Positions 1 to 64,000 of a stretch of 64,000 nt of DNA are shown here, piece by piece. Made by a program: the position numbers and the translations under genes. This stretch comes from an uncultured Clostridia bacterium. Its GTDB lineage: Bacteria; Bacillota; Clostridia; TANB77; CAG-508. The notes beneath the pieces are model-generated. The model was not told the origin of the DNA, made no database searches, and worked only from the letters and a program-made list of their open reading frames with translations. Location of the stretch: the NCBI GenBank assembly GCA_934141445.1, contig CAKPCF010000004.1, positions 15,526 through 79,525 of the forward strand. The letters are read 5' to 3'. Numbering within the stretch: the stretch's first letter is position 1; each line of letters opens with the position of its first letter.

Positions 1-192
1 TTCTATAGTTTTTATTTTAGAATAAACAACACTAGATTTTTTAGAATCTTGCCAAAAATTTTCTGACATGCTTTCTTTTTTTAATTGTTCAAGTTCATTT
101 TGCAGACTTTTCAAGTTAATTGTTTCTTTTAGTTTATCTAATTTTTCATTCAAGCTATTTAGTTCTCTTAAATTATTGTCTAAATCTAGCAT
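1..192 (-). CDS. prfB: Peptide chain release factor 2, N-terminal 64 codons (gene runs off the window start)
   Basis: Hand translation from ATG at 192-190 gives MLDLDNNLRELNSLNEKLDKLKETINLKSLQNELEQLKKESMSENFWQDSKKSSVVYSKIKTIE. A helical N-terminus followed by an E.FW.D motif about 45 residues in is the RF2 N-domain pattern. AAAGGAA lies 7 nt upstream and an in-frame TAA sits just before the ATG. It is absent from the ORF track because the window edge truncates it. Confidence 0.55.
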   Translation of the reverse strand, partial: MLDLDNNLRELNSLNEKLDKLKETINLKSLQNELEQLKKESMSENFWQDSKKSSVVYSKIKTIE

Positions 193-346
193 TTACATAT
201 TCCTTTCATATCAATTTAAACTATTATAATTATAGCTTATTCATCTTTAATAGTCAAATAATTTTATACTATAATATATTTGGTATGTTTTTATAAATAC
301 ATGCTGATTGTTGGTTTATAAAGTTAACATAATTTTATAAATTTTC

Positions 347-375
347 TTGACATTTATTCCCAATGGATTTATAAT
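347..375 (+). promoter_or_regulatory. Sigma-70-type promoter of the 64-aa ORF unit
   Basis: TTGACA (347-352), 17-nt spacer, TATAAT (370-375). Both hexamers match consensus exactly at optimal spacing, about 55 nt upstream of the ATG at 432. Confidence 0.55.
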
Positions 376-431
376 AAATTTATGCGGTATTTTGGTATCG
401 TAAATACATATTTTTTGAGAGGTATTTTGTT

Positions 432-626
432 ATGGCTTCTTTCGTGAAGAACTCGTGCATCAACAACCCCACCGTTACTGTACAGCGGATGACTAATTTC
501 ATGGTCGATCCTAAGCGTGTAGGAAATGCAGTTGCTAACAGCAACTATTACTGGTGGACTTGGCAACAAAAGCATCGTGAATTCTTGAAAAGCGTGGAGA
601 CAGCAAAACGTCAGGTTAACCTGTGA
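432..626 (+). CDS. Hypothetical 64-aa soluble protein (NYYWWTWQQ aromatic patch), foreign composition
   Basis: ORF track. GAGAGG (417-422) lies 9 nt before the ATG. Codons end mostly in G/C (hand count about 45% GC, 88/195). It has its own promoter and terminator. I recognise no family, and a non-coding RNA cannot be excluded. Confidence 0.45.
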   Translation: MASFVKNSCINNPTVTVQRMTNFMVDPKRVGNAVANSNYYWWTWQQKHREFLKSVETAKRQVNL

Positions 627-696
627 GCTGTATTCATAAGTCACAACATCAAAAAAGACTGAGGTTTCCCCCTAAAAACCTTAGTTAATCCTCACG

Positions 697-745
697 CACC
701 GTCAGTGAGCTGTCCAGCCTGGGCAACACTGACGGTGTTTTTATT
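697..745 (+). terminator. Rho-independent terminator of the 64-aa ORF unit
   Basis: An 11-bp perfect stem, CACCGTCAGTG (697-707) with CACTGACGGTG (727-737), is followed by TTTTTATTTTATT. Confidence 0.75.
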
Positions 746-775
746 TTATTCTGAAAAAATAGTAAACTCAATTTT

Positions 776-804
776 TTGACAATTATGTAAAGTCGTGTTA
801 TAAT
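776..804 (+). promoter_or_regulatory. Sigma-70-type promoter (extended -10) of the paralog pair
   Basis: TTGACA (776-781), 17-nt spacer, TGT-TATAAT (796-804). The hexamers match consensus exactly and there is a TGn extension. Confidence 0.6.
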
Positions 805-875
805 ATTGTTTATTCGAAATTATTTTTGATTTTTATGAAAGGGTGGTATTTTTTGACTACTTAGAATCACTTCAT

Positions 876-964
876 GTTCGAATATTCACCACTGCAAGAA
901 TATAATAGTTCTTGTTGCAAATGGAGCATTTGCTCTAAGGAGTAAAACAATGGAAGAAAACATT
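876..964 (+). repeat. Conserved structured leader, copy A (includes RBS and first 5 codons of the 950 gene)
   Basis: 83/89 nt are identical to 1329-1417 at a constant offset of 453 nt. It contains hairpin CAAGAAT/GTTCTTG, hairpin GCAAATG-GAG-CATTTGC, then AAGGAG 8 nt before the ATG. Confidence 0.85.
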
Positions 965-1312
965 GTAGCATGGACATTGCTGAATAGATTTGAGAAAGAC
1001 TATAACTTGATATCTTCTTTTCAGCCTAAATTTGAAACTGTGCAAAACTCTGATGCCTTTCAGAAGTTGCTCGATGAATGTGTCGGCTTTTTTGACTGTA
1101 CCCTTCTAGGTAGAGTAGATAATGGTGTTTTTCCTATTAGCTACAGCCTAATATGTGGAGTTATCGACACAACTTCAGAAATTAGAGAGATTGATAAGGA
1201 AATTCCTTTTTCTCTTGATATTGCACGTGATGCTGTTGTTAATATGCTGTCTGCATTAACGCAAGCTTATCAAAAGGAGCTTGAAATCTTTAAAAGAAAT
1301 AACAATCTTTAA
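950..1312 (+). CDS. Hypothetical 120-aa acidic protein, paralog 1
   Basis: ORF track with an AAGGAG RBS. By eye it is about 40% identical to the 1403 product (shared SSF..F..VQNSD.F..LL..C, FP.S, A.VNM..AL...YQKELE.F). No family recognised. Confidence 0.7.
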   Translation: MEENIVAWTLLNRFEKDYNLISSFQPKFETVQNSDAFQKLLDECVGFFDCTLLGRVDNGVFPISYSLICGVIDTTSEIREIDKEIPFSLDIARDAVVNMLSALTQAYQKELEIFKRNNNL

Positions 1313-1328
1313 AGACTTTACAACCAAA

Positions 1329-1417
1329 GTTCGAATATTCACCACTGCAAGAGTACAATAACTCTTGTTGCAAATGGAGCATTTGCTCTAAGGAGTAAAA
1401 CAATGGAAAAAGACATT
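1329..1417 (+). repeat. Conserved structured leader, copy B
   Basis: See copy A. The four differences upstream of the ATG all fall in the first hairpin (two stem pairs changed with pairing kept, one loop position). Confidence 0.85.
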
Positions 1418-1768
1418 AAGGAAATGTTGAAAACTTTCGAAGCAACCAATAGCTCTATCTCTTCTTTTCACCTTCAGTTCGGCTCTGTGCAAAACTCTGA
1501 TGAGTTTCTAGATTTGCTCATCAAATGTGCAAATTTTCTAGATGACGATGTCAAAAAAGGCATAGATGAAAGCATTTTTCCTGTAAGCAACTGTTTGGTC
1601 TGGGGGTTTAGTGATGTCATCAGTTACCTTATCCATGTAGATATCAATGTATATGAAAATTCTTATCCTCTTGATATCACTAGTGAGGCTATCGTCAACA
1701 TGATGTTTGCTTTGCGTTGTTCCTATCAGAAAGAGCTGGAGGCTTTTAGAAAAGACAACAAAGCTTAA
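1403..1768 (+). CDS. Hypothetical 121-aa acidic protein, paralog 2
   Basis: ORF track with the same AAGGAG RBS context. Paralogous to 950..1312. Confidence 0.7.
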   Translation: MEKDIKEMLKTFEATNSSISSFHLQFGSVQNSDEFLDLLIKCANFLDDDVKKGIDESIFPVSNCLVWGFSDVISYLIHVDINVYENSYPLDITSEAIVNMMFALRCSYQKELEAFRKDNKA

Positions 1769-1808
1769 AAAACTCACATCAATATTTCTTCTTTGTTTAA
1801 ATCCTAGC

Positions 1809-1876
1809 AAAAAGTTGCCAGTTCGTGCAAGATTTAGCTGAAATTGCTAATCATTGCACAGCTGGCAACTTTTTTA
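1809..1876. terminator. Long GC-rich bidirectional hairpin terminator
   Basis: AGTTGCCAG (1813-1821) pairs with CTGGCAACT (1862-1870), with further inner pairing (GTGCAA/TTGCAC). An A-run lies on the left and TTTTTT on the right. It can stop both the plus-strand paralog operon and the converging minus-strand sigma operon. Confidence 0.7.
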
Positions 1877-1950
1877 TTTATAAATCTTAAAACTAACAAA
1901 TTCATCTTCAAGTCATTGTAAAACTAACATTGTAATAATACTATAGCATT

Positions 1951-3054
1951 TTAATTACTATAATACATTGTAGCTCCACCAATAATTTCACCAGTAGTAG
2001 CATCAACAAAATAGTTCCATATTCCTTCTGTATATCTTTTTACAACATCTTTATAATTGTCTTCATATTTTATTGTTACTACCCAAGCATTTCTTATTCT
2101 CTCATCTATTAGATAATATTTTCTTGCTTCACTTGGATAATCTACGGTTTGCATTGGCTTATAAAATTCTTCTTTATTCAAACTTCTTTCATAAGCTTTA
2201 GTATTCATTTTTACAACTTCAAGTGTTGCATCAACAGAATCTATTTTATTGCTTTCTACATTTTCATCTTCCATTAAAGCTATTTTTATAGCCTCTTCTT
2301 TAGTAATTTTTATTTCGTTATTATCAAAAGATTCATTTTCTGTTCTAATATATTCAAATTTATTATCTTTTGCATTTATTTCGATACATATATATTCATA
2401 AGGATTATATGTTTCATCATATTTTTTTAGATATTCAATACTAACATAGTTGCCCTCTTCTTCATCCTTTTCACTATTTTTCTTAGCATCATATGATTTT
2501 ATTTCTGTAATATCATAACCTGTTGTATCAATATCAAATTGTTTTAAATATTTATTTGCAACTTTTTTAGCCTCTTCTTTTGATATTTTTTCATCTTCAT
2601 TTTGTGATTGCGTTTGATTATTCCAAATTTCAAAAAATTCGCCACTAAAACCATCTATAGATATAGAATAGTCATCTTCTGTTTCAAATCTATACATAAT
2701 TTTATCTGATTCTACATCTGCCTTATAGTTATCACTTCCTAGTATGTCGCTATTTAGCCCTGCTTTTTTTAGTTTCTTTATAGCAATTTCTTTTGCCTCT
2801 TCTTCTGATATATTAAATTTTTTATTTTCTTCTGTAATCTCAAAAGCTGGGTTTTCTATTTGTTTAGGTACTTTCCAAATTTTTTCTATTATTGTATTGC
2901 CGGCAAAGGCAACACCACTTATTGAAATTATAGTACACGCAACTAATCCTAATTTTTTAATACTGGTTACTTTGTTTGTTTTTTCATCTTCAGTACTATC
3001 CATTTTTGATATAGCTATTCTGAATTTTAGCTTTTCTTTTATATTGTCATTCAT
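1951..3054 (-). CDS. Membrane-anchored PepSY-repeat protein, probable anti-sigma factor by position
   Basis: ORF track. It has an N-terminal cytoplasmic segment, one TM helix (LGLVACTIISISGVAFA), then three I(S/T)xEEAKxxA PepSY-like repeats. Its start is 1 nt after the stop of the upstream sigma gene. Confidence 0.5.
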   Translation of the reverse strand: MNDNIKEKLKFRIAISKMDSTEDEKTNKVTSIKKLGLVACTIISISGVAFAGNTIIEKIWKVPKQIENPAFEITEENKKFNISEEEAKEIAIKKLKKAGLNSDILGSDNYKADVESDKIMYRFETEDDYSISIDGFSGEFFEIWNNQTQSQNEDEKISKEEAKKVANKYLKQFDIDTTGYDITEIKSYDAKKNSEKDEEEGNYVSIEYLKKYDETYNPYEYICIEINAKDNKFEYIRTENESFDNNEIKITKEEAIKIALMEDENVESNKIDSVDATLEVVKMNTKAYERSLNKEEFYKPMQTVDYPSEARKYYLIDERIRNAWVVTIKYEDNYKDVVKRYTEGIWNYFVDATTGEIIGGATMYYSN

Positions 3055-3055
3055 T

Positions 3056-3589
3056 TTATAGTACCTCCTCTTTTAAATACTTTCTTATCTTTTTTCTGGT
3101 TCTATGTAATTTAGTCTTTATATTAGACTCTGACAATCTTAACTCTTTAGCTATATCTTTAATCGAAATGTTTGAATAATAAAACATATTAAATATTTTT
3201 AACTCATCTGGTTTTATGTTTTTTATTTTATTGCACACCTCTTCGATTTTTTCAATTTCTTCTAAATATGATTCATAATAACTAAAGTCTAATGAATTTT
3301 CTATTTGTTCTAAATCTAGTGATAGTTTTCTTTTCTTAAGTTTTTCTTTTATTAGATTTCTAGTTATCCCTGAAATGTATGCTGATAAGTTTTCGATTTT
3401 GTAACCTTCTTCATTTCTTTTCCATACTACAAAGAAAGTATCTAATAAAATTTCTTCTTTATCTTCATTAGATAGATTGTTATATACAGTGTTTCTTATA
3501 ATTGTATTTACATATGGAGAAAAATCATCTACTATTTTGTCTATGTCTAACTCTTCTCCTTTTACATATTTTTCTATTTTACTTTCCAA
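3056..3589 (-). CDS. ECF-type RNA polymerase sigma-70 family factor
   Basis: 177 aa, with a region-2-like segment (FFVVWKR) and a region-4 HTH (ISIKDIAKELRLSESNIKTKLHRTRKKI). Confidence 0.8.
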   Translation of the reverse strand: MESKIEKYVKGEELDIDKIVDDFSPYVNTIIRNTVYNNLSNEDKEEILLDTFFVVWKRNEEGYKIENLSAYISGITRNLIKEKLKKRKLSLDLEQIENSLDFSYYESYLEEIEKIEEVCNKIKNIKPDELKIFNMFYYSNISIKDIAKELRLSESNIKTKLHRTRKKIRKYLKEEVL

Positions 3590-3658
3590 TTTAGTAACTC
3601 CTTTATAAGATATCTTACACTTGTATAGTATTTAAAACATAAAAAAGGTTACACAATA

Positions 3659-4276
3659 TTATAATAAATTTAATTCTTTAATTGTTTCAATTACACTTGC
3701 TACATTATCTGGTTCAACTTTCTTTGATAAAATTCCTAGCTTATTTCCTGTTACTATATTCTTTTGGTTATCATCTATAAATAAACATTCATTAGCAGTT
3801 AAGTTATATTTTTCTAATAATATTTTATATATTCCTTCATAAGGTTTAACTTGATGTACTTGGTATGATAGTATATATCCATCAACTAATTCAAATAATC
3901 CACTTCTTGCTACGTTTTCTGTCGTATACGAATTTATGTTTGATAATAAATAAACACTATATCCTTTGTTTTTTAGTTCTTTGATTAAATCTAAAATTTC
4001 CGTATTTACAAAAGCATAATTGTTGTAGTTATACCAAAAGTTTTTAATAAGTTCATCATTAGAATGATTTGTTCTATCAGATACAATATCTATTGCCTCT
4101 TCTCTTGATATATATCCTGTATCTATTAGTGCATATTCTAACCATTCTGGTGACTTTATTATATTTTCCATAATAAATTTTTGTTCTTCTTGGCTATCTG
4201 TAAATTTCTTTAAAACCTCTTCTACATTAAAATTTAAAATTACATTTCCTATATCAAATATTACATTTTTAATCAT
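3659..4276 (-). CDS. HAD-superfamily hydrolase (subfamily IA-like)
   Basis: N-terminal VIFDIGNVIL (motif I), LLSN (motif II) and FIDDNQKN (motif III). Confidence 0.75.
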   Translation of the reverse strand: MIKNVIFDIGNVILNFNVEEVLKKFTDSQEEQKFIMENIIKSPEWLEYALIDTGYISREEAIDIVSDRTNHSNDELIKNFWYNYNNYAFVNTEILDLIKELKNKGYSVYLLSNINSYTTENVARSGLFELVDGYILSYQVHQVKPYEGIYKILLEKYNLTANECLFIDDNQKNIVTGNKLGILSKKVEPDNVASVIETIKELNLL

Positions 4277-4320
4277 TTTCTTTCTCCTTTTGATTATTAA
4301 ATTATACCAGTTGTATTATA

Positions 4321-4866
4321 TCATAAGACATATTTGTATAAAAAACACTCTTTATCATGTGAATATATAACACCAATTGCTTGCAAATATGAATATATAA
4401 TTGTACTTCCAACAAACTTCATGCCTCTTCTTTGCAAATCTTTTGAAATAGAATCAGATAATTCATTCGTAGTTTTATCTATTTCATATATTGTTTGCTC
4501 TTTAGTAAATGTTCTTAAATAATTGTAAAAGCTTCCATATTCTTCTTGTATTGCTTTAAATATTTTGCTATTAGTTATAGTAGCTTTTATTTTTAATTTG
4601 TTTCTTATAATTTTCTTATTTTCTAATAGTTCTTGTATCTTTTCTTCATTATAAGAACAAATTTTCTCTATATCAAAATTATCAAACGCAATTCTAAAAT
4701 CATCTCGTTTATTAAGCACGCATTCCCAAGATAGTCCAGCTTGAAATGATTCGAGTATTAACATTTCATATAAATATTTTTCATCAAAATTTTGTTTGCA
4801 CCATTCATTGTCATGATATTCTATATATTTTTTATTCTTCAAATTACACCATTTGCATCTTGTCAT
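4321..4866 (-). CDS. tag: DNA-3-methyladenine glycosylase I
   Basis: 181 aa. CKWC..YHDNEWC zinc-snap N-terminus, LILESFQAGLSW, and typical Tag length. Confidence 0.85.
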   Translation of the reverse strand: MTRCKWCNLKNKKYIEYHDNEWCKQNFDEKYLYEMLILESFQAGLSWECVLNKRDDFRIAFDNFDIEKICSYNEEKIQELLENKKIIRNKLKIKATITNSKIFKAIQEEYGSFYNYLRTFTKEQTIYEIDKTTNELSDSISKDLQRRGMKFVGSTIIYSYLQAIGVIYSHDKECFLYKYVL

Positions 4867-4887
4867 TATTACTACTCCTAAAAGCTA

Positions 4888-5790
4888 TTATTCTTTTATA
4901 AAGTTTAGTATGTCTTCAAAAATTTGTTTGTGTTCAGTTTCATTTAGTAGTTCATGTCTTAAATCTTGATATATTTTATGTTGTGATTTAGTATATCCTA
5001 TTTTATTTAAAAATTTTTCTAATTCATCAAACTTTTTTGTACCTTGAATTACTGGATCTTTTTCTCCTGCAATTAGAAAAATCTTTAATTTTTTATTTTT
5101 CATTTTATATAAATTTGCTTTAAAAGCTCTGTCTAATAGCTTGTATAAGTTAATAAAACCATTCGTTGTAAATATAAAGCCGCATAATTCATCAGAATTA
5201 TAATTTTCAACATTACTATAATTTTTTGAAAGCCATTCGTTATCGTTTGTATATCCTTTATTATAAGATTTAAAAGTTAAATTATTTAAAACTTTGTTTG
5301 CTTTTTTATTTAGACCAAAATATTTAAAGGAATATGCAATTGCAATTGCAAACTTTGTAAATGGATTTTTTGTAGGTGGTCCACACAATATAAGTTTTTC
5401 TATTTCATTATCATATTTTTGTATATAACCTCTTGCAACTAATGTACCCATACTATGACTAAATAAATATACTGGATAATTACTATATTTTTCTTTTATA
5501 TAATTAGTTACATCATGTAAATCATTTACTATGAAATCCGTATTTTCTGTATAAAAGTATCCTAAATCTTCTGTGCTTTTAACACTATTTCCATGACCTC
5601 TATGGTCATTTATTATACAAATATATCCATTGTCTGCTAGATATTCCATAAATTCAAAATATCTTTCTTTATATTCAGACATACCATGTGAAATTTGTAC
5701 AATTCCATTTATTTTATCTTTTGGAATTGCATAAGCTATTTCTATTGGTAATCCATCACTACTAGATTCTATTATTTCTTTTTCTATCAT
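4888..5790 (-). CDS. Alpha/beta hydrolase (lysophospholipase / monoacylglycerol-lipase-like)
   Basis: HGMSEY..RY, DHRGHGNS, and nucleophile elbow SHSMG. Confidence 0.8.
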   Translation of the reverse strand: MIEKEIIESSSDGLPIEIAYAIPKDKINGIVQISHGMSEYKERYFEFMEYLADNGYICIINDHRGHGNSVKSTEDLGYFYTENTDFIVNDLHDVTNYIKEKYSNYPVYLFSHSMGTLVARGYIQKYDNEIEKLILCGPPTKNPFTKFAIAIAYSFKYFGLNKKANKVLNNLTFKSYNKGYTNDNEWLSKNYSNVENYNSDELCGFIFTTNGFINLYKLLDRAFKANLYKMKNKKLKIFLIAGEKDPVIQGTKKFDELEKFLNKIGYTKSQHKIYQDLRHELLNETEHKQIFEDILNFIKE

Positions 5791-5870
5791 ACAACCTCAC
5801 TACAATATTATTTTTATAGAACAGATTATAACATATTCAAAATATTTTTCAACTAATGTCTCATATAAAT

Positions 5871-5907
5871 GCCGAAGAGAGAGTTACAATCGTCCCTCTC
5901 TCTTGGC
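5871..5907 (-). terminator. Hairpin immediately 3' of the 60-aa ORF
   Basis: GCCGAAGAGAGAG (5871-5883) pairs with CTCTCTCTTGGC (5896-5907), about 12 bp with one bulge, starting 7 nt after the stop. The U-tract on the minus strand is weak (AUUUAUAU) and is stronger on the plus strand. Confidence 0.5.
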
Positions 5908-5913
5908 TTTTCT

Positions 5914-6096
5914 TTACCTCACCGTCTTTGCTGCCTCCATCAGTGCCTTGCTCTGCACAATGTACCACCGACCGTTGTCGTAGTAAGTAGTGATGCCAGG
6001 CAGGTTCTGATAAAAGGCTCGCAGTGTGTCGTACGCATCAGACTTATGGACAAAACCGAAGGCGTCTACGAGGATAAAGTTTTTAGTGTCGATCAT
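5914..6096 (-). CDS. Hypothetical 60-aa soluble protein, foreign composition
   Basis: ORF track (MIDTKNFILVDAFGFVHKSDAYDTLRAFYQNLPGITTYYDNGRWYIVQSKALMEAAKTVR). AAAGGAA RBS. Hand count 89/183 = about 49% GC. It has its own promoter and hairpin. No family recognised. Confidence 0.5.
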   Translation of the reverse strand: MIDTKNFILVDAFGFVHKSDAYDTLRAFYQNLPGITTYYDNGRWYIVQSKALMEAAKTVR

Positions 6097-6162
6097 AATG
6101 TTGTCGTTCCTTTCTGTAAAACAGGTTGTCGTTCGAACAGATTTATAATTAAATCTACCATA

Positions 6163-6191
6163 ATTATAGCACTTTTGGAAGATTTTTTCAA
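6163..6191 (-). promoter_or_regulatory. Sigma-70-type promoter (extended -10) of the 60-aa ORF
   Basis: On the minus strand: TTGAAA (6191-6186), 17-nt spacer, TGC-TATAAT (-10 at 6168-6163). Confidence 0.55.
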
Positions 6192-6293
6192 CTGGCTAGT
6201 CTTCATAAGAAAATCTTAATATAATTTTAAGTAATTCTTAAAACTTAATCTTCAATTTAGTTTTATAATGTTAGCAATAAGGAGGAGTATTAA

Positions 6294-7004
6294 ATGAAGA
6301 AAAAGAAGAAAAAAATAAGATGGTTACTTCTAATAATTATCATAATATATATTATTTTTCAAAATGATGCTTTTAATATTTTTTCAGAATATAAAACGAT
6401 AAAAGAAGACAAAAATAAAAATTATGCAGGAATTGGTCAACAAAAAGTAAAAAATCAGGATGGATATTTTACTACCTTTACAACTATTGATGATCATAAA
6501 AAAACATATATTGAATATAAACAAAATAATGCTTCTTGGAGTAATAATTCATACTGGGGCGGAACAATGGAAGAAAACGGCTGTGGAATAACAGCACTTG
6601 CAATTATTTTAAGTGGCTACAATAAAACTCACTCTCCTGAAGATCTTAGACAAAAATATTATCCTGTACTAAAATATGATTCTCTTTCAAAAGAATTATC
6701 TGATACATATAATATTGAAAATTCAGATTTTTATTATAACAATACATATTTTACACAAGAAAAATTGCAAGAACATTTAAAAACTAATAGACCTGTTTTG
6801 ATTTGTGTATGGAGCAAACATTATAGTAATCGTTGGACATCTGCCTCACATTATATGGTTTTACTAGCTACTGATGATAATAATATGGTATATGTTTCAA
6901 ATCCTAATGGTGGAGAAAATGATTTCAAAAGTTCAGGATGGTATAATTTCCAAGAAATAATTCCTTATATTGCTAAAGTTTTATACATAGAAAGTTATAA
7001 TTAA
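6294..7004 (+). CDS. Secreted/anchored papain-like cysteine peptidase (C39-like fold)
   Basis: Lys-rich N-terminus plus TM helix, catalytic-Cys context ENGCGITALAIIL, and His context SASHYMVLL followed by SNPNG. Confidence 0.55.
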   Translation: MKKKKKKIRWLLLIIIIIYIIFQNDAFNIFSEYKTIKEDKNKNYAGIGQQKVKNQDGYFTTFTTIDDHKKTYIEYKQNNASWSNNSYWGGTMEENGCGITALAIILSGYNKTHSPEDLRQKYYPVLKYDSLSKELSDTYNIENSDFYYNNTYFTQEKLQEHLKTNRPVLICVWSKHYSNRWTSASHYMVLLATDDNNMVYVSNPNGGENDFKSSGWYNFQEIIPYIAKVLYIESYN

Positions 7005-7051
7005 AGAGCTACTTCAAAATAGTAGCTCTTTAGTTTAAATATAAATACAAA

Positions 7052-9103
7052 TTATTTTTCCTTAATAATATTTTTACTACAAATATAAGTTACTAAGAAA
7101 TATCCACCATATATTGCTATTATAAATACTGCTGTTACAATTATTGATTGTAATAGCTTTTCATTACCAAAAGCACTTAATATGAAATTGCACAATTTTA
7201 TACCAAATATAGAATGAATAATTGCCACTAGAAGAGGAAACATAAAGAATATTCCTATTTGTCTAAATAATGCTTTATTTATCATTTTTTCATCTACACC
7301 AATTTTTCTTAACATTTTAAACTTTTCTACATTATCACTAGATTCAGATAATTCTTTAAGTGCTAAAATTGCTGCACAAGATATTAAGAAAATAATTCCT
7401 AAATAAAGTCCTATAAATGTTGCCATACCACCTAAACCCAAACTTGCTTCTGCAATATATGTTCTTGTTCTAGCTTCTAATGTAGTACTACTTACATATT
7501 CTTCTTTATCTATTGCCTGTATCTTGGCATCAATTTTCCTTTTTTGTTCAGTGTTATTAGCTTTATAATTAGCAATCATTATTTCGTTTTCTTTTTTCAA
7601 TCCAACAATTGCGTCATCAGGAACAACAAAAAATCCAAAATTTGCATAACTAGCATTCATGCTATAAAAGCCATTTTTACAACTTGAATACTTTGGACTA
7701 TATTCTTTATTATTTATTGTTATTTTTGTTCCTAATTTTAAACCTTCATCTCTTATTTCACTCCATTCTTTATAATTAGAAACTATAATATATTCATCAT
7801 TGTCTAAAGAATATTCTTCCAAGTTAAATATTTTTGCTATTTTATTATAATCGCTTATTCTTATTAAAGTTTCTACACTATCATACATTAAAAATGGATA
7901 TTTTTCTTTAGATATTTCGTAATAGTCTCCTAAAGTATCTCTTACCTTTAAATCACTTTGTACATAAATATTAAATTTTACTATATCTTTAAGATTTTCA
8001 TTTATATCAAATTTTAATTTATCTAAAGTTTCTTCCAAACCAATTTTCGAATCTTTTTTCTCTTGCTCAGAATATTTACTATTATCATCTGGGATATTTG
8101 ATTTTTTAGTGAATTCTATATCAGCTGGTGCCAATGTATTCAAATTGTTAGTCATAGAGTTTTTTAATGATAAAGCACTTGATAATACACATATTGTTAT
8201 AAAAAGCATAAGACATATTACAGTCATAGAAAAAGCCATTGTATTTATCTTGCTTGAAAACTGCCTTAAAGTAAAACTATTTAATCCTTTATAATATGTG
8301 TTTTTCATACTCATAAATATTTTTAGCAATAATCCAGATAAAGACCAAAAAATCAAAAATGTTGATATAGCTCCTATAGCAATAGGAATAAAAATATTAT
8401 TTGCATTTGATAATTTATCAATTCCACCAGTAACTTGATAATATGCATATCCTAAAGCTATACAAGAGGCAATAAATATGATTGTACATAGCCAAGGATT
8501 TTTTAATTTTATTTGTTCTGATTTTTTACTAGAATGTAATAAATCAATCAACTTGCATTTACTGATATTTATTGTATTAAATATCATAACAATAAAATAC
8601 ATAATACCAAAATATATTAAAGTCTTTATACATGCTGTTTTAGAAAATATAAATTGAAACTTTGTTAAATCTGCTTCAAACATATTTGCAACTAATATAC
8701 TCATTAGTTGTGACAATAAAAATCCCACACCTAAGCCAACTACTAATGACATAATTCCTATTATCAGAGTTTCAAAAAATAATATCAATGATATTTTTCT
8801 TTTACTCATTCCAAGTGTTAGATATATGCCAAATTCTTTATTTCTTCTTTTTATTAAAAACCTACTTGCATATATAATTAAAAATGCAAGTATAAATGAT
8901 ACAAACACACTAATATCAGATAGTATATTTGTCATAAGTTTTATTATCTCATATGTAGAAGAGGATACATTCATCATAACTGTTTGATCGTCTATTGCAT
9001 TAAATATATAAAAAATTGCAACACCAAGTATTAGAGTAAAAAAATAGATGGCATAATCTTTTATACTCTTACTTATGTTTTTTAATGACAATTTAAAGAG
9101 CAT
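7052..9103 (-). CDS. BceB-type ABC transporter permease (FtsX-like, 10 TM with a large extracellular domain)
   Basis: 683 aa with two FtsX-type 4-TM bundles flanking an extracellular domain of about 200 aa. It overlaps the upstream ATPase gene. Confidence 0.8.
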   Translation of the reverse strand: MLFKLSLKNISKSIKDYAIYFFTLILGVAIFYIFNAIDDQTVMMNVSSSTYEIIKLMTNILSDISVFVSFILAFLIIYASRFLIKRRNKEFGIYLTLGMSKRKISLILFFETLIIGIMSLVVGLGVGFLLSQLMSILVANMFEADLTKFQFIFSKTACIKTLIYFGIMYFIVMIFNTINISKCKLIDLLHSSKKSEQIKLKNPWLCTIIFIASCIALGYAYYQVTGGIDKLSNANNIFIPIAIGAISTFLIFWSLSGLLLKIFMSMKNTYYKGLNSFTLRQFSSKINTMAFSMTVICLMLFITICVLSSALSLKNSMTNNLNTLAPADIEFTKKSNIPDDNSKYSEQEKKDSKIGLEETLDKLKFDINENLKDIVKFNIYVQSDLKVRDTLGDYYEISKEKYPFLMYDSVETLIRISDYNKIAKIFNLEEYSLDNDEYIIVSNYKEWSEIRDEGLKLGTKITINNKEYSPKYSSCKNGFYSMNASYANFGFFVVPDDAIVGLKKENEIMIANYKANNTEQKRKIDAKIQAIDKEEYVSSTTLEARTRTYIAEASLGLGGMATFIGLYLGIIFLISCAAILALKELSESSDNVEKFKMLRKIGVDEKMINKALFRQIGIFFMFPLLVAIIHSIFGIKLCNFILSAFGNEKLLQSIIVTAVFIIAIYGGYFLVTYICSKNIIKEK

Positions 9104-9860
9104 CGTTTAAATCACCACCAAGCAATGTTACAACATCAATTATTTTATCAAAAAACTTTTTTCGTGAATCTGTACCCTTATTTATTTCGTTAAAAATTTT
9201 GCCATCCTTGATAAAAATAACTCTTGTTGCATAACTTGCAGTAAACGCATCATGTGTTACCATCAAAATAGTTGCTTGAATATCTTTATTCAAATATTCA
9301 AACTTTTCTAAAAGCATCTTAGCTGACTTTGAATCTAATGCTCCTGTTGGCTCATCTGCAAGAATCAATTTAGGATTTGTAATAATTGCTCTTGCACTTG
9401 CAATTCTTTGCTTTTGACCTCCACTCATTTGATATGGGTATTTATCCAATACTCCACTAATGTCAAGTTCTTTTGCTACTTTTTTTATTTTCATATCTAT
9501 TTCTTTCGCAGGAACATTCTGAATAGAAAGTGCCAAAGCAATATTTTCATAAGCTGTTAGAGTGTCTAGTAAATTGAAATCTTGAAATATGAATCCAAGT
9601 TCCTCTCTTCTGAATTTATTCAAACTATTTCCTCTTAGTTTGGTAATATCACTACCAGCTACATAAATATGACCAGAAGTTACTTTATCAATTGTAGATA
9701 TACAATTTAAAAGTGTAGTTTTGCCAGAGCCACTAGCTCCCATTATAGCAACAAATTCTCCTTTATCAACATTAAAAGATATATTGTCAATAGCTTTTGT
9801 AAGGCTAGATTTATTGCCATAATATTTTTCAATTTTATCGATTTTTAAAATATTTTCCAT
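9093..9860 (-). CDS. ABC transporter ATP-binding protein (BceA/MacB-type)
   Basis: Walker A GASGSGKTT, signature SGGQKQR, Walker B LILADEPT. Confidence 0.9.
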   Translation of the reverse strand: MENILKIDKIEKYYGNKSSLTKAIDNISFNVDKGEFVAIMGASGSGKTTLLNCISTIDKVTSGHIYVAGSDITKLRGNSLNKFRREELGFIFQDFNLLDTLTAYENIALALSIQNVPAKEIDMKIKKVAKELDISGVLDKYPYQMSGGQKQRIASARAIITNPKLILADEPTGALDSKSAKMLLEKFEYLNKDIQATILMVTHDAFTASYATRVIFIKDGKIFNEINKGTDSRKKFFDKIIDVVTLLGGDLNDAL

Positions 9861-9951
9861 AATCTTTCTCCTTTCTTTCTACATTGTAGTACGAAAGATA
9901 AGATTCGTCGTTATTCTAATATTACAGAACATTACAATTTTGTAATGTTGG

Positions 9952-10971
9952 CTAATCATCAAATTTATAAAAATTGTTTTTAGAAAAAATAATTGTAATT
10001 TTGGTATAATCATGTACTTTAGATTCAATAGTTATCTTATGTCCTAATTTGTCACACAATTTCTTTGCAATATAAAGTCCCATACCAGTTGATTTTGCTT
10101 TTGCTCTACCATTTTCGCCTGTAAATGATTTTTCAAAAACTCTTGTTATATCACTTTCTGGAATTCCTATACCATTATCATAAATAGTCAAATATATTTT
10201 CTCTTTATCCTCTTCTGATTTTATTTTTATACAAGATTCAGTATCATCTCTTTTATATTTGATACTGTTATTTATAATTTGATTTAATATAAATTCTAAC
10301 CACTTTGCATCTGTTAAAACTAGCTTACTTTGAATATCTACATCTAGTCTAACATTATTTTCCAATAAATCATCTTTATTTCGTAAAGCTACATTTTTTA
10401 TAATTTCTTGTAAATCTTTTTCTTTAATAATATAGTCTTTTTCAACATTTTCACTTCGTACAAAATATAAAATTTGGTCTACGTAATTATCTAATTTTCT
10501 GATTTGCTCTATATATCTTTTATCAATTTGATTCTGCATATTATGATTCAGTAATGTTAAACTCGCTATTGGGATTTTTACTTCATGTATCCACATTTCT
10601 ACATATTCTTTAAAATCTGTAATGCTTAAACTGTACTCTTTTACATTTTCAATCATAGATTTATTTATGTCATAAAGAATCTTATAAAATAGCTCTCCTT
10701 CATAAAAATCAGGCTTATTTAGCATTTCTAAAATTAAATATTTTTTATCTAAATTATCTAAAGTTTCAAATAGCTTTTTATAAAATCTGTGCTTTCTAAA
10801 ATAGTCAAAGCCAATATTAAATAATACAACTATAAAAAATATAATTGTTATTGCAATTTTTAGTTCATTTCCTACTTTAAAAGCATTTAAAATAAGAATT
10901 GTAATTATAAAACCAATAAATGATACAATTATCTGTGGAGCTTTATCTAATAAATATTTTTTGAGATTCAT
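9952..10971 (-). CDS. Sensor histidine kinase (intramembrane-sensing BceS-like)
   Basis: Two N-terminal TM helices with almost no extracellular loop, H-box WIHEVKIP, and an ATPase region (YDNGIGI, TGMGLYI). Confidence 0.85.
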   Translation of the reverse strand: MNLKKYLLDKAPQIIVSFIGFIITILILNAFKVGNELKIAITIIFFIVVLFNIGFDYFRKHRFYKKLFETLDNLDKKYLILEMLNKPDFYEGELFYKILYDINKSMIENVKEYSLSITDFKEYVEMWIHEVKIPIASLTLLNHNMQNQIDKRYIEQIRKLDNYVDQILYFVRSENVEKDYIIKEKDLQEIIKNVALRNKDDLLENNVRLDVDIQSKLVLTDAKWLEFILNQIINNSIKYKRDDTESCIKIKSEEDKEKIYLTIYDNGIGIPESDITRVFEKSFTGENGRAKAKSTGMGLYIAKKLCDKLGHKITIESKVHDYTKITIIFSKNNFYKFDD

Positions 10972-11630
10972 AGTAATTTATAACCTTGTCCTTTTCTAGT
11001 TTCTATTTTATTCTCAATTCCAAAATCTTGTAACTTACTTCTTAATCTACTAATGTTTACTGTTAAAGCATTATCATTTATAAACTCATTATTATTCCAT
11101 AAATCAGTCATTAAATCATCACGAGTTACTATTCTTCCACGATTACTTAAAAGATATGTAAAGATAATCATTTCATTTTTAGTTAGCTCCAACATTTTGC
11201 CATTTCTCTCTAAAATACCTTTTTTAGGATTAACAACTATGTCATCATAAAATAAATCATCTCTATTATTTTCCATTCTTTTGAAAATATTTTGAATTCT
11301 TAGTAATAATATCGTTGGATTATATGGCTTGGTAATGTAATCATCTGCTCCATAAGATATAGACAAGACTTCGTCCACTTCTCCTGCTCTACTTGTAACC
11401 ATAATAATCGGAACATTTGACTCTTTTCTGATTTCTTTTAATAATATTTCTCCATTTATATTTGGCAAATTTATATCAAGTAAAATTAAATCTGCTTTAA
11501 TATTTTTTATGTACTCTTTAGTATTATCAAATTTTTCTAGTGTTAATACTTCATATCCAGAGTTTTCTAATAATGTTTTTAATTCACTTCTTATAATTTC
11601 TTCATCTTCTATAATCAATATCTTTTTCAT
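10968..11630 (-). CDS. OmpR-family response regulator (BceR-like)
   Basis: Receiver domain (ILIIEDE, LILLDINLP) plus a winged-helix C-terminus (RKGQGYKL). It overlaps the kinase start by 4 nt. Confidence 0.9.
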   Translation of the reverse strand: MKKILIIEDEEIIRSELKTLLENSGYEVLTLEKFDNTKEYIKNIKADLILLDINLPNINGEILLKEIRKESNVPIIMVTSRAGEVDEVLSISYGADDYITKPYNPTILLLRIQNIFKRMENNRDDLFYDDIVVNPKKGILERNGKMLELTKNEMIIFTYLLSNRGRIVTRDDLMTDLWNNNEFINDNALTVNISRLRSKLQDFGIENKIETRKGQGYKLL

Positions 11631-11658
11631 ATATTGTTAGTCCTTCCATATTACAAAC

Positions 11659-12177
11659 TTATAAATACTGAACAAATTCTTCTATAGCTTTTCTTGAAAA
11701 ATGTAAATTTTTATTAGGCTCGCAATCTTCTGACATATAACCAATTGGCATCATAAAAATTGGTTTTATATTTTCAGGTAATTCCAAAACATTTTTTATA
11801 TCATCTTGCTTAAATGCTCTTACCCAACATGAACCAATTCCTAAATCCCATGCTTTTAACATTGCATATGTGCCTATAATACTTAAATCCATTTCAGCAG
11901 TATTATATTTTCCCTCTCTTTTGTTATTCCAAACAATATCCATATCACAACAAAAAAGCAAAATAATTGGTGCATCAAAAGTCATTCTACAAACTGATTT
12001 GATTTTTTCTTTATATTCTTCACTTTTTATTACATAAATTTTTTGCGGTTGTAAGTTGCACGCTGTTGGTGCTAATCTAACCATTTTCATTATTTCATCG
12101 ATTTTTTCTTGTTCAATTTCTTTGTTTGAGAAACTTCTAACTGAAAATCTTTCCCTTATTATTTCATCAATATTCAT
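11659..12177 (-). CDS. Nitroreductase-family protein
   Basis: RFSVRSF..., APTACNLQP. The 172-aa length is typical. Confidence 0.8.
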   Translation of the reverse strand: MNIDEIIRERFSVRSFSNKEIEQEKIDEIMKMVRLAPTACNLQPQKIYVIKSEEYKEKIKSVCRMTFDAPIILLFCCDMDIVWNNKREGKYNTAEMDLSIIGTYAMLKAWDLGIGSCWVRAFKQDDIKNVLELPENIKPIFMMPIGYMSEDCEPNKNLHFSRKAIEEFVQYL

Positions 12178-12188
12178 TAAAATACCTC

Positions 12189-13235
12189 CTAATTATTTTC
12201 AATTTGATTTGTTTCACTTAATAGCCTATCAAAATCTGATACATAATTTTTATCCTGTATAACTTTATATTTTTCATATTCGTTCTCCGCTTTTTCAACT
12301 GCTTGTTTATGTGAAATCTTACCTTTTCCATCTAAAACTTCATAATGGAAAACCTTCAAAGCATTTTCTACTTCATTTTTCCAATCTTCCATATACATAG
12401 TTATATTTCTTTCTGCATTATTTTCAGCAATATCCAAAAATAAGTTTACTAAATTATTCAAATTTTTCATTTCTTTTTCATCTAAATAATTTTTGGCAAC
12501 GATTACATCAGATTTTAATATTTTTCCATCTGGTGAGTTTTCCCAAGTAGTAAGTCCCATATGCTTTTTTTGAGAATCTGCTCTGTTATAAACTATTTCA
12601 GCAGCTGTATTTCCTGTAATTGCAAAATGAAACTTATTTTGAATGGTTTTATAAAAAATTATTGCAGTATCACTATTTTTATCATAATCAATAGAACATT
12701 CAGCAAATATATCAGTAATTTTTTGATAAAACATTCTCTCACTTGTACGAATTAACTTAATTCTTTCAAGTAATCTTTTAAAATACTCTTGATCAGATTT
12801 TTTTGCTTTTAAAAATCTTTCATCATTTAAAGCAAAACCTTGAACCATATAATCTTTAATTATTTTATTTGCCCAAGTTCTAAACTTTATTGCTTTTTTA
12901 GAGTTAACTCTAAAACCTATTGAGATAATCATATCAAGATTATAATATGGATAAATTCTTTTAACCTCACGAGTTCCTTCTATTTGAACTTGTGCAATTT
13001 TTGCACAAGTTGTATTTGCATCCAACTCTTCATCCTTATAAATATTGTTAATATGTCTTACAATTCCACTTCTGTCAATATTAAAAAGTGTTGCTAATGC
13101 TTCAGTATTTAACCATACATCTTCATTTTCTAATAGAACTTCTACTTTTGTATTGCCTTCTTCATCACTATAAAATAAAATGTTTTTCTCATTTCCAATT
13201 GATTTGTTATCCAATGCTTGTCCCTCCTTTTTCAA
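12189..13235 (-). CDS. RhuM-family protein
   Basis: The N-terminal FYSDEEGNTKVEVLLENEDVWLN and YNLDMIISIGFRVNSKKAIKFRTWA are the characteristic RhuM pattern. Confidence 0.8.
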   Translation of the reverse strand: MKKEGQALDNKSIGNEKNILFYSDEEGNTKVEVLLENEDVWLNTEALATLFNIDRSGIVRHINNIYKDEELDANTTCAKIAQVQIEGTREVKRIYPYYNLDMIISIGFRVNSKKAIKFRTWANKIIKDYMVQGFALNDERFLKAKKSDQEYFKRLLERIKLIRTSERMFYQKITDIFAECSIDYDKNSDTAIIFYKTIQNKFHFAITGNTAAEIVYNRADSQKKHMGLTTWENSPDGKILKSDVIVAKNYLDEKEMKNLNNLVNLFLDIAENNAERNITMYMEDWKNEVENALKVFHYEVLDGKGKISHKQAVEKAENEYEKYKVIQDKNYVSDFDRLLSETNQIENN

Positions 13236-13422
13236 ATATTTTCAGTTAATTTATACTATAACATTTATTTCGATTTGCTTCTTTTTGAATTGCCAAGAAT
13301 TCCTTGACAGTTCAATTTATGTCTATTTTTTTCATTCACGAACATCTGTATTGTATCACACATATATAAAAGATTCAATCTTTTATAGTTAATTTGGTAA
13401 CTTGTTTTTATAATATTAAAAT

Positions 13423-13465
13423 AAAAAGAGTTAGTACAATATCCTATATACTAACTCTTTTTATT
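13423..13465 (-). terminator. Bidirectional hairpin terminator downstream of secA
   Basis: AGAGTTAGTA (13427-13436) pairs with TACTAACTCT (13449-13458), flanked by an A-run and a T-run. Confidence 0.65.
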
Positions 13466-13556
13466 TATTATACAATGTTTAAAGTTGACAATTCGTTGAC
13501 AAATTGATAATTTATATAAATTATGTTAAGCAGTAAAATCTATGTAGCCATTGCTA

Positions 13557-16337
13557 TTATTGATTTCTTCCACAACAGTTCTTATACTTCTTACCACTTC
13601 CACAAGGGCATGGGTCGTTTCTACCAACTTTTGGTCCATCATTTTTTATTTGTTGTGCTTTTTCATTTGAAGATTTGTTTGGAACTGTTTCACCTTCAAT
13701 ATTCATACCATCTATTGCACTTCTATCCATTGATGCAGATGTTATACTAACAGCACTCTTTCTTTCTGCAGTTTTTTCTTGTTTTCTAACATGTAACATG
13801 ATTTTTGCAACTTCAAGTTTGATTTGAGCAATCATCTCATCAAACATTTCGCCACCTTCGATTCTATATTGAACAACAGGATCTTTTTGACCATAAGCTC
13901 TTAAGCCTATACCATTTTTTAATTCATCCATATTATCAATATGATCCATCCATTTGTTATCTACAACTTTCAATAAAACAACTCTTTCAAGTTCTCTTAT
14001 TGGTTCGCCAATGCTTGCTTCTTTTTGCTCATAAGCAGCTAATACTTTTTCTTGTAATTCTTCAAGTAACTCTTTTACATGTATTTTTTCTTCTTTTAAA
14101 GCGTCAACATCTGTAATAACAAAGTTTGCAAATATTTCATTTGCTAAAGTTTCTCTATTGATTGAATTATCTTCAATTTCTGGTCTATATGTTTCTACAA
14201 ACATTTCAACTGATTCATTAAGCATTGATATAATGTTATCACGAATATTTTCACCATCTAAAACTTTTCTTCTTTCAGAATAAATTATATCTCTTTGAAC
14301 ATTCATTACATCATCATAGCTTAAAATATGTTTACGAATTGAGAAGTTTCTACCTTCAACTTTACTTTGTGCAGTTTCAATTGTTTTTGCAACTAATTTG
14401 ACTTCAATAGGTAAATCTTCTGGTAAATTTCCTCTTTCAAAAATATTTGTGATCATATCACCACCAAATATTTTTAATAAATTATCATCAAGTGCAAGAT
14501 AAAATCTAGTTTCACCTGGATCTCCTTGACGACCACTACGTCCTCTTAACTGATTATCAATTCTTCTTGACTCATGACGTTCTGTACCTATGATTTTTAA
14601 GCCACCTGCTTCGATTACTTTCTCTTTTTCTTCTTTTATTTCTTTATCGTATTTTTCTTCTAGTTCTTTAAATTTCTTTCTTGCTTCTAATATTTCTTCA
14701 TCTTTTGTTTCATTAAAAGCTGTTGCTTGAACAATAAGTTCTTCACTATATTTTAGCTTTCTCATTTCTTGTTTAGCCAAATATTCACTGTTTCCACCAA
14801 GCATAATATCAGTACCACGGCCTGCCATATTGGTTGCAATAGTAATTGCATTAAATTTACCAGCTTGTGCAATGATTTCAGCTTCTTTTTCATGATTTTT
14901 AGCATTTAAAACTTCGTGTTTTAAGCCTTCTTTATCTAATAATTTACTTAATTTTTCAGATTTATCAATTGAAACAGTACCAACTAATATTGGTTGACCT
15001 TTGCTATGTGCTTCTTTTATATCAGCTATAATTGCTCTATATTTAGCTGCTTCATTTTTATAAATAATATCTGTTAAATCTTTTCTAATTAAAGGTTTGT
15101 TTGTAGGTATTTCAATAACATCTAAGTTATAAATTTCTTTAAATTCTGCTTCTTCTGTCATTGCAGTACCTGTCATACCAGAAAGTTTTTCATACATTCT
15201 AAAATAATTTTGATATGTAATAGTAGCTAAAGTTTTTGATTCATCAGCAATTTTAACATTTTCCTTAGCTTCAATTGCTTGATGTAAACCATCACTATAT
15301 CTTCTACCATACATTATACGACCTGTGAACTCATCTACAATTAAAACTTCTCCATCTTTAACAATATAATCAATATCTTTCTTCTTTACACCATGAGCAT
15401 GTAATGCTTGATTTATATTATGAACTAAATCTGAGTTTTCCAAATCGTTTAAATTTTCAACGCCAAAGAATGATTCTGCTTTCTTTGTACCTTTTTGAGT
15501 TAAAGTTGCTGATTTAGCTTTTAAGTCTACTATGTAATCATAATTTTCATTGTCTTCTGCTTGATCAACATCTTTTGCATCTTCTTCAATTATAACTTTT
15601 GGTGTTAGTTTTCTGACAAAAGAATCTGCTTTTTTATATAAATCTGAAGATTTATTTGCTCTTCCTGAAATAATAAGTGGTGTTCTTGCTTCATCTATTA
15701 AAATACTATCTATCTCATCAACAATAGCATAATTCAATCCTCTTTGTACCATATCTTCTTTGCGGATAACCATATTATCTCTTAAATAGTCAAAACCATA
15801 TTCACTATTTGTACCATAAGTTACGTCTGCATTATACGCTTGTCTTTTTGCTACTGGATCCATTCTACTTAGAATTAGGCCAACACTTAATCCTAAAAAT
15901 CTGTATACTTTTCCCATCCAGTCACTATCTCTTTTTGCTAAGTATTCGTTAACAGTAACAACATGTACACCTTTACCTGTTAAAGCATTTAAATAAACTG
16001 GCAATGTAGCAACTAAAGTTTTTCCTTCACCAGTTTTCATTTCTGAAATTCTACCTTGGTGAAGTATAATACCACCTATCAATTGTACATCAAAGTGTCT
16101 CATTCCTAATACTCTTTTTGATGCCTCTCTAACTACTGCAAAAGCTTCTGGTAAAATATCATCTAATGTTTTTCCATTTGCTAATTGTTCTTTAAAATAA
16201 TTTGTTTTATCTGCCAATTCTTTATCTGATAATTTTTCCATTTCTGGTTCTAAACTATTGATTTTTTCTACTATTGGCATTACTCTTTTTACTTCTTTTT
16301 CACTATATGTTCCAAAAATTTTTTTAAATAATCCCAT
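13557..16337 (-). CDS. secA: Preprotein translocase ATPase SecA
   Basis: 926 aa. MKTGEGKTL Walker [18 protein letters not shown], and the C-terminal zinc finger [13 protein letters not shown]. Confidence 0.97.
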
Positions 16338-16435
16338 TTAAAAGCCTCCTAAAGTTATCTGCAAATCCTTTGTAAAATTTGTCTTATAAACTATATCATT
16401 AAATAACGCAAATTGCAAGTTTTAGAAATAATCTT

Positions 16436-17732
16436 TTATCTAAAAGTTATATCTGCTTTATCATATTCTTCTGGTTTTAAACCTAATCTAGTAAGCATAT
16501 ACACGTATAATATAAATGTAAATACTAAAAAGATTATTCCGCCTATTATCATAGATATTTTTATGTCAAAATGATTTAATATTACAGTACCTACTATTCC
16601 AACTAACATTCTCATTAAGTTTGAAACTATTGACTCTGTTGTATATACTTTTGCCAAAGTTTCATCATCTATAAAATTGTTCATATATTGTCTTTTTAAA
16701 ATTTGAGAAATTCCTTTGCACATTCCAACCAAAAAATATGCAAATAAAATTACAGCCAATTTAATAATTAAATGAAGATTAGATAAAGCCACCAAACCAC
16801 ATATTACAAAACTTAGTGAATTCCATACTCCGTATTACAGTCAATGTTTTATTTCTATATTTCCTATTTGTTTCAACTGCAGTTTTAGAAGCAATTCCTA
16901 CAAAGACTTGATATAAAGCATCAAATATTCCTATTACAGTTGCTGACACTCCAATTTGATCAAGTAAATCAACCTTATATGTATTAAACAAGCAAATTAT
17001 TCCCCATAAAAATCCTACTGAAAAAAGTAAAGCTCTTAATCGTTTAGAATTAAATATGAAAGAAAATGATTCTTTTAAATTTTTAATATATTCTTTAAAA
17101 TTGCCTTTAGTTTTTTCCTTTTCATTCTGCTCTTCTAATCTTATATCACTAAAGTTTGCCGAAATAAGAGTAGCAAGTAATGAACAAATAAAACATAATA
17201 TCATTGGTATATATGGATTGATATCATACAAAACTCCTGCTAATATTGATGAAACAGCTGCTACATAACAATACTTTGAGTATCCTTTTGCATTTATGCT
17301 TGAAAATATTTCATTTTTATTTGTACATTCAGGAATTGAATCATTTAATATACATGATTCTGTTATTCCTTTTAAAGCAAAGGCTATTGCTGTTACACAC
17401 TCCTCTATTAAAAATGTTAAAAAATTAGGACAGAATATAACTGTTAATATACATAGTGTATTTATTATATTCCCTATAAGAAGTGATTTACTTTTTCCAA
17501 CTTTATCTACAAAAACTAAAGCTGGTATTTGTACTACTATACTTGTAAAGGCATAGGCAGAACCAGCTAAAACAATTTCAGATACACTAATCCCCTTTAA
17601 TTGTGTTAGAAACAGTACTTGTATTGCATAATAAAAAATAAAATCCAATCCAAGCATATTATAAATTGGAAATATTTTGATATTCAATTTTCTCTTTTTT
17701 CTCTCTTCAACATCTTTTTCTTTTGTTTTCAT
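16436..17732 (-). pseudogene. MFS transporter interrupted by a single frameshift
   Basis: The 317-aa and 119-aa ORFs are contiguous halves of one polytopic protein. Around 16830 the hydrophobic reading continues in the +1 frame (..YGVWNSLSFVICGLVALSNLHLII..), while the upstream frame ends 17 codons later at the TAA at 16779-16781. The site is not in a homopolymer run. Confidence 0.65.
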
Positions 17733-17831
17733 TTTTATTTCCTATCTTTTATTTAATATAATTTTATATACTATTTTATATCATTTAACTCCAAAAAAGT
17801 AAACTGCTTTTATCACATTTTAACATATTGC

Positions 17832-17887
17832 TCATACACTTTACTAATTTTAATATTAAAAGATGGTTTATATGTTTGTTTTCAATT
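17832..17887 (+). repeat. 56-bp direct repeat, left copy (decayed copy of the RBS and first 5 codons of the 18344 gene)
   Basis: 53/56 identical to 18304-18359 at an offset of 472 nt. The SD is AGATGG here versus AGGTGG in the right copy. The ATG at 17872 opens a 36-codon frame that runs into the island. Confidence 0.9.
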
Positions 17888-17888
17888 A

Positions 17889-17929
17889 TAAAAAAGAAAA
17901 CTCCCACTCAGCCAAGTTGCCAAATGGGA
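17889..17929 (-). terminator. Possible terminator of the 59-aa membrane ORF
   Basis: On the minus strand a short stem UCCCA/UGGGA (17929-17925 / 17906-17902) is followed by GUUUUCUUUUUU. The stem is weak and the U-tract is strong. Confidence 0.4.
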
Positions 17930-17956
17930 TAAAAGAAAAATTCTTTTCGATTGCGC

Positions 17957-18136
17957 TTAGAGAATCCAAGCCACCCAAGTAAGTCCGATAAGCACAATGG
18001 TTGCTAGAAGCAACCACTTTTCGTTCTTGTTACCATTGTAATACTTGCCAAACAGCAAGCCTACAAAGATACCAAAAACGATGCACCATACAAACACCAG
18101 AGTAACGCGGGTAGCAGCAAGATCATTAAAAAGCAT
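17957..18136 (-). CDS. Hypothetical 59-aa two-TM membrane miniprotein, foreign composition
   Basis: Hand translation: MLFNDLAATRVTLVFVWCIVFGIFVGLLFGKYYNGNKNEKWLLLATIVLIGLTWVAWIL. AAGGAG lies 8 nt upstream of the ATG at 18136. Hand count 75/180 = about 42% GC. It is one codon short of the ORF-track cut-off. Confidence 0.55.
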   Translation of the reverse strand: MLFNDLAATRVTLVFVWCIVFGIFVGLLFGKYYNGNKNEKWLLLATIVLIGLTWVAWIL

Positions 18137-18206
18137 TTTACACTCTCCTTCGCTTCGTAGCTTTACTGAAAAAATATGCTATGTGAACCCAATCAAATAT
18201 ATTTAT

Positions 18207-18235
18207 ATTATACCACAGTTTATGTTAACTGTCAA
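18207..18235 (-). promoter_or_regulatory. Sigma-70-type promoter (extended -10) of the 59-aa ORF
   Basis: On the minus strand: TTGACA (18235-18230), 17-nt spacer, TGG-TATAAT (-10 at 18212-18207). Confidence 0.6.
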
Positions 18236-18303
18236 AAAAGTTATTATTTTTCACAAAAGTATGATTGAAAAATAAAAATCTTTATCATAATTTTGTTTCT
18301 TTA

Positions 18304-18359
18304 TCATACACTTTACTAACTTTAATATAAAAAGGTGGTTTATATGTTTGTTTTCAATT
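18304..18359 (+). repeat. 56-bp direct repeat, right copy (functional RBS and start of the 18344 gene)
   Basis: See the left copy. It contains AAAGGTGG and the ATG at 18344. Confidence 0.9.
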
Positions 18360-18901
18360 TTAAATTAAAAAAATCAAATATTGCAAAAATTCTTTTAGTG
18401 TTATTCGCTATATTTTGCATCATTTTATGCTGTATTGCAGTAAGTAAAATGCTAAAAAATATTACCAAGGAAAATACTTTTGTAGACAGCAATTGTCTAC
18501 CTTCTAATGATGTTGCAACACTTACTGAAAAAAATTATACAAATGTTTTAAAAATGGTTCATGATGATTTAAATACATATGTTGGTCAGCAAATTTGCTT
18601 TACTGGTTATGTTTATCGTGTGCCAGATATAAAAGAAAATCAATTTATCCTAGCCAGAGACATGTACATAGATTCTAATCATTTGCAATCCGTCATAGTT
18701 GGTTTCTTATGCAGTTTAGATAATGCTAAAGACTTCCAAAATGGTGATTGGGTTAAATTAACTGGTACAATAGAAAAAGGAGAATACTTTGGCGAAATTC
18801 CAATCTTGAAAGTCTCAAAAATAGAAAAAACTTCTGCTCCTGAAAATAAATTTGTAGAGCAACCAGATGAAGCTTATGTTCCAACAGCTGCAATATACTA
18901 A
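18344..18901 (+). CDS. Single-TM protein with a DUF1980/TIGR03943-like C-terminal domain
   Basis: The ORF track starts at an upstream GTG. I prefer the ATG at 18344, 5 nt after AAAGGTGG. It has an N-terminal TM helix, and the C-terminal pattern (FILARDMY...GDWVKLTGTI...PILKV..IEK..AP) resembles that family. Confidence 0.5.
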   Translation: MFVFNFKLKKSNIAKILLVLFAIFCIILCCIAVSKMLKNITKENTFVDSNCLPSNDVATLTEKNYTNVLKMVHDDLNTYVGQQICFTGYVYRVPDIKENQFILARDMYIDSNHLQSVIVGFLCSLDNAKDFQNGDWVKLTGTIEKGEYFGEIPILKVSKIEKTSAPENKFVEQPDEAYVPTAAIY

Positions 18902-18903
18902 TA

Positions 18904-19986
18904 TTATTCCATTATAGATTTTACAATTCCTTTATCTATACTACTTGCAAAAATATTTTTTATTATAACCAAAACAACTGGTCCTATTAACATTCCGATT
19001 ATTCCTACTAATTTAAAACCAGTATACATTGCAAGTAGTGTAAATATTGGATGAATTCCTATTTTATTACTTACTAATTTTGGCTCTAGCATTTGTCTTA
19101 CAACAACTATTAAAATATACAATCCTAATAACGATAAAGCTAAGCTATTATTAGCATTCAAAAATTCAATTATTATCCATGGTATAAAAATAGTTCCAGC
19201 ACCAAGTATTGGTAGAGAATCTATAAATCCTATAAACAAAGACATTAAAAATGGATATTCAATTTTCATTCCAATTAAAAACAATAAATTTAGTCCTATA
19301 GTAACAATTATAAATGTAATCAATATTAGTGTAGCTTCTGCTTTCAAATAATTTCCTAATACTGAAAGTATTTCAGATAAATGTGTTCTCATCTTCCCTA
19401 CCCATTTTCTAGGAATATGATGTTCCATTCTATCTAATATATAAATTTTATCTGAACTAATAAAATAAGTTGCGAGTATAGTAATTACAAAATATATAAA
19501 CACAGTTGGAATTGAACTAATTGATTGTAAAATTTTATTCATATAATTCTTTAAAAGTATTGCTAAATTATTCAATATTTCAGTTACACCATTTTGCAAT
19601 AAAATATTTATACTTTCAGAAAAATTAAATTGCTCAAACCAACTCCATAAAATCTGAATAAAATTCATAATTTTATCTATATATAAATTCATTCCACTTA
19701 AAAATCCACTTATTTCATTTATTAGAGTAACAATTCCCCATATCAAAAATACTGAAATCACAACAAATACTAAAGCAAGTACAATTATACTGCTAGCCTT
19801 TCGTGAAAGATTTGTTTTTCTTTTAATAAATTTTATTATTGGTTCTATCAATGCAGATATTATGTATCCAATTAAAAATGGAATATAAAACAACACTAGT
19901 TTTAAACCTAAATAAAAAGCCAATATTCCAGTTAACATTATAATACAATTTTTTATAATTTTAGTATATTCATATTTTGAATTCAT
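18904..19986 (-). CDS. AI-2E family transporter (YtvI-like integral membrane protein)
   Basis: 360 aa with about 8 TM helices. Its length and the C-terminal GMLIGPV pattern are typical of the family. Confidence 0.65.
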   Translation of the reverse strand: MNSKYEYTKIIKNCIIMLTGILAFYLGLKLVLFYIPFLIGYIISALIEPIIKFIKRKTNLSRKASSIIVLALVFVVISVFLIWGIVTLINEISGFLSGMNLYIDKIMNFIQILWSWFEQFNFSESINILLQNGVTEILNNLAILLKNYMNKILQSISSIPTVFIYFVITILATYFISSDKIYILDRMEHHIPRKWVGKMRTHLSEILSVLGNYLKAEATLILITFIIVTIGLNLLFLIGMKIEYPFLMSLFIGFIDSLPILGAGTIFIPWIIIEFLNANNSLALSLLGLYILIVVVRQMLEPKLVSNKIGIHPIFTLLAMYTGFKLVGIIGMLIGPVVLVIIKNIFASSIDKGIVKSIME

Positions 19987-20130
19987 GAACTATCCTCCAA
20001 AATCATTCTATAATGTTTATCATACACTTTTTGATATAAAATCATACATAAAAAACAGACTTTAATAAAATTTGTTTTTTCAAAATTTATCAAAGCCTGT
20101 TTCGTTAGTAGCTTCTATTATTTTTATACA

Positions 20131-20559
20131 CTAAAAATTATGGCAACCACAAATGTCTTCAAAAGTTTTTCCTACACACTCACAAGAAATATCCTCTTGT
20201 TGAGCTATATCACCTATAGTTAAGACTCCTATAACTTTTCCATTTTCTAAAACTGGTAATCTACGAACTTGATTATTTGCCATAATATCAGCAGCTGCTT
20301 TTACATCTGTATCAGCAGTTGTTTTTATTACATTTATAGTCATAATATCTGAAAGTTTTGTAGTATTACAATCTTTATTATGAGCTACTGCTCTTGTTAT
20401 AATATCTCTATCAGTTACAAAGCCTACACATTTGTCTTCTGATGAGCAGATTGGTAAACAACCTATTTGATTTGAATTCATCAATTTAGCTGCTTCTGCA
20501 ACACTTGTTTCTGGTGATGCTTTTACCAAATTATTACACATACAATCTTTTACTCTCAT
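20131..20559 (-). CDS. CBS-domain pair protein with a Cys-rich tail
   Basis: Two CBS repeats (MRVKDCM..., VRRLPVLENGKVIGVLTIGDI). I moved the start to the ATG 5 nt after GGAGG. Confidence 0.8.
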   Translation of the reverse strand: MRVKDCMCNNLVKASPETSVAEAAKLMNSNQIGCLPICSSEDKCVGFVTDRDIITRAVAHNKDCNTTKLSDIMTINVIKTTADTDVKAAADIMANNQVRRLPVLENGKVIGVLTIGDIAQQEDISCECVGKTFEDICGCHNF

Positions 20560-20756
20560 GCCAACCTCCAATTTTTAATATTATAGAGAAAACAATATTA
20601 AAAGTTTTCTTTAATAAAAATATTATGCTATTTTTTCGAAAAACTTATTCAATATATCTTCTTTTTTCAATATTTGCATAAAAAGAAAAAGTTAGATATT
20701 TTCAAGATACTTTTATATTATCTCAAATATCTGACTTTCAAATAAATTACATATTT

Positions 20757-22211
20757 TTATGCTTTTTCATTTACTAATTTCTTAAATTGATTTCCTCTAT
20801 CTGCAAAATTTTTGAACATATCAAAACTTGCACTTGCTGGTGAAAATAAAACTACATCTCCAGATTTTGCCAATCTTTTTGCTAACATAATTGTTTGCTC
20901 TAAAGTCTGACATTTATAAATATTAACTTTCTTTGTAGATTTTTCCATTTCATCTAATACAGCATTCTCAATTTTATCTGCTGTTTGACCAATTAAAATC
21001 AATTCTTTACAATTATCTAAAATAGGTTTTGCAAGTGGTGCATAGTCTAAATTTTTATCATATCCACCTGCTATTAAAATAATATTTCTAAGTGCAAATG
21101 AATTCAAGCCAACTATAGTTCTTGTTGGGCTAGAAGAGGCTGAATCATTATACCATTTTACTCTATTTTCTGTTTCTTTAACTAATTCAATTCTATGTTC
21201 AACACCTTTAAATTCTGAAATTGTTTTAACAGCTGTTTCAACATCTACAAAGTCTTTTGTAGCAGCTAATACTGCACAAATATTTTCAGCATTATGTTTT
21301 CCTTTTAATATAATATTTTTTGTATCTAAAATATGACTTCTTAATCCATTTTGGCAAAACTTTATTTTTCCATCATCAACAATATATCCATTTTCAAGTT
21401 TTTCTTTACTACTAAAATATATTACTCTACTATTTGCAATTTCTCCACATTTTCTTGTTATTTCATTATCATAATTTAGTATTACAACCTCTTCTGGCTT
21501 TTGATATTGGAAAATATTTTGTTTGGCTTCTATATATTCTTCCATTGAACTATGAATATTTAAGTGATTTGGTGTAATATTTGTTATTACAGATACATTT
21601 GGACTTATTTTCATATTCATCAATTGAAAACTACTTAATTCTAATACAACAAAATCATCTGGTGTCATTTCTGCTATTCTAGTAAATAAAGGATATCCAA
21701 TGTTTCCTCCTAAAAATACTTTTTTTCCACCAGCTTCCAAAACTTTTGAAATTAAAGTTGTAGTAGTTGTTTTTCCATCACTACCAGTTACACCAATAAC
21801 TTTACTTGGTGTAAGTTCCAAAACCATTTCAACTTCTGTTGTAACAATTGCACCTCTTTCAGTTTCTTTTGCTAATTCTGGAACTGTTGGTAAGCAACTT
21901 GGTGAACGAAAAATAATATCAAATCCTTGTAGCTTTCTTAAATAATCTTTTCCAAATGAAAAATTCATTCCATAGTCTATTATTTGATTGATTAAATTAT
22001 TATCTATTTTATCAATTTCTTTGTTATCAAAGACTGTAACATTTGCTTTCAATTTGTGTAAATATTCTATTAGTGGTAAGTTACTAACACCTAAACCAAT
22101 AACAGCAACTTTACTTTTCTTTAAATAATTGTTAAACTCTTCTAATTTCTCATTTTTATATGAATTTTCTAATGTACTATTTTCCATAATAATATAAACA
22201 CTCCCTTTCAT
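20757..22211 (-). CDS. murD: UDP-N-acetylmuramoylalanine--D-glutamate ligase
   Basis: VAVIGLGVSN Rossmann N-terminus and GVTGSDGKTTTT P-loop, with Mur-ligase architecture. The true start may be the internal MENST. Confidence 0.9.
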   Translation of the reverse strand: MKGSVYIIMENSTLENSYKNEKLEEFNNYLKKSKVAVIGLGVSNLPLIEYLHKLKANVTVFDNKEIDKIDNNLINQIIDYGMNFSFGKDYLRKLQGFDIIFRSPSCLPTVPELAKETERGAIVTTEVEMVLELTPSKVIGVTGSDGKTTTTTLISKVLEAGGKKVFLGGNIGYPLFTRIAEMTPDDFVVLELSSFQLMNMKISPNVSVITNITPNHLNIHSSMEEYIEAKQNIFQYQKPEEVVILNYDNEITRKCGEIANSRVIYFSSKEKLENGYIVDDGKIKFCQNGLRSHILDTKNIILKGKHNAENICAVLAATKDFVDVETAVKTISEFKGVEHRIELVKETENRVKWYNDSASSSPTRTIVGLNSFALRNIILIAGGYDKNLDYAPLAKPILDNCKELILIGQTADKIENAVLDEMEKSTKKVNIYKCQTLEQTIMLAKRLAKSGDVVLFSPASASFDMFKNFADRGNQFKKLVNEKA

Positions 22212-22253
22212 CTTTTGAAAATATTATGTAAGTATATAAACATTAGTAAATTT

Positions 22254-22955
22254 TTAATACATTTCTTCAGGCACTTTTAAATTTGACATATCTATATTTG
22301 CTAATAAAAACTTTGTAGATTGTTCTACACTTTTACAATTAGTTACATCTATTGTTATTGTGCCATTAGATAGTTCATAAAAACCTGCCTCTTCTTGTAA
22401 TTTATCACGCATTTCTATATTTTTTCTAATTTCCTCTTCTGATTCTTCATTATGATATTGCGCACATTTTCTTTTTACTCTTTCATCTAAATCTGCAACT
22501 ACAAAAAAATGATAATCAGTATCTGGATATATCTTCATAATACTTCTTCCAGAAATAATAACATTATAATCTTTTTTTAAATCATCAATAAGCTTCCTTG
22601 CAAAAGCAAATAATTGCTTATTATCAGCCTTTCCACCAACAGTTGAAACAGCTAAAGAAACATCTTTTGATTGTAGTAATTCTTCATCTATTTTTTTATT
22701 TCCAATATATATAATTGTTTCATTATCTTCTATTTTCAAATTGATATTAAATAAATCCATCATTTCTTTAATATCCAAATTTTTGTTTGTTTTCTTTAAG
22801 TCTTCTATATTTTTTCCATTTTGCATTATTGCATAAACTATTGCTCTATATAAATTTCCACCATTTAAGAGTACAGTATTAGGTAATTCTTTTATAAGTT
22901 CTCTACATATACTAGTCTTTCCGGCTCCAACCAAGCCTTCTATTCCTATAACCAT
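22254..22955 (-). CDS. Cytidylate-kinase-like P-loop nucleotide kinase
   Basis: IGIEGLVGAGKTS P-loop, GGNLYRA (CMP-kinase-like), and a GRS...ADLDERVKR lid region. Confidence 0.6.
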   Translation of the reverse strand: MVIGIEGLVGAGKTSICRELIKELPNTVLLNGGNLYRAIVYAIMQNGKNIEDLKKTNKNLDIKEMMDLFNINLKIEDNETIIYIGNKKIDEELLQSKDVSLAVSTVGGKADNKQLFAFARKLIDDLKKDYNVIISGRSIMKIYPDTDYHFFVVADLDERVKRKCAQYHNEESEEEIRKNIEMRDKLQEEAGFYELSNGTITIDVTNCKSVEQSTKFLLANIDMSNLKVPEEMY

Positions 22956-23449
22956 TTATTATCCCCTTCTAACATTATATTATTTTACGAAAGTATTGTA
23001 TCATTTTATAAAGTGTTTTTCAAGTATGATGAATTATTAAAAATGGCTATTTTGAAGTATTATTTGAATTTCAGCAAATTCAAATGAATATTTTTTTCAT
23101 TATCAGACATAATAGTTATAGAATTATTCAAGGAGGTGTTGAAAATGTCTAAAAAGAAAAAACAAAGTAAAGAAAGAACAACTGATGAAGACTAGTTAGC
23201 AATACCAAAAAATTTTCAGTAGTACTTTATAGAGCTTAATTTATATAAATTATTGTTGTATTTAGTACTACATTCTAGACAAAATATTTTGTTAAAATCA
23301 TTCAATATAGATTTAATTAAATTTAGTTAAGAGAAGTATTTACTCTCTATAAAAAGAAGAGGCTATTCGGTAATAAAAACCAAATATCCTCTTCTTTCTA
23401 TTTAATAAAATATAATATCTTTTAACTTTTATAATAGTATATCTTTGAA

Positions 23450-23608
23450 TTATTTACTATCTTTATTTCCAGAAATTTCATATTCTCTTTTAGCTTTATA
23501 TGCTTTCATTCTTTCTTCATTTATTGAACTTGATTTCTTTTCTTCTAGATCTTCTTGCTTACTTTTACTGTTAAATATATTGTAAATAGATTTTATAATA
23601 TTTTTCAT
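23450..23608 (-). CDS. Hypothetical small Lys/Glu-rich protein (52 aa)
   Basis: ORF track (60 aa). I prefer the internal ATG preceded by GGGGGA. No family recognised. Confidence 0.3.
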   Translation of the reverse strand: MKNIIKSIYNIFNSKSKQEDLEEKKSSSINEERMKAYKAKREYEISGNKDSK

Positions 23609-23659
23609 ATTTTCCCCCACAAACTTTTTCATATTTTAACTTTTATAAATTTTCATTGC

Positions 23660-26485
23660 CTAATTTTCTAGATATTTCTTTAAGAATTTTCCTGTATATG
23701 ACTGTTCATTTTTTACAATTTGTTCTGGTGTTCCTATTGCAATTACTTGACCACCTTTTTCTCCACCTTCTGGTCCTAAATCTATAATATGGTCTGCTGT
23801 TTTTATTAAGTCTAAATTATGCTCAATTACAAGAATTGTATTTCCAGTATCAACCAATCTTTGTAAAATTTCAATTAGTCTATGGACATCTGCAATATGA
23901 AGTCCTGTAGTTGGTTCATCTAATATATATAAAGTTTTTCCAGTAGCTCTTTTTGATAATTCTGTTGCAAGTTTAACTCTTTGTGCTTCACCACCTGATA
24001 AAGTAGTTGAAGGTTGTCCTAATTTCACATATCCCAAACCTACATCTAGTAAAGTTTGAATCTTTTGCTTTATTTTTGGAACATTGCTAAAGAATTCAAC
24101 TGCTTCTTCAATCGTCATATCTAATACATCAGATATACTTTTTCCTTTATATTTAACTTCTAAAGTTTCTCTATTATATCTTTTTCCAGCACATACTTCG
24201 CAAGGTACATAAATATCTGGTAAGAAATTCATTCCTATTTTTACAACACCATCACCTTGGCAAGCTTCACATCTTCCACCTTCAACATTAAAGCTAAATC
24301 TACCTTTTTGATAGCCTCTCATTTTTGCTTCATTTGTTCCTGCAAAGATATCTCGAATACTATCAAATACACCTGTATATGTTGCTGGATTTGAACGTGG
24401 TGTTCTTCCTATTGGTGATTGGTCTATGTTTATAATCTTATCTATATTTTCAATACCTTTTATTTTTGTACATTTACCTGGTTTAACATTTGAGCCATTA
24501 AGTTCTTTAGCTAAATATTGATATAATACTTCATTTACTAAAGTTGATTTTCCTGAACCAGATACACCTGTAACACAATTAAATACACCTAATGGAATTT
24601 TTACATTTACATTTTTTAAATTATGTTCTGTAGCTCCTATAATTTCTATTGCTTTTCCATTTGACTTTCTTCTCTTCTTTGGTACTGGAATCTTCTTTCT
24701 TCCACTTAAGTATTGTCCTGTAATTGAACCTTCTACTTTCTTTATTTCTTCTGCAGTTCCTTGAGCTATAACATTTCCGCCATGTACACCAGCACCAGGT
24801 CCAATATCAATAACTTGGTCTGCTGCATACATTGTATCTTCATCATGTTCTACAACAATTAAAGTATTTCCTAAATCTCTCATTTTTTTCATTGTTTGAA
24901 TTAACTTCTCATTGTCTCTTTGATGAAGTCCTATACTTGGTTCATCTAATATATACATTACTCCGGATAAGCCAGAGCCAATTTGTGTTGCAAGTCTAAT
25001 TCTTTGAGCTTCACCACCTGATAAAGTTCCAGCTGGTCTTGATAAAGTTAAATAGTCAAGTCCTACATCTATTAAGAATTCTAATCTCTTGTTTAACTCT
25101 CTGAATATCATATCTGCAATCATTTTTTCTTTTTTATTTAATTGTAAACTTTGCAAATATTCTTTGATTTTTACAATTGATAATTCAGTAAGTTCATTTA
25201 TATTTTTGTCACCTACTTTAATAGATAGAACTTCTTTTTTTAATCTAGCTCCATGGCAGGTTGAACAAGCACTTTCGCTCATATACATTTCATAGAAGTC
25301 ACGCATTCCTGCAGATTTAGTTTCCCTATATCTTCTATCTAGTGTTGGTAAAACACCTTCAAATGGTGTTGTGAATTTTCTTGTTCCAGCAGAAGAGGTA
25401 TATTCAAAATCTATTTCTTCATTTCCAGTTCCATATAAAATCTTTTCTAAAAATTCACGTGGTAATTTCTTTATTGGTTTCTTTATATCTACACCATAAT
25501 GTTTACCTATACTTTCAAAGTACATTTTAGCCATTGTCTCGCCTTTTTTCATTGTGCTAGATCCAAATGCTTTTACTCCATCATATAAAGTTTTGCTTTT
25601 ATCTGGTATAATTAAATCTTCATCCATTTTCATTAAATAGCCAATACCTGTACATTCAGGACAAGCTCCTTGTGGGTTATTGAAAGAAAACATACGTGGT
25701 GAAAGTTCTTCAAAACTAAAGCCACAATTTGTACATGCATAATTACTGCTATATATTTTTTCTCCCAAGCCTATGAAATCTATTTTTACTAAACTTCCAG
25801 CATACTGCATTGCCACTTCAACACTTTCTGCTAAACGATTTCTGCTTTCTGGTCTAATAACTAAACGATCAACTATAATATCGATATTATGTTTTTTATT
25901 TCTATCTAATTCAATATCATCAGAAAGTTCATATATTTCTCCATCTATTTTTGCTCTTACGAAACCATTTTTTTGCATGTCAGCAAAAAGCTTGGTATAT
26001 TCCCCTTTTTTTGAACGAACAACAGGAGACAATACTTGAATTTTAGTGCCTTCTTCATGGCTTAAAATATTGTCTACAATTTGGTCTATTGTTTGTTTTT
26101 CAATTTTCACACCACAATTAGGACAATATGGTACACCAATTCTAGCATATAATAAACGAATATAATCATATATTTCTGTAACTGTTCCTACTGTTGAACG
26201 TGGGTTCTTTGATGTTGTTTTTTGGTCAATTGAAATAGCTGGTGATAAACCTTCTATGCTTTCAACATCTGGTTTCTCCATAATTCCCAAAAACTGTCTT
26301 GCATAAGATGATAAGCTCTCTACATATCTTCTTTGACCTTCTGCATATAAAGTATCAAAAGCTAAAGATGATTTTCCAGAACCTGAAAGTCCTGTAATAA
26401 CAACTAATTTATCTTTTGGAATTTCTAAACTTATGTTTTTTAAATTGTGTTCTTTTGCTCCTTTAATGATGATCTTATCATTCAT
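23660..26485 (-). CDS. uvrA: Excinuclease ABC subunit A
   Basis: 941 aa. [14 protein letters not shown], zinc modules ([19 protein letters not shown]), and a second Walker [10 protein letters not shown]. Confidence 0.97.
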
Positions 26486-26626
26486 TTTTTAGCCCCCTAA
26501 TTTTTTATAATCTTATATGTAATGTCTAAATGTCATCTTTTTTATTAAGTCTCATAAAATCGAAAATATTATATCATAGTAAATTCAATCTAGCAAGGAA
26601 AATAGAAATATTGTCAAGGCTTTTAC

Positions 26627-26666
26627 ATAAAAAAACTACTAATTGTTTAAATCTCACAATTAGCAG
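26627..26666 (-). terminator. Terminator after the MBL-fold gene
   Basis: CTAATTGT (26639-26646) pairs with ACAATTAG (26656-26663), plus outer pairs. A minus-strand U-run comes from the A7 tract at 26629-26635. Confidence 0.6.
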
Positions 26667-26681
26667 TTTTATTTAATGATT

Positions 26682-27590
26682 TTATTCTTTTTCAAACCCT
26701 TTAGAAGTTAATCTTATTGTTTGGTCACCTTCAAAAGCTACAAAATTTGTTGTGTTCATTTCTTCTAGCCAACTTCTTACTTCAACTGTTTGCCATTTTC
26801 CAGAATTATATCCACCACCATTATCATTATTCCAAAGCCATTTTGGACAATTAAAAAAACATATAGTTGGTTTTATTACATCATAAACTTCCTTCGTGAC
26901 ACCATATTGTCCATGATGTGCCATTTGAACAGCATAGCTTGGTAAATCATCTTTGCAATTTTCTAATAACTCTTTAGATGTATATACATAACTATCTCCT
27001 AAAAATAGTATACTCTTTTTTACATCTTTTGCAGTAAGCTTAAATACCATACTTGATTCATTTCCATTATCTGAATGAGTGATTTCAGGATTAGCAATTC
27101 TTAGTATTTTGCACTCAACATTACCTATTTCAATAAATTGATTTGCTGTACAATCAATTCTGTTTTTTATTTTACTATTATTTAATTCCTTTATCATGGC
27201 AAGTTCTGTTTCTTTGCCTCTGCTATCATTTGCTTCATACCATTCAGCAGTGTTTAAATGATAACATAAATTTTCAATAGTAATATTATTATTTTCATTT
27301 TTTAATATTTCGAGTAATGCTCCTACATGGTCATCATGTGCATGAGTAATAAACCAATAATCAACCTTTCCATTACCATACTTATTTATATATGACAAAA
27401 TCAAATCTGAATCTGTATTTTTGCCACCATCTACTATTATGAGCTTATTATTTCTAGTTCTAATTACATATCCTGCAGAATTTATATTTTCCTTATCTTC
27501 TTCGTTGCTTCCACCAATTAAAGTTATCTTTATACCTTCTACACTTTTATTATAATAATAAAAAAATAAGCAAATAATTATTCCGTACAA
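26682..27590 (-). CDS. Exported MBL-fold metallo-hydrolase
   Basis: THAHDDHVG (HxHxDH) motif and a hydrophobic N-terminus. The start is uncertain (see finding at 27588-27627). Confidence 0.7.
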   Translation of the reverse strand: MYGIIICLFFYYYNKSVEGIKITLIGGSNEEDKENINSAGYVIRTRNNKLIIVDGGKNTDSDLILSYINKYGNGKVDYWFITHAHDDHVGALLEILKNENNNITIENLCYHLNTAEWYEANDSRGKETELAMIKELNNSKIKNRIDCTANQFIEIGNVECKILRIANPEITHSDNGNESSMVFKLTAKDVKKSILFLGDSYVYTSKELLENCKDDLPSYAVQMAHHGQYGVTKEVYDVIKPTICFFNCPKWLWNNDNGGGYNSGKWQTVEVRSWLEEMNTTNFVAFEGDQTIRLTSKGFEKE

Positions 27591-27638
27591 TTACTAAAAT
27601 ACTTAATTTTAAAATTATTTTTTTCATATATTCCTTCT

Positions 27639-28394
27639 TTATTCAATATTACTATTTTTATATATCAAATAGTTATCTGTTTCGTAGAACACATTGTAAT
27701 CATATTTTTCTAATTCTTCATTTTTCTGCATTCCTTTTCCCCAGATAATATAATTGCAATTTGCTGTTTTACAATTTCTTGTAACAAATTGTACATTTCC
27801 CAATTGTTGCTGTACAACAATTGTTACACTATCATAACTTTTTGGTTCACGTGCATACATTAGCACTATTTCTGGATTTACTTGTCTGATATATGACACT
27901 AGATCAGTAGTTGGCATTACTTTTTTAGTTCTAGTATTATCTTGCATAATTGCTGTAGCAATCTCATAAGCTTCATTTGGAACTTTATATAGATTATTTA
28001 CTGCTACATAATTTTCCTTATTATAAATAAGCTTGCCACTTAATACAATTGCTACAACAGCAATTATTCCTAAAATTATTTGCTCTGCTTTTCCTTTTCT
28101 TGACATGATAATCTTTGTAATTACATAAGATATAGTGATTCCAAGTGGAAACATCCAATACATTCGCCAATAAACAGAAACTGGAAAAAATGGTTCTACT
28201 ATAGCACTAAAAATAGGATTTAATGTAATAATTCCAATACATGCAGTTAATCCTATAAAAAACAATTTAATTTTCTTATTTTCTTCTTTAAAAAAAATAT
28301 ATACTAATGCAATTATGTATAAAACAATATATGCCCCTGTTCCTTTATATTCCAAAAAAGTTGTTTTAATTGTATTTAATCCTTCTATTAACAT
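27639..28394 (-). CDS. Hypothetical membrane protein (about 5 TM plus a soluble C-terminal domain)
   Basis: ORF track and hydropathy by eye. It lies at the distal end of glycan locus A. Confidence 0.5.
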   Translation of the reverse strand: MLIEGLNTIKTTFLEYKGTGAYIVLYIIALVYIFFKEENKKIKLFFIGLTACIGIITLNPIFSAIVEPFFPVSVYWRMYWMFPLGITISYVITKIIMSRKGKAEQIILGIIAVVAIVLSGKLIYNKENYVAVNNLYKVPNEAYEIATAIMQDNTRTKKVMPTTDLVSYIRQVNPEIVLMYAREPKSYDSVTIVVQQQLGNVQFVTRNCKTANCNYIIWGKGMQKNEELEKYDYNVFYETDNYLIYKNSNIE

Positions 28395-28449
28395 TCTTTT
28401 TACTTATAATCAAATCTCGTTGATTAACACCTTTCTATTATTTTTTATA

Positions 28450-29505
28450 CTACCCTATTAAATTGTAATGTATAACAACATACAATATAAAATATACAAT
28501 ACAAGGTATACAGCAAATTCCACTTTTCACTACATATGATATTTCTTTATCTTTAAAAGCAAAAATAACTGCTAAGCTTAATAAAGTTATAGCTGGTAAA
28601 CCTATTCCCATTGATGTTGTTAATACCCCAGCAAAAATTATCATACCTAATAATATACAAGATATTATATCAAAATTATTCTTTAATGCTTTTATAAATA
28701 AAAGCCATACACATGGGATTATTATATTTCCTAATACTGCTTTTCCCTGCCAAATCCTAAATAATAGAAATGTAAAATTTGTCCTTTTCGAAAAATTTCC
28801 CCACATATACAAAAAGCATAACATTATAAGAAATATAATTGTAGCTTTTTTATTCTTGCTAAATAGTTCTTCTGCAATTAACCCATATATTAAATATACG
28901 ATTGGAATTAAAACTGCTGGCAAAATTGTATGTGCAACAATTGCTGGACTTATGCAAATCAATTTTGATATTAATGCTATATATATAGGAAATGGTCCTA
29001 CTACATATCTTATTGGTAACTTTCCATATTCCAAACCTGTTGAACCATCATATTTAAACATTGAATTAGTATAAACAGTTGTTGTTGCTGTTCCAACATA
29101 AAAAGCATCATCATCATCTATATGTGCATATTTTACAAGAGCAAATGATTGTACTCCTATCAAAATAACTAATATTATTGTTAAGATCTTAGGCATTTCT
29201 TTAATACTATTCTTTGTATCACTACATATATTATCTATATTTTCCTTATTTCTAGAAATTGATATTATACTTAAAACTACAGAAATAACAATATATATAA
29301 CAACAAAAGTCATAAAACTTGCTTTCAAAAAAATCAATGGTACTGCTATAATTTCAGAAATCGCAAAATTATATAAATATCCTAAAACAAATGCTAAGAT
29401 TAAATTACTTTTTTCATTTTTAAAGAAACTCGTAAAAAACATACCAACTAATAAAGGAATAATAAACATTGTTAAAATAAATAGTATTAGTTTTACAAAT
29501 ATCAT
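28450..29505 (-). CDS. Polytopic membrane protein (GT-C/EpsG-like candidate)
   Basis: 351 aa with about 10 TM helices and an acidic loop HIDDDDAFY after TM4. Assigned only by glycan-locus context. Confidence 0.4.
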   Translation of the reverse strand: MIFVKLILFILTMFIIPLLVGMFFTSFFKNEKSNLILAFVLGYLYNFAISEIIAVPLIFLKASFMTFVVIYIVISVVLSIISISRNKENIDNICSDTKNSIKEMPKILTIILVILIGVQSFALVKYAHIDDDDAFYVGTATTTVYTNSMFKYDGSTGLEYGKLPIRYVVGPFPIYIALISKLICISPAIVAHTILPAVLIPIVYLIYGLIAEELFSKNKKATIIFLIMLCFLYMWGNFSKRTNFTFLLFRIWQGKAVLGNIIIPCVWLLFIKALKNNFDIISCILLGMIIFAGVLTTSMGIGLPAITLLSLAVIFAFKDKEISYVVKSGICCIPCIVYFILYVVIHYNLIG

Positions 29506-29517
29506 ACAATTATCTCC

Positions 29518-30804
29518 TTATTCAACTTTTTTACAATTTGAATGTAATATCGGTAAAGTAACAAAAGTGATAATACAAATCAAATCTACAATACCTATTG
29601 AAAATCTTCCTATACTTTCAGAAAACATATATAGCATGCTTGAAATTTCAAATGATATGTATAATCTTTTATACTTATTTTCCAAATTACTTTTTATAAT
29701 AGTTTTAAATACATTTCCATATATAAAAACAATATATAATACTTCTATTATTCCTCCTGACACAAGTGCTTCAATAAAAGTATTATGAAATTGTGTAAAT
29801 CTATCTCCTCTTGCTTTAATAGCCTTTATGCCATTAAATCTGCCATAACCAAGAAGCATTGTCAATAAACTAGTACTTGCAAGAGTAATTGCTAGACTCC
29901 ACAAATTTGTTCTTCCTGAGAGTGTTTTTAGTGAAGCTGGTCTAATATATGTTTCTTTTAATTCAACTAAAATTTTACTACAAATATTAGGTGCAATTTT
30001 TGAAAATCCAATAAAAATAATCATACCAGCAATCATTATTAACATAGCAATTTCTATTTTATCAGATAACTTAATTTTATCTGTTGAAACAAAAAACATA
30101 AACATAAATAAAAATACAATTAACATTGCCGTTCTTGATAAAGCTATCACAACATTAAATATAAATATTCCCAAAAACACTTTATATTTAATATCTTTAT
30201 TTTTTAGAATAAGCAACATATCCATTGCAATTCCTATATAAATAAAAAATGAAAATTGATTTCTATTTGCAAAAAATCCTTTAAAAACTTGGAAATTTTT
30301 TCTAAATTCACCTTTAAAAAAGCTATTAAATAATTCTCTTGAATAGAAAATCATATTAAATAAACAAGCAACTAATATGATATATACAATTCCTTTTACT
30401 AAAATAAATATTTTTTCTTCTTTTACTTTTACATCTAGCATCAATATATAAAAAGAAAATATTGTTGCGAATTTACAAGCAATGTCCAAAATATCCATAA
30501 ACATATTTTCTTTAAAAACTACAATTTCTAAAATTCTTATAGTAAATTGTACTAATGATATTATAGATAAAAGTAATAAATTTAACTTTCCTTTTTTAGT
30601 TACTTTTAATTCTTTATAAAAAATTAAAAACATTAAAATACATTGTACAGCAAAAGCACTTATTATAAATATTGTACTTGCACCACATGATTTTTTAGTT
30701 AGTGCATTTGGAATCGCAAGTGGAAGTAAGTTTATCACAACAATTACTAATAAATATATTGGTAAATTATCTATATTTATCTTATTCTTTAACTTTTCTA
30801 ACAT
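29518..30804 (-). CDS. O-antigen ligase/polymerase family protein (Wzy-like), locus A
   Basis: Polytopic, with a Wzy_C-like segment: GRTNLW...GYGRF...FHNTFIEALVSGGIIE. Confidence 0.7.
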   Translation of the reverse strand: MLEKLKNKINIDNLPIYLLVIVVINLLPLAIPNALTKKSCGASTIFIISAFAVQCILMFLIFYKELKVTKKGKLNLLLLSIISLVQFTIRILEIVVFKENMFMDILDIACKFATIFSFYILMLDVKVKEEKIFILVKGIVYIILVACLFNMIFYSRELFNSFFKGEFRKNFQVFKGFFANRNQFSFFIYIGIAMDMLLILKNKDIKYKVFLGIFIFNVVIALSRTAMLIVFLFMFMFFVSTDKIKLSDKIEIAMLIMIAGMIIFIGFSKIAPNICSKILVELKETYIRPASLKTLSGRTNLWSLAITLASTSLLTMLLGYGRFNGIKAIKARGDRFTQFHNTFIEALVSGGIIEVLYIVFIYGNVFKTIIKSNLENKYKRLYISFEISSMLYMFSESIGRFSIGIVDLICIITFVTLPILHSNCKKVE

Positions 30805-32026
30805 TTTTTTCCTCCATTTTTTTAGCTTGTACTAATAGAACATTAAATATAATCCATAACACCATTTTTGATGCTAAATTTGCTATTGTAAATCCAATTA
30901 GTCCATTTGTTTTACTAAGTCCATATCCTAAAATAATAAATACTATAAAATATCCAATATACGAATATAGAATTTTCTTAGTATTAGTAAATTTTAATAG
31001 CACAGATTTTATAAGTGTTGAAGCAGTTGCAAAACCTGAACTTAAAGCAATTGGTATTATTAAAATCTTTGAAGCATCTAAATATTGCGAATACAAAATT
31101 CTAAGTGCTATATAAGTAAGTGGCATAGATAATATTGTAACTCCCAATATAACTGGTATATTAGAAAGTAATGTCATTTTAAATATTTTTGATTTATCAT
31201 CACCTTTTTTTATATTTGAAACCCATGAAAGAATTACACTTGACATTGGATTTGTAATTAGACTAGTTATTTTTGCCATTGAATTAACTGCATAATAAAC
31301 TGCTACTGATGCTGAACCAAGTATTGGATATATTAAAAATTTATCAAAATAATTCATTAAATTAGTAAGTAATGATACACTTCCAAGTTCAGAAAAGCTT
31401 TTATATGTATTTTTTATTTCTTCTGTTTTTGCTAATTTCATTTTTAATAAATCACTGTTTTTCAATGCATATACAAGTGATAATAGTTCTGGAATTAGCA
31501 TTATTAAATAGATATTGTTGAAAAATTTGAATACTATTAAACTAATTACTATTCCTACAAAATAACAGATATTTTGTAAGATAACTTTTCCAAATTTTTT
31601 TTGCAATCTGTAATAACAAGTTGCATATAATCTAACATTTGCCATCAATATAGTTAAAACTAGAATAACACTTCCTAAAACAGAATATTTTAAATATATT
31701 AGTATTGGCATTGCAATTACAGCAATTATTGGAGAAATTGTTACTAAAATTCTAGTAAAATCACCTACTATATTTTTCTCTTTATATTCACTGTCTCGAA
31801 TTAGTCTAACATTGCCAAGTTCTCCGCCTGTGACATTACAAATAACATTTAATACAGATATATATAAAACAATGCTTGAATATACAGCATCATCAACTGA
31901 TTTTGCAAGTATTGGTAATAATAATATTTGCTGAGCTACAATGTATATGCCAAATCCAATCATATTCAATACCATATCAGATAAAAAACTTTTGTATTTA
32001 TTTATCAATTTTTTTATAAAATTCAT
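30782..32026 (-). CDS. Oligosaccharide flippase (Wzx-like), locus A
   Basis: 414 aa with about 12 TM helices and an N-terminal pattern typical of polysaccharide-biosynthesis/MOP flippases. Confidence 0.65.
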   Translation of the reverse strand: MNFIKKLINKYKSFLSDMVLNMIGFGIYIVAQQILLLPILAKSVDDAVYSSIVLYISVLNVICNVTGGELGNVRLIRDSEYKEKNIVGDFTRILVTISPIIAVIAMPILIYLKYSVLGSVILVLTILMANVRLYATCYYRLQKKFGKVILQNICYFVGIVISLIVFKFFNNIYLIMLIPELLSLVYALKNSDLLKMKLAKTEEIKNTYKSFSELGSVSLLTNLMNYFDKFLIYPILGSASVAVYYAVNSMAKITSLITNPMSSVILSWVSNIKKGDDKSKIFKMTLLSNIPVILGVTILSMPLTYIALRILYSQYLDASKILIIPIALSSGFATASTLIKSVLLKFTNTKKILYSYIGYFIVFIILGYGLSKTNGLIGFTIANLASKMVLWIIFNVLLVQAKKMEEKNVRKVKE

Positions 32027-32029
32027 ATA

Positions 32030-33241
32030 TTATTCCTCTATAATTTTAAAAATTTCTTTATATGTACTCTTTCTTTCAAATTTTTCTTGTGCTAATTTTC
32101 TATTATTATTTCCTTTTTGCTTTTTTAAATTTTCATCATTATATAAAATTTTTATTTTTTCTGCAATATCATCAACATTATCATTTGAGCAATTAAATCC
32201 GATATTATAATCTTCTACTATTTTTTTGTATTCTTCACATTCTTGAGTATTTATAACTGGTAGTCCTGCTGCAGCATAATCACCAACTTTATTTATAATG
32301 CTTCCAGCAGAACCTTTATTTATTGGGTTAACAGCAACATCACAATTGCACAATCTGCCGACCATTACAGGATATTCTAATCTACCATAAAATTCTGCTT
32401 TTATATCTTTTTCCTTAGCATAATTTTCAAATTCATTTGCCAAAGGACCATTTCCCATAACTTCAAATTTGATATTATCTATTCCTTCATCTTTTATTTT
32501 TTTTATTGCATCTATAATAACTTTTATATTATAGCTATGACCTAATGTTCCTATATAGGCAATTCTAAATAAATTATCAAAATATACTATTTCATTTTCT
32601 TTTTTGCATTTATCAAAATATCCTAAATCTGTTCCTAAAAATACGCTCTTCTTATTTTTAGCAATTTTATTTACTCTTGCTGCTCGATTTGCATAAGTTT
32701 CAGATACCGCAATAATGTCATTTGCATGTGAATAAATATAGTCAGCCTTCTTTTGCATTGGATAAAATATTAAATTACTTATAATAGGAATATTAAATAC
32801 CATTTTAAAAGCTTCTGGCCATAAATCTTGAACATCTATTATAAATTTAATATTATTTTTCTTTGCAAATTTTGCAGCAACTTTTGCAACATCTAAAGAA
32901 GGAACTGCACAATAAATAATGTCTGGCTTTTCAACATTTTCTAAATATTTTTTTGCATTTTTAGCAAATATATAATGGCTATAGAATCTCTTTAATGAAA
33001 TATTTTTAGGATATCCTGGTTCATCAATTAAAGTAATTTTATAATCTAATTTTTTAGTCCATTCTTCATCATATTTACGTTGCTTTTTTTCGCTATGTAA
33101 GAAACTTGATGTAATGACTTCTAAGTCAACTTTTTCTTTATTTAAATTTTCCGCTATATATGTAAATCTGCTATTACCATTCTCCCAAGGTAATTTCATA
33201 AAATTTGCTATTATAAATACTTTTTTCATAAATTTCTCCAA
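32030..33241 (-). CDS. GT4-family glycosyltransferase
   Basis: GT-B fold pattern. The C-terminal half has the nucleotide-sugar binding region (GSAGSIINKVGDYAAAGLPVI). Confidence 0.75.
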   Translation of the reverse strand: MEKFMKKVFIIANFMKLPWENGNSRFTYIAENLNKEKVDLEVITSSFLHSEKKQRKYDEEWTKKLDYKITLIDEPGYPKNISLKRFYSHYIFAKNAKKYLENVEKPDIIYCAVPSLDVAKVAAKFAKKNNIKFIIDVQDLWPEAFKMVFNIPIISNLIFYPMQKKADYIYSHANDIIAVSETYANRAARVNKIAKNKKSVFLGTDLGYFDKCKKENEIVYFDNLFRIAYIGTLGHSYNIKVIIDAIKKIKDEGIDNIKFEVMGNGPLANEFENYAKEKDIKAEFYGRLEYPVMVGRLCNCDVAVNPINKGSAGSIINKVGDYAAAGLPVINTQECEEYKKIVEDYNIGFNCSNDNVDDIAEKIKILYNDENLKKQKGNNNRKLAQEKFERKSTYKEIFKIIEE

Positions 33242-33244
33242 TTT

Positions 33245-34225
33245 TTATTTTCTATATGCTGGGAAAAATGCTTCGTCTGAATCTACATTTTTGATTTTAC
33301 ATTCTTCATTATAAATTTCTTCATTCCAAATCTTTTTTCCTATATAAAAGTCTGCTTGCTCTAGTTTAGCAAAGCTTCTTTTAAATAAATATAAAGTATC
33401 TTCTTCTGAATTTGAACGACCTCCGCCATGATGAATAGTTTCATAGCCATGCTCTTTTCCCCAAAGAGTTACAGCATATCTTAATATATACGCTGGTGAT
33501 AAATATAAATATTCTGTAAGTGTTCCTGATAAATGAATATGGATTGTTTTATTATAAACAAAATATAAACCAGCAGCTATTGTTTTGCCTTCATAAATTG
33601 CTTCAACTAAAATTACATTATCTCTAAAATATTTCAAAATATTTTCAAAATATTCATCTTTAAAATAATAATAATCAGTAGCATTGTTTCTATCCATTGT
33701 TGAATAATATATTTCTTTAAATACACCTATGTTCTCTGGCTTTTCTGTCACTTTAAATGTAATTCCTTTATTTATAGCTTGTCTAATATTTTTTCTACAG
33801 CTTTTGCTAAATTGTGATTGAATTGGGTCATCATAATCTTTTAAGTTTGTAACTAATGTATTTCTCATATATATTGAATTATAAATTTCTTTAAAATCTA
33901 AAGCATTTTGAACAAGTGGATGAAATCTAATGAATTCACTTATAATATCATGCTCTTTACAAAATTTACTAAATTCTTCTTCATAAGATTTTAATAGTTG
34001 TTCTTTATTATTACATTCTCTAATTACTGGTCCACCATATCCATAAGGTGTCACAATATCATAATAAGTTTTATCATTTACTTTTTCAGGCACTTCTCTT
34101 ATTAAAAATAAATTTGTAATTTTTCCAAACTCATTTTCTAAAACAAATTCATAAGCTTTCCCATTTTCTATTTTTTCATATAATTTTGCATAATTTTTAT
34201 CAAAATATATATCTAGTTCATCCAT
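33245..34225 (-). CDS. FemAB-like / GNAT-fold aminoacyl- or acyl-transferase
   Basis: TPYGYGGP motif, duplicated GNAT-like halves, and a length of about 330 aa, as in FemX-like peptidyl/aminoacyl transferases. Confidence 0.6.
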   Translation of the reverse strand: MDELDIYFDKNYAKLYEKIENGKAYEFVLENEFGKITNLFLIREVPEKVNDKTYYDIVTPYGYGGPVIRECNNKEQLLKSYEEEFSKFCKEHDIISEFIRFHPLVQNALDFKEIYNSIYMRNTLVTNLKDYDDPIQSQFSKSCRKNIRQAINKGITFKVTEKPENIGVFKEIYYSTMDRNNATDYYYFKDEYFENILKYFRDNVILVEAIYEGKTIAAGLYFVYNKTIHIHLSGTLTEYLYLSPAYILRYAVTLWGKEHGYETIHHGGGRSNSEEDTLYLFKRSFAKLEQADFYIGKKIWNEEIYNEECKIKNVDSDEAFFPAYRK

Positions 34226-34256
34226 TTAAAGTTTTATCCTTTCTATATTTAAAAAT

Positions 34257-35312
34257 CTAAATAAAAAAATTTACAATGATTTTTAAATACTCTTCTATTT
34301 CTTTTTTGGTATATCTTTGGTCACATATTAAAGATAGTTCCTTGTTAAAAATATTATTCAAATTTTGGTCTAATGGCCAATGTATTGGACAATAAACTTG
34401 ATTTTCTATTAGTATTTTTCTTAGGTTATTTCTTAAATTTTCTTGTAAAATAATTGGTACAAACAAAGGACAATCTTCATTTAACAAATTATTTACTAAA
34501 AATCTAATTTCTTTAATATCCTTTAATTTTTCATATATAATTTTAGCATTTTCTCTGCGACTATTTTGAATTTTCTCAATATCAAGCCCCATAAGAATTT
34601 TATAAGAATTTTCATCTATTCTATAATTTTTATAATCTTCTGATAAAATTTCATTGCTTTTTGAAAATTCATTTAAAAAATTCTGTTTTATAGATGTATC
34701 AATATTTTCGATATAATCTTTTTTCTGTGACATAGCAGTTCTCTTTGAAGTAATCAAATTTTGGTTAGTTTCAATACATTCTTGTATTTTAAAATCTTTT
34801 TCCATAGAAATAGCTATTCCACCACTAGCAATAGGAAACCATTTTCTTAAACTTCCTACAAGATAGTCTGAATAAACACTATATTTTTTTTCAGAAAGTA
34901 TACTGTGTGTTATATCCTCTATAACAGTTATTCCTCTATCTTTGAATTTTTTAATGTAGTTTTCCATATTGGTAGCAGTATATCCAAAATAGTTCATTGC
35001 AAAAAATATGTCACAATCTTTCTCTGTATCAATATTATATTTTAAAGAATCCTCAAAAGCAACATCATAATATTCAACCTTTATATCTGATTCTAAAAAT
35101 GGTTGTGCCATTGAATGACAACTATATGATGGTAAATACACCTTCTCTACTTTCTGTTTCTTTAATATTTCTTGTAATACGAAATATATTGCTGTTCTGC
35201 CAGATAATAAGAATTTTCTATCTTTTCCTATATTCCAAAATTTAGTATTATCAGAAAGTAATTCACCATCATATTGCCAAAATTCACTTCCTATTTCCAT
35301 TAAGCTCTCCAA
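34257..35312 (-). CDS. Divergent DegT/DnrJ/EryC1-fold PLP-dependent enzyme
   Basis: GRTAIYFVL near the N-terminus and a candidate PLP lysine in GSLRKWFPIASGGIA, which parallels FSFNGNKIITTSGGGM in the canonical DegT enzyme at 37317. Confidence 0.5.
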   Translation of the reverse strand: MESLMEIGSEFWQYDGELLSDNTKFWNIGKDRKFLLSGRTAIYFVLQEILKKQKVEKVYLPSYSCHSMAQPFLESDIKVEYYDVAFEDSLKYNIDTEKDCDIFFAMNYFGYTATNMENYIKKFKDRGITVIEDITHSILSEKKYSVYSDYLVGSLRKWFPIASGGIAISMEKDFKIQECIETNQNLITSKRTAMSQKKDYIENIDTSIKQNFLNEFSKSNEILSEDYKNYRIDENSYKILMGLDIEKIQNSRRENAKIIYEKLKDIKEIRFLVNNLLNEDCPLFVPIILQENLRNNLRKILIENQVYCPIHWPLDQNLNNIFNKELSLICDQRYTKKEIEEYLKIIVNFFI

Positions 35313-36568
35313 TCTATTAAAGCTTCAATTATATTATTTGAAAAGCAAGCTATATTCTTGTTTTTTCTAACATTTTCTTTTAACTTTTCATCATTTGAAA
35401 GTAATATACAATTTCCTTTTAGTTCATCAATAAATTTTTCTCTAGAAATTTCTATAATATTCTCAAATATTTTAGGACATGTTGTATGTTGTTTTAGAAA
35501 AGCTACTGCTTTTTCTTTGTTCTCTGTTAATAAATTTTTAACAATATTTTTATTTGCTAATTGATAGATATACATCATTAGCATTGTATTTATTTTTTCT
35601 TTGCTTTCAAAACAAGTCTCAAAATCAATATATACAGTATCATACTCGATTCCTAAACTATATTTACCAAAAAATTGTTTGTCAGCTTCTATACTAATAT
35701 TATTAAAAGATACTTCAACATCTTGACCATCAAAATCTTTTAATGCTAGTAGTGGTAAATTAACATCTAAGCATCTACTCAAACTAAAAGCCCCTGGTAA
35801 TCTAGTTGCAATTTCTAATAGTTTAAATTTTCCATTAACATCTTTCTTAATTTGAAAGAACCAATATCCGCGAAATTCTATCTCTTTATTTATACCTTTT
35901 GCAATATTTTCAATTTCTTCTGATAACTCTATTCTACGAGCATGAACATCAATTCCAGCAAGTATTCTGTCTGCTACTCTTGGATTACAAAATAACAATT
36001 TCCCATTTTTATTTGTAAAGCAATCAACTGTAACTTCTTCGCCTGGTAAATACTCGCAAATAATCATATCTTCATCATGTACATGATTTGCTAGCTCTTC
36101 ACTATTATCTATTTTATATGCATGTCTTGCGCCTTGGTCTGTATCTTTTTTCATAAAAACTGGAAATTCTTTTACTTCTTCAAATTTGAATGTTTTAGGT
36201 ACAAAATCATATTTTTCTAATTTTTTATAAGTTTTTGACTTGTATCTACAAAGCAATGCTGTTTCATATTTTGAACAAACAATTGTAGCATTTATTTTAT
36301 CACTATTTTTTTGTAAAAATACTGCCAAATCTTCATGTGGTGCTAATATAAATTTAAAATCATATTCCTTAATTTTTTTATTTAATATATCTATAAAATT
36401 TGGAGCACTTATATTAGGAATATCATCAATATAGTTTTTATAAACATATACACCATGGTTTTTATTAGTTGAAGCACCCCAGATTTCAAACTCTTTATTA
36501 TCTCTTAAAGCCATATTTATATCTGTTGAAGCAAGTGTACCACAATTTAAAACTAAAACTCTTTTCAT
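35300..36568 (-). CDS. ATP-grasp domain protein
   Basis: Pre-ATP-grasp Rossmann start (VLVLNCG), a central PVFMK..DQGARH region, and EYLPGEEVTVD, typical of ATP-grasp ligases. Confidence 0.65.
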   Translation of the reverse strand: MKRVLVLNCGTLASTDINMALRDNKEFEIWGASTNKNHGVYVYKNYIDDIPNISAPNFIDILNKKIKEYDFKFILAPHEDLAVFLQKNSDKINATIVCSKYETALLCRYKSKTYKKLEKYDFVPKTFKFEEVKEFPVFMKKDTDQGARHAYKIDNSEELANHVHDEDMIICEYLPGEEVTVDCFTNKNGKLLFCNPRVADRILAGIDVHARRIELSEEIENIAKGINKEIEFRGYWFFQIKKDVNGKFKLLEIATRLPGAFSLSRCLDVNLPLLALKDFDGQDVEVSFNNISIEADKQFFGKYSLGIEYDTVYIDFETCFESKEKINTMLMMYIYQLANKNIVKNLLTENKEKAVAFLKQHTTCPKIFENIIEISREKFIDELKGNCILLSNDEKLKENVRKNKNIACFSNNIIEALIDWRA

Positions 36569-36629
36569 ACTCTTTATTTGTTGACTTATAAAAATAAATC
36601 ATACTCTCCTTTTAGTAATTTCTTTAACA

Positions 36630-37274
36630 TTATTTTTCTAACTGTTGTTTTCTATATTCATCAAAATCTATTGTTTTGCCTGTACCTCTAACGCTAATAT
36701 CTTCTTTTTTGAATACTTTTATAAAAGTTTTGAAAAATATTTTTACATCATTTATAAATGTAATATTATTTACATATTCAATATCATAAGCAAATCTATC
36801 TTCCCAATTAAGATTATTTCTACCATTTATCTGTGCTAATCCTGTCAATCCAGGTCTAACATCATGTCTGTGTTTTTCCTTTTCGTTATAATATGGCAAA
36901 TAAGAAACAGCAAGAGGTCTTGGACCAATTAAGCTCATTTCTCCTTTTAAAATATTTACAAGCTCTGGTAATTCATCTAAGCTTGTGCTTCTTAACACTT
37001 TTCCAAATTTTGTTAATCTGTCTTTATCTGGAAGTAAATTTCCATTCTCATCTTTTTTATCTGACATTGATCTAAATTTATACAATGTAAATATTTTTCC
37101 ATCTTTTCCAGGTCTTTTTTGCTTGAAAATTACTGGACTTCCTAATTTAAACCTTACCAAAATTGCAACAATTAAATAAATTGGTGATAAAATTATTATT
37201 GCAATTAAGCTTATTAGAAAATCTAAAATTCTTTTAACATATTTAGCGTACATAATTCTCCTACTTATAATCAT
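36630..37274 (-). CDS. Small monotopic phosphoglycosyl transferase (PglC/EpsL-like sugar transferase)
   Basis: Re-entrant helix LSPIYLIVAIL, then YKFRSM, LDELPEL, LIGPRP, RPGLTGLAQ. The start may be the internal MYAKY. Confidence 0.85.
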   Translation of the reverse strand: MIISRRIMYAKYVKRILDFLISLIAIIILSPIYLIVAILVRFKLGSPVIFKQKRPGKDGKIFTLYKFRSMSDKKDENGNLLPDKDRLTKFGKVLRSTSLDELPELVNILKGEMSLIGPRPLAVSYLPYYNEKEKHRHDVRPGLTGLAQINGRNNLNWEDRFAYDIEYVNNITFINDVKIFFKTFIKVFKKEDISVRGTGKTIDFDEYRKQQLEK

Positions 37275-37316
37275 ATACTAGAAGATTGTTTGGACCTTCT
37301 AGTATATTTTTCATTT

Positions 37317-38450
37317 TTATTCAAATAATTTTTTTATTGTTGATACGATTCTTTCAAAATCTTCTTCAGTTAATTTTGTATCAGAAGGTAAGCAAACACC
37401 TCTGTTAAATAAATCTTCTGAAACTGTTTTTTCTCCATTTTTCACTGTTGTAATAAAATCGTATTTTTCAAATACTGGTTGTAAATGCATTGGTTTCCAA
37501 ACTGGTCTTGATTCAATATTTTCTTTCTCTAAAGCTTCCATTATATCTAATGGTTTTACTTTGCTATTTTCTTTTAAAGTTATTACTGAAAGCCAATGAT
37601 TTGGAACTGTATCTTTTGGAATTGGTTTTATTTCAATATCTGAAATATCTTTAAAAGCTTCTTTATAAGCATTATAAATTTCTGTTTTCTTTGCAATTCT
37701 TTTGTCTAATACTTTTAATTGTCCTCTTCCTATTCCTGCAAGAACATTACTCATTCTATAATTGTATCCAATTTCAGTATGTTGATAATGACGAGCTTTG
37801 TCTCTAGCTTGTGTAGCCCAAAAACGAACTTTTTGTATTCTTTCATCATCATCTGAAACAAGCATTCCACCACCACTAGTTGTAATTATTTTATTTCCAT
37901 TAAATGAAAATACTCCATATTTTCCGAATGTTCCTGTTTCTTTTCCTTTATATGTTGCTCCTAAACTTTCAGCTGCGTCTTCAATTAAAGTTGTATTGTG
38001 TTTTTTGCAAATTTCTACAATTTCATCTAATTTTGCAGGTGTTCCATATAAGTGTACTACTATTACAGCTTTTGGATTTGGATATTTTTCAAAAGCCTTT
38101 TCTAGAGCTTCTGGTGACATATCCCAAGTATTTGGTTCACTATCTATAAATACAGGAGTTGCTCCTTGATAAATTATTGGATTAGCACTTGCTGAAAAAG
38201 TAAGTGATTGACAAAATACAATATCTCCTTTTTCAACTCCAGTTGCTTTTAAAGCCATGTGAATTGCGGCTGTTCCAGCTGAAAGTGCTGCTGCATGTTT
38301 AGCTCCAACATATTCTGCAAGTTCTTCTTCAAATTTGTTTACATTTTCTCCAAGTGGAGCTATCCAATTAGTATCAAAAGCTTCCTTAATAAATTCCTTT
38401 TCATAGCCTTCATCAGACATATGTGGTGAAGATAAATAAATTTTACTCAT
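37317..38450 (-). CDS. DegT/EpsN/PglE-type sugar aminotransferase
   Basis: 377 aa. SSPHM..., and FSFNGNKIITTSGGGML with the PLP lysine. Confidence 0.85.
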   Translation of the reverse strand: MSKIYLSSPHMSDEGYEKEFIKEAFDTNWIAPLGENVNKFEEELAEYVGAKHAAALSAGTAAIHMALKATGVEKGDIVFCQSLTFSASANPIIYQGATPVFIDSEPNTWDMSPEALEKAFEKYPNPKAVIVVHLYGTPAKLDEIVEICKKHNTTLIEDAAESLGATYKGKETGTFGKYGVFSFNGNKIITTSGGGMLVSDDDERIQKVRFWATQARDKARHYQHTEIGYNYRMSNVLAGIGRGQLKVLDKRIAKKTEIYNAYKEAFKDISDIEIKPIPKDTVPNHWLSVITLKENSKVKPLDIMEALEKENIESRPVWKPMHLQPVFEKYDFITTVKNGEKTVSEDLFNRGVCLPSDTKLTEEDFERIVSTIKKLFE

Positions 38451-38534
38451 ATTATTTTCCTCTTTTCTTTTAAAATTTTATATAATTTAAAATCATATTT
38501 TACAAACTAATATCAAAAGTATTACTTAAGTAAT

Positions 38535-40478
38535 TTATTTTTCATCTTTTTTAGATTCTTCTAGTTTCTTTTTGTTTAAAACTTCTGGATCTCTAAATGT
38601 TGGAACAACTTTTTTTATTGTTTCTTTAATATCATCATATTGTAAATTTTCTTTTTTCAATTCTTCAGATAGTATATTTAATTTTTTATCTATATCTTTC
38701 ATTGTAATGTCTAGTGGTTCTGCAATAAATATTTTATTATGACTTGTTTTGTCTAATCCTTCTTCACTCATTAGAACTTCTTCGTAAAGCTTTTCACCAG
38801 GTCTTAATCCAGTTACCTCAATTCTAATGTCTTTATTTGGAACTAATCCAGCAAGTCTTATTAAGCTTTCTGCCAAGTCATATATCTTAACAGGTTTTCC
38901 CATATCTAATACAAATATTTCTCCACCTTTTGCATAAGTCATAGCTTGTAAAACAAGCCCTACTGCTTCTGGAATTGTCATAAAAAATCTAGTTATCTCT
39001 TTGTGTGTTACTGTAACAGGTCCACCTCTCATAATTTGTTTTTTGAACAAAGGAACTACTGAACCATTGCTTCCTAAAACATTTCCAAATCTAACTGCTG
39101 CATATTCAGTTTCGCTCTCTTTGTTTTTTGCTTGAATTATCATCTCACAAATTCTTTTTGTAGCACCCATTATATTTGTAGGGTTTACAGCTTTATCTGT
39201 AGAAATTTGTATAAATTTCTTTACTTTATATTTATCTGCTGCATTTATTACATTTAGTGTTCCAAAAACATTATTTTTTATAGCTTCTTGTGGGCTATTT
39301 TCCATTAAAGGCACATGTTTATGAGCTGCTGCATGGAATACTAAAAATGGTTTGTATTTTTCAAAAATTTCATCTATTCTCTTTTTATCTCTAATACTTG
39401 CAATTATTGCATTTATTTTAGCATCTGGATATCTTTCTTTTAATTCAAGTTCTATATCATATAAGCTATTTTCGTAAATATCAACCATAACAAGTCTTTC
39501 TGGCTCATAACTCATTATCTGTCTACAAAGTTCAGAACCAATTGAACCTCCACCACCAGTTACTAAAATAGTATGGTCTTTTATTAAGCTTTTGATATTT
39601 CTATTATCTAGTTTGATTGGGTCTCTTCCTAAAACATCTTCGATTTCAATATCTCTTAAATTATCCATTAAGTTTTGATTTTTATTTCTAATTATATTTT
39701 GCAAGCCTGGTAAAATTCTAACTTTTGCTTGTGTTTGTTGACAAATATTAAGAATTTCCTTTTTATTTTTATTATCTATTTTGGCTATTGAGAAAAATAT
39801 TAAATTAACATCATTTTCTTCACAAATTCTTACTATATCATTTCTATTTCCTAAAACAGAAACACCTGAAATGGTATGTTTTAATTTATTTGGATTATCA
39901 TCTATAATACCTACTATATTGTAGCATTCTTTCATAGTATCATTTATAGTCTTTATTATCTCATTGCTTGCACTTCCAGCTCCAATAATTAGTAAATTAC
40001 TTTTAGGTTCTGCATTAACTTCATCTATGTGATTTTTTCTAAAAATTTCTGATGATGCAATAAATTTTATTGCTAATCTGTAAGCAATCATCATTATTGA
40101 AATAAATATACTAGCTAATATATTTAACTTAAAAGCTGAAATTACGATATTTAATTCTGCAAGTGGATATCTTAATAAAGAAATAATTATAGCAGAGCCC
40201 ATACACAATAAAATGTATAATATGTAATCTCTACCATTTTCATATCTAGTTATTTTTCTATATACTTTTGATACATGAAAAACAATTTGATATACTAAAA
40301 TTGAAACAATTAAAGAATTTACTAATCTTGTTGAATAGTAATCTGTAAAATGTATTGTGTCTGATACGAATATCGTTCCTAAAATATAAGCAATTACAAC
40401 TATTGCAATATCTATAAAAGACAATATCAAAGTTCTGTTTCTTGTTAAATGTCTTTTAATTTTTTCTATTTTTTCCAC
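38535..40478 (-). CDS. Membrane-bound UDP-sugar 4,6-dehydratase (CapD/PglF-like polysaccharide biosynthesis protein)
   Basis: 647 aa. Four N-terminal TM helices, VTGGGGSIGSEL Rossmann motif, and an SDR core (ISTDKAVNPTNIMGATK). Confidence 0.85.
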   Translation of the reverse strand: MEKIEKIKRHLTRNRTLILSFIDIAIVVIAYILGTIFVSDTIHFTDYYSTRLVNSLIVSILVYQIVFHVSKVYRKITRYENGRDYILYILLCMGSAIIISLLRYPLAELNIVISAFKLNILASIFISIMMIAYRLAIKFIASSEIFRKNHIDEVNAEPKSNLLIIGAGSASNEIIKTINDTMKECYNIVGIIDDNPNKLKHTISGVSVLGNRNDIVRICEENDVNLIFFSIAKIDNKNKKEILNICQQTQAKVRILPGLQNIIRNKNQNLMDNLRDIEIEDVLGRDPIKLDNRNIKSLIKDHTILVTGGGGSIGSELCRQIMSYEPERLVMVDIYENSLYDIELELKERYPDAKINAIIASIRDKKRIDEIFEKYKPFLVFHAAAHKHVPLMENSPQEAIKNNVFGTLNVINAADKYKVKKFIQISTDKAVNPTNIMGATKRICEMIIQAKNKESETEYAAVRFGNVLGSNGSVVPLFKKQIMRGGPVTVTHKEITRFFMTIPEAVGLVLQAMTYAKGGEIFVLDMGKPVKIYDLAESLIRLAGLVPNKDIRIEVTGLRPGEKLYEEVLMSEEGLDKTSHNKIFIAEPLDITMKDIDKKLNILSEELKKENLQYDDIKETIKKVVPTFRDPEVLNKKKLEESKKDEK

Positions 40479-40640
40479 TTTATTTTCCCCCGAAATAATT
40501 ATAGTATTTTGCTTTTCCTATTCTATCATTATAGAATTCTTTTTTCAACAAAAATAGCAAATTTTTTATATATTTCAGCTTTTTCACTTAGAATCATGTT
40601 TTATGATTATTCTATAAATGTAATTTTATGCGCTTTTGTA

Positions 40641-40670
40641 CAAAAAATCAGCATACCAATATATGCTGAT
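40641..40670 (-). terminator. Terminator after the phosphodiester glycosidase gene
   Basis: ATCAGCATA (40647-40655) pairs with TATGCTGAT (40662-40670). A minus-strand U-run comes from the A-run at 40642-40646. Confidence 0.7.
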
Positions 40671-40686
40671 TTCTATAATTTAATAC

Positions 40687-41859
40687 TTATTTTAATTTAT
40701 TTGCTACAACAGAATGGTCACTATCATCACTTTCATCTTTTGTAACAATGAAAGCTGTTGAAATAGGTCTTGTTTTATGAGCACCTGAACTATCAATTGG
40801 GTCATTTACAATTGTATCACCTACAACTAATACGCTTGAAGTTCCACCATCAAGATTTGCAGCATTATATGCTCCATATCTTTCCATAACTTCTATTAAA
40901 TCATCCATATCTGCACCAGGTTTTGTTGCTGTTCTACCATCAAGAACTAAGAATAATACTATTCCATCTTTTCTTTGACCAATTGCTGTTCTTGGAGCTG
41001 TTCCCCAGCCACCATTTCCTAAAACTTCTGATGATTTACCGTTTACTATTAAGAATGGTCCAAATGTAACAGCATCTCTTATTTTCATTTTTTTTGCTTC
41101 AGTAACTGTCATTTTTCCTAAAACAAATTTATCATCTTCTGTGAAACCAATGATACCACCAGGACCTTTATAAGAATTAGTTGTAACATATTTTCCATTT
41201 ACAACTGTAATTCCAAGTGGAGAACCACCTGTACTATTATAGTTTGGATCATCGAATCCACCACCATTTATTGCTATTAAAGCATCATTATCTCGAGCCA
41301 TTGTTGTAACATATTGTCCTGTTACACCAAGCTTTGAAGTTACAACAGTTTTTACTCTCGATGGATCATATACAGCAACTAAATAACCTGAATAGCCTTT
41401 TCCAGTGATATTTATTATTTTGTAATCGTTATTTTTTTCATCTCTTTCTAGTATTTGTCTTTCATATTCATTTGCATATTCTGTTGTTTTATTATCTGCA
41501 GTGTCAATTTGTGATGTATCTGTTGTTTCATCTGTTTCTACTACTTTATTTTTTCCAAGTACACTATTTATTACTTCATCATCATAAAACCATGTTGCAA
41601 AATATTGATGTGTCATAGTTGTCATTGCTGTTGTTACTAACCAATCACGAAATCCATTATATGGTCCATATAGCAAAACTAAAACAGCTATTATTCCTAT
41701 TATTCCTAATCTAAACAAATGTGTAAAAACTATCTTTACTTTATTGCCAGTTGTATATTTTTCTTTATCTTCTTTTTTACCATTTTTTCTTTCTCTTTTT
41801 GCTTTTTTTAATTCATCTCTTTCTGATTTAATTTCTTTGTCAATTGTACTACTTCTCAT
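40687..41859 (-). CDS. Phosphodiester glycosidase family protein (NAGPA-like, membrane-anchored)
   Basis: Basic N-terminus plus TM helix, then AINGGGFDDPNYNSTGGSPLG and NLDGGTSS motifs. Confidence 0.75.
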   Translation of the reverse strand: MRSSTIDKEIKSERDELKKAKRERKNGKKEDKEKYTTGNKVKIVFTHLFRLGIIGIIAVLVLLYGPYNGFRDWLVTTAMTTMTHQYFATWFYDDEVINSVLGKNKVVETDETTDTSQIDTADNKTTEYANEYERQILERDEKNNDYKIINITGKGYSGYLVAVYDPSRVKTVVTSKLGVTGQYVTTMARDNDALIAINGGGFDDPNYNSTGGSPLGITVVNGKYVTTNSYKGPGGIIGFTEDDKFVLGKMTVTEAKKMKIRDAVTFGPFLIVNGKSSEVLGNGGWGTAPRTAIGQRKDGIVLFLVLDGRTATKPGADMDDLIEVMERYGAYNAANLDGGTSSVLVVGDTIVNDPIDSSGAHKTRPISTAFIVTKDESDDSDHSVVANKLK

Positions 41860-42043
41860 ACTTTTTCTTCGTATACTAATATACGTTTTCTCCTCTCATA
41901 TAATTGATTATGTAATGAATTTTGTATAAACATTTCATTTTTTCTTGTTCATACAATACATATTATACATAAATTTATATGATGTGTCTAGTATTTCTCT
42001 AAATTTTTAATATTATCTTAATTTTATAATTATATCTATATTT

Positions 42044-42979
42044 CTATACAAACAGTGTAAATACATAAAATGCAAAAGTTAGCAATAATAAACTTCCTTC
42101 GATTTTTCCTATCGAATGTTTCTTTTTCAAAACACTTATCGCCCAAATTATAAAGCTCGAAACAAATAAAATTATTATATTTTCATTAAATGAAATCGTA
42201 TATTCTACTGGACTTATAATTGCTGTAACTCCCAATACTAATAACAAGTTAAATATATTCGAACCTATTACATTTCCCATCGCAATTTCTTCGTTTCCTT
42301 TAAATGCCGCAACTATTCCAGTTACAAGCTCTGGCAAGCTAGTTCCTATTGATATAATTGTAAGTCCTATTACTTTCTCACTTAAGCCTAAAATTCTCGC
42401 AATTTCAGTAGAATAATCTACTACAAAATCTCCACCAAATTTCAAAAGTACTATTCCTAAAACTATATATATTAGACTTCTTTTGGTTGAAATCGGTTCA
42501 TCACTTTCTTCTTTATATTCCAATAAACCACTTTTCATTCTAATAAATAATTGTAGTAAAAATATTGTAAGAAATAATATTAAAAATATTCCTTCAATAT
42601 TTGAAACTCTGCCATTGAAATTTCCAAAAACAGCAATTAAGAAAATTGAAATTAAATATATTGGAAAATCTGCTTTTCTAGTATCTTCATCTACATTTAT
42701 CTCTTTTACTAAACTAGTTGCTCCTAAAACTAACAACAAATTACATATACAACTGCCTATAACATTGCCAATAGAAACATCTGCCATTCCCTTAAGTGAT
42801 GATTGAACACTTATAATCAGCTCTGGCAAGCTAGTTCCTATAGAAACTAAAGTAAGTCCTATTACTATTTTAGGAATTTTTAGTCTAATAGCAATATTCT
42901 CCGAACCTTTTACTAATAAATCTGCTCCTTTCACAAGCATTATGAATCCTAATATTATCATTGCAACTTTGAAAATCAT
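42044..42979 (-). CDS. Ca2+/Na+ antiporter (CaCA/YrbG family)
   Basis: Two alpha-repeats (GTSLPEL twice, GNVIGS twice). I moved the start to the ATG 7 nt after AAGGAAG. Confidence 0.85.
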   Translation of the reverse strand: MIFKVAMIILGFIMLVKGADLLVKGSENIAIRLKIPKIVIGLTLVSIGTSLPELIISVQSSLKGMADVSIGNVIGSCICNLLLVLGATSLVKEINVDEDTRKADFPIYLISIFLIAVFGNFNGRVSNIEGIFLILFLTIFLLQLFIRMKSGLLEYKEESDEPISTKRSLIYIVLGIVLLKFGGDFVVDYSTEIARILGLSEKVIGLTIISIGTSLPELVTGIVAAFKGNEEIAMGNVIGSNIFNLLLVLGVTAIISPVEYTISFNENIIILFVSSFIIWAISVLKKKHSIGKIEGSLLLLTFAFYVFTLFV

Positions 42980-43117
42980 AAATAACTTCCTTTTCTCTGT
43001 CCTTAATTTTTTATTATTATTCTTTGCAATAATAAAATTAGTATGCATTTAAAAGTTTTTGTAATTGAATACAAAAACTTTTGTTTTATTTGCTTTTTTG
43101 ATACTTATGTGTTAATT

Positions 43118-43759
43118 TTAATTAGCTTTCTTGTGCCAAAATACTACTTTTAAATGTCTAAGTTTAAATATAAAAGCTCCTAATACAGCTACTGTAGCAC
43201 CACAAGTGTCAATTAAAACATCTGTAAATCTGCTAGTTCTTCCTACAATAAATTTTTGATGAAATTCATCAGTACAAGCATATAAAAAGCAAAATAGTAT
43301 TGTAACTAATAAGTATTGCCATTTTACTTTTCCTTTGCTTTGATATATTAAATTTATAAATAATAAAGCTAGCACAAAAAATTCGCTTGCATGAGCGAAT
43401 TTTCTAACCTTTACTTCGTATTTTTTTACAATTTTATTTATTTTTGCTTGTCTTTCTTTTTCTTGTTCTTCTTTAGTCTTAATATCATCCACTACTGAAT
43501 TTGTGCTATTTTTTATATCATTTGTTTTACCTTGTGCAAGTGTATTTGATGCATCAGAATTAGTAAAATTTAAACTATTGCTCGTGTTAGAGTTCTCAAC
43601 CGCATTGCTTGAAACAGCCTGTGTTACTTTTAAAGCATCCTCTATTAAGCCTTTACTTGTTGAATGAGATTCTGCTCCAGTCATCTCGGACATTGTAAAA
43701 ATAAGTAACATCCACGCAATTATTAAAATTATAGAAATTATTTTTTTAGTCTTATTCAA
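43118..43759 (-). CDS. VanZ-family membrane protein
   Basis: HASEFFVLALL, DEFHQ.F..GR, DVLIDTCGA. Confidence 0.8.
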   Translation of the reverse strand: MNKTKKIISIILIIAWMLLIFTMSEMTGAESHSTSKGLIEDALKVTQAVSSNAVENSNTSNSLNFTNSDASNTLAQGKTNDIKNSTNSVVDDIKTKEEQEKERQAKINKIVKKYEVKVRKFAHASEFFVLALLFINLIYQSKGKVKWQYLLVTILFCFLYACTDEFHQKFIVGRTSRFTDVLIDTCGATVAVLGAFIFKLRHLKVVFWHKKAN

Positions 43760-43881
43760 TTTTGTTAGATTTATCTCCTTTTTAATTCACATTATTCTTA
43801 ATGTCATTTCTCATATATATTATATATATCATAAAATAAAGTATTTATACTAGTTTTTAATATACATTTTTTATTATAAGT

Positions 43882-44961
43882 CTATTTTTCAAAAATATCT
43901 TCTCTTAATATATCCCATAGCAATTGCATCATTATTGCTGTTATTGGTAAACTTAAATAATCTGAATTTTCACTATTAGCATGTGCTATATTGTTTCTCA
44001 CGTTTAGTTCTTCTGGCTTAAATAGCATATTTAATAACTTTGAGTATTCTTTCTTAAAAAATGAATTTATATATTTAGAAGTTATCATATTTCCTAAAGT
44101 AATCTTTGAATTTTTGCCATTTTCGATATCAATAAATTCTTTAAAGAAAATCAATTTAGTGTCTTTGTCTTCTTCTGTTACTATTTTGTATTTTAAGAAC
44201 ATATCGTATAAAAATTTTCTTCCATATTTTGGGTTGCATGGAATTTCTTTTACCATTTCACTACTTAAAAAAATATCATAAAATTTTTGTTCTTCTTCAG
44301 TAAGTATTATTTTTTCCAATTTAATTTTTTGAGATAGTTCTTCAAATAAGCTATACATTATTTTGCTATCTAATTGAATTATTAAAAATCTTTCTATTAA
44401 AGTTGGTAATATAAAAGTTGTTCCATAGGCATGTTCATTCGTTATAACTGTTAGCTTTGTTTGACCATTTTTAGCCATTTCTTGTGCCAGCCTGTCCATA
44501 TTTTGTTTTCCAATATATAAAGTATCTAAATATTCTTTTAAAGCTCTATCATATATTTCTTCAAATCTGATAGTAGTTTTCATATTTGATATTACTGGTA
44601 TTCTTTTAGATAACTCTGGATTTAATATTAAATTTGTATGATAGTTCAAATAAATATTTCCTAAATAATATATAAAAGATAATTTAGCTATATGTTTATT
44701 TATAAGTAATTTCTTTTCATTCTCACTTTCAAAACTCCCCTTTGGTTCTGGAAAAGTAGAATTTTTAACATCAAACTTAATTATTTTATATACATCATCT
44801 AATATCTTAGTTTTTAATTCAGCTCTTTTTGCTTTATCTTGCTCTTGTATAAGTTCAACTACTTTTTTATCTATGTATTGTAACATCGGTTCTGGATTAG
44901 TAAGATATAGATTGTTTTTATTATTCATATTATAATTTTTCTTGTATAAAAAATCTTCCAT
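43882..44961 (-). CDS. HEPN-domain protein (putative RNase toxin / abortive-infection-type)
   Basis: 359 aa. The Rx4H motif RNNIAH is encoded at 43998-43981 (verified by hand), 32 residues from the C-terminus and embedded in predicted helices. An AAAGGAG RBS is present. The N-terminal 300 aa belong to no family I recognise. Confidence 0.6.
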   Translation of the reverse strand: MEDFLYKKNYNMNNKNNLYLTNPEPMLQYIDKKVVELIQEQDKAKRAELKTKILDDVYKIIKFDVKNSTFPEPKGSFESENEKKLLINKHIAKLSFIYYLGNIYLNYHTNLILNPELSKRIPVISNMKTTIRFEEIYDRALKEYLDTLYIGKQNMDRLAQEMAKNGQTKLTVITNEHAYGTTFILPTLIERFLIIQLDSKIMYSLFEELSQKIKLEKIILTEEEQKFYDIFLSSEMVKEIPCNPKYGRKFLYDMFLKYKIVTEEDKDTKLIFFKEFIDIENGKNSKITLGNMITSKYINSFFKKEYSKLLNMLFKPEELNVRNNIAHANSENSDYLSLPITAIMMQLLWDILREDIFEK

Positions 44962-44983
44962 ATAACTCCTTTAGTTTTATTAT

Positions 44984-45184
44984 CTATTTTTCCATTTTCT
45001 TTATTAGTTTAGCAATATCTAATTTTTCTAGTTCTGAACTTTCAGTCTTTTCTATGTAGTCTATTGCATTTTCTATCCATAGATTCTTGTTTCCTGTGTA
45101 TGCTATTTTAGCATCATTTAAATTTGTTTCTAATTCTCCGTTCTTTAAAATTAAAACATTTTTGTCTGCCAGTTCATCTAGCAT
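44984..45184 (-). CDS. Hypothetical 66-aa acidic protein, upstream partner of the HEPN gene
   Basis: ORF track. It lies 22 nt upstream of the HEPN start on the same strand. The RBS is weak and the family unknown. Confidence 0.4.
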   Translation of the reverse strand: MLDELADKNVLILKNGELETNLNDAKIAYTGNKNLWIENAIDYIEKTESSELEKLDIAKLIKKMEK

Positions 45185-45295
45185 TTACTCAATACCATTT
45201 TTCTTAATAAGTCATCAATTTTAAACATGTTTGAGTTAGATTGGAATCACTTTAGGAAAAATATAAGTTGTCTAAATTCCAGAATATCTAAAAGA

Positions 45296-46393
45296 TTACT
45301 TTATACTATCTAATTTAATTTTTACTTTTAGCTTTTCAAATATTTGATATATAATATTTTTAAAATGCTTTTCAAATAATATTATTCTTGTTTTATCTAT
45401 CGCTGTACATACAACAAAAATAAAGAATACTTTAACTATTACATGTGTAATTAAAAAATTAGAATTTAAATAAGTTGCATTCGGTGAAAGTTCATTCCAT
45501 AACCAATAACTAATCGTTCTATTATCAGATATTAAATAAACCCCTAATACAGAAGATGAAATCCAATTTATAAAGTTTGATTTTAATTCAATATTTTTAA
45601 ATATTAAAAACATTGAAACTGATGCCACTATACATAAAAAGCTATTTTGAGTTGAAAAATATGTTGCTTTACTTAATAGTTTATTTGCATGTAAAATTTC
45701 ACTTATGAAATCTATAAAAATTGGTGACAAAAATAATAATATTATTGAAATTATAGATATAATTTTTGTTTTTATAGATAATTTATTATCATGATATAAT
45801 CTTATATATGCACCTAACATATACATAAAAATAAATATATCAATATTGCTAAATCTCCATGCTTCTGCAGTAAAAGTTGGAACGATACTCAATATAATAA
45901 ATAATGTTAAAAGTAATTTCTTAAAAGTGATTTCATCCAATTGCTCAATTAATTTATTTATATATGGAATCAGCATATATAACATAATATAGAATATAAT
46001 GAACCAATTACCCCAAAAAATTGGAAATATCGCTTTTATAAAATTCTTAATATTAAATTTTGTAATGCCACTAACTATGCCTATCATCATAAATAAAATT
46101 GAGTAAAATAGCATTTCACCAATTAATAATATTATCTTTTTATAATTTACTTTAGATGTAATCATAAAATATCCAGTTATTAAAATAAATATATTACAAG
46201 CAAATTTACCACCCATTGAAATAATCTGCAAAACATATACATTAAAATTTAATTTTTCAATATCAAATTCTGTATGAACTACATAATGATGTAATATAAT
46301 TAAAGCCATACAAAAAATTCTTAATAGTTCAATACTAGAAATTCTGCTTTTAGTTGAATTGTCAGCTTTTATCATTTTCTTTTTTCCTCTCAT
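45296..46393 (-). CDS. Acyltransferase-3 family membrane O-acyltransferase
   Basis: SIELLRIFCMALIILHH start motif and 10 TM helices. Confidence 0.8.
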   Translation of the reverse strand: MRGKKKMIKADNSTKSRISSIELLRIFCMALIILHHYVVHTEFDIEKLNFNVYVLQIISMGGKFACNIFILITGYFMITSKVNYKKIILLIGEMLFYSILFMMIGIVSGITKFNIKNFIKAIFPIFWGNWFIIFYIMLYMLIPYINKLIEQLDEITFKKLLLTLFIILSIVPTFTAEAWRFSNIDIFIFMYMLGAYIRLYHDNKLSIKTKIISIISIILLFLSPIFIDFISEILHANKLLSKATYFSTQNSFLCIVASVSMFLIFKNIELKSNFINWISSSVLGVYLISDNRTISYWLWNELSPNATYLNSNFLITHVIVKVFFIFVVCTAIDKTRIILFEKHFKNIIYQIFEKLKVKIKLDSIK

Positions 46394-47768
46394 TTTTTAA
46401 CTTTTTTATGCTATTATTTAACATTTCATAACATTCTTTTATTACATTTTTATTTAATATCCATGTCAAAGCTATAAACATAACTAAATATATAATGCCA
46501 CCAGCTAGCCAATTAAAGCATTGTGTACAAATAAGAAAAAATATAGTTAATGAAAACATATATATATACATCTTTTTGGTAATTTTAACATTTTTCAGAT
46601 CATAAGTAGAATATATTACCCAAGTAATTAAAGTTAGTACCGTTGCAAAGGCTATTGAAATAGTATTTTTAAAAATAACAACTGCTATAATATTATATAT
46701 AATTGAAATCATTAGCATACTAACAACTACTTTAAAATATTTTTTTTCATTTTTATTTACTTTATATAAATTAACATATAAAGCATTAATCAATATCATA
46801 TATGGAAACACTGAAAATGTTATTGCTATTATATTTAATGATAGTATATATTTTTTCATAAAATATTTTACTATAAATGCTAATGCAAAATATCCTAAAC
46901 TTGCAAATCCGCCTAAAGTAATTAAATAGTTCTTTAATTTTTCTATGCTTTCATTACTATTATTAGTAAATAAGTAATTATAAAATGTAACTGAAATAGC
47001 ATTAAATAATGTATTTATTATATTTAACATAGAAACAGCAAAAGAATAATATGCAAAATCTTCTGTGGTTAAAAATAATTTAACAAACCATTTATCAATT
47101 CCAAATAATGCAACTACAGATAAGTTTCCTAATAATACAAGAATCCCCATTTTAGTAACATTTTTTATATCTGTTGGTTTTATAGGTTTAATATTGCCAT
47201 AGTTTTTTCTTAATTTAATTTCAAAAATCATTAAAGTTACACTATGACTTATAAATATTGCTAAACAATACAAAACATAGATTTTGCTTTTTAATAAAAG
47301 TGCCAAAATTATATTTAGAGCAGTATAAATCAAAGTATATACCTTTATAACTTTTGTATATTGATTAAATTCTCCAGTTGCTTGAAAAACACCTTTGTAA
47401 AAAGTACATAAATTTGCAGGCAAAATAGTTATTGCAAATAATATAAAAACTAAATTTTCTGTCAAAATTCCTATCAATAAAATCAATAAACTGATTATCA
47501 TTTCAGCAATTGATATAAATTTATGTTCGCCTTTTAAAATTCCTTTATCTATATTTTTAAAGTTTTTTCCGCCATATTTTATAGATAAGCCATCTAAATA
47601 TCCAAAGTGAAGTAACCCTACATATGAAATTAAAAGCGTATAAGTTTTTAATTCTGCATATTCTTTTATTGGTAATATTGCTGGAACTACAAATCCAACA
47701 ATTATCCCTGCTAATAGTTGAATAAAATTAGCTGAAAATACTTTAGTTATAGCTTTTTTTATATTCAT
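46362..47768 (-). CDS. Oligosaccharide flippase (Wzx-like), locus B
   Basis: 468 aa with about 12-14 TM helices. Assigned by MOP-flippase-like topology and context. Confidence 0.65.
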   Translation of the reverse strand: MNIKKAITKVFSANFIQLLAGIIVGFVVPAILPIKEYAELKTYTLLISYVGLLHFGYLDGLSIKYGGKNFKNIDKGILKGEHKFISIAEMIISLLILLIGILTENLVFILFAITILPANLCTFYKGVFQATGEFNQYTKVIKVYTLIYTALNIILALLLKSKIYVLYCLAIFISHSVTLMIFEIKLRKNYGNIKPIKPTDIKNVTKMGILVLLGNLSVVALFGIDKWFVKLFLTTEDFAYYSFAVSMLNIINTLFNAISVTFYNYLFTNNSNESIEKLKNYLITLGGFASLGYFALAFIVKYFMKKYILSLNIIAITFSVFPYMILINALYVNLYKVNKNEKKYFKVVVSMLMISIIYNIIAVVIFKNTISIAFATVLTLITWVIYSTYDLKNVKITKKMYIYMFSLTIFFLICTQCFNWLAGGIIYLVMFIALTWILNKNVIKECYEMLNNSIKKLKNERKKENDKS

Positions 47769-48655
47769 TATTTTTTACTCTCTTTCATATCCTCATCAAT
47801 TAAATTTTTAAAAGCTTCTAAAGATTTACACATACAATTATTCATAAAAATAGACTTTTTCACATACGATTTGTATGTAGCATTTGTAGCAACATCTTCA
47901 TGATGTAAAACTTTAATTTCCGGACTATATACTCTAAGCCAACTATTTTTTTCACATTCATAGTCTAAAATTTGTGCTTCACAATAGAATTTGGTTTCTG
48001 GATAAAATACATACTTTCTATTATCTATAAAATCTCTTGAAAAAATCAAACAAGAACCATGTAATGTTTTATTATATTGTTTTTCTAAATAGCCTGCTTG
48101 ATTTTTTATTTTTCTATTTTTTATTGATTTAACTATTTTTTCTAAAAATGGTATTTTTTTCAAAAAAGCCTTTATGTACAATTGTTTTTTAGTGATTCTT
48201 TTCATGTGTTCTAATTCTTTTAAAATTTTTTCTTTTGTTCTAATTGTTCTAACTTCTGGATTTTGGTGAATCTTATTGGAAGTAGAATATACATCTGGTG
48301 CTAAAACAAAAAACTTATCTTGTTCATACAATTCATAAATTTTTTCACAAAAATCATTTTGATTAATTTCCATATCATTATTCATTGCTACAATAAAATC
48401 AACATCTGTAAAATTTTCTTTTACATAGTTAAATCCGAAATTATTTCCATTTGCAAATCCTAAATTTTCTGAGGTTTGTAATAAAATAACATCTTTATTA
48501 TTAATATAGTATTCATTTAATTTATTAAATGAATCATTTGGTGAACAATTATCTACTATTACAATTTTTTTACTTCCATCTAATTTTAAAATTGAATCAA
48601 CACATTTTTCTGTTTCTTTCTCTACCATATAATGTAATATTATAAAATAAATCAT
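47768..48655 (-). CDS. GT2-family glycosyltransferase
   Basis: IVIVDNCSPNDS, GFANGNNFG, and the DxD region MNNDME. Confidence 0.8.
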   Translation of the reverse strand: MIYFIILHYMVEKETEKCVDSILKLDGSKKIVIVDNCSPNDSFNKLNEYYINNKDVILLQTSENLGFANGNNFGFNYVKENFTDVDFIVAMNNDMEINQNDFCEKIYELYEQDKFFVLAPDVYSTSNKIHQNPEVRTIRTKEKILKELEHMKRITKKQLYIKAFLKKIPFLEKIVKSIKNRKIKNQAGYLEKQYNKTLHGSCLIFSRDFIDNRKYVFYPETKFYCEAQILDYECEKNSWLRVYSPEIKVLHHEDVATNATYKSYVKKSIFMNNCMCKSLEAFKNLIDEDMKESKK

Positions 48656-49366
48656 TTATCTTCTCCTTACTACTTCATTAACTAAATTTTCAATATTGTT
48701 TTCTAAAAATTCTGTTCTAGGTACCACTTTTATTTTATTAAGATTTTCCTTATCCGCAATTTCTTTATTAATATTTTTTAATATTTTTTGTTGTTCTGTT
48801 AAAAATTCATTTAACTCCACATCTTTTAAATAGTCAAAAGAATATATTTTTCTATTCCTACTTTTTATTCTATTTATTGACTCATTTACAGAAATCTCAC
48901 AATTTACAAAAATAAATTCATTTTTACTTTGAGTATATTTTTCCAAATAGTTTTCAATAACATCATCAGTTATGTCTCTAAACATAATATAGTCTGAAAA
49001 ATCTTGAATAATCCCTTGGTCTACTAAAATAACTGAATCAGATTTAGTATATGCAAGCTTATCATATAAAATTACTAATCTTAATTCTTTCCAAATTCTT
49101 TCTTTCAAATCATATTTCAAAACTTTTTGATTTTTTTTATACTTTTTTATATTAAAAATAATTTCAAATATAAATTTTAAATTATGTGGCAGTAATAATC
49201 TAATATAATCTTTTAAATAATTCTTTTTTATCTTACATTCTTCTAAGTATTCATTTTTATTAAATAAACTCACATCAATTTGTAATTTCTTTAGATTTTC
49301 ATAAACGCCTTTTGCTATTGTACTTTTTCCACAACCAGGTAACCCATAAAAGTCAACTATAATCAT
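48656..49366 (-). CDS. P-loop NTPase / kinase-like protein of unknown specificity
   Basis: Walker A YGLPGCGKST at the N-terminus and Walker-B-like ILVDQG. Family not recognised. Confidence 0.5.
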   Translation of the reverse strand: MIIVDFYGLPGCGKSTIAKGVYENLKKLQIDVSLFNKNEYLEECKIKKNYLKDYIRLLLPHNLKFIFEIIFNIKKYKKNQKVLKYDLKERIWKELRLVILYDKLAYTKSDSVILVDQGIIQDFSDYIMFRDITDDVIENYLEKYTQSKNEFIFVNCEISVNESINRIKSRNRKIYSFDYLKDVELNEFLTEQQKILKNINKEIADKENLNKIKVVPRTEFLENNIENLVNEVVRRR

Positions 49367-49367
49367 T

Positions 49368-50246
49368 TTATTTTCCTCTATTCATTATTCTTGAATAAAT
49401 ATCATACAGAAATCTTTCTATATATGCAATTATACTGCAAAAATCAAAAATTATTTTTTGTAAAAAATTGATTTTCAAATAATAATATATATATATTCGT
49501 ATGCTTTTATTGATAATTTTGAATAAATGCAATTTTGATTTATATGTTTTCTTTATTGATGCAGCATGACAATGGTCATAAGTAACATTACCTAAAATTG
49601 CACTTTTATATCCTAAACTTTTTATCTTAAAAGCTAATATATTTTCTTCATAATATAAGAAAGTTCTCTCATCAAATCCATTCACTTTTTTAAAAATATC
49701 GCCACGAATTGCAAATAAAGATCCAGCCACTACATCTACATAATTAATTCTTTCTTTTTGGTTTTTATAAACCTTATTTCCAAACATCTTACTTAGTAAT
49801 AAAAAATTTGATGCAAGTGTTTTAGAAAAATTTGGTAATTGCCAAGAATTATATCCTTTACTGACCATTGGCGCTAAAATAGCAATATCATCATTTTCTT
49901 CAAAAACTGTATTTATTTCTATTATTACATCTTCATTAAAAAATATATCTGGATTAGCTACTAAAATATATTCTGGATTATATTTTTCTATAGCAAAATT
50001 TATTCCAAAATTATTTCCAGTTGCATATCCATTATTTTCTTTTGTATTTATCACATCTATTTTTTCTATTGTATCATATTCATTTTTCAAATAACTCAAA
50101 GAATTATCTAAAGAACAATTATCAACAATTATAATTTTTTCCATCTTTTCTATTTTCAAAATATGATCAACTAATTTTTTTGTCATTTGAAAATCATTGT
50201 AATTTAATATTACTATTGCGTTTTTCAATAAAATCATTCCCTCCAT
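49368..50246 (-). CDS. GT2-family glycosyltransferase
   Basis: VILNYND, IIIVDNCSLDNS, GYATGNNFG. The start is uncertain: it overlaps the upstream gene, and a TTG at 50228 lies 10 nt after GGAGGG. Confidence 0.8.
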   Translation of the reverse strand: MEGMILLKNAIVILNYNDFQMTKKLVDHILKIEKMEKIIIVDNCSLDNSLSYLKNEYDTIEKIDVINTKENNGYATGNNFGINFAIEKYNPEYILVANPDIFFNEDVIIEINTVFEENDDIAILAPMVSKGYNSWQLPNFSKTLASNFLLLSKMFGNKVYKNQKERINYVDVVAGSLFAIRGDIFKKVNGFDERTFLYYEENILAFKIKSLGYKSAILGNVTYDHCHAASIKKTYKSKLHLFKIINKSIRIYIYYYLKINFLQKIIFDFCSIIAYIERFLYDIYSRIMNRGK

Positions 50247-51321
50247 TTATATATTTATCATAAAACATTATTGCTAATATTATAGCAAATTTTATTCTTG
50301 CATCTCCTGACAGTACATTAAAAAATAAAAAAACAAAATAAAAAATGTATAGTTTTTTATATCTTAAACTAACTTTTTCCTTTTTTATTAATTTTATTAT
50401 AAAACCAATTAAAGGATACATATATATTATAAAACCTAAAATTCCCCATTCAGCAAAAATCTCTAAAAAATGGTTATGTGCAGTTAATTCCGTAGAAGCT
50501 AATTTCACTCCTATAACATTTTGAGCATAATAGTTAAAATTTCCTGGCCCAACGCCAAATATAAAGTTCTCTTTTATTTCTTCAATAGTTGTATTGAGTA
50601 ATAATGTTCTTTCTGTATTTGAAGCTGATTTTATAGCTAGATTTTCTGTAAAATAATTTAATCCTATTAATGCTGATATCAGTAACATAGTTATTACTAA
50701 TACTTTTTTTAATTGTCTTGATTTTTCTCGTTTATTGCTTAATATATATTGATACATTTCATATAATATAGTTATTAACAAGATTATCAATGAAGAACGT
50801 GAATGTCCAACTATTGATAAAATAAAAGCAATTATATATAGTAAAGTTTTAACTTTTTTGTTTTTATCATATATAACCAAAAGAATACACATTAGTAATA
50901 TAAAAAAAGAATAGTGTATAAAGTAACTAAATGATTTATATGTATGTCCTAAATAGCTAAAAACAAAATCTGTTAATAAAAATACTTCAAAGAACTTCAA
51001 AAATTTGTCCACATCATATATACATTGTTCATAAGCGAGAAAAGTTATAATGAGCATTTCTGTGTATTTTATTGCATTTTTCATAATATTCTCATTACTT
51101 ACTATTTCTAATTTATAGTAGCAAAATGTATACATTATAAATATAAGAGAAAATATTATATATGTATTAAAATTTTTATCAATTTTTATCTTTTTCTTTT
51201 TTATTAAATAAGCAATACTGTATAATATAAATATGATTTCTGCTATATTTATCGAACCAAATGATATATTTAAAGTTATTCCACATATTATTCCTAATAC
51301 CATATTCCCCTCACTACACAT
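50194..51321 (-). CDS. O-antigen ligase/polymerase family protein (Wzy-like), locus B
   Basis: Polytopic, with a Wzy_C-like segment: FGVGPGNF...HNHFLEIFAEWGILG. Confidence 0.7.
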   Translation of the reverse strand: MCSEGNMVLGIICGITLNISFGSINIAEIIFILYSIAYLIKKKKIKIDKNFNTYIIFSLIFIMYTFCYYKLEIVSNENIMKNAIKYTEMLIITFLAYEQCIYDVDKFLKFFEVFLLTDFVFSYLGHTYKSFSYFIHYSFFILLMCILLVIYDKNKKVKTLLYIIAFILSIVGHSRSSLIILLITILYEMYQYILSNKREKSRQLKKVLVITMLLISALIGLNYFTENLAIKSASNTERTLLLNTTIEEIKENFIFGVGPGNFNYYAQNVIGVKLASTELTAHNHFLEIFAEWGILGFIIYMYPLIGFIIKLIKKEKVSLRYKKLYIFYFVFLFFNVLSGDARIKFAIILAIMFYDKYINGGNDFIEKRNSNIKLQ

Positions 51322-51327
51322 TAAATA

Positions 51328-52368
51328 CTAAATACTTTCATAAATATTTTTTATATGTTCCATATACCACTGATAATTTTCTATCTCTTTAGCCCTTTTT
51401 AAACAATTATTTTTTAAATTTTTATAATTTTCATTATTTAATAAATTTTTAATATTATATAAAAAATCATTTTCATTGTTACATAAAAAGCCACATGTAG
51501 AATCAATTATATTTGGTATTCCTCCAACATTAGATGTAACAACAGGTACACCTAATGCTAGTGCTTCAAAAACTACAAGTCCATATCCTTCCCAATCTGA
51601 TGTTAAACAAAAAATTTTTGATTTTACCATTTCATTATATACATTTTTAGAGAATCCCTTCATTTCTAAATTTTTTCCTATATTCAGTTCTCTAATTTTT
51701 CTTTCACATTCTTGAAATAATATACCATCACCTAACATAACCGCTTTTATATATTCATTTTCTTTAGTTATCTGATACATTATATCTATAAATCTTAATG
51801 GATTTTTTTGTTCTGTTAATCTTCCTACAAAACAAATATCATATTCTTTTTCTATATTCAAATCAATATTCTTTTGAATATTATGACAGCTAATCGGATT
51901 TCCTATAATCTCGATTTTATTATTTATATATTTTGAAAAAATATATTCATCTTTTATAGATTCAGAAACCAAATACACTTTTTTTACATTTTTGCTTTTT
52001 AAAGCTAACAACAATAAATAATTGTAGGGATGAAATTTCTTTTTTATAAATGGAGAATTGTTATGTAAATGAGCTATAATTTTTGTATTTTTTGCATACA
52101 AACCACAAATCAAAGTCGCTCTATAATCATGAGCATGTATAATATCTGGATTGTACTCTTTCTCAATCCTTTCTATTTCAGATTTAGTAATTCCATTAAT
52201 TTTTATCCTATTTATATTTTTCTCTTTCAAAATACCTACTATTGGTCCATCCTGACAAGCATAAAAAAAATCAATATCATCATTTAAACTCTCTATAATC
52301 TCTATTGCAACTTTTTCTAAACCAGAATAAATCTTGCTATTAACTAAATGAATAATTTTTTTCTTCAT
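51328..52368 (-). CDS. GT4-family glycosyltransferase
   Basis: EGYGLVVFEALALGVPVVTSNVGGIPNII (EX7E region). Confidence 0.85.
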   Translation of the reverse strand: MKKKIIHLVNSKIYSGLEKVAIEIIESLNDDIDFFYACQDGPIVGILKEKNINRIKINGITKSEIERIEKEYNPDIIHAHDYRATLICGLYAKNTKIIAHLHNNSPFIKKKFHPYNYLLLLALKSKNVKKVYLVSESIKDEYIFSKYINNKIEIIGNPISCHNIQKNIDLNIEKEYDICFVGRLTEQKNPLRFIDIMYQITKENEYIKAVMLGDGILFQECERKIRELNIGKNLEMKGFSKNVYNEMVKSKIFCLTSDWEGYGLVVFEALALGVPVVTSNVGGIPNIIDSTCGFLCNNENDFLYNIKNLLNNENYKNLKNNCLKRAKEIENYQWYMEHIKNIYESI

Positions 52369-53435
52369 ACATAATAAACTCCTTTATATTCCTCTACCAT
52401 TTTATTTATATTAAATTTACTAATTACATCTTTTCTTGCATTTTCTGAAAGTCTAATGTAATTATCTTTATTTATTTTTTGAATAATATCTTTATAATTA
52501 TTTTTTTTTATAATATATCCGTTTTCATCATCTTGAATAACATCTCTATTTCCAATACAATCACTAACAATACATAATTTTTTCATATACATAGCTTCTA
52601 ATAATGAAATTGGTAATCCTTCCCAAAGTGATGTTAAAACAAATACATCATTTTCATTTAAGATTTTTAAAACTTCCTCTCTTTTCTTCCAGCCTGTTAC
52701 CTTTATATTTTCACTCGTTAATTCATTTTTTAATTCTCCATCACCTATCCAAGTAAATTGAATATTGGGAAAAACTTTAGCAATTTCATTAAATAACATT
52801 GGATTTTTTTGATAGCCTATTCTACCTACTGTACAAATTTTTAAATCATTAAAATTTATATTTTCTTTTAACCTTATACTTTTTGTATCTTCTTTTAGTT
52901 TATCTATATCAATGCCATTGTTTATACATATAGCATTTTTAGTTAACTTTAAAGCCTCTTCATATTCACCATTAGAACATCCTATTATCGTACATTTTTT
53001 TAAAGCTGCTATTTTTTCAATCAACCAATATATTGCTCTTTTTATCTTTGAAGTATTTTTCATAAGAAAAGAAAAGCCATGTGGATTATACAAAACTTTT
53101 CTTTTTTTACAATTAGTAACAAATCTTCCTAAAAAACCAGCCTTAGAAGAATGTAAATGTACAACATCTGGATTGACTTCTTTTACAATTTTCTTTAATT
53201 CAAAAAATGCTTTAAAATCTTTTTTTAGGTTAATACTCCTTGCAAAATTTTCAACTTTTATAAATTTTACTCTATCCGAAAAATAATCTTTAAAATTTAC
53301 TAAAGTTTCTTCTCTAATACCGTATGCTATTGTTATATCAAAATCATTATCTGTATTATTTATTAAGTCTGTCAAAAAAGAAAATACTCCACTTCCAAAA
53401 GATTCAACAATATGTAAAACTTTCTTCTTAGCCAT
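52365..53435 (-). CDS. GT4-family glycosyltransferase
   Basis: WEGLPISLLEAMYMKKLCIVSDCIGNRDVI (EX7E region). Confidence 0.85.
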   Translation of the reverse strand: MAKKKVLHIVESFGSGVFSFLTDLINNTDNDFDITIAYGIREETLVNFKDYFSDRVKFIKVENFARSINLKKDFKAFFELKKIVKEVNPDVVHLHSSKAGFLGRFVTNCKKRKVLYNPHGFSFLMKNTSKIKRAIYWLIEKIAALKKCTIIGCSNGEYEEALKLTKNAICINNGIDIDKLKEDTKSIRLKENINFNDLKICTVGRIGYQKNPMLFNEIAKVFPNIQFTWIGDGELKNELTSENIKVTGWKKREEVLKILNENDVFVLTSLWEGLPISLLEAMYMKKLCIVSDCIGNRDVIQDDENGYIIKKNNYKDIIQKINKDNYIRLSENARKDVISKFNINKMVEEYKGVYYV

Positions 53436-53739
53436 CTTTTTCCCCTCATTTAAAAATTTACTTTTTTAGTATATCATTACTTACATTCTATTTCAATATA
53501 AAATCCCTATTTTCCAGGTCAAAGACACGAAAAATTTTATTGTATCTTTGATACTTTGATATATCTGCTTAAGAGAGTGTTGATATAGAAAAATCACATA
53601 ATATTATGAATATTTCTAGACATTGATTTTCTTATCTTCTTCATCTTTTTTACTTTGTTTAATATCTTTTTTACTCTTTAATACTTTCATTAATTACTTT
53701 AATTTTTTCATGCTTTCAAACTGAACATAATTAAATATT

Positions 53740-53764
53740 AAAAACCTTGCTCATTTAAGCAAGG
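53740..53764 (-). terminator. Terminator directly after the tandem PGT gene
   Basis: CCTTGCT (53745-53751) pairs with AGCAAGG (53758-53764) across a 6-nt loop. A minus-strand U5 comes from A 53740-53744. Confidence 0.7.
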
Positions 53765-53772
53765 CAATTTTA

Positions 53773-55140
53773 CTAAACAGCTCCTTCTTTTTTTACAACG
53801 GAAATTACTGTTTTTAATAAGATTCTTATATCTAATTTAATAGACATATTCTTAGCATAATACGTTTCCATTTCAACTCTTTCTTCGTAAGACGTATTAC
53901 TTCTTCCATTTGCTGCCCAATAACCAGTGATACCTGGTTTTACACTTAAAACCTCTGATTTATGTTCACCAAAAAGATCAATTTCACCATCTATTACAGC
54001 ACGTGGTCCTACTAAACTCATTTCACCTTTTAATACATTAATAAATTGGGGAAATTCATCTAAGCTTGTTTTCCTTAAAAAATGTCCTACTTTAGTTATT
54101 CTCGGATCATTTTGTAGTTTTCTAGTTGTTTCAAATTCTTTTCTTAAATCTTCATTTTCCTCAAGAATCTTTTTTAATTTTTCATCAGCACCAACAACCA
54201 TACTTCTAAATTTATACATTTTAAAGTATTTTCCATCTTTACCAATTCTTTTTTGAGCATAAAAAAGTGGTCCATTCTCTTTATTTATAAAATTAACGAT
54301 TGCAACAATACAAGTTAACGGAATCAATATTATAATTCCTACTAAACCACCACATATATCTATGCATCTTTTTATAAATAATGTTATTCCTTTTACAATA
54401 TCATTTGCTAAATCATTTACTTGAACGCCAACATCTGAATATGTATCTTTTCTTTTCAAAGTTACTAGCATAGTGATTAGTAAAACTTTTAAATCTAGTA
54501 AGAAATTCTTTCTATAATGATATCTTAAATCCATATCCAATCTATCTGCAAACTCTACTCTAGCTCTTCCAGAAATTTGGCTTATTCCTGTGATACCTGG
54601 TTTATGTTGAATTATGTAAGAATAATATTTTCCCATATCTTCTTGTTCTTCCGGTCTATATGGTCTTGGCCCTACTAAACTCATTTGACCTTTTAAAATA
54701 TTAAGCATTTGAGGTAATTCATCTAAACCTGTTTTTCTTAAGAAATAGCCTGCCTTAGTAACTCTTGGATCATTATACAATTTCTTATACTTATTAAATT
54801 CTTCTCTTCTATTTTCATCAGTATTTAAAATTTTTGTAAGTTCTTCATCTGCATTTTTATCCATTGTTCTGAATTTATACATTTTAAATACTTTTCCGTT
54901 TTTTCCAATTCTATCTTGTGTATAAAATATTGGTCCATAATCCTTGTTAATAGCATTTTTTACGGCTACTGCTATTGTTAATGGAACTAGTAAAATCAAC
55001 CCTATAAATGAAACTAATATTTCGAATATTCTTTTAAAGAAAGCCTTTAGTAATTGTTTAATTTTTACTAGTATTCTTTTTGCAAAATTTCTGTGCAATG
55101 CTTTTGCATCAAATGGAATAGCTAATTGCTCCTCATCCAT
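53773..55140 (-). CDS. Tandem (duplicated) monotopic phosphoglycosyl transferase, PGT-PGT fusion
   Basis: The product has two complete sugar-transferase modules. Module 1 has LLVPLTIAVAV, KMYKFRTM, LDELPQ, LVGPRP, KPGITG. Module 2 has ILIPLTCIVAIV, KMYKFRSM, LDEFPQ, LVGPRA, KPGITG. The DE dyads are 221 residues apart. I moved the start to the ATG at 55140, 10 nt after GGGGGAG. Confidence 0.8.
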   Translation of the reverse strand: MDEEQLAIPFDAKALHRNFAKRILVKIKQLLKAFFKRIFEILVSFIGLILLVPLTIAVAVKNAINKDYGPIFYTQDRIGKNGKVFKMYKFRTMDKNADEELTKILNTDENRREEFNKYKKLYNDPRVTKAGYFLRKTGLDELPQMLNILKGQMSLVGPRPYRPEEQEDMGKYYSYIIQHKPGITGISQISGRARVEFADRLDMDLRYHYRKNFLLDLKVLLITMLVTLKRKDTYSDVGVQVNDLANDIVKGITLFIKRCIDICGGLVGIIILIPLTCIVAIVNFINKENGPLFYAQKRIGKDGKYFKMYKFRSMVVGADEKLKKILEENEDLRKEFETTRKLQNDPRITKVGHFLRKTSLDEFPQFINVLKGEMSLVGPRAVIDGEIDLFGEHKSEVLSVKPGITGYWAANGRSNTSYEERVEMETYYAKNMSIKLDIRILLKTVISVVKKEGAV

Positions 55141-55331
55141 TTTAAATACTCCCCCTAAAATAAAAATTGACAATTTATACTCTGTTTTTTATTTTTTAAT
55201 ATTTACAACTTTTGTTTTTTATATCGTCTTCTCTATATTATGTAAATCTACACTCAATGGTTAAATTGTATCATAAAATGATGCTAGTTTCAACCCTCAT
55301 CTTAACAATTTATTAGTAAATTTTAAAAATA

Positions 55332-57302
55332 TTACTCTGCAATTTCATAATCTTTAATAGTGCTAATTTCTCTTGTAGCTTTTCCGGCATTTCTTTTAAT
55401 TGATGCTTCTATTGTTTCCTTTTCACTTTCTGTTATTTTACCATCTTCACTATTTAAAATAATATCTTTAGCTTCTTTTGACAAGTCCATATCATTTAAA
55501 ATACTATGTGCTATTTCTTGTTCATTTACTGGTAACCAACCAACTTGCATATTTCCTTTGCTTAAATGAGTAGCAGTAATTGTACAATTTGGATACATAG
55601 CTTTTATTTCTGAATATGTCATTCCAGAGCCATTTTTCATATTTACTTGTATATTTCTTCCATCTTCAGTTACTATATTTACTCTTGATATTTCAAATTC
55701 ATTTCCATATTTAGCTGTAAAGTTTTCTAATTTATATTCTGTTCCATTTCCTGTTGGGTCTGCATAATAAGAACCTTCTGTTAATTTAACAGTACTTCCA
55801 ATACCAATATTATCCTCTATACTATTTGAAAGGCTCTCTTTTAAGTCAATATTACTTTCTTCAGCTGGTAATTCAAACTCAACTTTTGAATTATCTTCTG
55901 AATCTTCTATTAAAACTTTTACTCTATTTCCTGATAAAGTACCTGTCATATTATCTTTGCTTTCAAAATCCATACTATAACTTGATGAAGCTTTTGAATT
56001 GTTTTCTCCAACAGCTTTTTTATCAAGTGTTTTTCCAGTTCTATTCATTGTAGTAGTAAGAGCTCCTATTGTAATAGCACTCATAATTCCAGCAACAGCA
56101 ATCTTTTTAGCTATATTTTTTCTATGTTCTTTACTTTCAGCAGCTTTCTTCAATTTATCAATTGTTCCCTTTGCTGTTGTATATGTACTACTTAATTTTT
56201 CACTACTTTTTACAGTTAATCTATCAAAAGCACTTGTTACAGCTTTTCCAAAACTTTTAGCTGATTTCATCATTTCAGAAGCCTTTGATTTAATAGCTTT
56301 CAAGAACCCAGACTTATCTTTTTTTACATTTTCGTTTTCTTCATCTGAATACAAAGCACATAATTCTTCAAATACTTTACTTGTTTCTACATTTTGAGTA
56401 GGAGTATGAGTATTCTCATCATCTGGGTACATTGCAGATAGTTCTTCAAATTTTTCGCTGATTACATAATCCTTATCAACAACGCCATCAAATACACCAA
56501 GTTCTAATTCTGTATTAAATTCCTCTGTTTCATTTGCTGAATTTGTTTCACTAGCTTCTTCACTTAATGGCTCTATACTTTCTCCATCTTCTGGAACTTC
56601 TGGCTTTTTAAAAGATTCTTCCAAAGATTCTTTATTTTTCCTAGCAGCTTCTTGTCTTACTTTTTCTACTAAGGCTTCCACATTATCTTCAGCACTTAAG
56701 TCGTCTTCATATTCTTCAGAAAGACTATTCATAATTTTAATATGTTCTTTGCTTGAAATTCCCGCATTTTTCTTAGCATCATCTAACATCTTTAATTTAT
56801 CTTTTAATGGCAATTTAGCAAACATTAAACCACGCAAATCATAGTTTATAAAAATACCAATATTAGCCAACTGTTCTTTTTTTAATTTATTTACTCTTTC
56901 TTCATAAGCCTTATCACTTTCCCCTGATAATCTTTCTACTTCTTGTAGCATTATTTCAACATAGTCATCTGCACGAGTATGTGTTGCAAATTCTGTTTCA
57001 AGTACAAATTCATAATCCTGAATAGCCTTATAAATATTAGGGTCTATCGTTTTTCTAATTTTACTTTCAAGTTCATCCTCATTCATTTCGTTATGAAATT
57101 CAATACTTTTTGAAACAATTTGACTATAAATAATATTTCTCTCGTAATTAGAATAAATCTCACCATAAAACCCATTTGCTTGTATTCCTCTAAATGGTGT
57201 TTTTACATATTGACCACCATTATCTTTATCGCAAGTAATAATTTCACCTTCTCCAGGTACAAAATTAACTAAAATTCTACTTTTACTATTATCCATATAC
57301 AA
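55332..57302 (-). CDS. Hypothetical 656-aa bitopic protein (acidic cytoplasmic half, one TM, extracellular C-terminal domain)
   Basis: ORF track. A single TM helix IAVAGIMSAITIGALTTTM sits at about residue 400. No family recognised. Confidence 0.6.
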   Translation of the reverse strand: MYMDNSKSRILVNFVPGEGEIITCDKDNGGQYVKTPFRGIQANGFYGEIYSNYERNIIYSQIVSKSIEFHNEMNEDELESKIRKTIDPNIYKAIQDYEFVLETEFATHTRADDYVEIMLQEVERLSGESDKAYEERVNKLKKEQLANIGIFINYDLRGLMFAKLPLKDKLKMLDDAKKNAGISSKEHIKIMNSLSEEYEDDLSAEDNVEALVEKVRQEAARKNKESLEESFKKPEVPEDGESIEPLSEEASETNSANETEEFNTELELGVFDGVVDKDYVISEKFEELSAMYPDDENTHTPTQNVETSKVFEELCALYSDEENENVKKDKSGFLKAIKSKASEMMKSAKSFGKAVTSAFDRLTVKSSEKLSSTYTTAKGTIDKLKKAAESKEHRKNIAKKIAVAGIMSAITIGALTTTMNRTGKTLDKKAVGENNSKASSSYSMDFESKDNMTGTLSGNRVKVLIEDSEDNSKVEFELPAEESNIDLKESLSNSIEDNIGIGSTVKLTEGSYYADPTGNGTEYKLENFTAKYGNEFEISRVNIVTEDGRNIQVNMKNGSGMTYSEIKAMYPNCTITATHLSKGNMQVGWLPVNEQEIAHSILNDMDLSKEAKDIILNSEDGKITESEKETIEASIKRNAGKATREISTIKDYEIAE

Positions 57303-57446
57303 TCTCCGTTCCTTTCAACATTTTCTATTATACAATATTTTCCCGTATTTTGCAACTACTTATGTAAATCTGATGTTGATTTTTATAAATTTATTATCAA
57401 ACAATTTAATTTTAGGAATAACTCTTTATTATTTATTAAATTTCAA

Positions 57447-57501
57447 ACCAAAAAGACTCTTGCTTTTCAGTGCCAAAATAACACTCTTTGCAAAAGTCTT
57501 T
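57447..57501 (-). terminator. Long hairpin terminator after the AAA ATPase gene
   Basis: AAAGACTCTTGC (57452-57463) pairs with GCAAAAGTCTTT (57490-57501), 11/12 bp. The minus strand continues UUUUUGGUUUG. Confidence 0.6.
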
Positions 57502-57525
57502 TATCTAAAAATTCAATATAATACT

Positions 57526-58815
57526 TTAATCTTTCAAACAGCCTATTGGAACAACTAGCACACCATTTTTAGTAGTATATGCCATTTTAGTATTAGTAAT
57601 AATCATTAAAAATTCTGGTTTTCTTAATCTTCCATTTTCTTTAATCAAATTTTCCAATTCTAACAAATGCTTTTCAGCTTCATCAATTGATTTTTCACTG
57701 CCAATTTTAGTTTCTATTAAACAATATTTTCCATTATCAAAATGAGCAACTTCATCACATTCTAAACCATATCTATCTCTATAATGACTTAATGTACCAC
57801 CTATTGCATTTATATACACACTTAAATCTCTATCTACCAAGTTTTCAAATAATAGTCCGTAAGTATTTGGATCAAGCATTAGTTCTTTAGGTGAAATTCC
57901 TAGTATTGCAGTTGCTAAAGAAGGGTCAACTAAACTCTTTTTAGGAGTAGATCTAATTGCTGTTTTACTCCTAATATTTGGATTCCAAGCAGGAATTTCA
58001 TCAATTATATATAGTTTTTTCAAAATTGCTAAATAATCATTTATTGTTCTATCTGTTACATTATTATTATTAGCAATAACATCAGATATTAAAGTTTGAT
58101 TAGATTCAATTGTTGAATCCAATCTTGCATAAGCTCTTAAAATCAATCTTGCAAGCTCTGTATTTCTTGAAATTCCGTCTATTCTTGAAATATCTGATTC
58201 ACAAACAGCAGTAATATAGTTTTTAGCTATACTTAAAGAAACATCTTCATCTTCTATATTAAAAATATCTGGCCAACCACCTCTGCAAATTAAAAAAGCC
58301 ATTCTTTCATAAGTAATATCACTCGTAATTCCATCAATTTTCCTGTTTCCATTCAATATCTCTGCTAATGAAATCTTTCCATTTGAATCTCCACTCTCAT
58401 ATAACGACATTGTTTTCATATTCAAAAAAGCAAATCTTCCAGCACCAGAATGTAAATTTTGATTTTCTTTTTCATTAGGAGTAGCTGAACCAGTTAATAA
58501 ATACTGTCCTTTTTTTCCTGTTTCATCAACAGAGTGCCTAACTGTATTCCATAAGTTAGGAGCAAGTTGCCATTCATCAATCAATCTTGGCTTTTCTCCT
58601 TCTAATAATAAAGATGGTTTCAATTCAGCAAGTTTTAAAGCATTTGAATTTTCCATGTCAATATCTTCATCTTGTAATTCTATATAACTTTTTGCTCTTT
58701 GCTTACATGTAGTGGTTTTGCCACACCATTTTGGACCTCTTATCAAAATAGCTCCAGCCACTTTCATTTGTTTAGATAGTTCTTTATCAATTATTCTTTC
58801 TTTGTATATTCCCAT
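57526..58815 (-). CDS. AAA+ ATPase with C-terminal DUF4143-type domain (COG1373-like)
   Basis: Walker A GPKWCGKTT and Walker B LIDEWQ, with a restriction-endonuclease-like C-terminal region typical of this family. I moved the start to the ATG 6 nt after AGGAGA, because the first ATG of the track ORF (58842-58840) starts only 5 nt downstream of the -10 box. Confidence 0.75.
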   Translation of the reverse strand: MGIYKERIIDKELSKQMKVAGAILIRGPKWCGKTTTCKQRAKSYIELQDEDIDMENSNALKLAELKPSLLLEGEKPRLIDEWQLAPNLWNTVRHSVDETGKKGQYLLTGSATPNEKENQNLHSGAGRFAFLNMKTMSLYESGDSNGKISLAEILNGNRKIDGITSDITYERMAFLICRGGWPDIFNIEDEDVSLSIAKNYITAVCESDISRIDGISRNTELARLILRAYARLDSTIESNQTLISDVIANNNNVTDRTINDYLAILKKLYIIDEIPAWNPNIRSKTAIRSTPKKSLVDPSLATAILGISPKELMLDPNTYGLLFENLVDRDLSVYINAIGGTLSHYRDRYGLECDEVAHFDNGKYCLIETKIGSEKSIDEAEKHLLELENLIKENGRLRKPEFLMIITNTKMAYTTKNGVLVVPIGCLKD

Positions 58816-58846
58816 AATCATTCTCCTATCCACTTTATTCATATAT

Positions 58847-58875
58847 ATTATACTATAAATTTTATTTCATTTCAA
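58847..58875 (-). promoter_or_regulatory. Promoter of the AAA ATPase gene
   Basis: On the minus strand: TTGAAA (58875-58870), 17-nt spacer, TATAAT (58852-58847). The -35 box lies inside the first 23-bp repeat unit. Confidence 0.5.
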
Positions 58876-58962
58876 TGATTTGTGGTATTTTATTTCAAAG
58901 ATTTGTGTTTTTTCATTTCAAACATTTGTGGTATTTTACTTCAAAGATTTGCGCTACCAAAG
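58871..58962. repeat. Four tandem 23-bp direct repeats (TTCAAAGATTTGTGGTATTTTAT-like)
   Basis: Units start at 58871, 58894, 58917 and 58940: ttcaatgatttgtggtattttat / ttcaaagatttgtgttttttcat / ttcaaacatttgtggtattttac / ttcaaagatttgcgctaccaaag. The period is exactly 23 bp. Confidence 0.85.
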
Positions 58963-58974
58963 TTTTATATGGTG

Positions 58975-59151
58975 TTAATAGAAGAAAAAGAAACTTTTAA
59001 TTTTATGTATTGCTCTTTTTACTATATTCTCTTTCTTCACAACCATAGCTTTTATTTGCTCTTTCTCTGCTTTATTATCATAATGATATAGCAAATCATA
59101 ATAAGCTATTCTAAAGGCTTTTAAATTTTCACTTTCTTTTCTATCTGACAT
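58975..59151 (-). CDS. Hypothetical 58-aa protein downstream of the 340-aa membrane protein
   Basis: Hand translation: MSDRKESENLKAFRIAYYDLLYHYDNKAEKEQIKAMVVKKENIVKRAIHKIKSFFFFY. AAGGAA lies 8 nt upstream. It is below the ORF-track size cut-off. Confidence 0.35.
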   Translation of the reverse strand: MSDRKESENLKAFRIAYYDLLYHYDNKAEKEQIKAMVVKKENIVKRAIHKIKSFFFFY

Positions 59152-59175
59152 TATAAATTTCCTTTTATTTTATTT

Positions 59176-60198
59176 TTACAAAAGTTCTTTTTTATTTTTC
59201 TTTCTACCATATTCTTCTTTCATCTTTTGTTTATTCTCGTTTGAATATCCTAAAAGAATTTCTGAATTTTTATTAGCAATTGTATTCCATATCTCTTCAA
59301 ACAATTCTTTTCTTGACTTTGTAATCATTTGAAATGTTGCAATTGTACTTAGTTTACCATCATTTGTCATTATATTTATAGTTTCATAAGCTTTAACGAA
59401 GTTAACTCTTTGTACGAATTTATACATCCAAACAACATCTTTGTATGGAATCGCTTTAAAATTTCCAGAAAATTGTATAATATAATTTTCTGTTAAGCAT
59501 AAATGTTGCTTATCATAGTAAAAAGCACTTGCACTATTCATTTCATCATCTAATAAATTGATATCTTCTTCACTTAATTTATTTATGCTTCTATTATATT
59601 TTATTTTTAAAACTAAGGCTATTACAAAATATATTATACCTATTATTCCGACTAATGCTCCAAATGCAAAATATGTATCATTTGCTTCTGTAAATTCTGT
59701 TGTAGCATCTAAATAAACAGTTCCAAAATAACTTTTAGCTTCATCTTCTGAAATTTTATTTTCTTCATCTAAAGTCTCATTATAAGTTTCAAGTGCATAT
59801 TCTAATATATTATCTGATATTGCTTTAGTAATTCCATCTATTCTAATAGGTGTAGTTTCAATATCTTCTCTATCTAATTCGTTAAATTGTTCATCTGTTA
59901 AATATACAATATATAAATATTTCCCATCTGTTATTAAATAATATTTATTGCTTGTTTCTGATTCTTCTGCAAAAACATAAGGAATTACAGCTACATTTAC
60001 ATATGACTTTTTATCTGTATTTTCTTGTTCCATTATAACATCATTTAAATATTTTTTGTTTTCCTCTTCTTTTGCATCATTGCTACTAGCATATACAAAT
60101 AAAACTACAGCAACAATAATAATTAGTATAGAAATAATTAAATTTCTATTTTTCTTTTTTGCTTCTTTTTGTACGTTCTCATTTCTAAATTTTAACAT
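59176..60198 (-). CDS. Hypothetical two-TM membrane protein
   Basis: ORF track. It has an N-terminal TM, an extracellular domain of about 150 aa, a second TM, then a cytoplasmic C-terminal domain. No family recognised with confidence. Confidence 0.55.
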   Translation of the reverse strand: MLKFRNENVQKEAKKKNRNLIISILIIIVAVVLFVYASSNDAKEEENKKYLNDVIMEQENTDKKSYVNVAVIPYVFAEESETSNKYYLITDGKYLYIVYLTDEQFNELDREDIETTPIRIDGITKAISDNILEYALETYNETLDEENKISEDEAKSYFGTVYLDATTEFTEANDTYFAFGALVGIIGIIYFVIALVLKIKYNRSINKLSEEDINLLDDEMNSASAFYYDKQHLCLTENYIIQFSGNFKAIPYKDVVWMYKFVQRVNFVKAYETINIMTNDGKLSTIATFQMITKSRKELFEEIWNTIANKNSEILLGYSNENKQKMKEEYGRKKNKKELL

Positions 60199-60527
60199 TT
60201 TTATATCCCCTTTATTAAAATAAACTAGATTGAATACAATTTTATTTTACCATTTATTAAATCATATATCAACCACTTTTTTTCCAGAAAAAAAGCAGGA
60301 TTACCTGCCTATATTTTTCTATTTCAAATAATTCTACTATTTCATTAAGTGTTTTATTTTCTAATGAATTATACCAATCCATTTCTCTATATTATACCAT
60401 ATATTTTTCCAAAAAAGAAAGTATATATACTAATAGCATTATTTAGTTTCCAAAAAAGATATATGTCATTTTTCTCAAACGTAATAAAAAAAGTGACTAT
60501 TATAGCCACTAAATTATATATATCCAA

Positions 60528-61286
60528 TTATTCTTCATAACCTATTATGTCTTTAATTACTTCTCCTGCAATTATTAAACCAGCAACTGATGGTACGAAA
60601 GATATACTGCCCGGAATTTGATTCTTAGCTGTACATTTTCTTTTTGTTCCTGGTGGACATATACAATGATTTTTACAACTAATTTCCTCTGTTTCTTTTG
60701 GTTTTATTGGTACTTCTTTTGAATAAACCACCTTTAATTTTTTTATTCCTCTAGCTTTTAATTCTTTTCTCATAACTTTTGCAAGTGGACATACACTAGT
60801 TTTGTATATATCTGTTACTTCAAATCTTGTAGGGTCTAATTTATTTCCTGTTCCCATACTTGAAATGATTGGAATATTTAGCTTATTTGCCCTCATTATT
60901 AATTCTATTTTTGCAGTTACTGTATCAACACTATCAACTACATAAGATACACTTTCATCTAAGATTTCCTTGCTGTCTGGCATAAAGAATTCTTTATATG
61001 TTTCTACATTAGCTTTTGGGTTTATATCCAATATTCTTTCTTTTGCAACATCTACTTTATATTTTCCTATTGTTTTATATGTAGCAATTATTTGTCTATT
61101 CAAATTTGTCAAACAAACTTTATCATCATCTACAATTATAAAATTTTGCACTCCTGCTCTTGCTAAAGATTCTACAACAAAAGAACCTACTCCACCAACA
61201 CCAAATATAGCTACTTTTGCATTATTTAATTTTTCTATTGATTCTTTTCCTATTAGTAATTCTGTTCTAGAAAATTGATTTTGCAT
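60528..61286 (-). CDS. tcdA: tRNA threonylcarbamoyladenosine dehydratase (ThiF/E1-like)
   Basis: FSRTELLIG...KVAIFGVGGVGSFVVESLARAGV. I moved the start to MQNQF (ATG at 61286, GAAAGGAA RBS), which removes the overlap with mnmA. Confidence 0.8.
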   Translation of the reverse strand: MQNQFSRTELLIGKESIEKLNNAKVAIFGVGGVGSFVVESLARAGVQNFIIVDDDKVCLTNLNRQIIATYKTIGKYKVDVAKERILDINPKANVETYKEFFMPDSKEILDESVSYVVDSVDTVTAKIELIMRANKLNIPIISSMGTGNKLDPTRFEVTDIYKTSVCPLAKVMRKELKARGIKKLKVVYSKEVPIKPKETEEISCKNHCICPPGTKRKCTAKNQIPGSISFVPSVAGLIIAGEVIKDIIGYEE

Positions 61287-61350
61287 TTTAAATTTATTCC
61301 TTTCTCGTTTTATATTCAAAAATAAACTCTTTATTGCATACTTCTTATAT

Positions 61351-62415
61351 TTAGCAAATCTTGCCACCACCAACAACAATATCATCAATATAAAATACTG
61401 CTGACTGTCCTGGGGTTAAGGCTCTTTGGGGTTCAGCAAAGACAACTTTTATATCATTTCCTTGTTGAGAAATTTTTGCTTTAGCAGCTCTTGTAGAATA
61501 TCTTGTTTTTACTTCTACTTCCATTTCAGCTTCTATTTCATCAACTAACAATAAATTTATATCTTTAACTATAATTTCTTTTTTATAAAGCTTATCTTCT
61601 TCTCCAACAATTACTTCATTCTTTGCTCTATTAAATCCTAATACAAAAAGTGGTACTGGATTTGAAATTCCAAGTCCTTTTCTTTGACCAATAGTATAAT
61701 TATATAGTCCTGTATGTTTTCCTAAAACTTTTCCCTCTAAGTTTACAATATTTCCTGCCTTTGGCTTTATATTAGAATTGTTTTCTAAAAACTTTTTATA
61801 GTTTCCATCTGGAATAAAACAAATATCTTCACTATCTGGTTTATTAGCAACTTTTAAATTCTTTTCTCTTGCTATTTCTCTAATTTGTTCTTTACTCTCA
61901 AAATCTGAAAGTGGAAATAAAACATATTGGATTAAGTCTTTTGGAATATTCCATAATACATAACTTTGATCTTTTTTACCAGCCTTTGATTTCTTTAAAA
62001 CCCATCTACCATATTTTTCGCTATATTCAGTTTTTGCATAATGTCCAGTAGCAATATACTCGCAACCAAGTTCTTTTGCTTTTTCATACATTATTCCAAA
62101 CTTCATATATTTATTGCATTCAATACAAGGGTTTGGTGTTTTACAATTTGCATAACAATCAATAAAATCATCAATAACATATTTACTAAATTCTTTCTTA
62201 TAGTCAAAAGTAAAATGTGGTATTCCTATTGATTTACACACATTTTTAGCATCTATATATGTATTTATATTACAGCAACTACTTCCTGCATATAATTCCA
62301 AAGTAGAGCCTATTACATCATATCCTTGCTCTTTTAATAGTAAAGCAGAAACACTGCTATCTACTCCACCACTCATTCCTAATAAGACTTTTTTATTCTC
62401 CATTTTATTTTCCAT
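61351..62415 (-). CDS. mnmA: tRNA 2-thiouridine(34) synthase
   Basis: PP-loop GMSGGVDSS, CNK..KF, ATGHYA, with typical length. Confidence 0.95.
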   Translation of the reverse strand: MENKMENKKVLLGMSGGVDSSVSALLLKEQGYDVIGSTLELYAGSSCCNINTYIDAKNVCKSIGIPHFTFDYKKEFSKYVIDDFIDCYANCKTPNPCIECNKYMKFGIMYEKAKELGCEYIATGHYAKTEYSEKYGRWVLKKSKAGKKDQSYVLWNIPKDLIQYVLFPLSDFESKEQIREIAREKNLKVANKPDSEDICFIPDGNYKKFLENNSNIKPKAGNIVNLEGKVLGKHTGLYNYTIGQRKGLGISNPVPLFVLGFNRAKNEVIVGEEDKLYKKEIIVKDINLLLVDEIEAEMEVEVKTRYSTRAAKAKISQQGNDIKVVFAEPQRALTPGQSAVFYIDDIVVGGGKIC

Positions 62416-62419
62416 CTTT

Positions 62420-62863
62420 CTAGTTTTTCTTTTCTCTTTTTTCTAATATATCGTCTAAAGTATGCCATGCAAGTAATGCACATTTTACTCTAGCTGGCAT
62501 GTGAGAAACATTTTTAAAAGCAATTGCATCTTCCAACTTCTTTAATTCTTCATCACTTACTGCTTCTCTTTTAATCATGTCTATAAATACTTTTATAATC
62601 TCTTTTGCCTCTTCTACAGTTTTTCCTTTTAAAGTATCAATCATTATTGATGTAGAAGCTTGTGAAATTGCACATCCATGACCAGAAAAAGCCATATCTA
62701 AAATTTTATCTCCATCCATTTTTACTTCAATGGAAATTTCATCACCACAATTAGGATTATGTCCTAATTCTTCATAATCATATTTATCTAAATGCTTTTT
62801 ATTATATGAATTCATACTATGTTCCATAATAAGTTCATTGTATACATCATCTAAATCATCCAC
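62420..62863 (-). CDS. sufU: SufU/IscU-type Fe-S cluster scaffold / sulfur acceptor
   Basis: NPNCGDEI, GHGCAISQAS, and a C-terminal Cys in VKCALL. Confidence 0.85.
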   Translation of the reverse strand: MDDLDDVYNELIMEHSMNSYNKKHLDKYDYEELGHNPNCGDEISIEVKMDGDKILDMAFSGHGCAISQASTSIMIDTLKGKTVEEAKEIIKVFIDMIKREAVSDEELKKLEDAIAFKNVSHMPARVKCALLAWHTLDDILEKREKKN

Positions 62864-62886
62864 TTTATTTGCCCCCTCGAATTATT

Positions 62887-64000
62887 TTAAACTTTTATAT
62901 ATTTTTTAAACATATTATATGCTTTTTCAAGTGCTACAACAAGTTTATCTACATCTTCTTTAGTATTGTAGAAATAAAAGCTTGCTCTACAAGTTGAATC
63001 TATGCCTAAAAATCTCATTAGTGGTTGTGCACAATGATTACCAGAACGCACACATACACCTTCTGAATCTAAAATACTTGCAACATCATGTGGATGAACT
63101 CCTTTTATATTAAACGAAATAACAGATGAATGATGTTCATCATTATTAGTTAAATATAAATCTAAAAAGTCTAATTTTCTTAATTGCTCTCTAGCATATT
63201 TTAATATTTCATGTTCCTTTTCTTGTATTGCATCATATCCAATTTTTTGAATATAATCAATTGCAGCGCCAAGACCTACTACACCTTCAACATTCTGTGT
63301 TCCAGCTTCAAATTTATTTGGTAAACTAGCAAATGTAGTATCTTGTTCATAAACATATTCAATCATATCTCCACCCATTAAAAATGGTGATATACTATTT
63401 AAAATTTCTCTTTTTCCATATAATATTCCAATTCCCAATGGTGCTAACATTTTATGGCCTGAAAACACTACAAAATCCGCATCTAAAGCTTGTACATCAA
63501 GTCTCATATGAGGAATACTTTGTGAAGCATCTAATACAACTATTGCTCCTTTTTTATGTGCAAGTTTTATAATTTTTTCTACATTATTTATTGTTCCTAA
63601 CACATTTGATACATAAGTAATTCCAACAATTTTTGTTTTATCTGTAATTTTGCTTTCTATTTCTTCATCAGAAAGTTCAAAATTTTCGTTAATATACATA
63701 TAATTTAGTTTTGCATTTTTAGTTTTAGCAACTTTTTGCCAAGGAACTAAATTTGAATGATGTTCCATTACTGAAATAACAATTTCATCATCTTTTTGTA
63801 TTTTATCCAAACCATAAGAATATGCAATTAAATTTAAACTTTCTGTTGCATTTTTTGAAAAAATAACTTCTTCTCTATGCTTAGCATTTATAAATTCAGC
63901 TATTTTAGTTCTAGTATTCTCATAAATTTCCGTCGCATCTTGACTTAATGTATATGCACCTCTATGAGGATTTGCATTCAAATTTTTATAAAAATTTTCT
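62887..64000 (-). CDS. sufS: Class II cysteine desulfurase (5' end beyond window)
   Basis: HHSN, SGHKM (PLP Lys), and RSGNHCAQPL active-site loop. The frame stays open to the window edge. Confidence 0.85.
   Translation of the reverse strand, partial: ENFYKNLNANPHRGAYTLSQDATEIYENTRTKIAEFINAKHREEVIFSKNATESLNLIAYSYGLDKIQKDDEIVISVMEHHSNLVPWQKVAKTKNAKLNYMYINENFELSDEEIESKITDKTKIVGITYVSNVLGTINNVEKIIKLAHKKGAIVVLDASQSIPHMRLDVQALDADFVVFSGHKMLAPLGIGILYGKREILNSISPFLMGGDMIEYVYEQDTTFASLPNKFEAGTQNVEGVVGLGAAIDYIQKIGYDAIQEKEHEILKYAREQLRKLDFLDLYLTNNDEHHSSVISFNIKGVHPHDVASILDSEGVCVRSGNHCAQPLMRFLGIDSTCRASFYFYNTKEDVDKLVVALEKAYNMFKKYIKV

Follow-up and report, generated by a model that had tools for sequence, protein, structure and literature searches.

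What kind of locus is a block of about 1.5 kb that lies, with deviant base composition, between prfB and the anti-sigma gene of an ECF sigma/anti-sigma operon in the genome of an uncultured Clostridia species from the gut? The block belongs to a 64-kb stretch of DNA that was analysed as a whole (the window). A sequence-only reading of it had proposed a foreign-composition island with two plus-strand transcription units, laid out like a toxin or bacteriocin gene followed by its immunity genes.

The step in composition claimed by that reading is reproduced by sliding-window GC at both 200 and 500 nt. The block has a GC content of 0.33–0.43, compared with 0.20–0.28 in its flanks. In 200-nt windows, GC is 0.41–0.43 at positions 401–700 and 0.31–0.37 over positions 701–1900, against 0.195–0.225 in the left flank and 0.215–0.30 in the right. 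In 500-nt windows, positions 501–2000 (0.326–0.364) form the stretch of highest GC in the 64 kb, and the maximum elsewhere is 0.318. The GC3 of the block's genes is 0.29–0.55, compared with 0.13 ± 0.02 (maximum 0.17) in 37 host ORFs with a length of 250 aa or more, which supports the description of the composition as foreign-like. For orf64, the first gene of the block, GC at the three codon positions is 0.44/0.38/0.55, so that its overall GC is ~46%, where a hand count had given ~45%.

Perfect (12/12) TTGACA-17-TATAAT sites occur three times on the two strands of the window, and two of the three lie inside the block. Each of these serves one unit, and each unit ends in its own terminator, in agreement with the proposal of two autonomous plus-strand units. 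Unit 1 contains the following features, among them the hairpin and terminator read earlier from the sequence, whose stems have now been computed.

347–375, plus strand: promoter P1, exact TTGACA-17-TATAAT (in other haplotypes, the −10 and the spacing are kept and the −35 is TTGACT)
417–422, plus strand: Shine–Dalgarno (SD) sequence of orf64, GAGAGG, assigned from sequence (GAGGTG in other alleles)
432–626, plus strand: orf64, a hydrophilic 64-aa protein, polymorphic in a patch at aa 33–36 and with an invariant WWTW in its C-terminal helix
657–686, plus strand: hairpin hp1, an 11-bp stem (657–667/676–686) with the 8-nt loop CCCCCUAA, −12.5 kcal/mol, z = −4.6
696–748, plus strand: unit 1 terminator, a 12-bp outer stem (696–707/727–738) and a 6-bp inner stem (711–716/720–725) with a U-tract, −28.3 kcal/mol, z = −6.5

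Unit 2 likewise contains the second exact promoter, the leader of about 140 nt, the two acidic paralogs of about 120 aa and the long bidirectional terminator that had been described.

776–804, plus strand: promoter P2, exact TTGACA-17-TATAAT with a TG extension, both hexamers constant in every haplotype listed
811–949, plus strand: unit 2 leader, ~139 nt from ~811, fold z = −2.75
876–949, plus strand: cassette leader module, copy 1, with a hairpin (894–901/908–915), a second hairpin (917–933) and the SD sequence AAGGAG
950–1312, plus strand: parA, a class A acidic orphan, predicted four-helix bundle, 120 aa, pI 4.4 (AF2 pLDDT 91, pTM 0.83)
1329–1402, plus strand: cassette leader module, copy 2, with a hairpin (1347–1354/1361–1368)
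1403–1768, plus strand: parB, its class B acidic paralog, predicted four-helix bundle, 121 aa, pI 4.5
1809–1874, both strands: bidirectional intrinsic terminator, common to the convergent anti-sigma operon, with 13-nt perfect inverted arms; fold z = −7.2 (plus strand) and −5.8 (minus strand)

The word island also implied that strains differ in the presence of the block, and this part of the proposal did not hold. The locus was found in all 24 contigs read with an identical sigma factor (4 distinct neighbourhoods), always in the prfB/anti-sigma interval, and in the GTDB representative MAG, and no empty site was found in this set. L023, the sole relative that is more distant, gives no empty-site information, since synteny is lost there. 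When 1.84 billion representative proteins were scanned in full with HMMER, only alleles of the same locus matched, and all homologs are located at the same genomic site. The two-unit locus is restricted to one uncultured gut Clostridia species, in which it is fixed between prfB and the ECF sigma/anti-sigma operon.

Mobility genes, a donor and convincing att repeats are all missing. No integrase or transposase was found among the called genes within ±6 kb, and the one 14-nt flanking repeat (267–280 and 1956–1969) is specific to the window haplotype. Blastn searches of PLSDB and INPHARED gave no match, DNA-pattern and peptide-pattern scans of IMG/VR and JGI metagenomes returned nothing, and none of the phage, plasmid, viral and metagenome collections yielded a donor. 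It is quite unlikely that the block is moron-like cargo for anti-defence or superinfection exclusion that a phage or ICE deposited and that has since been drifting. In prophage morons, each unit carries its own promoter and terminator. The block shares with them this unit-by-unit consensus architecture, small acidic orphan proteins and a composition unlike its surroundings, with GC3 at 2–4 times the host value. However, it lies outside any prophage, with no phage, plasmid or ICE genes nearby, and has no viral relatives, nor any DNA or protein match in INPHARED, PLSDB, IMG/VR or BFVD. Furthermore, it is fixed across the strains and has been retained where the flank has diverged to dS ~0.75, with purifying selection on all ORFs. 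Three recombining or repetitive systems were also considered and rejected: the leader repeat was read as having no integron attC cores (RYYYAAC/GTTRRRY), with no integrase called nearby; there are no tandem repeats of the type III toxin–antitoxin kind; and there is no reverse transcriptase of a DGR.

The whole region, prfB included, is a recombination mosaic, and one breakpoint falls within the block.

640–660, no strand: approximate recombination breakpoint, diverged to the left and near-identical to the right in comparisons of the window with L022, L024 and L026

Sliding identity is 0.59–0.73 from ~80 to 600 and 0.77–0.96 further left through prfB and beyond, and it is 0.85–1.00 to the right of the breakpoint. 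Correspondingly, flank genes have dS 0.5–1.0 on the left, on a haplotype that nevertheless carries the locus, and dS 0.02–0.15 on the right.

Unit 1 is predicted to give an RNA of ~370 nt from a strong promoter; it encodes orf64, and its 3′ end is a structured domain that is conserved. The idea of a non-coding RNA whose ORF is accidental was rejected, because the length of orf64 is kept at ~35% nucleotide divergence and its sense frame has the lowest pN/pS (0.40–0.45) among the six frames, with no stops; the open antisense frame (369–644) has a pN/pS of ~0.9. All six protein alleles of the first extraction have the same length, as do nearly all later cluster variants; one variant, P0031, was called from an upstream start. 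The NG86 dN/dS of orf64 is 0.17–0.33 in deep comparisons. As judged from its aligned alleles, orf64 is truly coding and specifies a fast-evolving protein. Its AF2 model has a pLDDT of 59, with moderate confidence for helix 33–63 only.

The 3′ domain has a fold z-score of −5.8. In the comparison with L015, it is 88% identical, against 81% for orf64 and 65–68% for the adjoining spacers, and structured elements of the locus are 88–93% identical against the same 65–68% in neighbouring spacers. An identity of 98% between the 3′ UTRs of the window and L006 was discarded as a sign of extreme conservation, since it mostly reflects the recombination breakpoint at ~650; the conservation claim is now based on the independent comparisons with L015 and L016. 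The hp1 loop CCCCCUAA at 668–675 (columns 14–21) is invariant in 8 variants, as is the linker after hp1 (columns 31–39). Eight of the 11 hp1 pairs are variable, yet 98.9% of cells are paired, with one double-compensatory pair. In the terminator, L016 carries a compensatory U–A to C–G change, and L015, L022 and L027 carry wobble-compatible changes. Over the whole 3′ domain, 99.1% of cells are paired, with 2 double-compensatory pairs (matched by 5 of 500 shuffles), and the first leader hairpin of unit 2 is 100% paired in 9 variants, with an A–U to G–C change and its G–U intermediate, counts that derive from 8–9 variants, few of them independent, and that are read in the light of the tool documentation, according to which related sequences can beat shuffles. 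Both the 3′ domain and the leader hairpin evidently retain their pairing through compensatory changes.

This maintained pairing around an invariant loop and linker, behind a consensus promoter, would also suit a unit 1 that is mainly a regulatory RNA, dual-function like VR-RNA, VirX or RNAIII, with the par cassettes as unrelated neighbours. Its C-rich-loop 3′ domain would then base-pair with the G-rich ribosome-binding sites of host mRNAs. Clostridial regulatory RNAs that bear an ORF and have an active 3′ end are known, such as the 386-nt VR-RNA of C. perfringens with its hyp7 ORF (PMC4963840), and unit 1 resembles VR-RNA, VirX and RNAIII in its predicted high expression and RNA length, small ORF and structured 3′ end. 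RsaE/RoxS base-pair with G-rich sites through their C-rich motifs (PMC6158497, PMC5419742). Similarly, the hp1 loop, which precedes an intrinsic terminator, has an unpaired CCCCC that is complementary to SD sequences rich in G. Of the seven GGGGG runs in the window, five serve host genes as SD sequences, and UUAGGGGG-type SD sequences occur at uvrA (26485) and at a sugar-transferase gene (55140). This account of unit 1 is nonetheless doubtful. The targets are guesses, as the loop complement has 4 matches against 1.0 expected, its own site included, which is barely above chance, and a hairpin followed by a terminator is also typical of a plain mRNA 3′ end. Unlike RsaE/RoxS, unit 1 has a single C-rich loop, placed in an mRNA 3′ UTR, and no match to the RsaE model. 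Unlike VR-RNA, VirX and RNAIII, to which it has no sequence or Rfam similarity, it encodes a protein under clear protein-level selection. Unit 1 has no Rfam match at E ≤ 1; the cmscan of positions 1–8000 at that threshold returned two sub-threshold matches only, both on the terminator (1810–1912), and a tRNA/tmRNA search found nothing. A 3′ domain aimed at the adjacent leaders was rejected, since shuffling the targets did not worsen the duplex energies.

ParA and ParB are 41% identical (E = 1e-26). They are acidic and not hydrophobic, and structure prediction confidently models them as four-helix bundles. No family had been recognised for any of the three proteins, and wider searches agree: Pfam (E ≤ 1), NCBIfam, PHROGs and a PDB sequence search gave no match for the three, and PADLOC (E ≤ 1) gave none for seven alleles. 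Foldseek against PDB and BFVD found generic helical bundles only (E > 0.02).

The par genes are organised as cassettes, each formed by a conserved ~75-nt leader (hairpin and SD sequence) and a gene that belongs to class A, B or C. Behind the strong predicted promoter P2, a strain has either one or two of these cassettes, and the A+B arrangement of the window strain is one of several haplotypes. Between classes, dS ranges from 1.1 to saturated, with dN/dS of 0.14–0.4; the adjacent anti-sigma gene has dS 0.05–0.15. The unit 2 leader is 92–95% identical across haplotypes whose coding sequences are 57–72% identical. Within the window, the two leader copies form an 89-nt direct repeat that is 93% identical and stands ahead of each of the two diverged paralogs. 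Over this repeat, copy 2 does not differ from the leader of L021, a haplotype with one leader only. That leader stands immediately ahead of a gene with dS 0.045 to parB, after which comes the terminator. A clean swap is seen between L009 and L018, where most segments are 94–100% identical and the par coding sequence is 63% identical; the stretch from P1 to the orf64 ATG is 85% identical. These alignments show that strains swap or stack cassettes, with the conserved blocks of leader and terminator as the places of homologous recombination.

Such variation might be no more than frequent homologous recombination in a region that encodes ordinary lineage-specific cytoplasmic proteins, for example regulators. 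The fixed, syntenic position in a housekeeping neighbourhood, dN/dS below 1 and the mosaic structure of the entire region fit this explanation. It is unlikely all the same, for it leaves unexplained the three deep alternative classes at one site, the change in copy number and the GC3 anomaly.

The non-coding RNA parts are the best-conserved parts of the locus. In P2, the TG extension is kept in most haplotypes, with ATGC for GTGT before the −10 in L015 and L021. Several candidate functions of the leader were rejected. A leader-encoded peptide (uORF MFEYSPLQEYNSSCCKWSICSKE, 874–945) has no start codon in copy 2 and a premature stop in L015; its stop has been lost or displaced, in three distinct ways, and there are several non-synonymous changes, while the same changes keep the hairpin paired. 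An SD-sequestering hairpin at 929–946 is broken by a 1-nt deletion common in other haplotypes. Long-range and inner pairings of the 5′ leader show no covariation, as all four allele combinations are present.

The layout of a toxin or bacteriocin with cognate immunity, as first suggested, is not supported. Under this proposal, orf64 would encode a toxic or antimicrobial peptide, small, cationic and rich in Trp, against which the par products would be specific immunity proteins. The window allele of orf64 is indeed basic (pI 10.1) with its WWTW helix, and its patch at aa 33–36 could set specificity (post-hoc Fisher p = 0.008). Pediocin-like (class IIa) immunity proteins such as PedB and EntA-im are cytoplasmic four-helix bundles of ~100–120 aa encoded beside a small peptide gene (PMC1904221), a fold and setting that the par proteins share, although their bundle is generic. 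However, orf64 is hydrophilic (GRAVY −0.55 to −0.61), and its common allele is nearly neutral (pI 7.9). It has no YGNGV motif, double-glycine leader or signal peptide, and the locus has no modification gene, dedicated exporter or ABC transporter. The par proteins match neither Pfam EntA_Immun nor any other immunity family (E ≤ 1), and no known immunity protein, EntA_Immun included, is among the 50 listed Foldseek PDB matches (all E > 0.06). Moreover, a strong terminator divides the two units, and orf64 alleles assort independently of par classes, as the GAYTN allele of orf64 accompanies class A′ in L009 but has a class B′ gene as its partner in L026 and L027. A bacteriocin pair is accordingly improbable.

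A toxin–antitoxin or other anti-phage defence module is very unlikely. The products are small and oppositely charged, the content varies between strains and the composition is atypical, like that of many defence islands. Against this, PADLOC is silent at E ≤ 1, no toxin fold is recognisable, the genes are not co-transcribed, a terminator and a second promoter lying between them, and the alleles are unlinked. No neighbouring defence genes are present, and no toxin, secretion-system or defence gene was recognised within ±6 kb.

The reading that fits best, although it can be held only tentatively, is that of an array of immunity-like cassettes next to an mRNA for a small protein, the 3′ end of which resembles an sRNA. 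The bundle proteins would be cytoplasmic binding or neutralising modules that act like orphan immunity proteins, with a repertoire diversified between strains. The leader hairpins may maintain the translation and stability of each cistron and double as recombination handles. Unit 1 would be a separate small-protein gene, whose 3′ domain may be a C-rich-loop sRNA for G-rich ribosome-binding sites. Known immunity families are usually widespread; the par family, unlike them, is confined to one species, which counts against the immunity-like reading. So do the negative results for a toxin, secretion-system or defence gene within ±6 kb, for a Pfam immunity family and for a known immunity protein among the listed Foldseek PDB matches, and so does the lack of better-than-random complementarity between the 3′ domain and the adjacent leaders.

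On this reading, par evolution would parallel that of tandem T7SS immunity genes, namely esaG (DUF600) in S. aureus and tipC in streptococci (Garrett et al. 2022, PMC9484751), in which recombination at conserved blocks of tandem paralogs has precedent. As in those arrays, non-identical small cytoplasmic paralogs stand in strings, their copy number depends on the strain, and they are gained, lost and replaced by homologous recombination at conserved blocks. The blocks differ, being a non-coding leader and a terminator here and lying inside genes there. In addition, the present locus has 1–2 copies in one species only and no sequence or fold relation to those arrays: the par proteins have no Pfam or NCBIfam match to a DUF600 or TipC domain, and T7SS or LXG toxin genes are absent among the called genes within ±6 kb.

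It is doubtful, but conceivable, that the locus is a system for strain discrimination or protection of a kind not described before and peculiar to a single lineage of uncultured gut Clostridia. It would combine swappable four-helix-bundle cassettes for specificity or immunity, each behind a structured handle RNA, with a new dual-function RNA, made up of the 64-aa protein and a regulatory C-rich-loop 3′ domain, and with a GC3 at three to four times that of the host. In such a system, GC3 might be held by selection on the mRNA or by repeated import from an unsampled donor pool. The persistence of foreign GC3 (0.3–0.55 compared with 0.13 in the genome) despite fixation and purifying selection is hard to account for by simple amelioration.

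Metagenome assemblies break at the locus, many allele contigs being 0.6–2 kb long, and the locus could be a useful strain marker. If the immunity-like reading is right, a gut lineage so far represented by metagenomes alone would turn out to contain a new protein family, and strain-variable cassette loci would gain a new type of leader-RNA architecture. Whole genes would then be swapped with conserved non-coding RNA modules as the handles, and not with blocks inside the genes.

A block of about 1.5 kb between prfB and the anti-sigma gene departs sharply from its surroundings in composition. In 200-nt windows, GC content steps from 0.195–0.225 at positions 1–400 to 0.41–0.43 at 401–700, continues at 0.31–0.37 to ~1900 and then returns to 0.22–0.28. 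In 500-nt windows, the highest GC of the entire 64 kb is found at 501–2000 (0.326–0.364), with a maximum of 0.318 elsewhere. Synonymous sites show the anomaly most strongly, with a GC3 of 0.55 in orf64 and 0.29–0.40 in the two par paralogues, compared with 0.13 ± 0.02 (maximum 0.17) in 37 host ORFs that are 250 aa or longer. High GC3 (0.29–0.55, vs 0.13 for the genome) was found in every allele of the locus. A sequence-only reading had placed such a block here, with two exact consensus promoters, the second carrying a TG extension, a hairpin, two terminators and two acidic paralogues of about 120 aa, all of which were recovered:

347–375, + strand: promoter P1, exact TTGACA-17-TATAAT
432–626, + strand: orf64, 64 aa
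657–686: hairpin hp1
696–748: terminator of unit 1
776–804, + strand: promoter P2, exact TTGACA-17-TATAAT with TG
950–1312, + strand: parA, 120 aa
1403–1768, + strand: parB, 121 aa
1809–1874: bidirectional terminator

Hairpin hp1 and both terminators fold far better than shuffled sequences (z −4.6 to −7.2), and the ParA and ParB proteins are 41% identical, with a pI of 4.4–4.5. Only three perfect TTGACA-17-TATAAT sites occur in the window on both strands; the third, at 18235 on the − strand, is the sole one outside the block. The block holds two autonomous transcription units with consensus promoters.

A second, small GC-rich patch (5860–6110, up to 0.475 GC) contains a 60-aa ORF (5914–6096, − strand) that has an SD of its own and a terminator-like hairpin; the patch is 96–97% conserved in other strains and has no Pfam, PHROG or Rfam match. 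The compositionally atypical units share TTCGAA-containing motifs in their 5′ regions (813–818, 876–882, 1329–1335 and 6131–6138), which read ATTCGAA at 812–818 and GTTCGAA at the other three. GTTCGAA has five matches in the window against 1.35 expected, a count reached by 3 of 100 shuffles; the motif could be an operator, or nothing.

All homologues, from human-gut metagenome contigs, occupy the same interval between prfB and the anti-sigma gene. The locus is present in 24 of 24 contigs read with an identical ECF sigma factor, and in CAKPBB010000003.1, the GTDB representative MAG ('uncultured Clostridia bacterium'), which comes from a Hadza sample; a search for an empty site found none. The sole more distant relative, an Oscillospiraceae MAG whose anti-sigma protein is 55% identical, has other neighbours there and is uninformative on the empty site. 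The locus had no match in phage and plasmid collections, IMG/VR or JGI metagenomes, and no donor was found in any collection searched. It is fixed and old, occurring on backgrounds that differ by a dS of ~0.75. The proposed 'foreign-composition island' therefore stands for its foreign-like composition, but not as a presence/absence island.

The left neighbour, prfB, encodes PCRF and RF-1 domains and an SPF tripeptide (read in the ORF of contig L022), an established feature of prfB products. In contigs L006 and L007 (L006 1–133), the prfB frame leaves that of other strains after ~10 codons and stops after 29 (MLDLEENLREYFYNFLEEKVFLTAENQTL); the 5′ end of the gene may be frameshifted or rearranged there, or the assembly may be chimeric. 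The block lies between two copies of a 14-nt direct repeat, TACTATAATAYATT (267–280 and 1956–1969), which is probably due to chance, because its left copy is confined to the window haplotype.

The sequence-only reading recognised no family for the three proteins, and database searches agree. No meaningful match was obtained in Pfam, PHROGs, NCBIfam or PADLOC at E ≤ 1, nor by sequence search of the PDB. A word-indexed search of 5.8 billion protein clusters returned only five par and two orf64 clusters, and when 1.84 billion representatives were scanned in full with HMMER profiles, only the family itself was returned, with three long repetitive proteins that matched in many short stretches and are considered spurious. 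AlphaFold models ParA as a four-helix bundle (pLDDT 91, pTM 0.83), for which the Foldseek matches listed are all generic or designed bundles (E > 0.02). The orf64 model is poor (pLDDT 59), with moderate confidence only for a C-terminal helix (33–63). The genes of the locus are protein-coding orphans under purifying selection.

What varies among strains is the content of unit 2, in which each cassette consists of a ~75-nt leader module and a par gene of class A, B or C:

L001 (window haplotype) to L005, and L025: parA and parB
L006 to L010: one class-A-like gene, 130 aa
L015 (short contig): class-A-like gene as in L006 to L010, truncated where the contig ends
L016: a gene of the third class, C, at the position after the leader
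L017–L020, L022, L024, L026, L027: one class-B-like gene, 117 aa
L021 (short contig): a single leader, directly followed by a gene near-identical to parB (dS 0.045), then the terminator

Between par classes, dS ranges from 1.1 to saturation (dN/dS 0.14–0.4), and the adjoining anti-sigma gene has a dS of only 0.05–0.15. Between L009 and L018, which carry genes of the allele groups A′ and B′ respectively, the par coding sequences are 63% identical, most other locus segments 94–100%, and the stretch from P1 to the orf64 ATG 85%. The par gene has been cleanly replaced here, with limits at its start codon and at the terminator region. Within the window, 89 nt that take in the final 74 nt of the leader recur ahead of parB at 93% identity, and the coding sequences that follow the two copies are far more diverged. 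Over this repeat the second copy matches the lone leader of L021 exactly, so the two-gene state looks like a class A cassette and its leader inserted ahead of a B-type locus. Recombination at conserved non-coding blocks both replaces cassettes and stacks them. In class B′ alleles (P0011–P0020), residues 36–37 are multi-allelic (FK, IK, LN or LK; LD in ParB) and residues 102–104 alternate between RRSH, RCSY and RSSH, in mosaic combinations that suggest recombination within the class.

Comparison of the window haplotype with L022, L024 and L026 extends this mosaic to the flanks. Left of ~650, identity is 59–73% at ~80–600 and mostly 77–95% further left, over at least 4 kb; this diverged segment covers orf64, P1, prfB, aspartate kinase, yabP, yabQ and divIC on the rho side, with dS 0.5–1.0 (prfB dS 0.775, dN 0.063). 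From ~650 to 7042 (~6.4 kb), identity is 96–100% and dS 0.02–0.15. The switch places a recombination breakpoint at ~640–660, inside the locus and at the start of the unit 1 3′ domain, and the window strain is a recombinant. The parA gene differs from class A′ genes at a dS of ~0.65, as deep as the left flank, yet it lies between segments 92–99% identical to the common type, which makes the locus a D-C-D-C mosaic of diverged and common segments. Further right, a 300-aa alpha/beta-hydrolase gene (4888–5790) is an indel (4867–5774), absent from L022, L024, L026 and L027, which align on both sides. Homology to other strains stops at 7042, beyond which the window has a 683-aa FtsX-domain protein and other strains a 1016-aa RCC1/WD40 protein.

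The breakpoint mostly accounts for the 98% identity of the 3′ UTR between the window and L006, which could otherwise pass for extreme conservation. In an independent comparison free of it (L015 vs L009), identity is 88% in hp1 and the terminator and 93% in the 3′ part of the leader, against 65–68% in adjacent unstructured spacers and 81% in the orf64 coding sequence. Standard pairs fill 99.1% of the pair cells across eight 3′-domain variants: 8 of 11 hp1 pairs vary, two pairs are double-compensatory, and all but two other changes keep a standard pair, a score equalled by 5 of 500 shuffles. The CCCCCUAA loop (columns 14–21) and UUAAUCCUC linker (columns 31–39) are invariant. The hairpin at 894–915 stays 100% paired in nine leader variants, which show a change from A-U to G-C as well as G-U intermediates. 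These sequences are few and related, and so provide moderate evidence that pairing is kept in both elements. A second leader hairpin (917–933) is unsupported, because its only changes are two pair-breaking ones. A leader-encoded 23-aa peptide was also rejected: copy 2 lacks a start codon, the frame ends prematurely in L015, the stop is not stable in position or presence, and several changes are non-synonymous.

Despite its poor model, orf64 is a real gene, since its 64-codon length is kept in all six protein alleles first extracted, over ~35% nucleotide divergence, and its sense frame has no stops and the lowest pN/pS of six (0.40–0.45). Further cluster variants keep this length, except P0031, which is called from an upstream start. 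The overlapping 91-aa antisense ORF (369–644, − strand), open in L006 too, looks neutral (pN/pS ~0.9) and likely just reflects the codon pattern of the sense frame. The window allele is deeply diverged (pS 0.65–0.71), much of which is the background of the left segment; its dN of 0.33–0.35 is roughly 3–15 times that of flanking housekeeping genes (0.02–0.13). In the common orf64 group, residues 33–36 occur as GDYT, GAYT, GSYV and SAYT, and the enrichment of variable sites there (Fisher p 0.008, post hoc) is a lead, not a result. One allele with a GAYTN patch occurs beside a class A′ gene in L009 and beside a class B′ gene in L026 and L027. Unit 1 therefore appears independent of unit 2, which argues against a cognate toxin/immunity pair.

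The par proteins are proposed to act in the cytoplasm as acidic binding modules with a strain-dependent repertoire, as is seen for orphan immunity genes. Tandem esaG and tipC immunity paralogues recombine between conserved blocks (PMC9484751), the closest described evolutionary mechanism. The leader module would probably secure translation and stability of each cistron and would give the homology for cassette exchange. The unit 1 3′ domain resembles the C-rich-loop sRNAs of Firmicutes (PMC6158497, PMC5419742), and clostridia are known to have ORF-bearing regulatory RNAs in which the 3′ end is active (PMC4963840). Of the seven GGGGG runs in the window, five are SD sequences of host genes, but no target of the 3′ domain stands out statistically. 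The sequence-only reading's observation is confirmed, and its 'island' and 'toxin plus immunity' interpretations are only partly supported. The locus is a species-private form of a known arrangement, the strain-variable cassette array evolving by recombination.

Follow-up and report, generated by a model that had tools for sequence, protein, structure and literature searches.

Small GC-rich promoter-gene-terminator units on the AT-rich chromosome of an uncultured Clostridium from the gut

Introduction

Three small GC-rich gene units, referred to here as islands 1, 2, and 3, interrupt an AT-rich chromosome, that of an uncultured gut Clostridium. A preliminary description of the window (the whole 64,000-nt stretch of DNA that was analyzed) likened them to phage morons and named engineered or in-silico-inserted cassettes as another possible cause. 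The locus raises the question of whether such units are natural, whether they are peculiar to this region, and what their deviant composition says about their origin.

Results

Composition and architecture of the islands

The abrupt rise in G+C was borne out in 300-nt windows, where maxima of 0.44 (451-750), 0.44 (5851-6150), and 0.37 (17851-18150) were found against surroundings of 0.20-0.28. The first ORFs are as tiny as had been described (64, 60, and 59 aa). The GC3 of the island ORFs was 0.54 (64 aa), 0.29 and 0.40 (120 and 121 aa), 0.64 (60 aa), and 0.47 (59 aa), compared to a host median of 0.13 and a 95th percentile of 0.17 among 639 long host ORFs. Across all five, dN/dS ranged from 0.10 to 0.40. 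The 60-aa ORF is predicted to encode a soluble mini-protein with a beta-alpha-beta-beta-alpha arrangement, the 120- and 121-aa ORFs a pair of four-helix bundles, and the 59-aa ORF a protein with two hydrophobic segments; the product of the 64-aa ORF is rich in Trp.

The reported promoter features were also recovered: a consensus or near-consensus -35 hexamer, a perfect TATAAT, and a spacer of 17 nt in all four island promoters. Within positions 1-20000 of the window, 12/12 matches to TTGACA-N17-TATAAT occurred only at 347-375 (+), 776-804 (+, with TG), and 18235-18207 (-, with TG). The promoter at 6191-6163 (-) is an 11/12 match (TTGAAA) with TG, leaving the one at 347 as the only one of the four that lacks the TG extension. 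Each unit is closed by a strong hairpin terminator, as folding confirmed, with a weak U-tract in island 2. All units are intergenic, and ordinary chromosomal genes lie on both sides (prfB, an ECF sigma operon, SecA, and transporters). In the window, none of the three islands has an integrase, relaxase, or T4SS gene as a neighbor, and no recombinase or cognate toxin was found near them.

Island 1

Island 1 holds a 64-aa unit and a two-gene operon. The former begins with promoter P1 (347-375, +; 12/12 match to TTGACA-17-TATAAT, no TG), which is only 69% identical to that of the close relative L056. Its ORF (432-626, +; GC 0.45, GC3 0.54) encodes an orphan, Trp-rich protein with no match in Pfam, PHROGs, or NCBIfam. 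Its sole relative, likewise a 64-aa ORF, occupies the corresponding locus in a close relative (58% amino acid identity, dN/dS 0.21); the two alleles are separated by a dS of about 1.6, and both have a GC3 of about 0.5. The unit ends in a double-hairpin terminator, T1 (657-748, +; hairpins 657-686 and 696-738 and a U-run; -40.8 kcal/mol, z -5.9), which is 96.5% identical to L056, whereas the preceding ORF is only 65% identical.

The operon is preceded by promoter P2 (776-804, +; 12/12 match to TTGACA-17-TATAAT with TG, and TTATGTAAA in the spacer), which is 97% identical to L056, and by a structured leader of 145 nt (805-949, +), identified from folding and from the direct repeat D2. This repeat of about 74-77 nt relates positions 876-949, which begin with GTTCGAATATTC, to a conserved second leader copy at 1329-1402 (+), with an identity of 93%. 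The predicted leader RNA contains a long-range TTCGAA/TTCGAA helix (813-818 with 877-882) and two hairpins before the SD, and one compensatory change, from A-U to G-C, was observed between the two copies. A homologue of the leader is located at G000:C5:71825.

The first gene, ORF A (950-1312, +; 120 aa), is predicted to form a four-helix bundle (AF2 pLDDT 85), and its model had only generic helical-bundle matches in the PDB. It shares 73% nucleotide identity with the 130-aa gene of a close relative, in a surrounding block of 96-98%, and has a dN/dS of 0.40. The second, ORF B (1403-1768, +; 121 aa), is a paralogue with 40% amino acid identity to ORF A and is missing from the close relatives L051 and L056. 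The operon ends at terminator T2 (1809-1884, +; hairpin 1809-1874 followed by U6; -36.2 kcal/mol, z -8.0), which is 83% identical to L056. Because P1 is not conserved, the conserved scaffold is limited to T1, P2, leader 2, and, less well, T2.

The heptamer GTTCGAA had been pointed out in the leaders of islands 1 and 2. It is indeed rare, with 48 strand-counted sites in 1.64 Mb of genome (3-fold under-represented), and occurs twice in island 1 (876 and 1329) and once in island 2 (6131). However, the two island 1 sites represent one duplicated leader, and the additional TTCGAA, which lies at 813-818 rather than at 825 as first given, pairs within that leader; the heptamer is therefore not a common cassette mark.

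Island 2

On the minus strand, island 2 consists of a promoter (6163-6191; TTGAAA-17-TATAAT with TG, 11/12), a leader (6097-6162), a 60-aa ORF (5914-6096; GC 0.49, GC3 0.64), and a terminator hairpin (5871-5907; -21.9 kcal/mol, z -6.4). Sequence comparison identified in the leader the palindrome AGATTTA-ATT-ATAAATCT together with GTTCGAAC, and its RNA fold was not significant (z -0.1). The protein belongs to a family of 50-60 aa (hereafter the 53-aa family) with the pattern MIDTKNY..GVTTYYDNGxWYIVQSK and 22 invariant residues. Its relatives number 12 in the protein database and 14 loci in GTDB species representatives. A dN/dS of 0.10 was obtained against L048, and the AF2 model (pLDDT 92) has a beta-alpha-beta-beta-alpha arrangement with no analogue in the PDB.

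All 14 GTDB loci are in uncultured gut Clostridia, with a flank GC of 0.25-0.33 and an ORF GC3 of 0.29-0.64. Of 400 genomes sampled from the class, only two carry the 53-aa family, both in the same taxonomic family. The promoter type is kept in 9 of the 14 species' copies, and the terminator loop CGATTG(C/T)AA is kept across contexts while its stems vary. Homology between contexts begins exactly at the -35 and ends at the terminator, and the whole unit of about 330 nt was found in 13 distinct flank contexts among 19 loci. One of these is an ICE-like contig, where a unit of the family, with its own promoter and terminator, lies among LPD28-like, ParB_N, MobL, DUF3846, and T4 coupling-protein genes. 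These alignments show that the island 2 unit moves from one context to another in its entirety.

Island 3

Flanking direct repeats were found at island 3 only. The left 56-nt copy (17832-17887, +; score 49, null maximum 17) repeats the DUF1980 gene's RBS and its first six codons, and the right copy (18304-18359, +) runs into the intact gene, with its ATG at 18344. Since the other two islands have no such repeats, no common insertion chemistry is visible. Between the copies, on the minus strand, are a promoter (18207-18235; TTGACA-17-TATAAT with TG, 12/12) with TTAACATAA in its spacer, a motif in common with P2 (TTATGTAAA); a 59-aa ORF (17957-18136; GC3 0.47, dN/dS 0.35) with two hydrophobic, apparently transmembrane segments; and a terminator (17890-17929; hairpin 17902-17929 with an 11-bp stem and a U-run) that is 97% identical in L049. 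An orthologue of the ORF, 85% identical, adjoins the DUF1980 gene in L049 and L050. The mRNA of the ORF is more structured than its synonymous shuffles (z -4.6), while no excess was observed for the other four ORFs. In the congener G056 the site is empty, and relative to that congener island 3 is an insertion.

Natural origin and distribution of the units

Island 1 and its flanks were 100% identical over up to 2,400 nt in three contigs and 99.2% identical in a fourth; these contigs are independent human-gut metagenome assemblies from different studies. The exact 120-aa protein of ORF A occurred on 23 contigs, and close relatives also carry island 2 (L048/L065) and island 3 (L049/L050). Because the same DNA is present in independent metagenome assemblies and related genomes, an engineered or in-silico insertion was excluded as far as assemblies allow, and the three units, on these matches, are natural inserts.

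Finding three units in 18 kb had been considered odd. They do form a mild cluster: 0.47 units are expected per 18 kb and 3 or 4 were observed (P(>=3) = 0.012 for each of the approximately 91 stretches of this length in the genome). However, they are not a local anomaly. A genome-wide scan recovered 33 perfect promoters versus about 2.5 expected from base composition, 14 of which precede DNA with a GC of at least 0.36, a fraction amounting to just 3% of the genome (p 3e-13). The perfect promoter also serves tRNA genes of this genome. GC3-deviant ORFs were located at 43 loci in a census that was built on ORF heuristics rather than gene calls and includes some GC-rich loci that are ordinary enzymes; at least about 20 of the loci have near-consensus promoters, and many combine a 10-12/12 promoter with a terminator. 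The congener G023 carries different cargo on the same plan in the same slot upstream of prfB, and G015 carries further cargo on this plan. By this comparison the islands are members of a class that is spread over the genome and also present in congeners, and whose units are common and still GC-deviant relative to the host.

In comparisons with close relatives, host flanks were 96-98% identical, while the ORFs were 65-73% (island 1) and 90-91% (islands 2 and 3) identical. The ORFs diverge 3-10 times faster than flanking genes, whereas most promoters and terminators are conserved (mostly 97-100% identical).

Discussion

Proposed origin and turnover

The islands are natural and are probably insulated accessory units drawn from a mobile small-gene pool specific to the clade, in which GC-richness persists. 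Each unit combines a promoter of the housekeeping type, at or near consensus (17-nt spacer, in most cases with TG), with an SD, one or two small protein-coding ORFs rich in GC codons, and an intrinsic terminator. Uncultured AT-rich gut Clostridia would share the pool, on their chromosomes as well as on ICE-like elements. The promoter would render expression independent of the neighbors and the terminator would prevent read-through, so that a unit could land in any intergenic gap harmlessly. The pattern of content turnover is evident in the comparisons, and recombination is its putative mechanism. The turnover takes the form of whole units in new contexts (island 2), of insertion relative to the empty site of a relative (island 3), or, in island 1, of ORF replacement within a conserved framework of promoter, leader, and terminator.

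Persistence of the GC-rich composition

The GC-rich codon usage appears, from the sequences compared, to be a lasting property of the units in AT-rich hosts and not the fingerprint of a recent donor. The competing view is that of classical genomic islets, acquired in the fairly recent past from a GC-rich donor (about 45-50% GC) that sampling has missed, or from its phage or plasmid, and still of donor composition while decaying toward the AT-richness of the host. We regard this as unlikely, even though it accommodates the contrast between the island GC3 (0.29-0.64) and the host median (0.13), as well as the absence of island 3 from G056. The donor search found no homologue outside close AT-rich relatives (5.8-billion-protein database; 1.8 billion representatives) and no relatives in plasmid, phage, or IMG/VR collections. 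The 53-aa family, found in so few class genomes, has only AT-rich carriers, and the 64-aa alleles have both retained their GC3 despite their dS. The polarized changes between the window and L048, in counts that are tiny and with saturated outgroups, were balanced at 6 GC-to-AT and 6 AT-to-GC, where the host bias predicts about 10:1 (p 3e-4). With no donor among 5.8 billion proteins, with the one family that could be traced GC-rich although confined to AT-rich Clostridia, and with no net GC-to-AT decay in the polarized changes, the equation of foreign composition with recent import is not supported. Some observations do lean toward decay. Of the 15 differences between G/C and A/T in the 59-aa ORF, 11 have the G/C in the window and the A/T in L049, an 11:4 skew, and the GC3 range of the 53-aa family could correspond to stages of amelioration; either could be a sign of decay still under way, not of maintenance. 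AT-biased mutation acting on GC-rich DNA would also account for part of the ORFs' faster divergence (an estimated 2.5-fold or so).

Possible functions

By analogy, the units of the proposed pool may have strain-variable accessory roles, e.g., in exclusion, immunity, or anti-defence. The more specific proposal that they are strain-variable defence-type cargo, namely orphan immunity genes against contact-dependent toxins, anti-defence genes of conjugative elements, or exclusion proteins, seems doubtful. If true, it would explain the strong constitutive promoters, the tandem paralogues with repeated leaders, and the rapid turnover of alleles. It is consistent with small, orphan, fast-evolving ORFs under purifying selection, with a conserved leader before each tandem paralogue, and with the 53-aa family being among the cargo genes of an ICE-like element; however, no match to an immunity or anti-defence family is available for the ORFs, no cognate toxin or recombinase lies nearby, and the folds are generic.

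Island 3 invites comparison with type I toxin-antitoxin modules, in which case a strongly transcribed structured mRNA would encode a hydrophobic peptide restrained by an RNA. The resemblance extends to the small hydrophobic protein, the perfect promoter, an mRNA far stabler than its synonymous shuffles, unlike those of the other four ORFs, and the stand-alone intergenic position. It stops at the antitoxin: no antisense promoter or second small RNA is recognizable in 17888-18303, Pfam, NCBIfam, and PHROGs gave no family match, and the protein, which has two hydrophobic segments, would rank at 59 aa among the larger type I toxins. A small membrane protein fits exclusion or immunity equally, as with HK97 gp15 (PMC3594210), and a toxin-antitoxin identity is considered improbable.

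The ORFs might instead be incidental to non-coding RNA genes. Structured RNA genes are the usual source of GC spikes in AT-rich genomes, and here the spikes span 300-400 nt, strong folding is predicted for the terminators and leader 2, and T1, P2, and leader 2 are far better conserved than the ORFs. This conservation, however, equals the flank baseline of 96-98%. No Rfam family reached its gathering score (island 1 had only chance-level matches at E<=5), and no tRNA or tmRNA was found. The ORFs stay open across diverged copies with a dN/dS of 0.1-0.4, four of the five have no excess structure, and the invariant residues and confident model of the 53-aa family point to a protein; the RNA reading is very improbable. 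An assembly chimera, contamination, or expression cassettes that were engineered or inserted in silico can practically be dismissed, since the textbook promoters and terminators and abrupt composition shifts that appear designed come with identical sequence and junctions in independent assemblies from several studies, diverged orthologous copies at the same loci in close relatives, ORFs under purifying selection, and tRNA genes of the same genome that share the perfect promoter.

Comparison with known systems

Phage morons, a concept of Juhala and Hendrix, are units with an independent promoter and terminator and a GC content unlike that of their neighbors, inserted between conserved genes and missing from relatives, with homologues also outside prophages; their products are often small and include membrane proteins of small size such as HK97 gp15 (PMC3594210). 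The islands likewise have their own promoters and terminators, deviant GC, positions between conserved genes, and small proteins, and the moron-like description of an autonomous architecture holds to this extent. They are not morons in the strict sense, because they have neither a phage context, being next to prfB, the ECF sigma operon, SecA, and transporters, nor a match in phage, plasmid, or IMG/VR collections. Unlike morons, such units are numerous across the cellular chromosome and in congeners, their composition appears persistent rather than the mark of a recent transfer, and their ORFs turn over within conserved regulatory scaffolds.

Cargo genes of Firmicutes ICEs are similar in that the 53-aa family occurs as its own promoter-terminator unit on an ICE-like contig. 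In contrast, the islands in the window have no adjoining integrase, relaxase, or T4SS, and the unit of about 330 nt alone is shared.

In the rAID orphan immunity arrays of gut Bacteroidales, each gene is reportedly preceded by a conserved intergenic sequence, and the island 1 paralogues each follow a 93%-identical 74-nt leader. Island 1 differs from those arrays in having just two genes and in resembling no known immunity family, and it has neither an adjacent recombinase nor a toxin partner. The parallel is a resemblance only, between small, rapidly evolving orphan genes of gut bacteria (bioRxiv 10.1101/471110).

Architecture and Composition of the Islands

The G+C content of 300-nt windows rose abruptly from 0.20-0.28 to 0.44, 0.44, and 0.37 at island 1 (347-1884, forward strand), island 2 (5871-6191, reverse strand), and island 3 (17888-18303, with its ORF on the reverse strand), respectively. 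The codon composition deviated in parallel, as the GC3 of the island ORFs ranged from 0.29 to 0.64, compared with a median of 0.13 and a 95th percentile of 0.17 in host ORFs with 300 or more codons. Perfect TTGACA-N17-TATAAT promoters (12/12 matches) were found between positions 1 and 20000 only at 347(+) and 776(+), which are the promoters P1 and P2 of island 1, and at 18235(-) in island 3, and the island-2 promoter at 6191(-) reads TTGAAA-N17-TATAAT. The TG extension was present in three of these four promoters. The tiny first ORFs of 64, 60, and 59 aa were recovered as previously described, along with a pair of 120 and 121 aa in island 1 (ORFs A and B). The same was true of the islands' own terminators, with hairpins of -40.8, -36.2, and -21.9 kcal/mol (z of -5.9 to -8.0 relative to shuffled sequences) and, in island 3, an 11-bp stem followed by a U-run.

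The heptamer GTTCGAA had been noted in the leaders of islands 1 and 2. The sites exist, but the two in island 1 belong to one duplicated leader and the site in island 2 lies in an unrelated context, and the heptamer was rejected as a signature common to the cassettes. An extra TTCGAA was also present, at 813-818 and not at 825, where it base-pairs with a copy at 877-882 in the predicted leader RNA of island 1. One other cassette of the host genome (G000), at C5:71825, has a leader akin to that of island 1, starting with GTTCGAATAT. In this cassette (C5:71790-72680), the homologous leader, including the hairpin and the Shine-Dalgarno sequence, lies directly 3' of the promoter and 5' of an apparently unrelated GC-rich ORF. 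The gene upstream of it, from a reading of its sequence, is presumably a phosphofructokinase.

The host genome is 1.64 Mb in 59 contigs, with a GC content of 27% and a completeness of 99.5%, and the window covers positions 15526-79525 of its contig C4. The islands are neighbored by ordinary chromosomal genes, namely prfB, an ECF sigma/anti-sigma pair, a HAD hydrolase, an adenine glycosylase, an alpha/beta hydrolase, a C39-like peptidase, an FtsX/ABC pair, a two-component system, a nitroreductase, RhuM, SecA, an MFS transporter, a DUF1980 protein, and an AI-2E transporter. For prfB (-100 to 192, in the upstream contig region), the gene calls on related contigs are split into products of 40 and 344 aa, as is typical of release factor 2 with its programmed +1 frameshift.

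Coding Status and Natural Occurrence

The island ORFs are genes. Their dN/dS was 0.21 for the 64-aa ORF, 0.10 for the 60-aa ORF, and 0.35 for the 59-aa ORF, while the 120-aa and 121-aa ORFs had values of 0.40 and 0.28 against a relative's gene and of 0.27 between the two paralogues. The 60-aa protein is a member of a family of 50-60 aa (hereafter the 53-aa family) with 22 invariant residues, and its model (pLDDT 92) adopts a beta-alpha-beta-beta-alpha arrangement for which a Foldseek search of the PDB returned no analogue. The 120-aa protein is a predicted four-helix bundle (pLDDT 85), and the same search returned only generic matches without a specific analogue. Searches of the five ORFs against Pfam, PHROGs, and NCBIfam returned nothing meaningful. 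A match of the 64-aa ORF to a 2051-aa protein was rejected as weak and repeat-amplified.

No RNA family was found with Rfam, either in the whole window at the gathering score or in island 1 at E<=5, and ARAGORN found no tRNA or tmRNA. An exceptionally conserved non-coding RNA at 661-949 was considered and rejected, since the identity of 95-97% equals the baseline of the flanks on a longer contig.

Artificial or in-silico insertion, which had been raised as a possible source of the islands, is contradicted by identical DNA in independent assemblies and by diverged copies at matching loci of close relatives: the exact 120-aa protein is present on 23 contigs from independent assemblies, and an identity of 100% to positions 1-2400, over up to 2400 nt, was observed for three contigs that stem from separate studies (Hadza samples among them), with a fourth at 99.2%. 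The diverged same-locus copies were found on seven contigs for island 1 (L051-L053 and L056-L059), two for island 2 (L048 and L065), and two for island 3 (L049 and L050). All three islands are single-copy in the host genome, whose tRNA genes also use the perfect promoter.

Cassettes Across the Genome and Its Congeners

The host genome contains 33 perfect promoters, where about 2.5 were expected. Fourteen of them precede DNA with a GC content of at least 0.36, which makes up 3% of the genome (p = 3e-13), and approximately six drive tRNAs. A heuristic census identified 43 loci with a GC of at least 0.40 and a GC3 of at least 0.42. At least about 20 of these have a promoter with 10-12 of 12 matches, in most cases with a spacer of 17 nt and frequently with the TG extension, and many have a terminator. 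The products of the GC-deviant loci are mostly orphans. Since the cassettes form a genome-wide class, the three to four units in 18 kb constitute only a mild cluster, and their proximity is not as odd as initially thought.

Full-size genes with a GC content of 40-43% were also observed, encoding proteins of 481 aa (C13:18067-19512) and 429 aa (C1:85654-86943), which we take from their sequences to be an adenylosuccinate-lyase-like enzyme and a peptidase-like protein, respectively. A perfect promoter at C1:87034(-) immediately precedes the latter gene. The composition anomaly is thus not confined to tiny orphans.

Units of the same plan were found in congeners. For example, the prfB-upstream slot of island 1 is occupied in G023 by a different GC-rich ORF of up to 246 aa (L012:1868-2650, on contig C6), which has a TTGAAA-N17-TATAAT promoter with the TG extension, a GGAGG, and a terminator hairpin. 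Another unit on the cassette plan is carried by G015. The cassettes reveal numerous small orphan proteins with predicted strong expression in abundant uncultured Clostridia of the human gut. They are also natural, compact, and insulated expression units, many of which share a candidate operator in the promoter spacer.

The Promoter-Spacer Motif

A spacer motif, T[TA]ACATAA or TTATGT[TA]A, was present in 20 of 120 promoter-like sites before GC-rich DNA, compared with 17 of 2750 before host-like DNA (Fisher p = 5e-19). It occurs in P2 of island 1, in the island-3 promoter, and in the copies of the 53-aa family in five of 14 species. The promoter subtype TTGACA-N0-3-TTATGTAAA occurs in genus g1 (for example, in G008, G010, G041, G049, and G055) up to 33 times per genome, with seven occurrences in the host genome, against zero to one for the reversed control. 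The subtype was also found in reverse as TTTACATAA. An exclusive association of the motif with GC-rich cassettes was rejected, as across the genus it also precedes host-like genes. It therefore appears to be a genus-typical promoter subtype or a candidate operator that is preferentially used by cassettes.

Mobility of Islands 2 and 3

Relatives of island 2 were found in unrelated surroundings, with 13 distinct flank contexts among 19 loci. One relative lies on an ICE-like contig with a group II intron reverse transcriptase, LPD28, ParB_N, MobL, DUF3846, and a T4 coupling protein, while others lie in a recombinase/RhuM island or between uvrA and gpr, and yet another adjoins a gene that, from its sequence, is presumably Rpn-like. 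Across these contexts, the alignable similarity starts exactly at the -35 hexamer and stops just past the terminator, and the flanks are unrelated. Island 2 thus moves between contexts in its entirety. A RhuM-family gene is also present in the window at 12189-13235(-) (Pfam E of 1e-101), and in the island with an island-2 homologue (L042) the RhuM gene lies beside a serine recombinase.

All carriers of the 53-aa family are AT-rich, with a flank GC of 0.25-0.33 against an ORF GC3 of 0.29-0.64. In a sample of 400 genomes from the class, only two carried it, both of one family, and it was not found in plasmid, phage, or IMG/VR records. At the DNA level, islands 1 and 2 were absent from 60 congeners. 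No empty site was found for island 1, nor for island 2 among the congeners, where the synteny of the hydrolase and C39 genes is not kept.

The gap between the MFS and DUF1980 genes measures 140 nt in the congener G056 and 592 nt here, which identifies island 3 as an insertion. The inserted DNA follows codon 6 of the DUF1980 gene, and on both sides it is flanked by a copy of a 56-nt direct repeat, which has three mismatches and extends to 95 nt at 82% identity (score of 49, with the null reaching at most 17). The DUF1980 gene remains intact, as this repeat duplicates its ribosome-binding site and first codons. A 39-aa ORF at 17863-17982(+), a remnant made by the insertion and duplication, opens with the duplicated codons (MVYMFVFN..) and continues into island 3 in the antisense direction. 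A general insertion scar in the form of flanking direct repeats was rejected, since 17 of the 18 cassettes lack such a repeat above chance and island 3 is the sole exception. The related contigs L049 and L050 retain island 3 but lack the left repeat, the MFS gene, and a 119-aa ORF, and there the island borders directly on secA. This is a deletion of approximately 1.5 kb or a rearrangement beside the cassette (16340-17890).

Divergence of ORFs and Scaffolds

The identity to same-locus copies was compared among the parts of each island. In island 3 (against L049), it was 97.5% for host genes, 91% for the ORF, 89% for the promoter, 97% for the terminator, and 83% for the leader. The corresponding values in island 2 (against L048) were approximately 97%, 90%, 100%, 100%, and 75%. 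In island 1 (against L056), the host genes of the right flank were 96-98% identical and the ORFs 65% and 73%, compared with 97% for P2, 69% for P1, 96.5% and 83% for the terminators T1 and T2, and 94.5% for leader 2. AT-biased mutation acting on GC-rich DNA would, by our own estimate, perhaps speed up change 2.5-fold. Such an effect cannot cover the 10-fold difference in island 1, and a replacement of ORF alleles from a pool is therefore inferred.

Recombination also appeared to act within island 1. The identity between the window's contig and L056 is 81-87% on the prfB side (-797 to 660) and 96-98% on the sigma-operon side (661-4263), and this switch marks a homologous-recombination breakpoint near position 660, inside the island. 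In addition, L051 and L056 carry a single 130-aa gene that is nearer to ORF A and has a leader of the ORF-B type. For this mosaic, recombination within the repeated leader is the best explanation.

Origin of the GC-Richness

An abrupt change in GC content along with an own promoter and terminator is routinely taken for recent horizontal import. For the cassettes, this reading fails its key prediction: a donor is absent, the carriers are all AT-rich, and a net decay was not seen. No GC-rich donor was found, and searches of plasmids (DNA and protein), phages (protein), and IMG/VR found no relatives of the cassettes. Two IMG/VR matches of the 59-aa protein were discarded, as they covered only a 19-residue hydrophobic stretch. 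Two alleles of the 64-aa ORF, which are separated by a dS of approximately 1.6, still have a GC3 of 0.46-0.54. Among the polarized changes in the 60-aa ORF, six were GC-to-AT and six AT-to-GC, where a ratio of about 10:1 is expected under the host bias (p = 3e-4, from small numbers), and the third positions of this ORF gave a ratio of 4:3 (p = 0.02, likewise from small numbers). Counter to a maintenance of GC, a GC3 gradient was observed within the 53-aa family, as well as a skew of 11:4, based on small numbers, between the window and L049.

Excess mRNA structure was rejected as the cause of GC-richness for four of the five ORFs (z of -0.7 to -1.8), while the mRNA of the 59-aa ORF showed such an excess (z of -4.6 relative to synonymous shuffles). 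This ORF contains a perfect 8-bp palindromic hairpin, TGGTTGCT-AGA-AGCAACCA, at 17998-18016, which adds to the stability of its mRNA.

A broader and doubtful proposal, to which we give a rather low probability, is that a distinct class of elements occurs in AT-rich bacteria with small genomes from widely separated phyla, among them this gut lineage of Clostridia. These would be insulated single-gene units with ORFs actively kept GC-rich against the host mutational bias, and their content would be exchanged rapidly while the promoter, leader, and terminator scaffolds around it stay conserved. Their composition might be functional, such as through the survival of the mRNA or an expression regime of its own, or might result from recombination-linked GC-biased conversion, and part of the set would perhaps be co-regulated via a TTTAYRTAAA-type spacer motif. 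If the GC-richness is maintained, the codon composition of cassettes would hold information on expression, RNA stability, or recombination that present amelioration models overlook, and island-calling tools would mislabel a native, clade-specific gene pool.

Comparison with Known Systems

Integron gene cassettes consist of a promoterless ORF and an attC site in an array beside intI, attI, and Pc, whereas each unit here has its own promoter; the only repeated element among the cassettes is the island-1 leader, with three copies in the genome, and no recombinase was found among the neighbors scanned around the islands. Transposable elements or MITEs with passenger genes have terminal inverted repeats and short target-site duplications, which are far shorter than the 56-nt duplication of island 3, and the islands have no copies elsewhere in the genome. 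Orphan immunity arrays of the rAID type comprise genes of immunity families with repeated intergenic sequences and an adjoining tyrosine recombinase. Island 1 has a repeated leader, but with only two genes, no Pfam immunity family, and no recombinase nearby, and its resemblance to such arrays is by analogy.

Type I toxin-antitoxin systems encode a small, hydrophobic, toxic peptide and an antisense RNA antitoxin with its own promoter. Only island 3 resembles such a system, in the two predicted hydrophobic segments of its 59-aa protein; an antitoxin was not found, as no promoter-like site with at least 10 of 12 matches occurs on the opposite strand within 17888-18303. A likeness to ICE cargo genes, which accompany an integrase and genes for a relaxase, coupling protein, or T4SS, is shown for one homologue of island 2 on contigs L039-L041 and does not extend to the copies in the window.

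The phage moron, a term already applied in the preliminary description, is an independent unit with its own promoter and terminator, deviant composition, and a position as additional DNA separating genes that adjoin each other in relatives. All of these features were recovered, the last through island 3 and G056, and the architecture of the cassettes matches the definition of morons (PMC3594210). The literature found on such cassettes was limited to work on morons and AID. Morons reside in phages or prophages, while the neighbors here are chromosomal housekeeping genes and the islands had no matches in PHROGs, INPHARED, or IMG/VR. The cassettes hence fit the moron architecture outside a phage context, and even if they represent ordinary turnover of mobile cargo, they would still provide a clean, well-bounded case of moron-type evolution outside phages.

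Follow-up and report, generated by a model that had tools for sequence, protein, structure and literature searches.

Why should two neighboring genes that have diverged widely, both in protein sequence and at synonymous sites, be preceded by leaders that are nearly identical? We examine this question at a locus in a 64,000-nucleotide stretch of DNA from an uncultured Clostridia bacterium, here called the window; coordinates count from its first letter, and the features of the locus all lie on the plus strand. Gene A (950–1312) encodes a 120-aa protein of an orphan family, predicted to be a four-helix bundle, and gene B (1403–1768) encodes a 121-aa paralog. A preliminary description, made from the sequence alone, had reported an 89-nt repeat in front of them and a protein identity of roughly 40%. 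Alignment reproduces both: positions 876–964 (copy A) and 1329–1417 (copy B) match at 83 of 89 nucleotides, without gaps and at an offset of 453 nt, and the proteins are 41% identical (dS = 1.67, dN/dS = 0.27). Each copy comprises the same 74-nt leader segment, which in copy A is the leader's 3′ part, and the initial 15 nt of its gene. Copy A contains a first hairpin, hairpin 1 (894–915), the Shine–Dalgarno (SD) sequence AAGGAG (937–942) and the ATG (950); copy B contains the corresponding hairpin (1347–1368), SD sequence (1390–1395) and ATG (1403). Four of the six mismatches (900, 903, 908 and 909) lie in or adjoin hairpin 1, and the other two (956 and 959) fall in codons 3 and 4. The changes originally described in this hairpin, CAAGAAT/GTTCTTG to CAAGAGT/ACTCTTG, are also found, converting an A-U pair into G-C, a U.G wobble into U-A and one loop nucleotide, although the hairpin is longer than first described, with 8 bp and a basal G.U pair. 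Beyond the edges of the block, the same register yields 14 to 22 matches per 60 nt, which is the chance level, and in the 64 kb two sub-patterns of the repeat, 24 nt and 28 nt long, each have exactly two occurrences with up to three mismatches, while shuffled sequences give an expectation of zero. The repeat is genuine and non-random.

The two genes are part of an island, at about 300–1900, with a GC content of 31–43% inside a genome of 22–27% GC. Its upstream portion begins with promoter P1 (347–375), a TTGACA-17-TATAAT sequence that matches the consensus at 12 of 12 positions, followed by a small gene, ORF64 (432–626), that encodes a 64-aa cationic, Trp-rich orphan protein with a WWTW motif and has a GC content of 41–43% against a genome background of about 23%. 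The 3′ UTR of ORF64 carries an 11-bp hairpin (657–686) with the C-rich loop CCCCCUAA and then an intrinsic terminator (696–745), in which a 12-bp stem with an inner hairpin precedes a U tract. The loop is unchanged across all alleles, the hairpin's stem shows compensatory or wobble changes in two of them (L014 and L001), the terminator has pair-preserving changes in L027 and L013, and segment 640–745 folds as a whole with a z score of −7. The C-rich loop is reminiscent of those in Firmicute small RNAs; pairing between it and the leader or SD sequence was considered and rejected, because the duplex (−10.8 kcal/mol) is no better than the mean for shuffled loops (−12.8 kcal/mol).

Downstream of this terminator, promoter P2 (776–804; TTGACA-17-TG-TATAAT, 12 of 12, with an extended −10 element) is the predicted start of the A–B transcript. 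The leader (811–949) has a 5′ half (811–875) that is present only before the first gene, an SD-like element, GAAAGGG, near its predicted 5′ end and a predicted long-range helix (811–818 with 877–884) that encloses two inner helices. A promoter scan found no promoter-like site 5′ of copy B, so that A and B should be co-transcribed. The region ends with a long-stem terminator (1814–1876) that forms a conserved 3′ boundary. Two perfect 12/12 sigma-70 consensus promoters less than 430 nt apart are unusual and suggest that both island genes are expressed very highly or under the control of a repressor.

All contigs that encode the A/B protein family come from human-gut metagenome assemblies, and the host is one uncultured, spore-forming human-gut Clostridia species. 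Every contig that reaches the flanks places the island at a single site, with prfB on one side and a PepSY-like gene and an ECF sigma factor on the other; the neighboring genes, as assigned with Pfam, are prfB, aspartokinase, yabP/Q, the PepSY-like gene, the ECF sigma factor, a HAD hydrolase and a glycosylase. When 185,579 species reference genomes were scanned with the leader pattern, one true locus was found, as a single occurrence in an uncultured Clostridia MAG (L027), and the remaining seven matches were due to chance, as were all matches in the JGI metagenomes and IMG/VR (the chance matches over the exact-pattern scans of genomes and metagenomes are L021–L026 and L028–L030). A phage- or plasmid-borne moron was rejected as an identity for the locus: blastn found no match in phage or plasmid collections, IMG/VR held no relatives and the flanks are chromosomal housekeeping genes. 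Its moron-like traits are solely the raised GC content and the possession of its own promoter and terminator. A literature search for a described equivalent of the locus returned nothing relevant.

We now turn to other strains of the species, where the coding sequence behind the leader, here called the cassette, is of several kinds. All 23 contigs read that carry the exact gene A have the A + B arrangement of the window, and likewise those that carry the exact gene B. Other strains have a single cassette, which is a B-like gene in L008, a 130-aa gene of the P0002 type in L001–3, L015–16 and L014, a 117-aa gene of the P0004 type in L009–12 and L027, and a gene of the P0005 type in L013. There are at least four deep cassette lineages, with protein identities of 42–63% between them (42–54% when the comparison of A with the P0002 type is left out), dS values from 0.6 to saturation and dN/dS ratios of 0.2–0.5. 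The preliminary description had asked whether homologous leaders elsewhere diverge as fast as their genes. Instead, across eight haplotypes from other strains, the leaders are 92–100% identical, with 0–9 substitutions per 139 nt (12–14 in L014, mostly in the 5′ half), despite cassette proteins that are 40–60% identical.

The boundaries of this contrast are sharp. Over the 4.8 kb that lie to either side of the cassette and take in ORF64, the intergenic block and the leader, strains L015 and L027 are 97–100% identical, while their identity falls to 55–78% across the cassette coding sequence alone. Among alleles, conservation stops about 13 nt inside the coding sequence and restarts about 25 nt past the stop codon. 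ORF64 is hypervariable as well, with 53–61% amino-acid identity between strains and a dS of 1.5–2.4 between the window and the others. The modules also reassort. One ORF64 type is paired with two cassette types, and P0004-type cassettes occur behind two leader haplotypes, one of which is common to P0002-type cassettes, although the comparators are metagenome contigs, many shorter than 2 kb, in which assemblers may switch strains inside conserved blocks, so that the apparent reassortment may in part reflect chimeric assembly. Finally, the background divergence between the window strain (L004) and L027 switches abruptly inside the island, at about 657: the left-flank genes (prfB, aspartokinase, yabP/Q, divIC) differ with a dS of 0.5–1.0 over at least 4.5 kb, and the right-flank genes with a dS of 0.06–0.15 over at least 4 kb. 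Together, the reassortment of ORF64 and cassettes and this switch in divergence identify the island as a recombination mosaic of deep alleles. In its own right, a switch of this kind points to a large recombination import or to a mosaic genome.

With a probability of about 0.62, we therefore read the repeat as the shared, moderately constrained 5′ UTR of a hypervariable locus whose alleles are exchanged by recombination, with two such alleles stacked in the window strain and hairpin 1 kept as an mRNA element. According to this model, a scaffold that consists of the C-loop hairpin, a terminator, a consensus promoter, the approximately 140-nt leader and a downstream terminator would surround a coding cassette that is hypervariable among strains. 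Ancient cassette lineages would be swapped between strains by homologous recombination, an inferred mechanism whose breakpoints would lie in the leader and the terminator, both of which are conserved. Consequently, the leader would seem unduly conserved chiefly because, unlike the coding parts, it has the same recent ancestry as the species background.

The two leader copies in the window have distinct affiliations within the population. All six mismatches between them are population polymorphisms; the A state is confined to the window type, and the B state, the more common one, is shared by L001, L009, L013 and L027. Throughout its 74-nt leader and first codons, copy B agrees at 100% with the leader of strain L008, which has B only, and gene B is 98% identical in nucleotide sequence to that strain's single cassette, compared with 88% for the cassettes of L027 and L009. 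An allele with A alone was not found among the contigs examined. Since copy B shares its leader sequence with a strain that has B alone, the tandem looks like two stacked alleles rather than an old duplication with a protected leader. In the simplest history, the stacking may have occurred when the B cassette became attached behind A, bringing along 74 nt of the leader that belonged to it, with the junction at GTTC and probably by an illegitimate or unequal crossover. The 3′ UTRs of other cassettes contain AAAGTTC or AGTTCAAT, which may have offered microhomology for such a junction. The reverse history, in which one cassette was lost from an ancestral array through recombination between repeats, is a possibility. 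Having been joined together with its 74-nt leader segment, B would keep its own SD sequence and translation initiation region on a bicistronic mRNA transcribed from P2.

Two rival explanations attribute the repeat to processes that act on the DNA itself. After an old tandem duplication, gene conversion could have recurred in the leader alone and homogenized both copies within the genome; ongoing conversion of this kind had been proposed from the outset. Two direct copies that lie 453 nt apart and are 93% identical, in front of genes with saturated dS, are what such a process would leave. However, we see no sign of it: the copies retain distinct haplotypes in each of the four window-type contigs that were read at the DNA level, and copy B exactly matches the leader of single-cassette strains rather than copy A. 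Moreover, single-cassette strains carry the full leader in front of B-like, P0002-, P0004- and P0005-type genes, which makes leader similarity a population-wide feature and not a product of intragenomic conversion. We consider this explanation improbable. The repeat might alternatively be a dedicated recombination site, similar to an integron attC site or a shufflon, or a dispersed mobile repeat that captures cassettes, and the layout does resemble cassettes, with a palindrome-containing repeat before each gene and sharp boundaries. Integron cassettes have an adjacent intI integrase and attC sites with GTTRRRY core sites that bound each cassette. Here, Pfam detected no intI or other recombinase among the genes called in about 5 kb per side, the repeat starts with GTTCGAA, which is not GTTRRRY, and there is no common cassette-end site, because the conserved sequence that single cassettes meet at their 3′ ends is a different one. 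An integron cassette was rejected on these grounds, and a dispersed REP-, BOX- or MITE-like element was rejected because the repeat has only two copies in the 64-kb window and one in the reference genome of the species. A recombination-site origin is thus highly improbable, and exchange by homologous recombination between alleles is the reading that we retain.

We next quantify the selection on the leader itself by comparing its substitutions (811–949) with the synonymous divergence of the right flank in the same strain pairs. The observed and expected numbers were 7 and 17.7, 9 and 21.1, and 3 and 7.7, which places the leader at about 40% of the neutral rate (each of the first two comparisons gives a P of about 0.003, and the three are not independent of one another). 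The leader is therefore under moderate purifying selection as mRNA, as is normal for a 5′ UTR. With a rate only about 2.5-fold below neutral, recent shared ancestry alone accounts for most of its conservation. Selection on the leader, as put forward in the preliminary description, is supported to the extent that the leader evolves more slowly than synonymous sites and hairpin 1 stays paired, but it is not the main cause of the contrast between the leaders and the coding sequences of A and B. That contrast arises mainly because ancient alleles recombine inside a young, species-wide scaffold.

Hairpin 1 is 100% paired in the eight haplotypes, through A-U, G.U and G-C states, and has four haplotypes of its own: the A type (A-U, U.G), the common type (G-C, U-A), that of L014, which is a G.U intermediate, and that of L015, in which a G-C pair became G.U. 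All four variants fold on the sense strand with energies of −6.3 to −8.9 kcal/mol. The antisense strand reaches only −2 to −4 kcal/mol in three of the four, and artificial hybrids of the two arms reach −3.5 and −4.7 kcal/mol. Stability that is limited to the sense strand favors a stem-loop that acts at the level of the mRNA. The covariation analysis that had been suggested gave a divided answer. Pairing is kept throughout, but one compensatory change in a single lineage and three wobble changes are not significant, since 131 of 500 shuffles do as well with a sample of only eight closely related haplotypes from a single species.

The remaining helices of the leader are less consistent. A second hairpin (917–933), initially described as invariant, has A.C mismatches in L013 and L014. 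It competes in copy A with two other predicted hairpins, of which the pairing at 922–937 is intact across alleles and the pairing at 929–946, which would sequester the SD sequence, is lost in alleles that lack T943. Position 943 has a one-base indel polymorphism (T, none, or AA), and the spacer between the SD sequence and the ATG consequently varies from 6 to 8 nt, which argues against any fixed SD-sequestering structure. Other predicted leader helices contain A.C or other disruptions. Apart from hairpin 1, no single regulatory fold is supported. Hairpin 1 was also considered as an intrinsic terminator or attenuator and rejected: its stem is followed by UGCAAAUGG, with no U tract, and a scan of the leader revealed no terminator-like site.

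Could the leader nevertheless represent a new family of RNA dedicated to regulation in cis, for example a translational switch that responds to a protein, a small RNA or a ligand? Strong selection would then act on it before every cassette, and a duplication would have retained the leader because B needs the same control. Its slower evolution relative to flanking synonymous sites, the sense-strand pairing of hairpin 1 in four haplotypes and the overlap of three mutually exclusive hairpins of similar energy with the SD region are all compatible with a switch, as is the leader of L014, where the 3′ 74 nt are 96% conserved and the 5′ half only 84%, compared with 97–100% for the 5′ half in the other alleles. 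But the constraint is moderate, and given recombination it is unnecessary for explaining the identity of the leaders; the covariation is non-significant; the SD-sequestering helix disappears with T943 while the spacer changes length; and an element confined to one species has no phylogenetic depth. In addition, Rfam 15 returned no match overlapping the leader (811–949) or its copy (1329–1402) when window positions 1–3000 were searched at E values up to 10, and no match at the gathering threshold over the whole window. We regard a new regulatory RNA as unlikely, though it deserves to be kept in mind. Far less credible is a Cys-rich leader peptide, encoded in the conserved segment and translationally coupled to the downstream gene, which had been raised as a competing interpretation. 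Copy A does contain a 23-codon micro-ORF (874–945) whose stop overlaps the SD sequence, and some of the changes in the hairpin are synonymous in its frame. As already reported for the window, however, no SD sequence precedes position 874, and the equivalent frame in copy B is open from 1303 without a start codon. The other alleles refute the proposal: L014 has a premature stop (TGG to TAG), in L001, L009 and L027, which lack T943, the frame loses its stop and reads on into the main ORF (a 142-aa ORF), the end of the frame differs in L015, and there are missense differences in L027 (F to S), in L013 (L to M and C to Y) and in L015 (S to F). Attenuation by a leader peptide or upstream ORF was accordingly rejected, as the start, ribosome binding site and stop are not preserved in homologous leaders. 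In L001, L009 and L027, the ATG at 874 is in frame with the cassette ORF and could add a 25-aa N-terminal extension.

Within the reading of the repeat as a shared 5′ UTR, hairpin 1 would thus be maintained as an 8-bp sense-strand stem-loop preceding each cistron. Selection on this stem-loop is plausible, and its most plausible role would be that of an mRNA-stabilizing or processing element, or of a participant in alternative pairings around the SD sequence.

The window contains further repeats at a distance from the island. Segments 17809–17903 and 18281–18375 form a 95-nt direct repeat that is 82% identical at a spacing of 472. Its second copy spans the start of a 188-aa membrane-anchored ORF (18335–18901), taking in the first codons and the region upstream of them, and its first copy resembles a truncated duplication of this gene start. 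At 58862–58951, a 23-nt unit (TTATTTCATTTCAAAGATTTGTGG-like) is repeated in tandem about four times and might form an iteron or operator array. Three paralogous coding segments (36921–37121, 54004–54294 and 54667–54957) are 71–84% identical, and the latter two are adjacent, at a spacing of 663 nt. They are probably tandem paralogs.

The more interesting object at this locus is not the leader but the orphan, deeply polymorphic two-gene island. The cassette family forms five protein clusters (P0001–P0005) among the 5.8 × 10^9 and 1.84 × 10^9 proteins searched, and ORF64 has relatives in only two further clusters. A profile search against the 1.84 × 10^9 representatives recovered the family itself and three spurious repeat-type matches, with no remote homologue, and a profile search of the PDB gave no match. 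Searches of A, B and ORF64 against Pfam, NCBIfam, PADLOC and PHROGs yielded sub-threshold noise only. AlphaFold (AF2) predicts with confidence that A is a four-helix bundle (pLDDT of 91), for which Foldseek against the PDB and BFVD returned generic or designed four-helix bundles only, with E values above 0.02; the model of ORF64 is unusable (pLDDT of 59). Between alleles, ORF64 has a dN/dS of 0.15–0.3, which supports it as protein-coding. The window's exact ORF64 sequence has no called-gene record in the public collection searched, where the alleles of other strains are called. No recognizable toxin was found near the cassettes, and ORF64 is unclassified. An immunity protein for a bacteriocin or polymorphic toxin was rejected as an assignment for the cassettes, which match no immunity family in sequence or structure and have no recognized cognate toxin adjacent, although they may be functionally analogous to such proteins.

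Hypervariable cassette loci usually mark conflict between strains or between phage and host. It is tempting, though tentative, to regard ORF64 and the cassettes as an undescribed conflict system, for example toxin/immunity or anti-phage, under balancing selection, with the invariant, structured scaffold serving both as a shared post-transcriptional control element and as homology arms. If so, the C-loop hairpin, promoters and leader of the scaffold would double as arms for swapping or stacking cassettes. An island built entirely of orphan proteins is a candidate for a new small module of defence or competition. If our reading of the repeat is right, a conserved leader in front of diverged paralogs is the signature of a recombination-driven hypervariable locus, and not evidence for a riboswitch-like RNA, and the island offers a clean natural case of regulatory scaffolds that act as recombination arms. 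For genome scans the caution is that population data are needed before selection on RNA is inferred from the conservation of leaders within one genome.

We conclude by comparing the locus with known systems. Firmicute 5′-UTR and intercistronic stabilizers include the ermC and aprE leaders, the cryIIIA STAB-SD and processed operons such as cggR-gapA, and hairpin 1 may be likened to them as a modest stem-loop shortly 5′ of each cistron's SD sequence. The GAAAGGG element close to the 5′ end of the leader and the lack of a U tract after hairpin 1 are further points of resemblance. Unlike the 5′ stabilizers, it is situated in copy A about 85 nt from the predicted 5′ end and not at the end itself. 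The Mycoplasma vsp/vlp loci and the Borrelia ‘upstream homology box’ loci reuse a conserved block of promoter, leader and ribosome binding site in front of divergent genes, as is the case here, and recombination is thought to maintain their conserved 5′ block. The products of those loci are surface lipoproteins whose signal peptides are conserved; a genome has many copies of the genes, which undergo phase or antigenic variation. Here, in contrast, the products are predicted cytoplasmic four-helix bundles without a signal peptide, present in one or two copies and varying between strains.

A further comparison is with the agr hypervariable region of Staphylococcus aureus, the pneumococcal blp and comCD pherotypes and the orphan immunity-gene arrays of polymorphic toxin or bacteriocin loci. 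Unlike these systems, the island has no adjacent toxin, double-glycine bacteriocin precursor, transporter or quorum-sensing genes, its cassette proteins match no immunity, defence or phage family, and its ORF64 types are uncoupled from cassette types. The cassette products are small helical proteins that correspond in size and fold class to the immunity proteins of class II bacteriocins. As in these systems, deep alleles lie here at one site within near-identical flanks, their boundaries are sharp, neighboring modules reassort and cassettes are occasionally stacked in tandem, each with its own ribosome binding site.

Follow-up and report, generated by a model that had tools for sequence, protein, structure and literature searches.

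A 416-bp cassette, encoding a 59-residue protein (ORF59) and bracketed by a 56-bp direct repeat, was analyzed in an uncultured gut Clostridia species. We give an even chance to the reading that the cassette is an alien, autonomous gene held at one site, and that the repeat is a recombination scar made without a recombinase and not part of the cassette's own machinery. The cassette is present at this site in all 35 conspecific loci compared, namely the window (the 64-kb stretch of DNA analyzed as a whole) and 34 loci fetched from independent assemblies, and none of the 35 is empty. The left copy of the repeat is found in three of them (the window, L006 and L007); its likeliest origin is a single crossover or illegitimate recombination, needing no recombinase, that left it as a scar. 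A long, att-like direct repeat around foreign DNA can thus be the scar of one haplotype at a gene-turnover slot, and it is the population-level comparison that separates the two readings. As it stands, the case is a modest evolutionary vignette, not a new mechanism.

Anatomy and composition of the cassette

The features of the locus are collected in Table 1. The genes neighboring the cassette are secA, a major facilitator superfamily (MFS) transporter gene, a DUF1980 gene, and those for an AI-2E transporter, a CBS protein and MurD, the last of which (20757–22211) was read only from the annotation of orthologues in related loci. The sequence-only reading had described the 416 bp as a compositionally distinct, self-contained unit for a two-helix miniprotein, and had placed the ribosome-binding site (RBS) and the first five codons of a DUF1980-like gene in the right copy of the repeat. 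Anatomy and GC content agree with the former description, and the latter is confirmed by a match of the downstream gene to PF21537 (DUF1980_C; E = 1.3e-23, 83.6 bits, gathering cut-off 25.9); the same gene matches TIGR03943 at 1.4e-20, under that model's curated cut-off. The U tract of the terminator reaches about position 17890, and its end coincides with the left edge of the cassette.

Table 1. Features of the cassette locus, in window coordinates
Feature	Position	Strand	Description
MFS transporter pseudogene	16436..17732	-	frameshift splits it into 317-aa and 119-aa ORFs
Distal MFS–DUF1980 intergenic region	17733..17831	.	native; directly follows the MFS start at 17732; retained in the MFS-bearing haplotype alone
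Left repeat copy	17832..17887	+	native -40..+17 of the DUF1980 gene: ribosome-binding region, ATG 17872, codons 1–5
Cassette	17888..18303	-	416 bp, one autonomous transcription unit
Intrinsic terminator	17890..17929	-	11-pair hairpin 17929–17902, then GUUUUCUUUUUU tail; z = -3.3
Predicted mRNA	17890..18200	-	311 nt, unusually stable secondary structure
59-aa ORF (ORF59)	17957..18136	-	MLFNDLAATRVTLVFVWCIVFGIFVGLLFGKYYNGNKNEKWLLLATIVLIGLTWVAWIL; predicted two-helix membrane hairpin, Lys-rich connecting loop
RBS	18143..18150	-	AAGGAGAG; 6 nt upstream of ATG 18136; read from sequence
Promoter	18207..18235	-	TTGACA-17-TGnTATAAT; sigma-70-type consensus, 12/12, extended -10 TG
Right, functional repeat copy	18304..18359	+	RBS AGGTGG, ATG 18344, first 5 codons of the DUF1980_C gene
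DUF1980_C / TIGR03943-like membrane protein gene	18344..18901	+	185 aa; 5' end is the duplicated sequence

The GC content of the cassette is 0.41–0.42, against about 0.26 for the window, and the third-position GC of ORF59 is 0.47, against 0.136 ± 0.022 for the host (n = 49 ORFs, maximum 0.195). The GC-rich portion is confined to the transcribed part; the promoter region is AT-rich, as is the 72-bp filler that adjoins the cassette in most strains. This composition suggests that the cassette was laterally acquired, or is at least compositionally alien. Substitutions from GC to AT and from AT to GC are balanced (23 vs 23), where a host-like bias predicts 79% GC-to-AT (p = 9e-6). No amelioration of the GC content is seen, so the high value could owe something to selection on the RNA or the protein.

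At least two other small GC-rich promoter–ORF units lie in the window, at about 346–750 and 5856–6100, and a GC-rich paralogous gene pair with a repeated leader lies at 876–1768. The cassette has no DNA similarity to the other GC-rich islets of the window. On the improbable composite reading given below, the organism may host a whole class of such units.

Two haplotypes at one site

The expression signals of the cassette are kept throughout the species. The promoter pattern TTGACA-17-TGnTATAAT, searched with three degenerate spacer positions, is present in 35/35 loci, and the terminator in 33/35, the other two having scaffold N-gaps there. The short spacers of L020 and L021, which had been taken for partial deletions, are scaffold N-gaps. 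The GGAG core of the RBS (AGGAG in most) is kept in the 11 of 11 representative alleles printed, with variable surrounding bases. Fourteen further places with mostly the same neighbor genes were flagged outside the fetched loci.

Two arrangements are found to the left of the cassette. The three loci with the left repeat always carry it together with a frameshifted MFS gene, and the same split of this gene is called in L006 and L007. The remaining 32 of the 35 loci share one common 72-bp filler, which occupies the place of the MFS pseudogene and the left repeat (16438–17887). The orthologues of the pseudogene are intact MFS genes of 426–449 residues in a sister species (L004, L014, L016 and L017), and its two ORF halves have 60% and 56% amino-acid identity to the MFS protein of L004. 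No similarity was detected between the filler and the left copy (Smith–Waterman against shuffles, p = 0.51); the same value disposes of the idea that the filler is a decayed repeat, which the seemingly shared TCACATTTT and TTACTAATTTTA suggest to the eye. Because the filler is unrelated to the left copy, the MFS-less haplotype is not a simple deletion derivative of the window haplotype.

In sister species the slot holds an intact MFS gene, a GNAT gene, a HipA-like (HipA_C) gene or nothing, and no cassette; the cassette is absent only from these different species, with DUF1980 identities of 75–79%. Given this varied content, the slot appears to be a site of gene turnover, bounded by conserved secA and DUF1980 flanks.

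Between the window and L003, L008 and L009, divergence is 6–10% in the ORF part of the cassette and 16–24% in the promoter part, against about 1–2.5% in the flanks, and between-strain divergence falls to zero exactly at 18304. Promoter-region haplotypes can be told apart, which differ in the right end of the cassette (18237–18303). The synonymous diversity of ORF59 (pS 0.12–0.20) is 2–3 times that of the host (0.06–0.07). Balancing selection or an external pool of alleles was considered as the source of this diversity and neither is required, since AT-biased mutation should by itself raise the diversity of GC-rich sequence about 2-fold; with GC-to-AT changes not in excess, however, either may still play a part. 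The window allele carries at least five substitutions that are absent from the 11 MFS-less alleles aligned, as read off the alignment rather than tallied.

The 56-bp direct repeat

Sequence comparison confirms the repeat as first described: 17832–17887 and 18304–18359 agree at 53 of 56 positions, with a start-to-start spacing of 472 bp. A 24-nt core pattern, searched with one degenerate base and at most three mismatches, has exactly two matches in the 64-kb window and none in 100 shuffles. The repeat scan stretches the register to 95 nt at 82% identity. However, the sequence upstream of the 56-mer has no significant similarity between the copies (local alignment p = 0.91), so the repeat is 56 bp long with sharp edges; a longer duplication of 79–95 bp was dropped on the same p = 0.91 for its distal part. 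Accordingly, the native intergenic segment upstream of the left copy (17733..17831) has no significant similarity to 18237–18303, and no counterpart of it is found upstream of the right copy.

The left copy adjoins the MFS pseudogene and is contiguous with the native MFS–DUF1980 intergenic region. The right copy is identical across the 12 representative alleles aligned; in loci beyond these 12, the comparison covers all but its first 42 nt. The two copies differ by 5.4%, which is near the neutral divergence between strains (host pS 0.059–0.071). Homology between them starts at 17832/18304, the very point at which, in every allele, the hyper-divergent block of the cassette stops, and this boundary fits a right copy made of native sequence abutting foreign DNA. 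No microhomology is present at the junction 17887/17888.

The earlier view of the left copy as a non-functional duplicate of the DUF1980 5' end is supported, and its AGATGG had been taken for a decayed Shine–Dalgarno sequence. It is probably not one: sister species carry GGATGG at the same place, so the ancestral base seems to be the A of the left copy, and the G in the right copy seems derived. The ancestral base occurs in the left copy as GATGG, as in L004 and L018. The duplication is no assembly artefact, since the independent assemblies L006 and L007 have the identical structure.

Searches for a recombinase and for relatives

No recombinase domain was found in the 416 bp or in the window ORFs of at least 170 residues scanned with Pfam, 2 of the 50 such ORFs (61351–62415 and 62887–63981) lying outside the scan. 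The statement that the window encodes no detectable recombinase thus stands for the ORFs scanned; a trans-acting enzyme could still be encoded elsewhere in the genome. No integrase, phage or conjugation genes occur at or near the locus, and the repeat scan reported no terminal inverted repeats at the cassette ends (17888/18303).

The window contains the cassette once. Neither a further copy nor a homologue, of cassette or protein, came up in any collection covered, namely sets of 5.8 billion and 1.84 billion proteins, IMG/VR, metagenome contigs from JGI, and phage and plasmid records. Two candidates from the exhaustive protein search, P0002 and P0003, are repetitive junk translations. The cassette is not demonstrably mobile today.

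Origin of the repeat

We infer the order of events and the crossover mechanism as follows. Donor DNA carrying the cassette and 56 bp of the DUF1980 5' region, from a cassette-bearing, MFS-less haplotype, would have recombined with an MFS-bearing chromosome through the 56-bp homology, either through a single crossover of Campbell type, the fragment having circularised, or by one-sided homologous plus illegitimate joining. The homologous segment would thereby be duplicated exactly on both sides of the insert. The left copy is the native DUF1980 5' end, and the right copy is that sequence in the position found in every cassette-bearing strain. The duplicated segment is indeed the homology stretch flanking the insert; in every allele with the cassette it begins exactly at the start of native sequence (18304), and it ends at a blunt junction, as in Campbell-type integration. 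A junction without microhomology fits blunt circularisation, not classical homology-facilitated illegitimate recombination. The donor-type haplotype is represented by 32 loci, and the recipient type, with the MFS gene and without the cassette, is found only in a sister species (L004, L013–L017). No MFS-bearing conspecific strain lacking the cassette, the partner that a single crossover requires, occurs among the 35 loci, which counts against this proposal; so does the length of the homology, 56 bp being short for a RecA-dependent crossover. The substitutions private to the window cassette would equally fit an ancestral window arrangement, with the MFS-less haplotype produced by later deletion out of a larger element that had inserted there, as in the att-remnant rival below.

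The sequence-only reading had taken the repeat for attL/attR of a site-specific mobile cassette. Such a cassette is not supported: the repeat occurs in 3 of the 35 carriers, the search for a conspecific empty site returned 0/35, and no other copy turned up in the window or in any collection. Nor does the refuting condition set in that reading hold, that every related genome has the duplication and a host-like composition: the relatives have the cassette in common and not the duplication, and the composition of the cassette is not host-like. The main rival, a minority possibility that deserves to be taken seriously, retains true attachment sites but assigns them to a decayed prophage, integrative and conjugative element (ICE) or small integrative module, which would have entered the DUF1980 5' end with a replacement copy and shrunk to a 416-bp, moron-like remnant; a second deletion, removing the MFS gene, attL and most of the element, would then have left the 72-bp filler of the MFS-less haplotype. 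Direct repeats of a target gene end, with the functional copy adjoining the foreign DNA, are what such an element leaves, and the promoter–gene–terminator layout and aberrant composition recall phage morons (PMC3594210). The substitutions of the window allele, found in none of the 11 MFS-less alleles aligned, are compatible with an ancestral window arrangement; bacterial genomes are deletion-biased, and the MFS gene is already a pseudogene. This history nevertheless needs three events, with two independent deletions both ending within 72 bp of the terminator, and the repeat is missing in 32 of the 35 carriers. It also has to contend with a locus without an integrase, phage or conjugation gene at or near it and without a PHROG match, and with the lack of any ORF or DNA relative in IMG/VR, the phage and plasmid collections and 5.8 billion proteins.

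A further alternative would make the repeat the target-site duplication of a mobile mini-cassette inserted by a transposase- or integron-type mechanism. Transposons, insertion sequences and MITEs are recognized by terminal inverted repeats, target-site duplications of 2–15 bp and multiple copies, and an integron cassette consists of a promoterless ORF with attC, in an array beside intI. Apart from the direct repeats around a short insert, the locus has little of this: at 56 bp the repeat far exceeds the target-site duplications known, the scan reported no inverted repeats at the cassette ends, the cassette is single-copy, and the repeat is absent from those same 32 carriers. Unlike integron cassettes, it has its own promoter and terminator, and neither an integrase nor an array accompanies it. 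We regard this alternative as effectively refuted.

The 59-residue protein and its mRNA

ORF59 is intact in all 33 gap-free loci, which hold 12 protein alleles, the sole indel being an in-frame one of 3 nt; its pN/pS is 0.26–0.72. Conservation of the promoter, RBS core, terminator and ORF length, together with pN/pS < 1, indicates that the cassette gene is functional. The AlphaFold2 model (pLDDT 78) consists of helices at residues 2–34 and 37–58, and a Foldseek search with this hairpin matched nothing significantly, the best E being 0.59 in BFVD and 3.9 in the PDB. The protein ends in ...GLTWVAWIL, and its positive charges lie in the inter-helix loop; it presumably inserts into the membrane. 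The window allele has no match in Pfam, NCBIfam, PHROG or PADLOC. Gene calls in the collections list a 59-aa or 58-aa gene at a few loci (e.g. L001, L002, L026, L030 and L045), and the gene tables returned for the remaining loci list no gene at this position. Orphan genes for small membrane proteins are usually missed by annotation; this one stays intact across its gap-free loci and keeps an alien composition.

An origin of ORF59 as a relic of an MFS transporter (TM7–TM8) was considered. The window allele aligns with residues 252–307 of the L004 MFS protein (z about 5), the L003 allele has one weak NCBIfam match, to an MFS model, and P0001 has a weak TIGR00880 match (E = 0.0017). However, the score of the L003 allele is no better than chance, two of the matching residues are missing from the consensus, HHalign returns a probability of 0.3%, and Pfam MFS_1 gives no match at E <= 10. 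The similarity is probably due to chance.

The predicted mRNA folds with a minimum free energy (MFE) of -99.2 kcal/mol, whereas shuffles give -76.3 ± 4.85 (z = -4.72). The consensus fold has 98.9% of its cells paired and double changes at two pairs, a result that only 2 of 500 shuffles reach. The hairpin 17998–18016 carries compensatory changes from C-G to U-A, although the amino acids change there (LLLAT to LFATA). The RBS and AUG are unpaired in the consensus fold, and no Rfam family matches the transcript, even at E <= 1.

Candidate functions

The sequence-only reading had named type I toxins, holin-like peptides and bacteriocin-immunity proteins as candidates; the profile of a type I toxin is matched in part. 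An unlikely but coherent reading makes the cassette a type I toxin–antitoxin module, with the 59-residue protein as a membrane toxin whose mRNA is checked by an antisense RNA from the left flank. Addiction would explain both the fixation of the cassette and its retention through recombination events, and the cassette is retained in every strain. The small hydrophobic peptide, the strong promoter and RBS, and the mRNA structure (z = -4.7) with pairs kept across alleles all speak for such a module; sister species have a gene with a HipA_C domain, a toxin-type kinase, at the same slot, and the plus-strand hairpin at 17998–18016 with its T-rich stretch could end an antisense transcript. The antisense RNA itself is harder to accommodate. 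No plus-strand promoter scoring at least 9/12 lies between 17444 and 18250, nor can a conserved antisense promoter lie in the left flank, which is entirely different in the two haplotypes; the unpaired RBS and AUG indicate no conserved masking of the RBS. The protein has two helices, not one, and its terminal WVAWIL replaces the positively charged C-terminal tail that characterizes type I toxins (PMC7699646). The gene is also single-copy, with no PADLOC match and no family relatives.

Quite unlikely, in our estimate, is a cassette that is primarily a structured regulatory or dual-function RNA, its GC content kept by selection on RNA folding and its ORF secondary. The stability of the fold (z = -4.7), the 98.9% pairing with compensatory changes at 17998–18016, the restriction of high GC to the transcribed part and the 23 vs 23 substitutions without a GC-to-AT excess (p = 9e-6) would all follow. 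Against an ORF of secondary importance, 33 of 33 loci keep its length, start codon and RBS, and its pN/pS stays below 1. The covariation is thin, with two compensatory pairs in close relatives and a structure derived from the same sequences, and Rfam has no match even at E <= 1. A composite appears improbable, in which the cassette is a selected mini-module of a kind not recognized before: a species-restricted transcript would act both as a highly structured RNA and as the message of a two-helix membrane peptide, its GC content actively maintained in the face of the extreme AT mutation bias of the host, and its spread and persistence due to recombinase-free capture beside a conserved gene start. 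In the preferred reading, of a functional protein-coding gene, ORF59 would be beneficial rather than toxic. Should the peptide or its RNA prove protective or addictive, the poorly charted repertoire of small proteins in uncultured gut Clostridia would gain a new family.

Comparison with known systems

The two-transmembrane immunity proteins of circular or class II bacteriocins are small; As-48D1, for example, is about 56 residues long. ORF59 shares their size and two-helix hairpin topology, as an analogy only; unlike them, it resembles no protein in sequence or profile and has no bacteriocin genes in its vicinity. A constitutively expressed orphan gene of this kind would be plausible in a gut competitor. 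Firmicute type I toxins, among them the C. difficile CD0977.1 family, TxpA, BsrG and Fst, are likewise small hydrophobic peptides with a strong RBS and a stable, structured mRNA. In contrast, ORF59 has two helices, no charged tail and no detected antisense promoter, and it has neither sequence similarity to them nor a multicopy family of its own.

Integrative elements that target gene ends also leave a direct repeat of the target 5' end, with the functional copy abutting the insert. The present locus differs from them in having no integrase, empty sites or other insertions, and in lacking the repeat in most carriers. Phage morons resemble the cassette as single small genes with their own sigma-70-type promoter, a factor-independent terminator and an aberrant composition, and the arrangement of the cassette fits constitutive expression from the chromosome (definition in PMC3594210). 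Unlike a moron, it lies in no recognizable prophage, has no PHROG match and no IMG/VR or phage relative, and occupies this one site in all strains of the species that were sampled.

In E. coli experiments, most integrants of DNA homologous on one side arose from a circle inserted by single crossover, with the homologous segment of 109–950 bp duplicated around the insert (PMC3240628), and for Vibrio it has been suggested that one-sided homology gives rise to arrays of orphan immunity genes (PMC5361080). The present case differs from the former in the length of the duplication, 56 bp against 109–950 bp, in the absence of microhomology at the junction, and in being reconstructed from two haplotypes rather than observed as an event. 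It shares with Campbell-type and homology-facilitated integration the direct duplication of a homologous segment around foreign DNA, an outcome for which no recombinase gene is needed.

The 56-bp repeat, a probable scar restricted to one haplotype

The two copies flanking the 416-bp cassette (window 17832–17887 and 18304–18359) are identical at 53/56 positions with an offset of 472 bp, which confirms the direct repeat described in the sequence-only reading. A search with a 24-nt core (one base degenerate, as many as 3 mismatches tolerated) gave two matches in the window and none in 100 shuffles. A 95-nt register extending beyond the 56-mer was rejected, its distal parts aligning at p = 0.91 versus shuffles. 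The right copy includes the ribosome-binding site and codons 1–5 of the neighbouring PF21537 (DUF1980_C) gene. The left copy is the native -40 to +17 region of that gene in its ancestral context beside an MFS transporter gene, as in the sister-species locus L004; its ribosome-binding position, previously taken to be mutated, retains the outgroup base when sister loci are compared.

Anchored on the DUF1980 protein, we retrieved 34 further loci of this uncultured gut Clostridia species, taken from independent metagenome assemblies or MAGs and with flanks 97–99% identical to the window (35 conspecific loci with the window itself), together with sister-species loci whose DUF1980 proteins are 75–79% identical. 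The left 56-mer is confined to three of the 35 (the window, L006 and L007), where it is preceded by a frameshifted MFS gene and that gene's native intergenic region. In the other 32, MFS is absent and a common 72-bp AT-rich filler, without significant similarity to the left copy, replaces window 16438–17887. The right copy has the native sequence as well, and stands at the border of native DNA and cassette in every allele aligned; between-strain divergence drops from 16–24% to zero exactly at 18303/18304. Since the left copy is the native region beside MFS and the right copy is native DNA abutting the cassette, the 56-mer is, on these alignments, a homology stretch common to cassette-bearing and MFS-bearing haplotypes, and the window haplotype holds both. 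The two copies diverge by 5.4%, near the neutral between-strain level (pS 0.059–0.071). In the stranded left copy the start codons survive, and a 36–39-aa ORF runs from there into the cassette, antisense to the 3' end of the cassette gene (17863–17982, plus strand); if the native promoter in 17733–17831 still fires, a putative antisense transcript would be made in this haplotype alone.

The cassette occupies a gene-turnover slot

Compared across species, the slot between secA and the DUF1980 gene is a gene-turnover hotspot with conserved flanks. Its contents in sister species are listed in the table; the cassette is absent from every sister-species locus fetched. The gene calls of two independent assemblies, L006 and L007, contain the same 317-aa N-terminal MFS ORF as the window (downstream ORFs of 95 and 82 aa), so the split gene is a real pseudogene; sister-species orthologues (L004, L014, L016, L017) are intact at 426–449 aa. 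Just downstream of secA lies a RhuM-family gene (PF13310, E = 1e-101; 12189–13235, minus strand), another variable neighbour: RhuM also stands there in conspecific L008, and a nitroreductase in L009.

Features of the cassette, the slot and other GC-rich islets
Feature	Location	Strand	Remarks
Cassette promoter	18235–18207	minus	12/12 consensus match, extended -10
Cassette ribosome-binding site	18150–18143	minus	AAGGAGAG
59-codon ORF (ORF59)	18136–17957	minus	
Cassette terminator hairpin	17929–17902	minus	11 pairs; U tract ends at cassette's left edge
MFS transporter gene, split	16436–17732	minus	Overlapping 317-aa and 119-aa ORFs; frameshift near 16779–16795
Intact MFS gene in slot	L004 2932–4218		Also in L013–L017
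GNAT acetyltransferase and 39-aa ORF in slot	L018 2628–3303		
HipA_C kinase in slot	L010 682–1539		Matches PADLOC candidate PDC-M03A
Empty slot (no gene)	L005 2811–3143		
Second small GC-rich unit	346–750	plus	Intergenic; GC 0.41–0.45
Its promoter	347–375	plus	Perfect TTGACA-17-TATAAT; then GAGAGG ribosome-binding site
Its 64-aa ORF	432–626	plus	MASFVKNSC...; then hairpin with T run, ~698–750
Promoter heading unit 776–1880	776–804	plus	12/12, extended -10
Paralogous GC-richer genes	950–1312; 1403–1768	plus	120 aa; 121 aa
Repeated 89-nt leader before each paralogue	876–964; 1329–1417	plus	93% identical, spacing 453; holds ribosome-binding site and start codon
Long terminator hairpin of unit 776–1880	~1815–1880	plus	
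Third GC-rich islet	5856–6100	minus	GC up to 0.47
Its 60-aa ORF	5914–6096	minus	MIDTKNFILVDAF...; AAAGGAA ribosome-binding site

ORF59 and its transcript

A complete opposite-strand unit of higher GC had been proposed between the copies, and both points were confirmed: promoter, ribosome-binding site, ORF and terminator are all present, the transcribed part has ~41% GC versus 26% for the window, and the GC3 of ORF59 is 0.47 versus 0.136 ± 0.022 for the host (n = 49 ORFs). All 35 conspecific loci preserve the promoter pattern (the two hexamers plus the extended -10 TG), and the 33 without scaffold gaps all have the terminator and an intact ORF of 59 or 58 aa. An apparent allele 148 bp shorter in L020 and L021 (MERR22 scaffolds) was discarded, as in both scaffolds the bulk of the cassette consists of N runs, a reminder that the locus can resist assembly. 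Across the 33 loci there are 12 protein alleles with no frameshift or stop and a single indel, the in-frame loss of codon 2; indels of 1, 2 and 13 nt occur in the non-coding parts of the cassette. The intact ORF across alleles, a pN/pS of 0.26–0.72 and the preservation of promoter, terminator and ribosome-binding GGAG core (11/11 alleles printed) provide comparative evidence that the ORF59 gene is functional. The spacer between promoter and 56-mer (18237–18303), where the native promoter region of the DUF1980 gene is displaced, comes in two strongly differing haplotypes, of which one has a 13-bp deletion and many substitutions. ORF and promoter-region haplotypes are combined in mosaic fashion among the cassette alleles, a sign of recombination within the cassette.

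The consensus fold of the cassette mRNA is kept in 98.9% of cells, and in hairpin 17998–18016 a C-G pair is replaced by U-A, a compensatory change, alongside wobble changes, though the peptide is altered thereby. Polymorphisms in 17890–18200 (10 alleles) comprise 23 GC-to-AT and 23 AT-to-GC changes, against 79% GC-to-AT predicted by a host-like bias (p = 9e-6), and GC3 is 0.41–0.47 in all cassette alleles. Judged from this lack of AT-ward drift and the steady GC3, the high GC is being maintained and not merely inherited, which makes a recent foreign origin less secure and leaves room for an RNA-level role of the transcript. The maintained GC and the hyper-structured mRNA are the two unusual features of the gene.

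The ORF59 protein has one relative among 5.8 billion clustered proteins; when 1.84 billion representatives were searched exhaustively with HMMER, that single sequence came back again. It is encoded at the same locus in a conspecific strain. Neither cassette DNA nor protein left a trace in IMG/VR, JGI metagenome contigs, phage records or plasmid records, and ORF59 matches no Pfam, PHROG or PADLOC family, nor significantly any structure by Foldseek. In NCBIfam the L003 allele alone gives a match, a weak one to an MFS model whose curated cut-off it misses by far (E = 0.0017). The window allele aligns to residues 252–307 (TM7–TM8) of the L004 MFS protein (LFNDLA.., IFVG, NG..KN.K; Smith-Waterman z ~5); homology, unsupported by other alleles and profile methods, was rejected, and the likeness is probably chance, if curious given the location. 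The AlphaFold model is a helical hairpin (helices 2–34 and 37–58, pLDDT 78). By the positive-inside rule, the loop GKYYNGNKNEK, in which we count three lysines, and the hydrophobic C-terminus suggest a predicted membrane hairpin oriented N-out/C-out.

Origin of the repeat

An att-type mobile cassette, as earlier envisaged, is unsupported: the left 56-mer occurs in 3/35 carriers, the searches found no copy elsewhere, and none of the 35 conspecific loci is cassette-free. The accompanying claim that the window encodes no recombinase stands for 48 of the 50 ORFs of at least 170 aa, covered by Pfam scans or, in the case of MurD, read via related loci. We read the 56-bp repeat as a scar of recombination restricted to one haplotype, and the simplest history, to which we give roughly even chances, has two steps and no recombinase. 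In one lineage, ~488 bp (filler plus cassette) would have taken the place of MFS and the distal part of the intergenic region, as ordinary islet turnover between the conserved flanks. A fragment of cassette plus 56 bp would then have recombined, by a single crossover within the 56 bp of homology, into a chromosome that carried MFS, either after blunt circularisation or by one-sided homologous and illegitimate joining; both routes would duplicate the 56-mer. Such a duplicating single crossover is the commonest outcome in experiments built to detect homology-facilitated illegitimate recombination (PMC3240628), and arrays of orphan immunity genes have been explained by one-sided homology as well (PMC5361080).

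Against this history, an MFS-bearing empty haplotype is not among the 35 conspecific loci sampled, the junction lacks microhomology, and the window's cassette allele carries at least 5 substitutions, read from the alignment, that none of 11 aligned MFS-less alleles shares. These three points are fitted equally by the main rival, which we consider a minority prospect, about half as probable: a larger element integrated once into an ancestor with MFS, the repeat arising in that step through att recombination or a Campbell event, and two independent deletions then left 416 bp here and, elsewhere, also removed MFS and attL, leaving the filler. Both histories agree that the repeat is historical and the cassette not currently mobile.

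Other GC-rich islets in the window

Neither unit 346–750 nor islet 5856–6100 has a Pfam, PHROG or Rfam match; the former has no DNA similarity to the cassette. The paralogues of unit 776–1880 match no Pfam or PHROG family. Their repeated leader superficially resembles the 56-mer in spanning a gene start; its cause, however, is tandem gene duplication.

ORF59 compared with known systems

We read ORF59 as an accessory small membrane protein, constitutively expressed and moron-like, with a putative immunity-like or exclusion-like role. Its presence in every sampled strain, a ribosome-binding site left open by the consensus fold and the lack of any detected antisense promoter all speak for a product retained because it is beneficial. 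A type I toxin is improbable: ORF59 has two helices rather than one and lacks a charged tail, no consensus antisense promoter was found, and the left flank differs between haplotypes. ORF59 is without known homologues, yet belongs to a known kind, as a moron-like orphan gene for a small membrane protein in a slot of gene turnover, and the locus is a tidy evolutionary case rather than a new mechanism.
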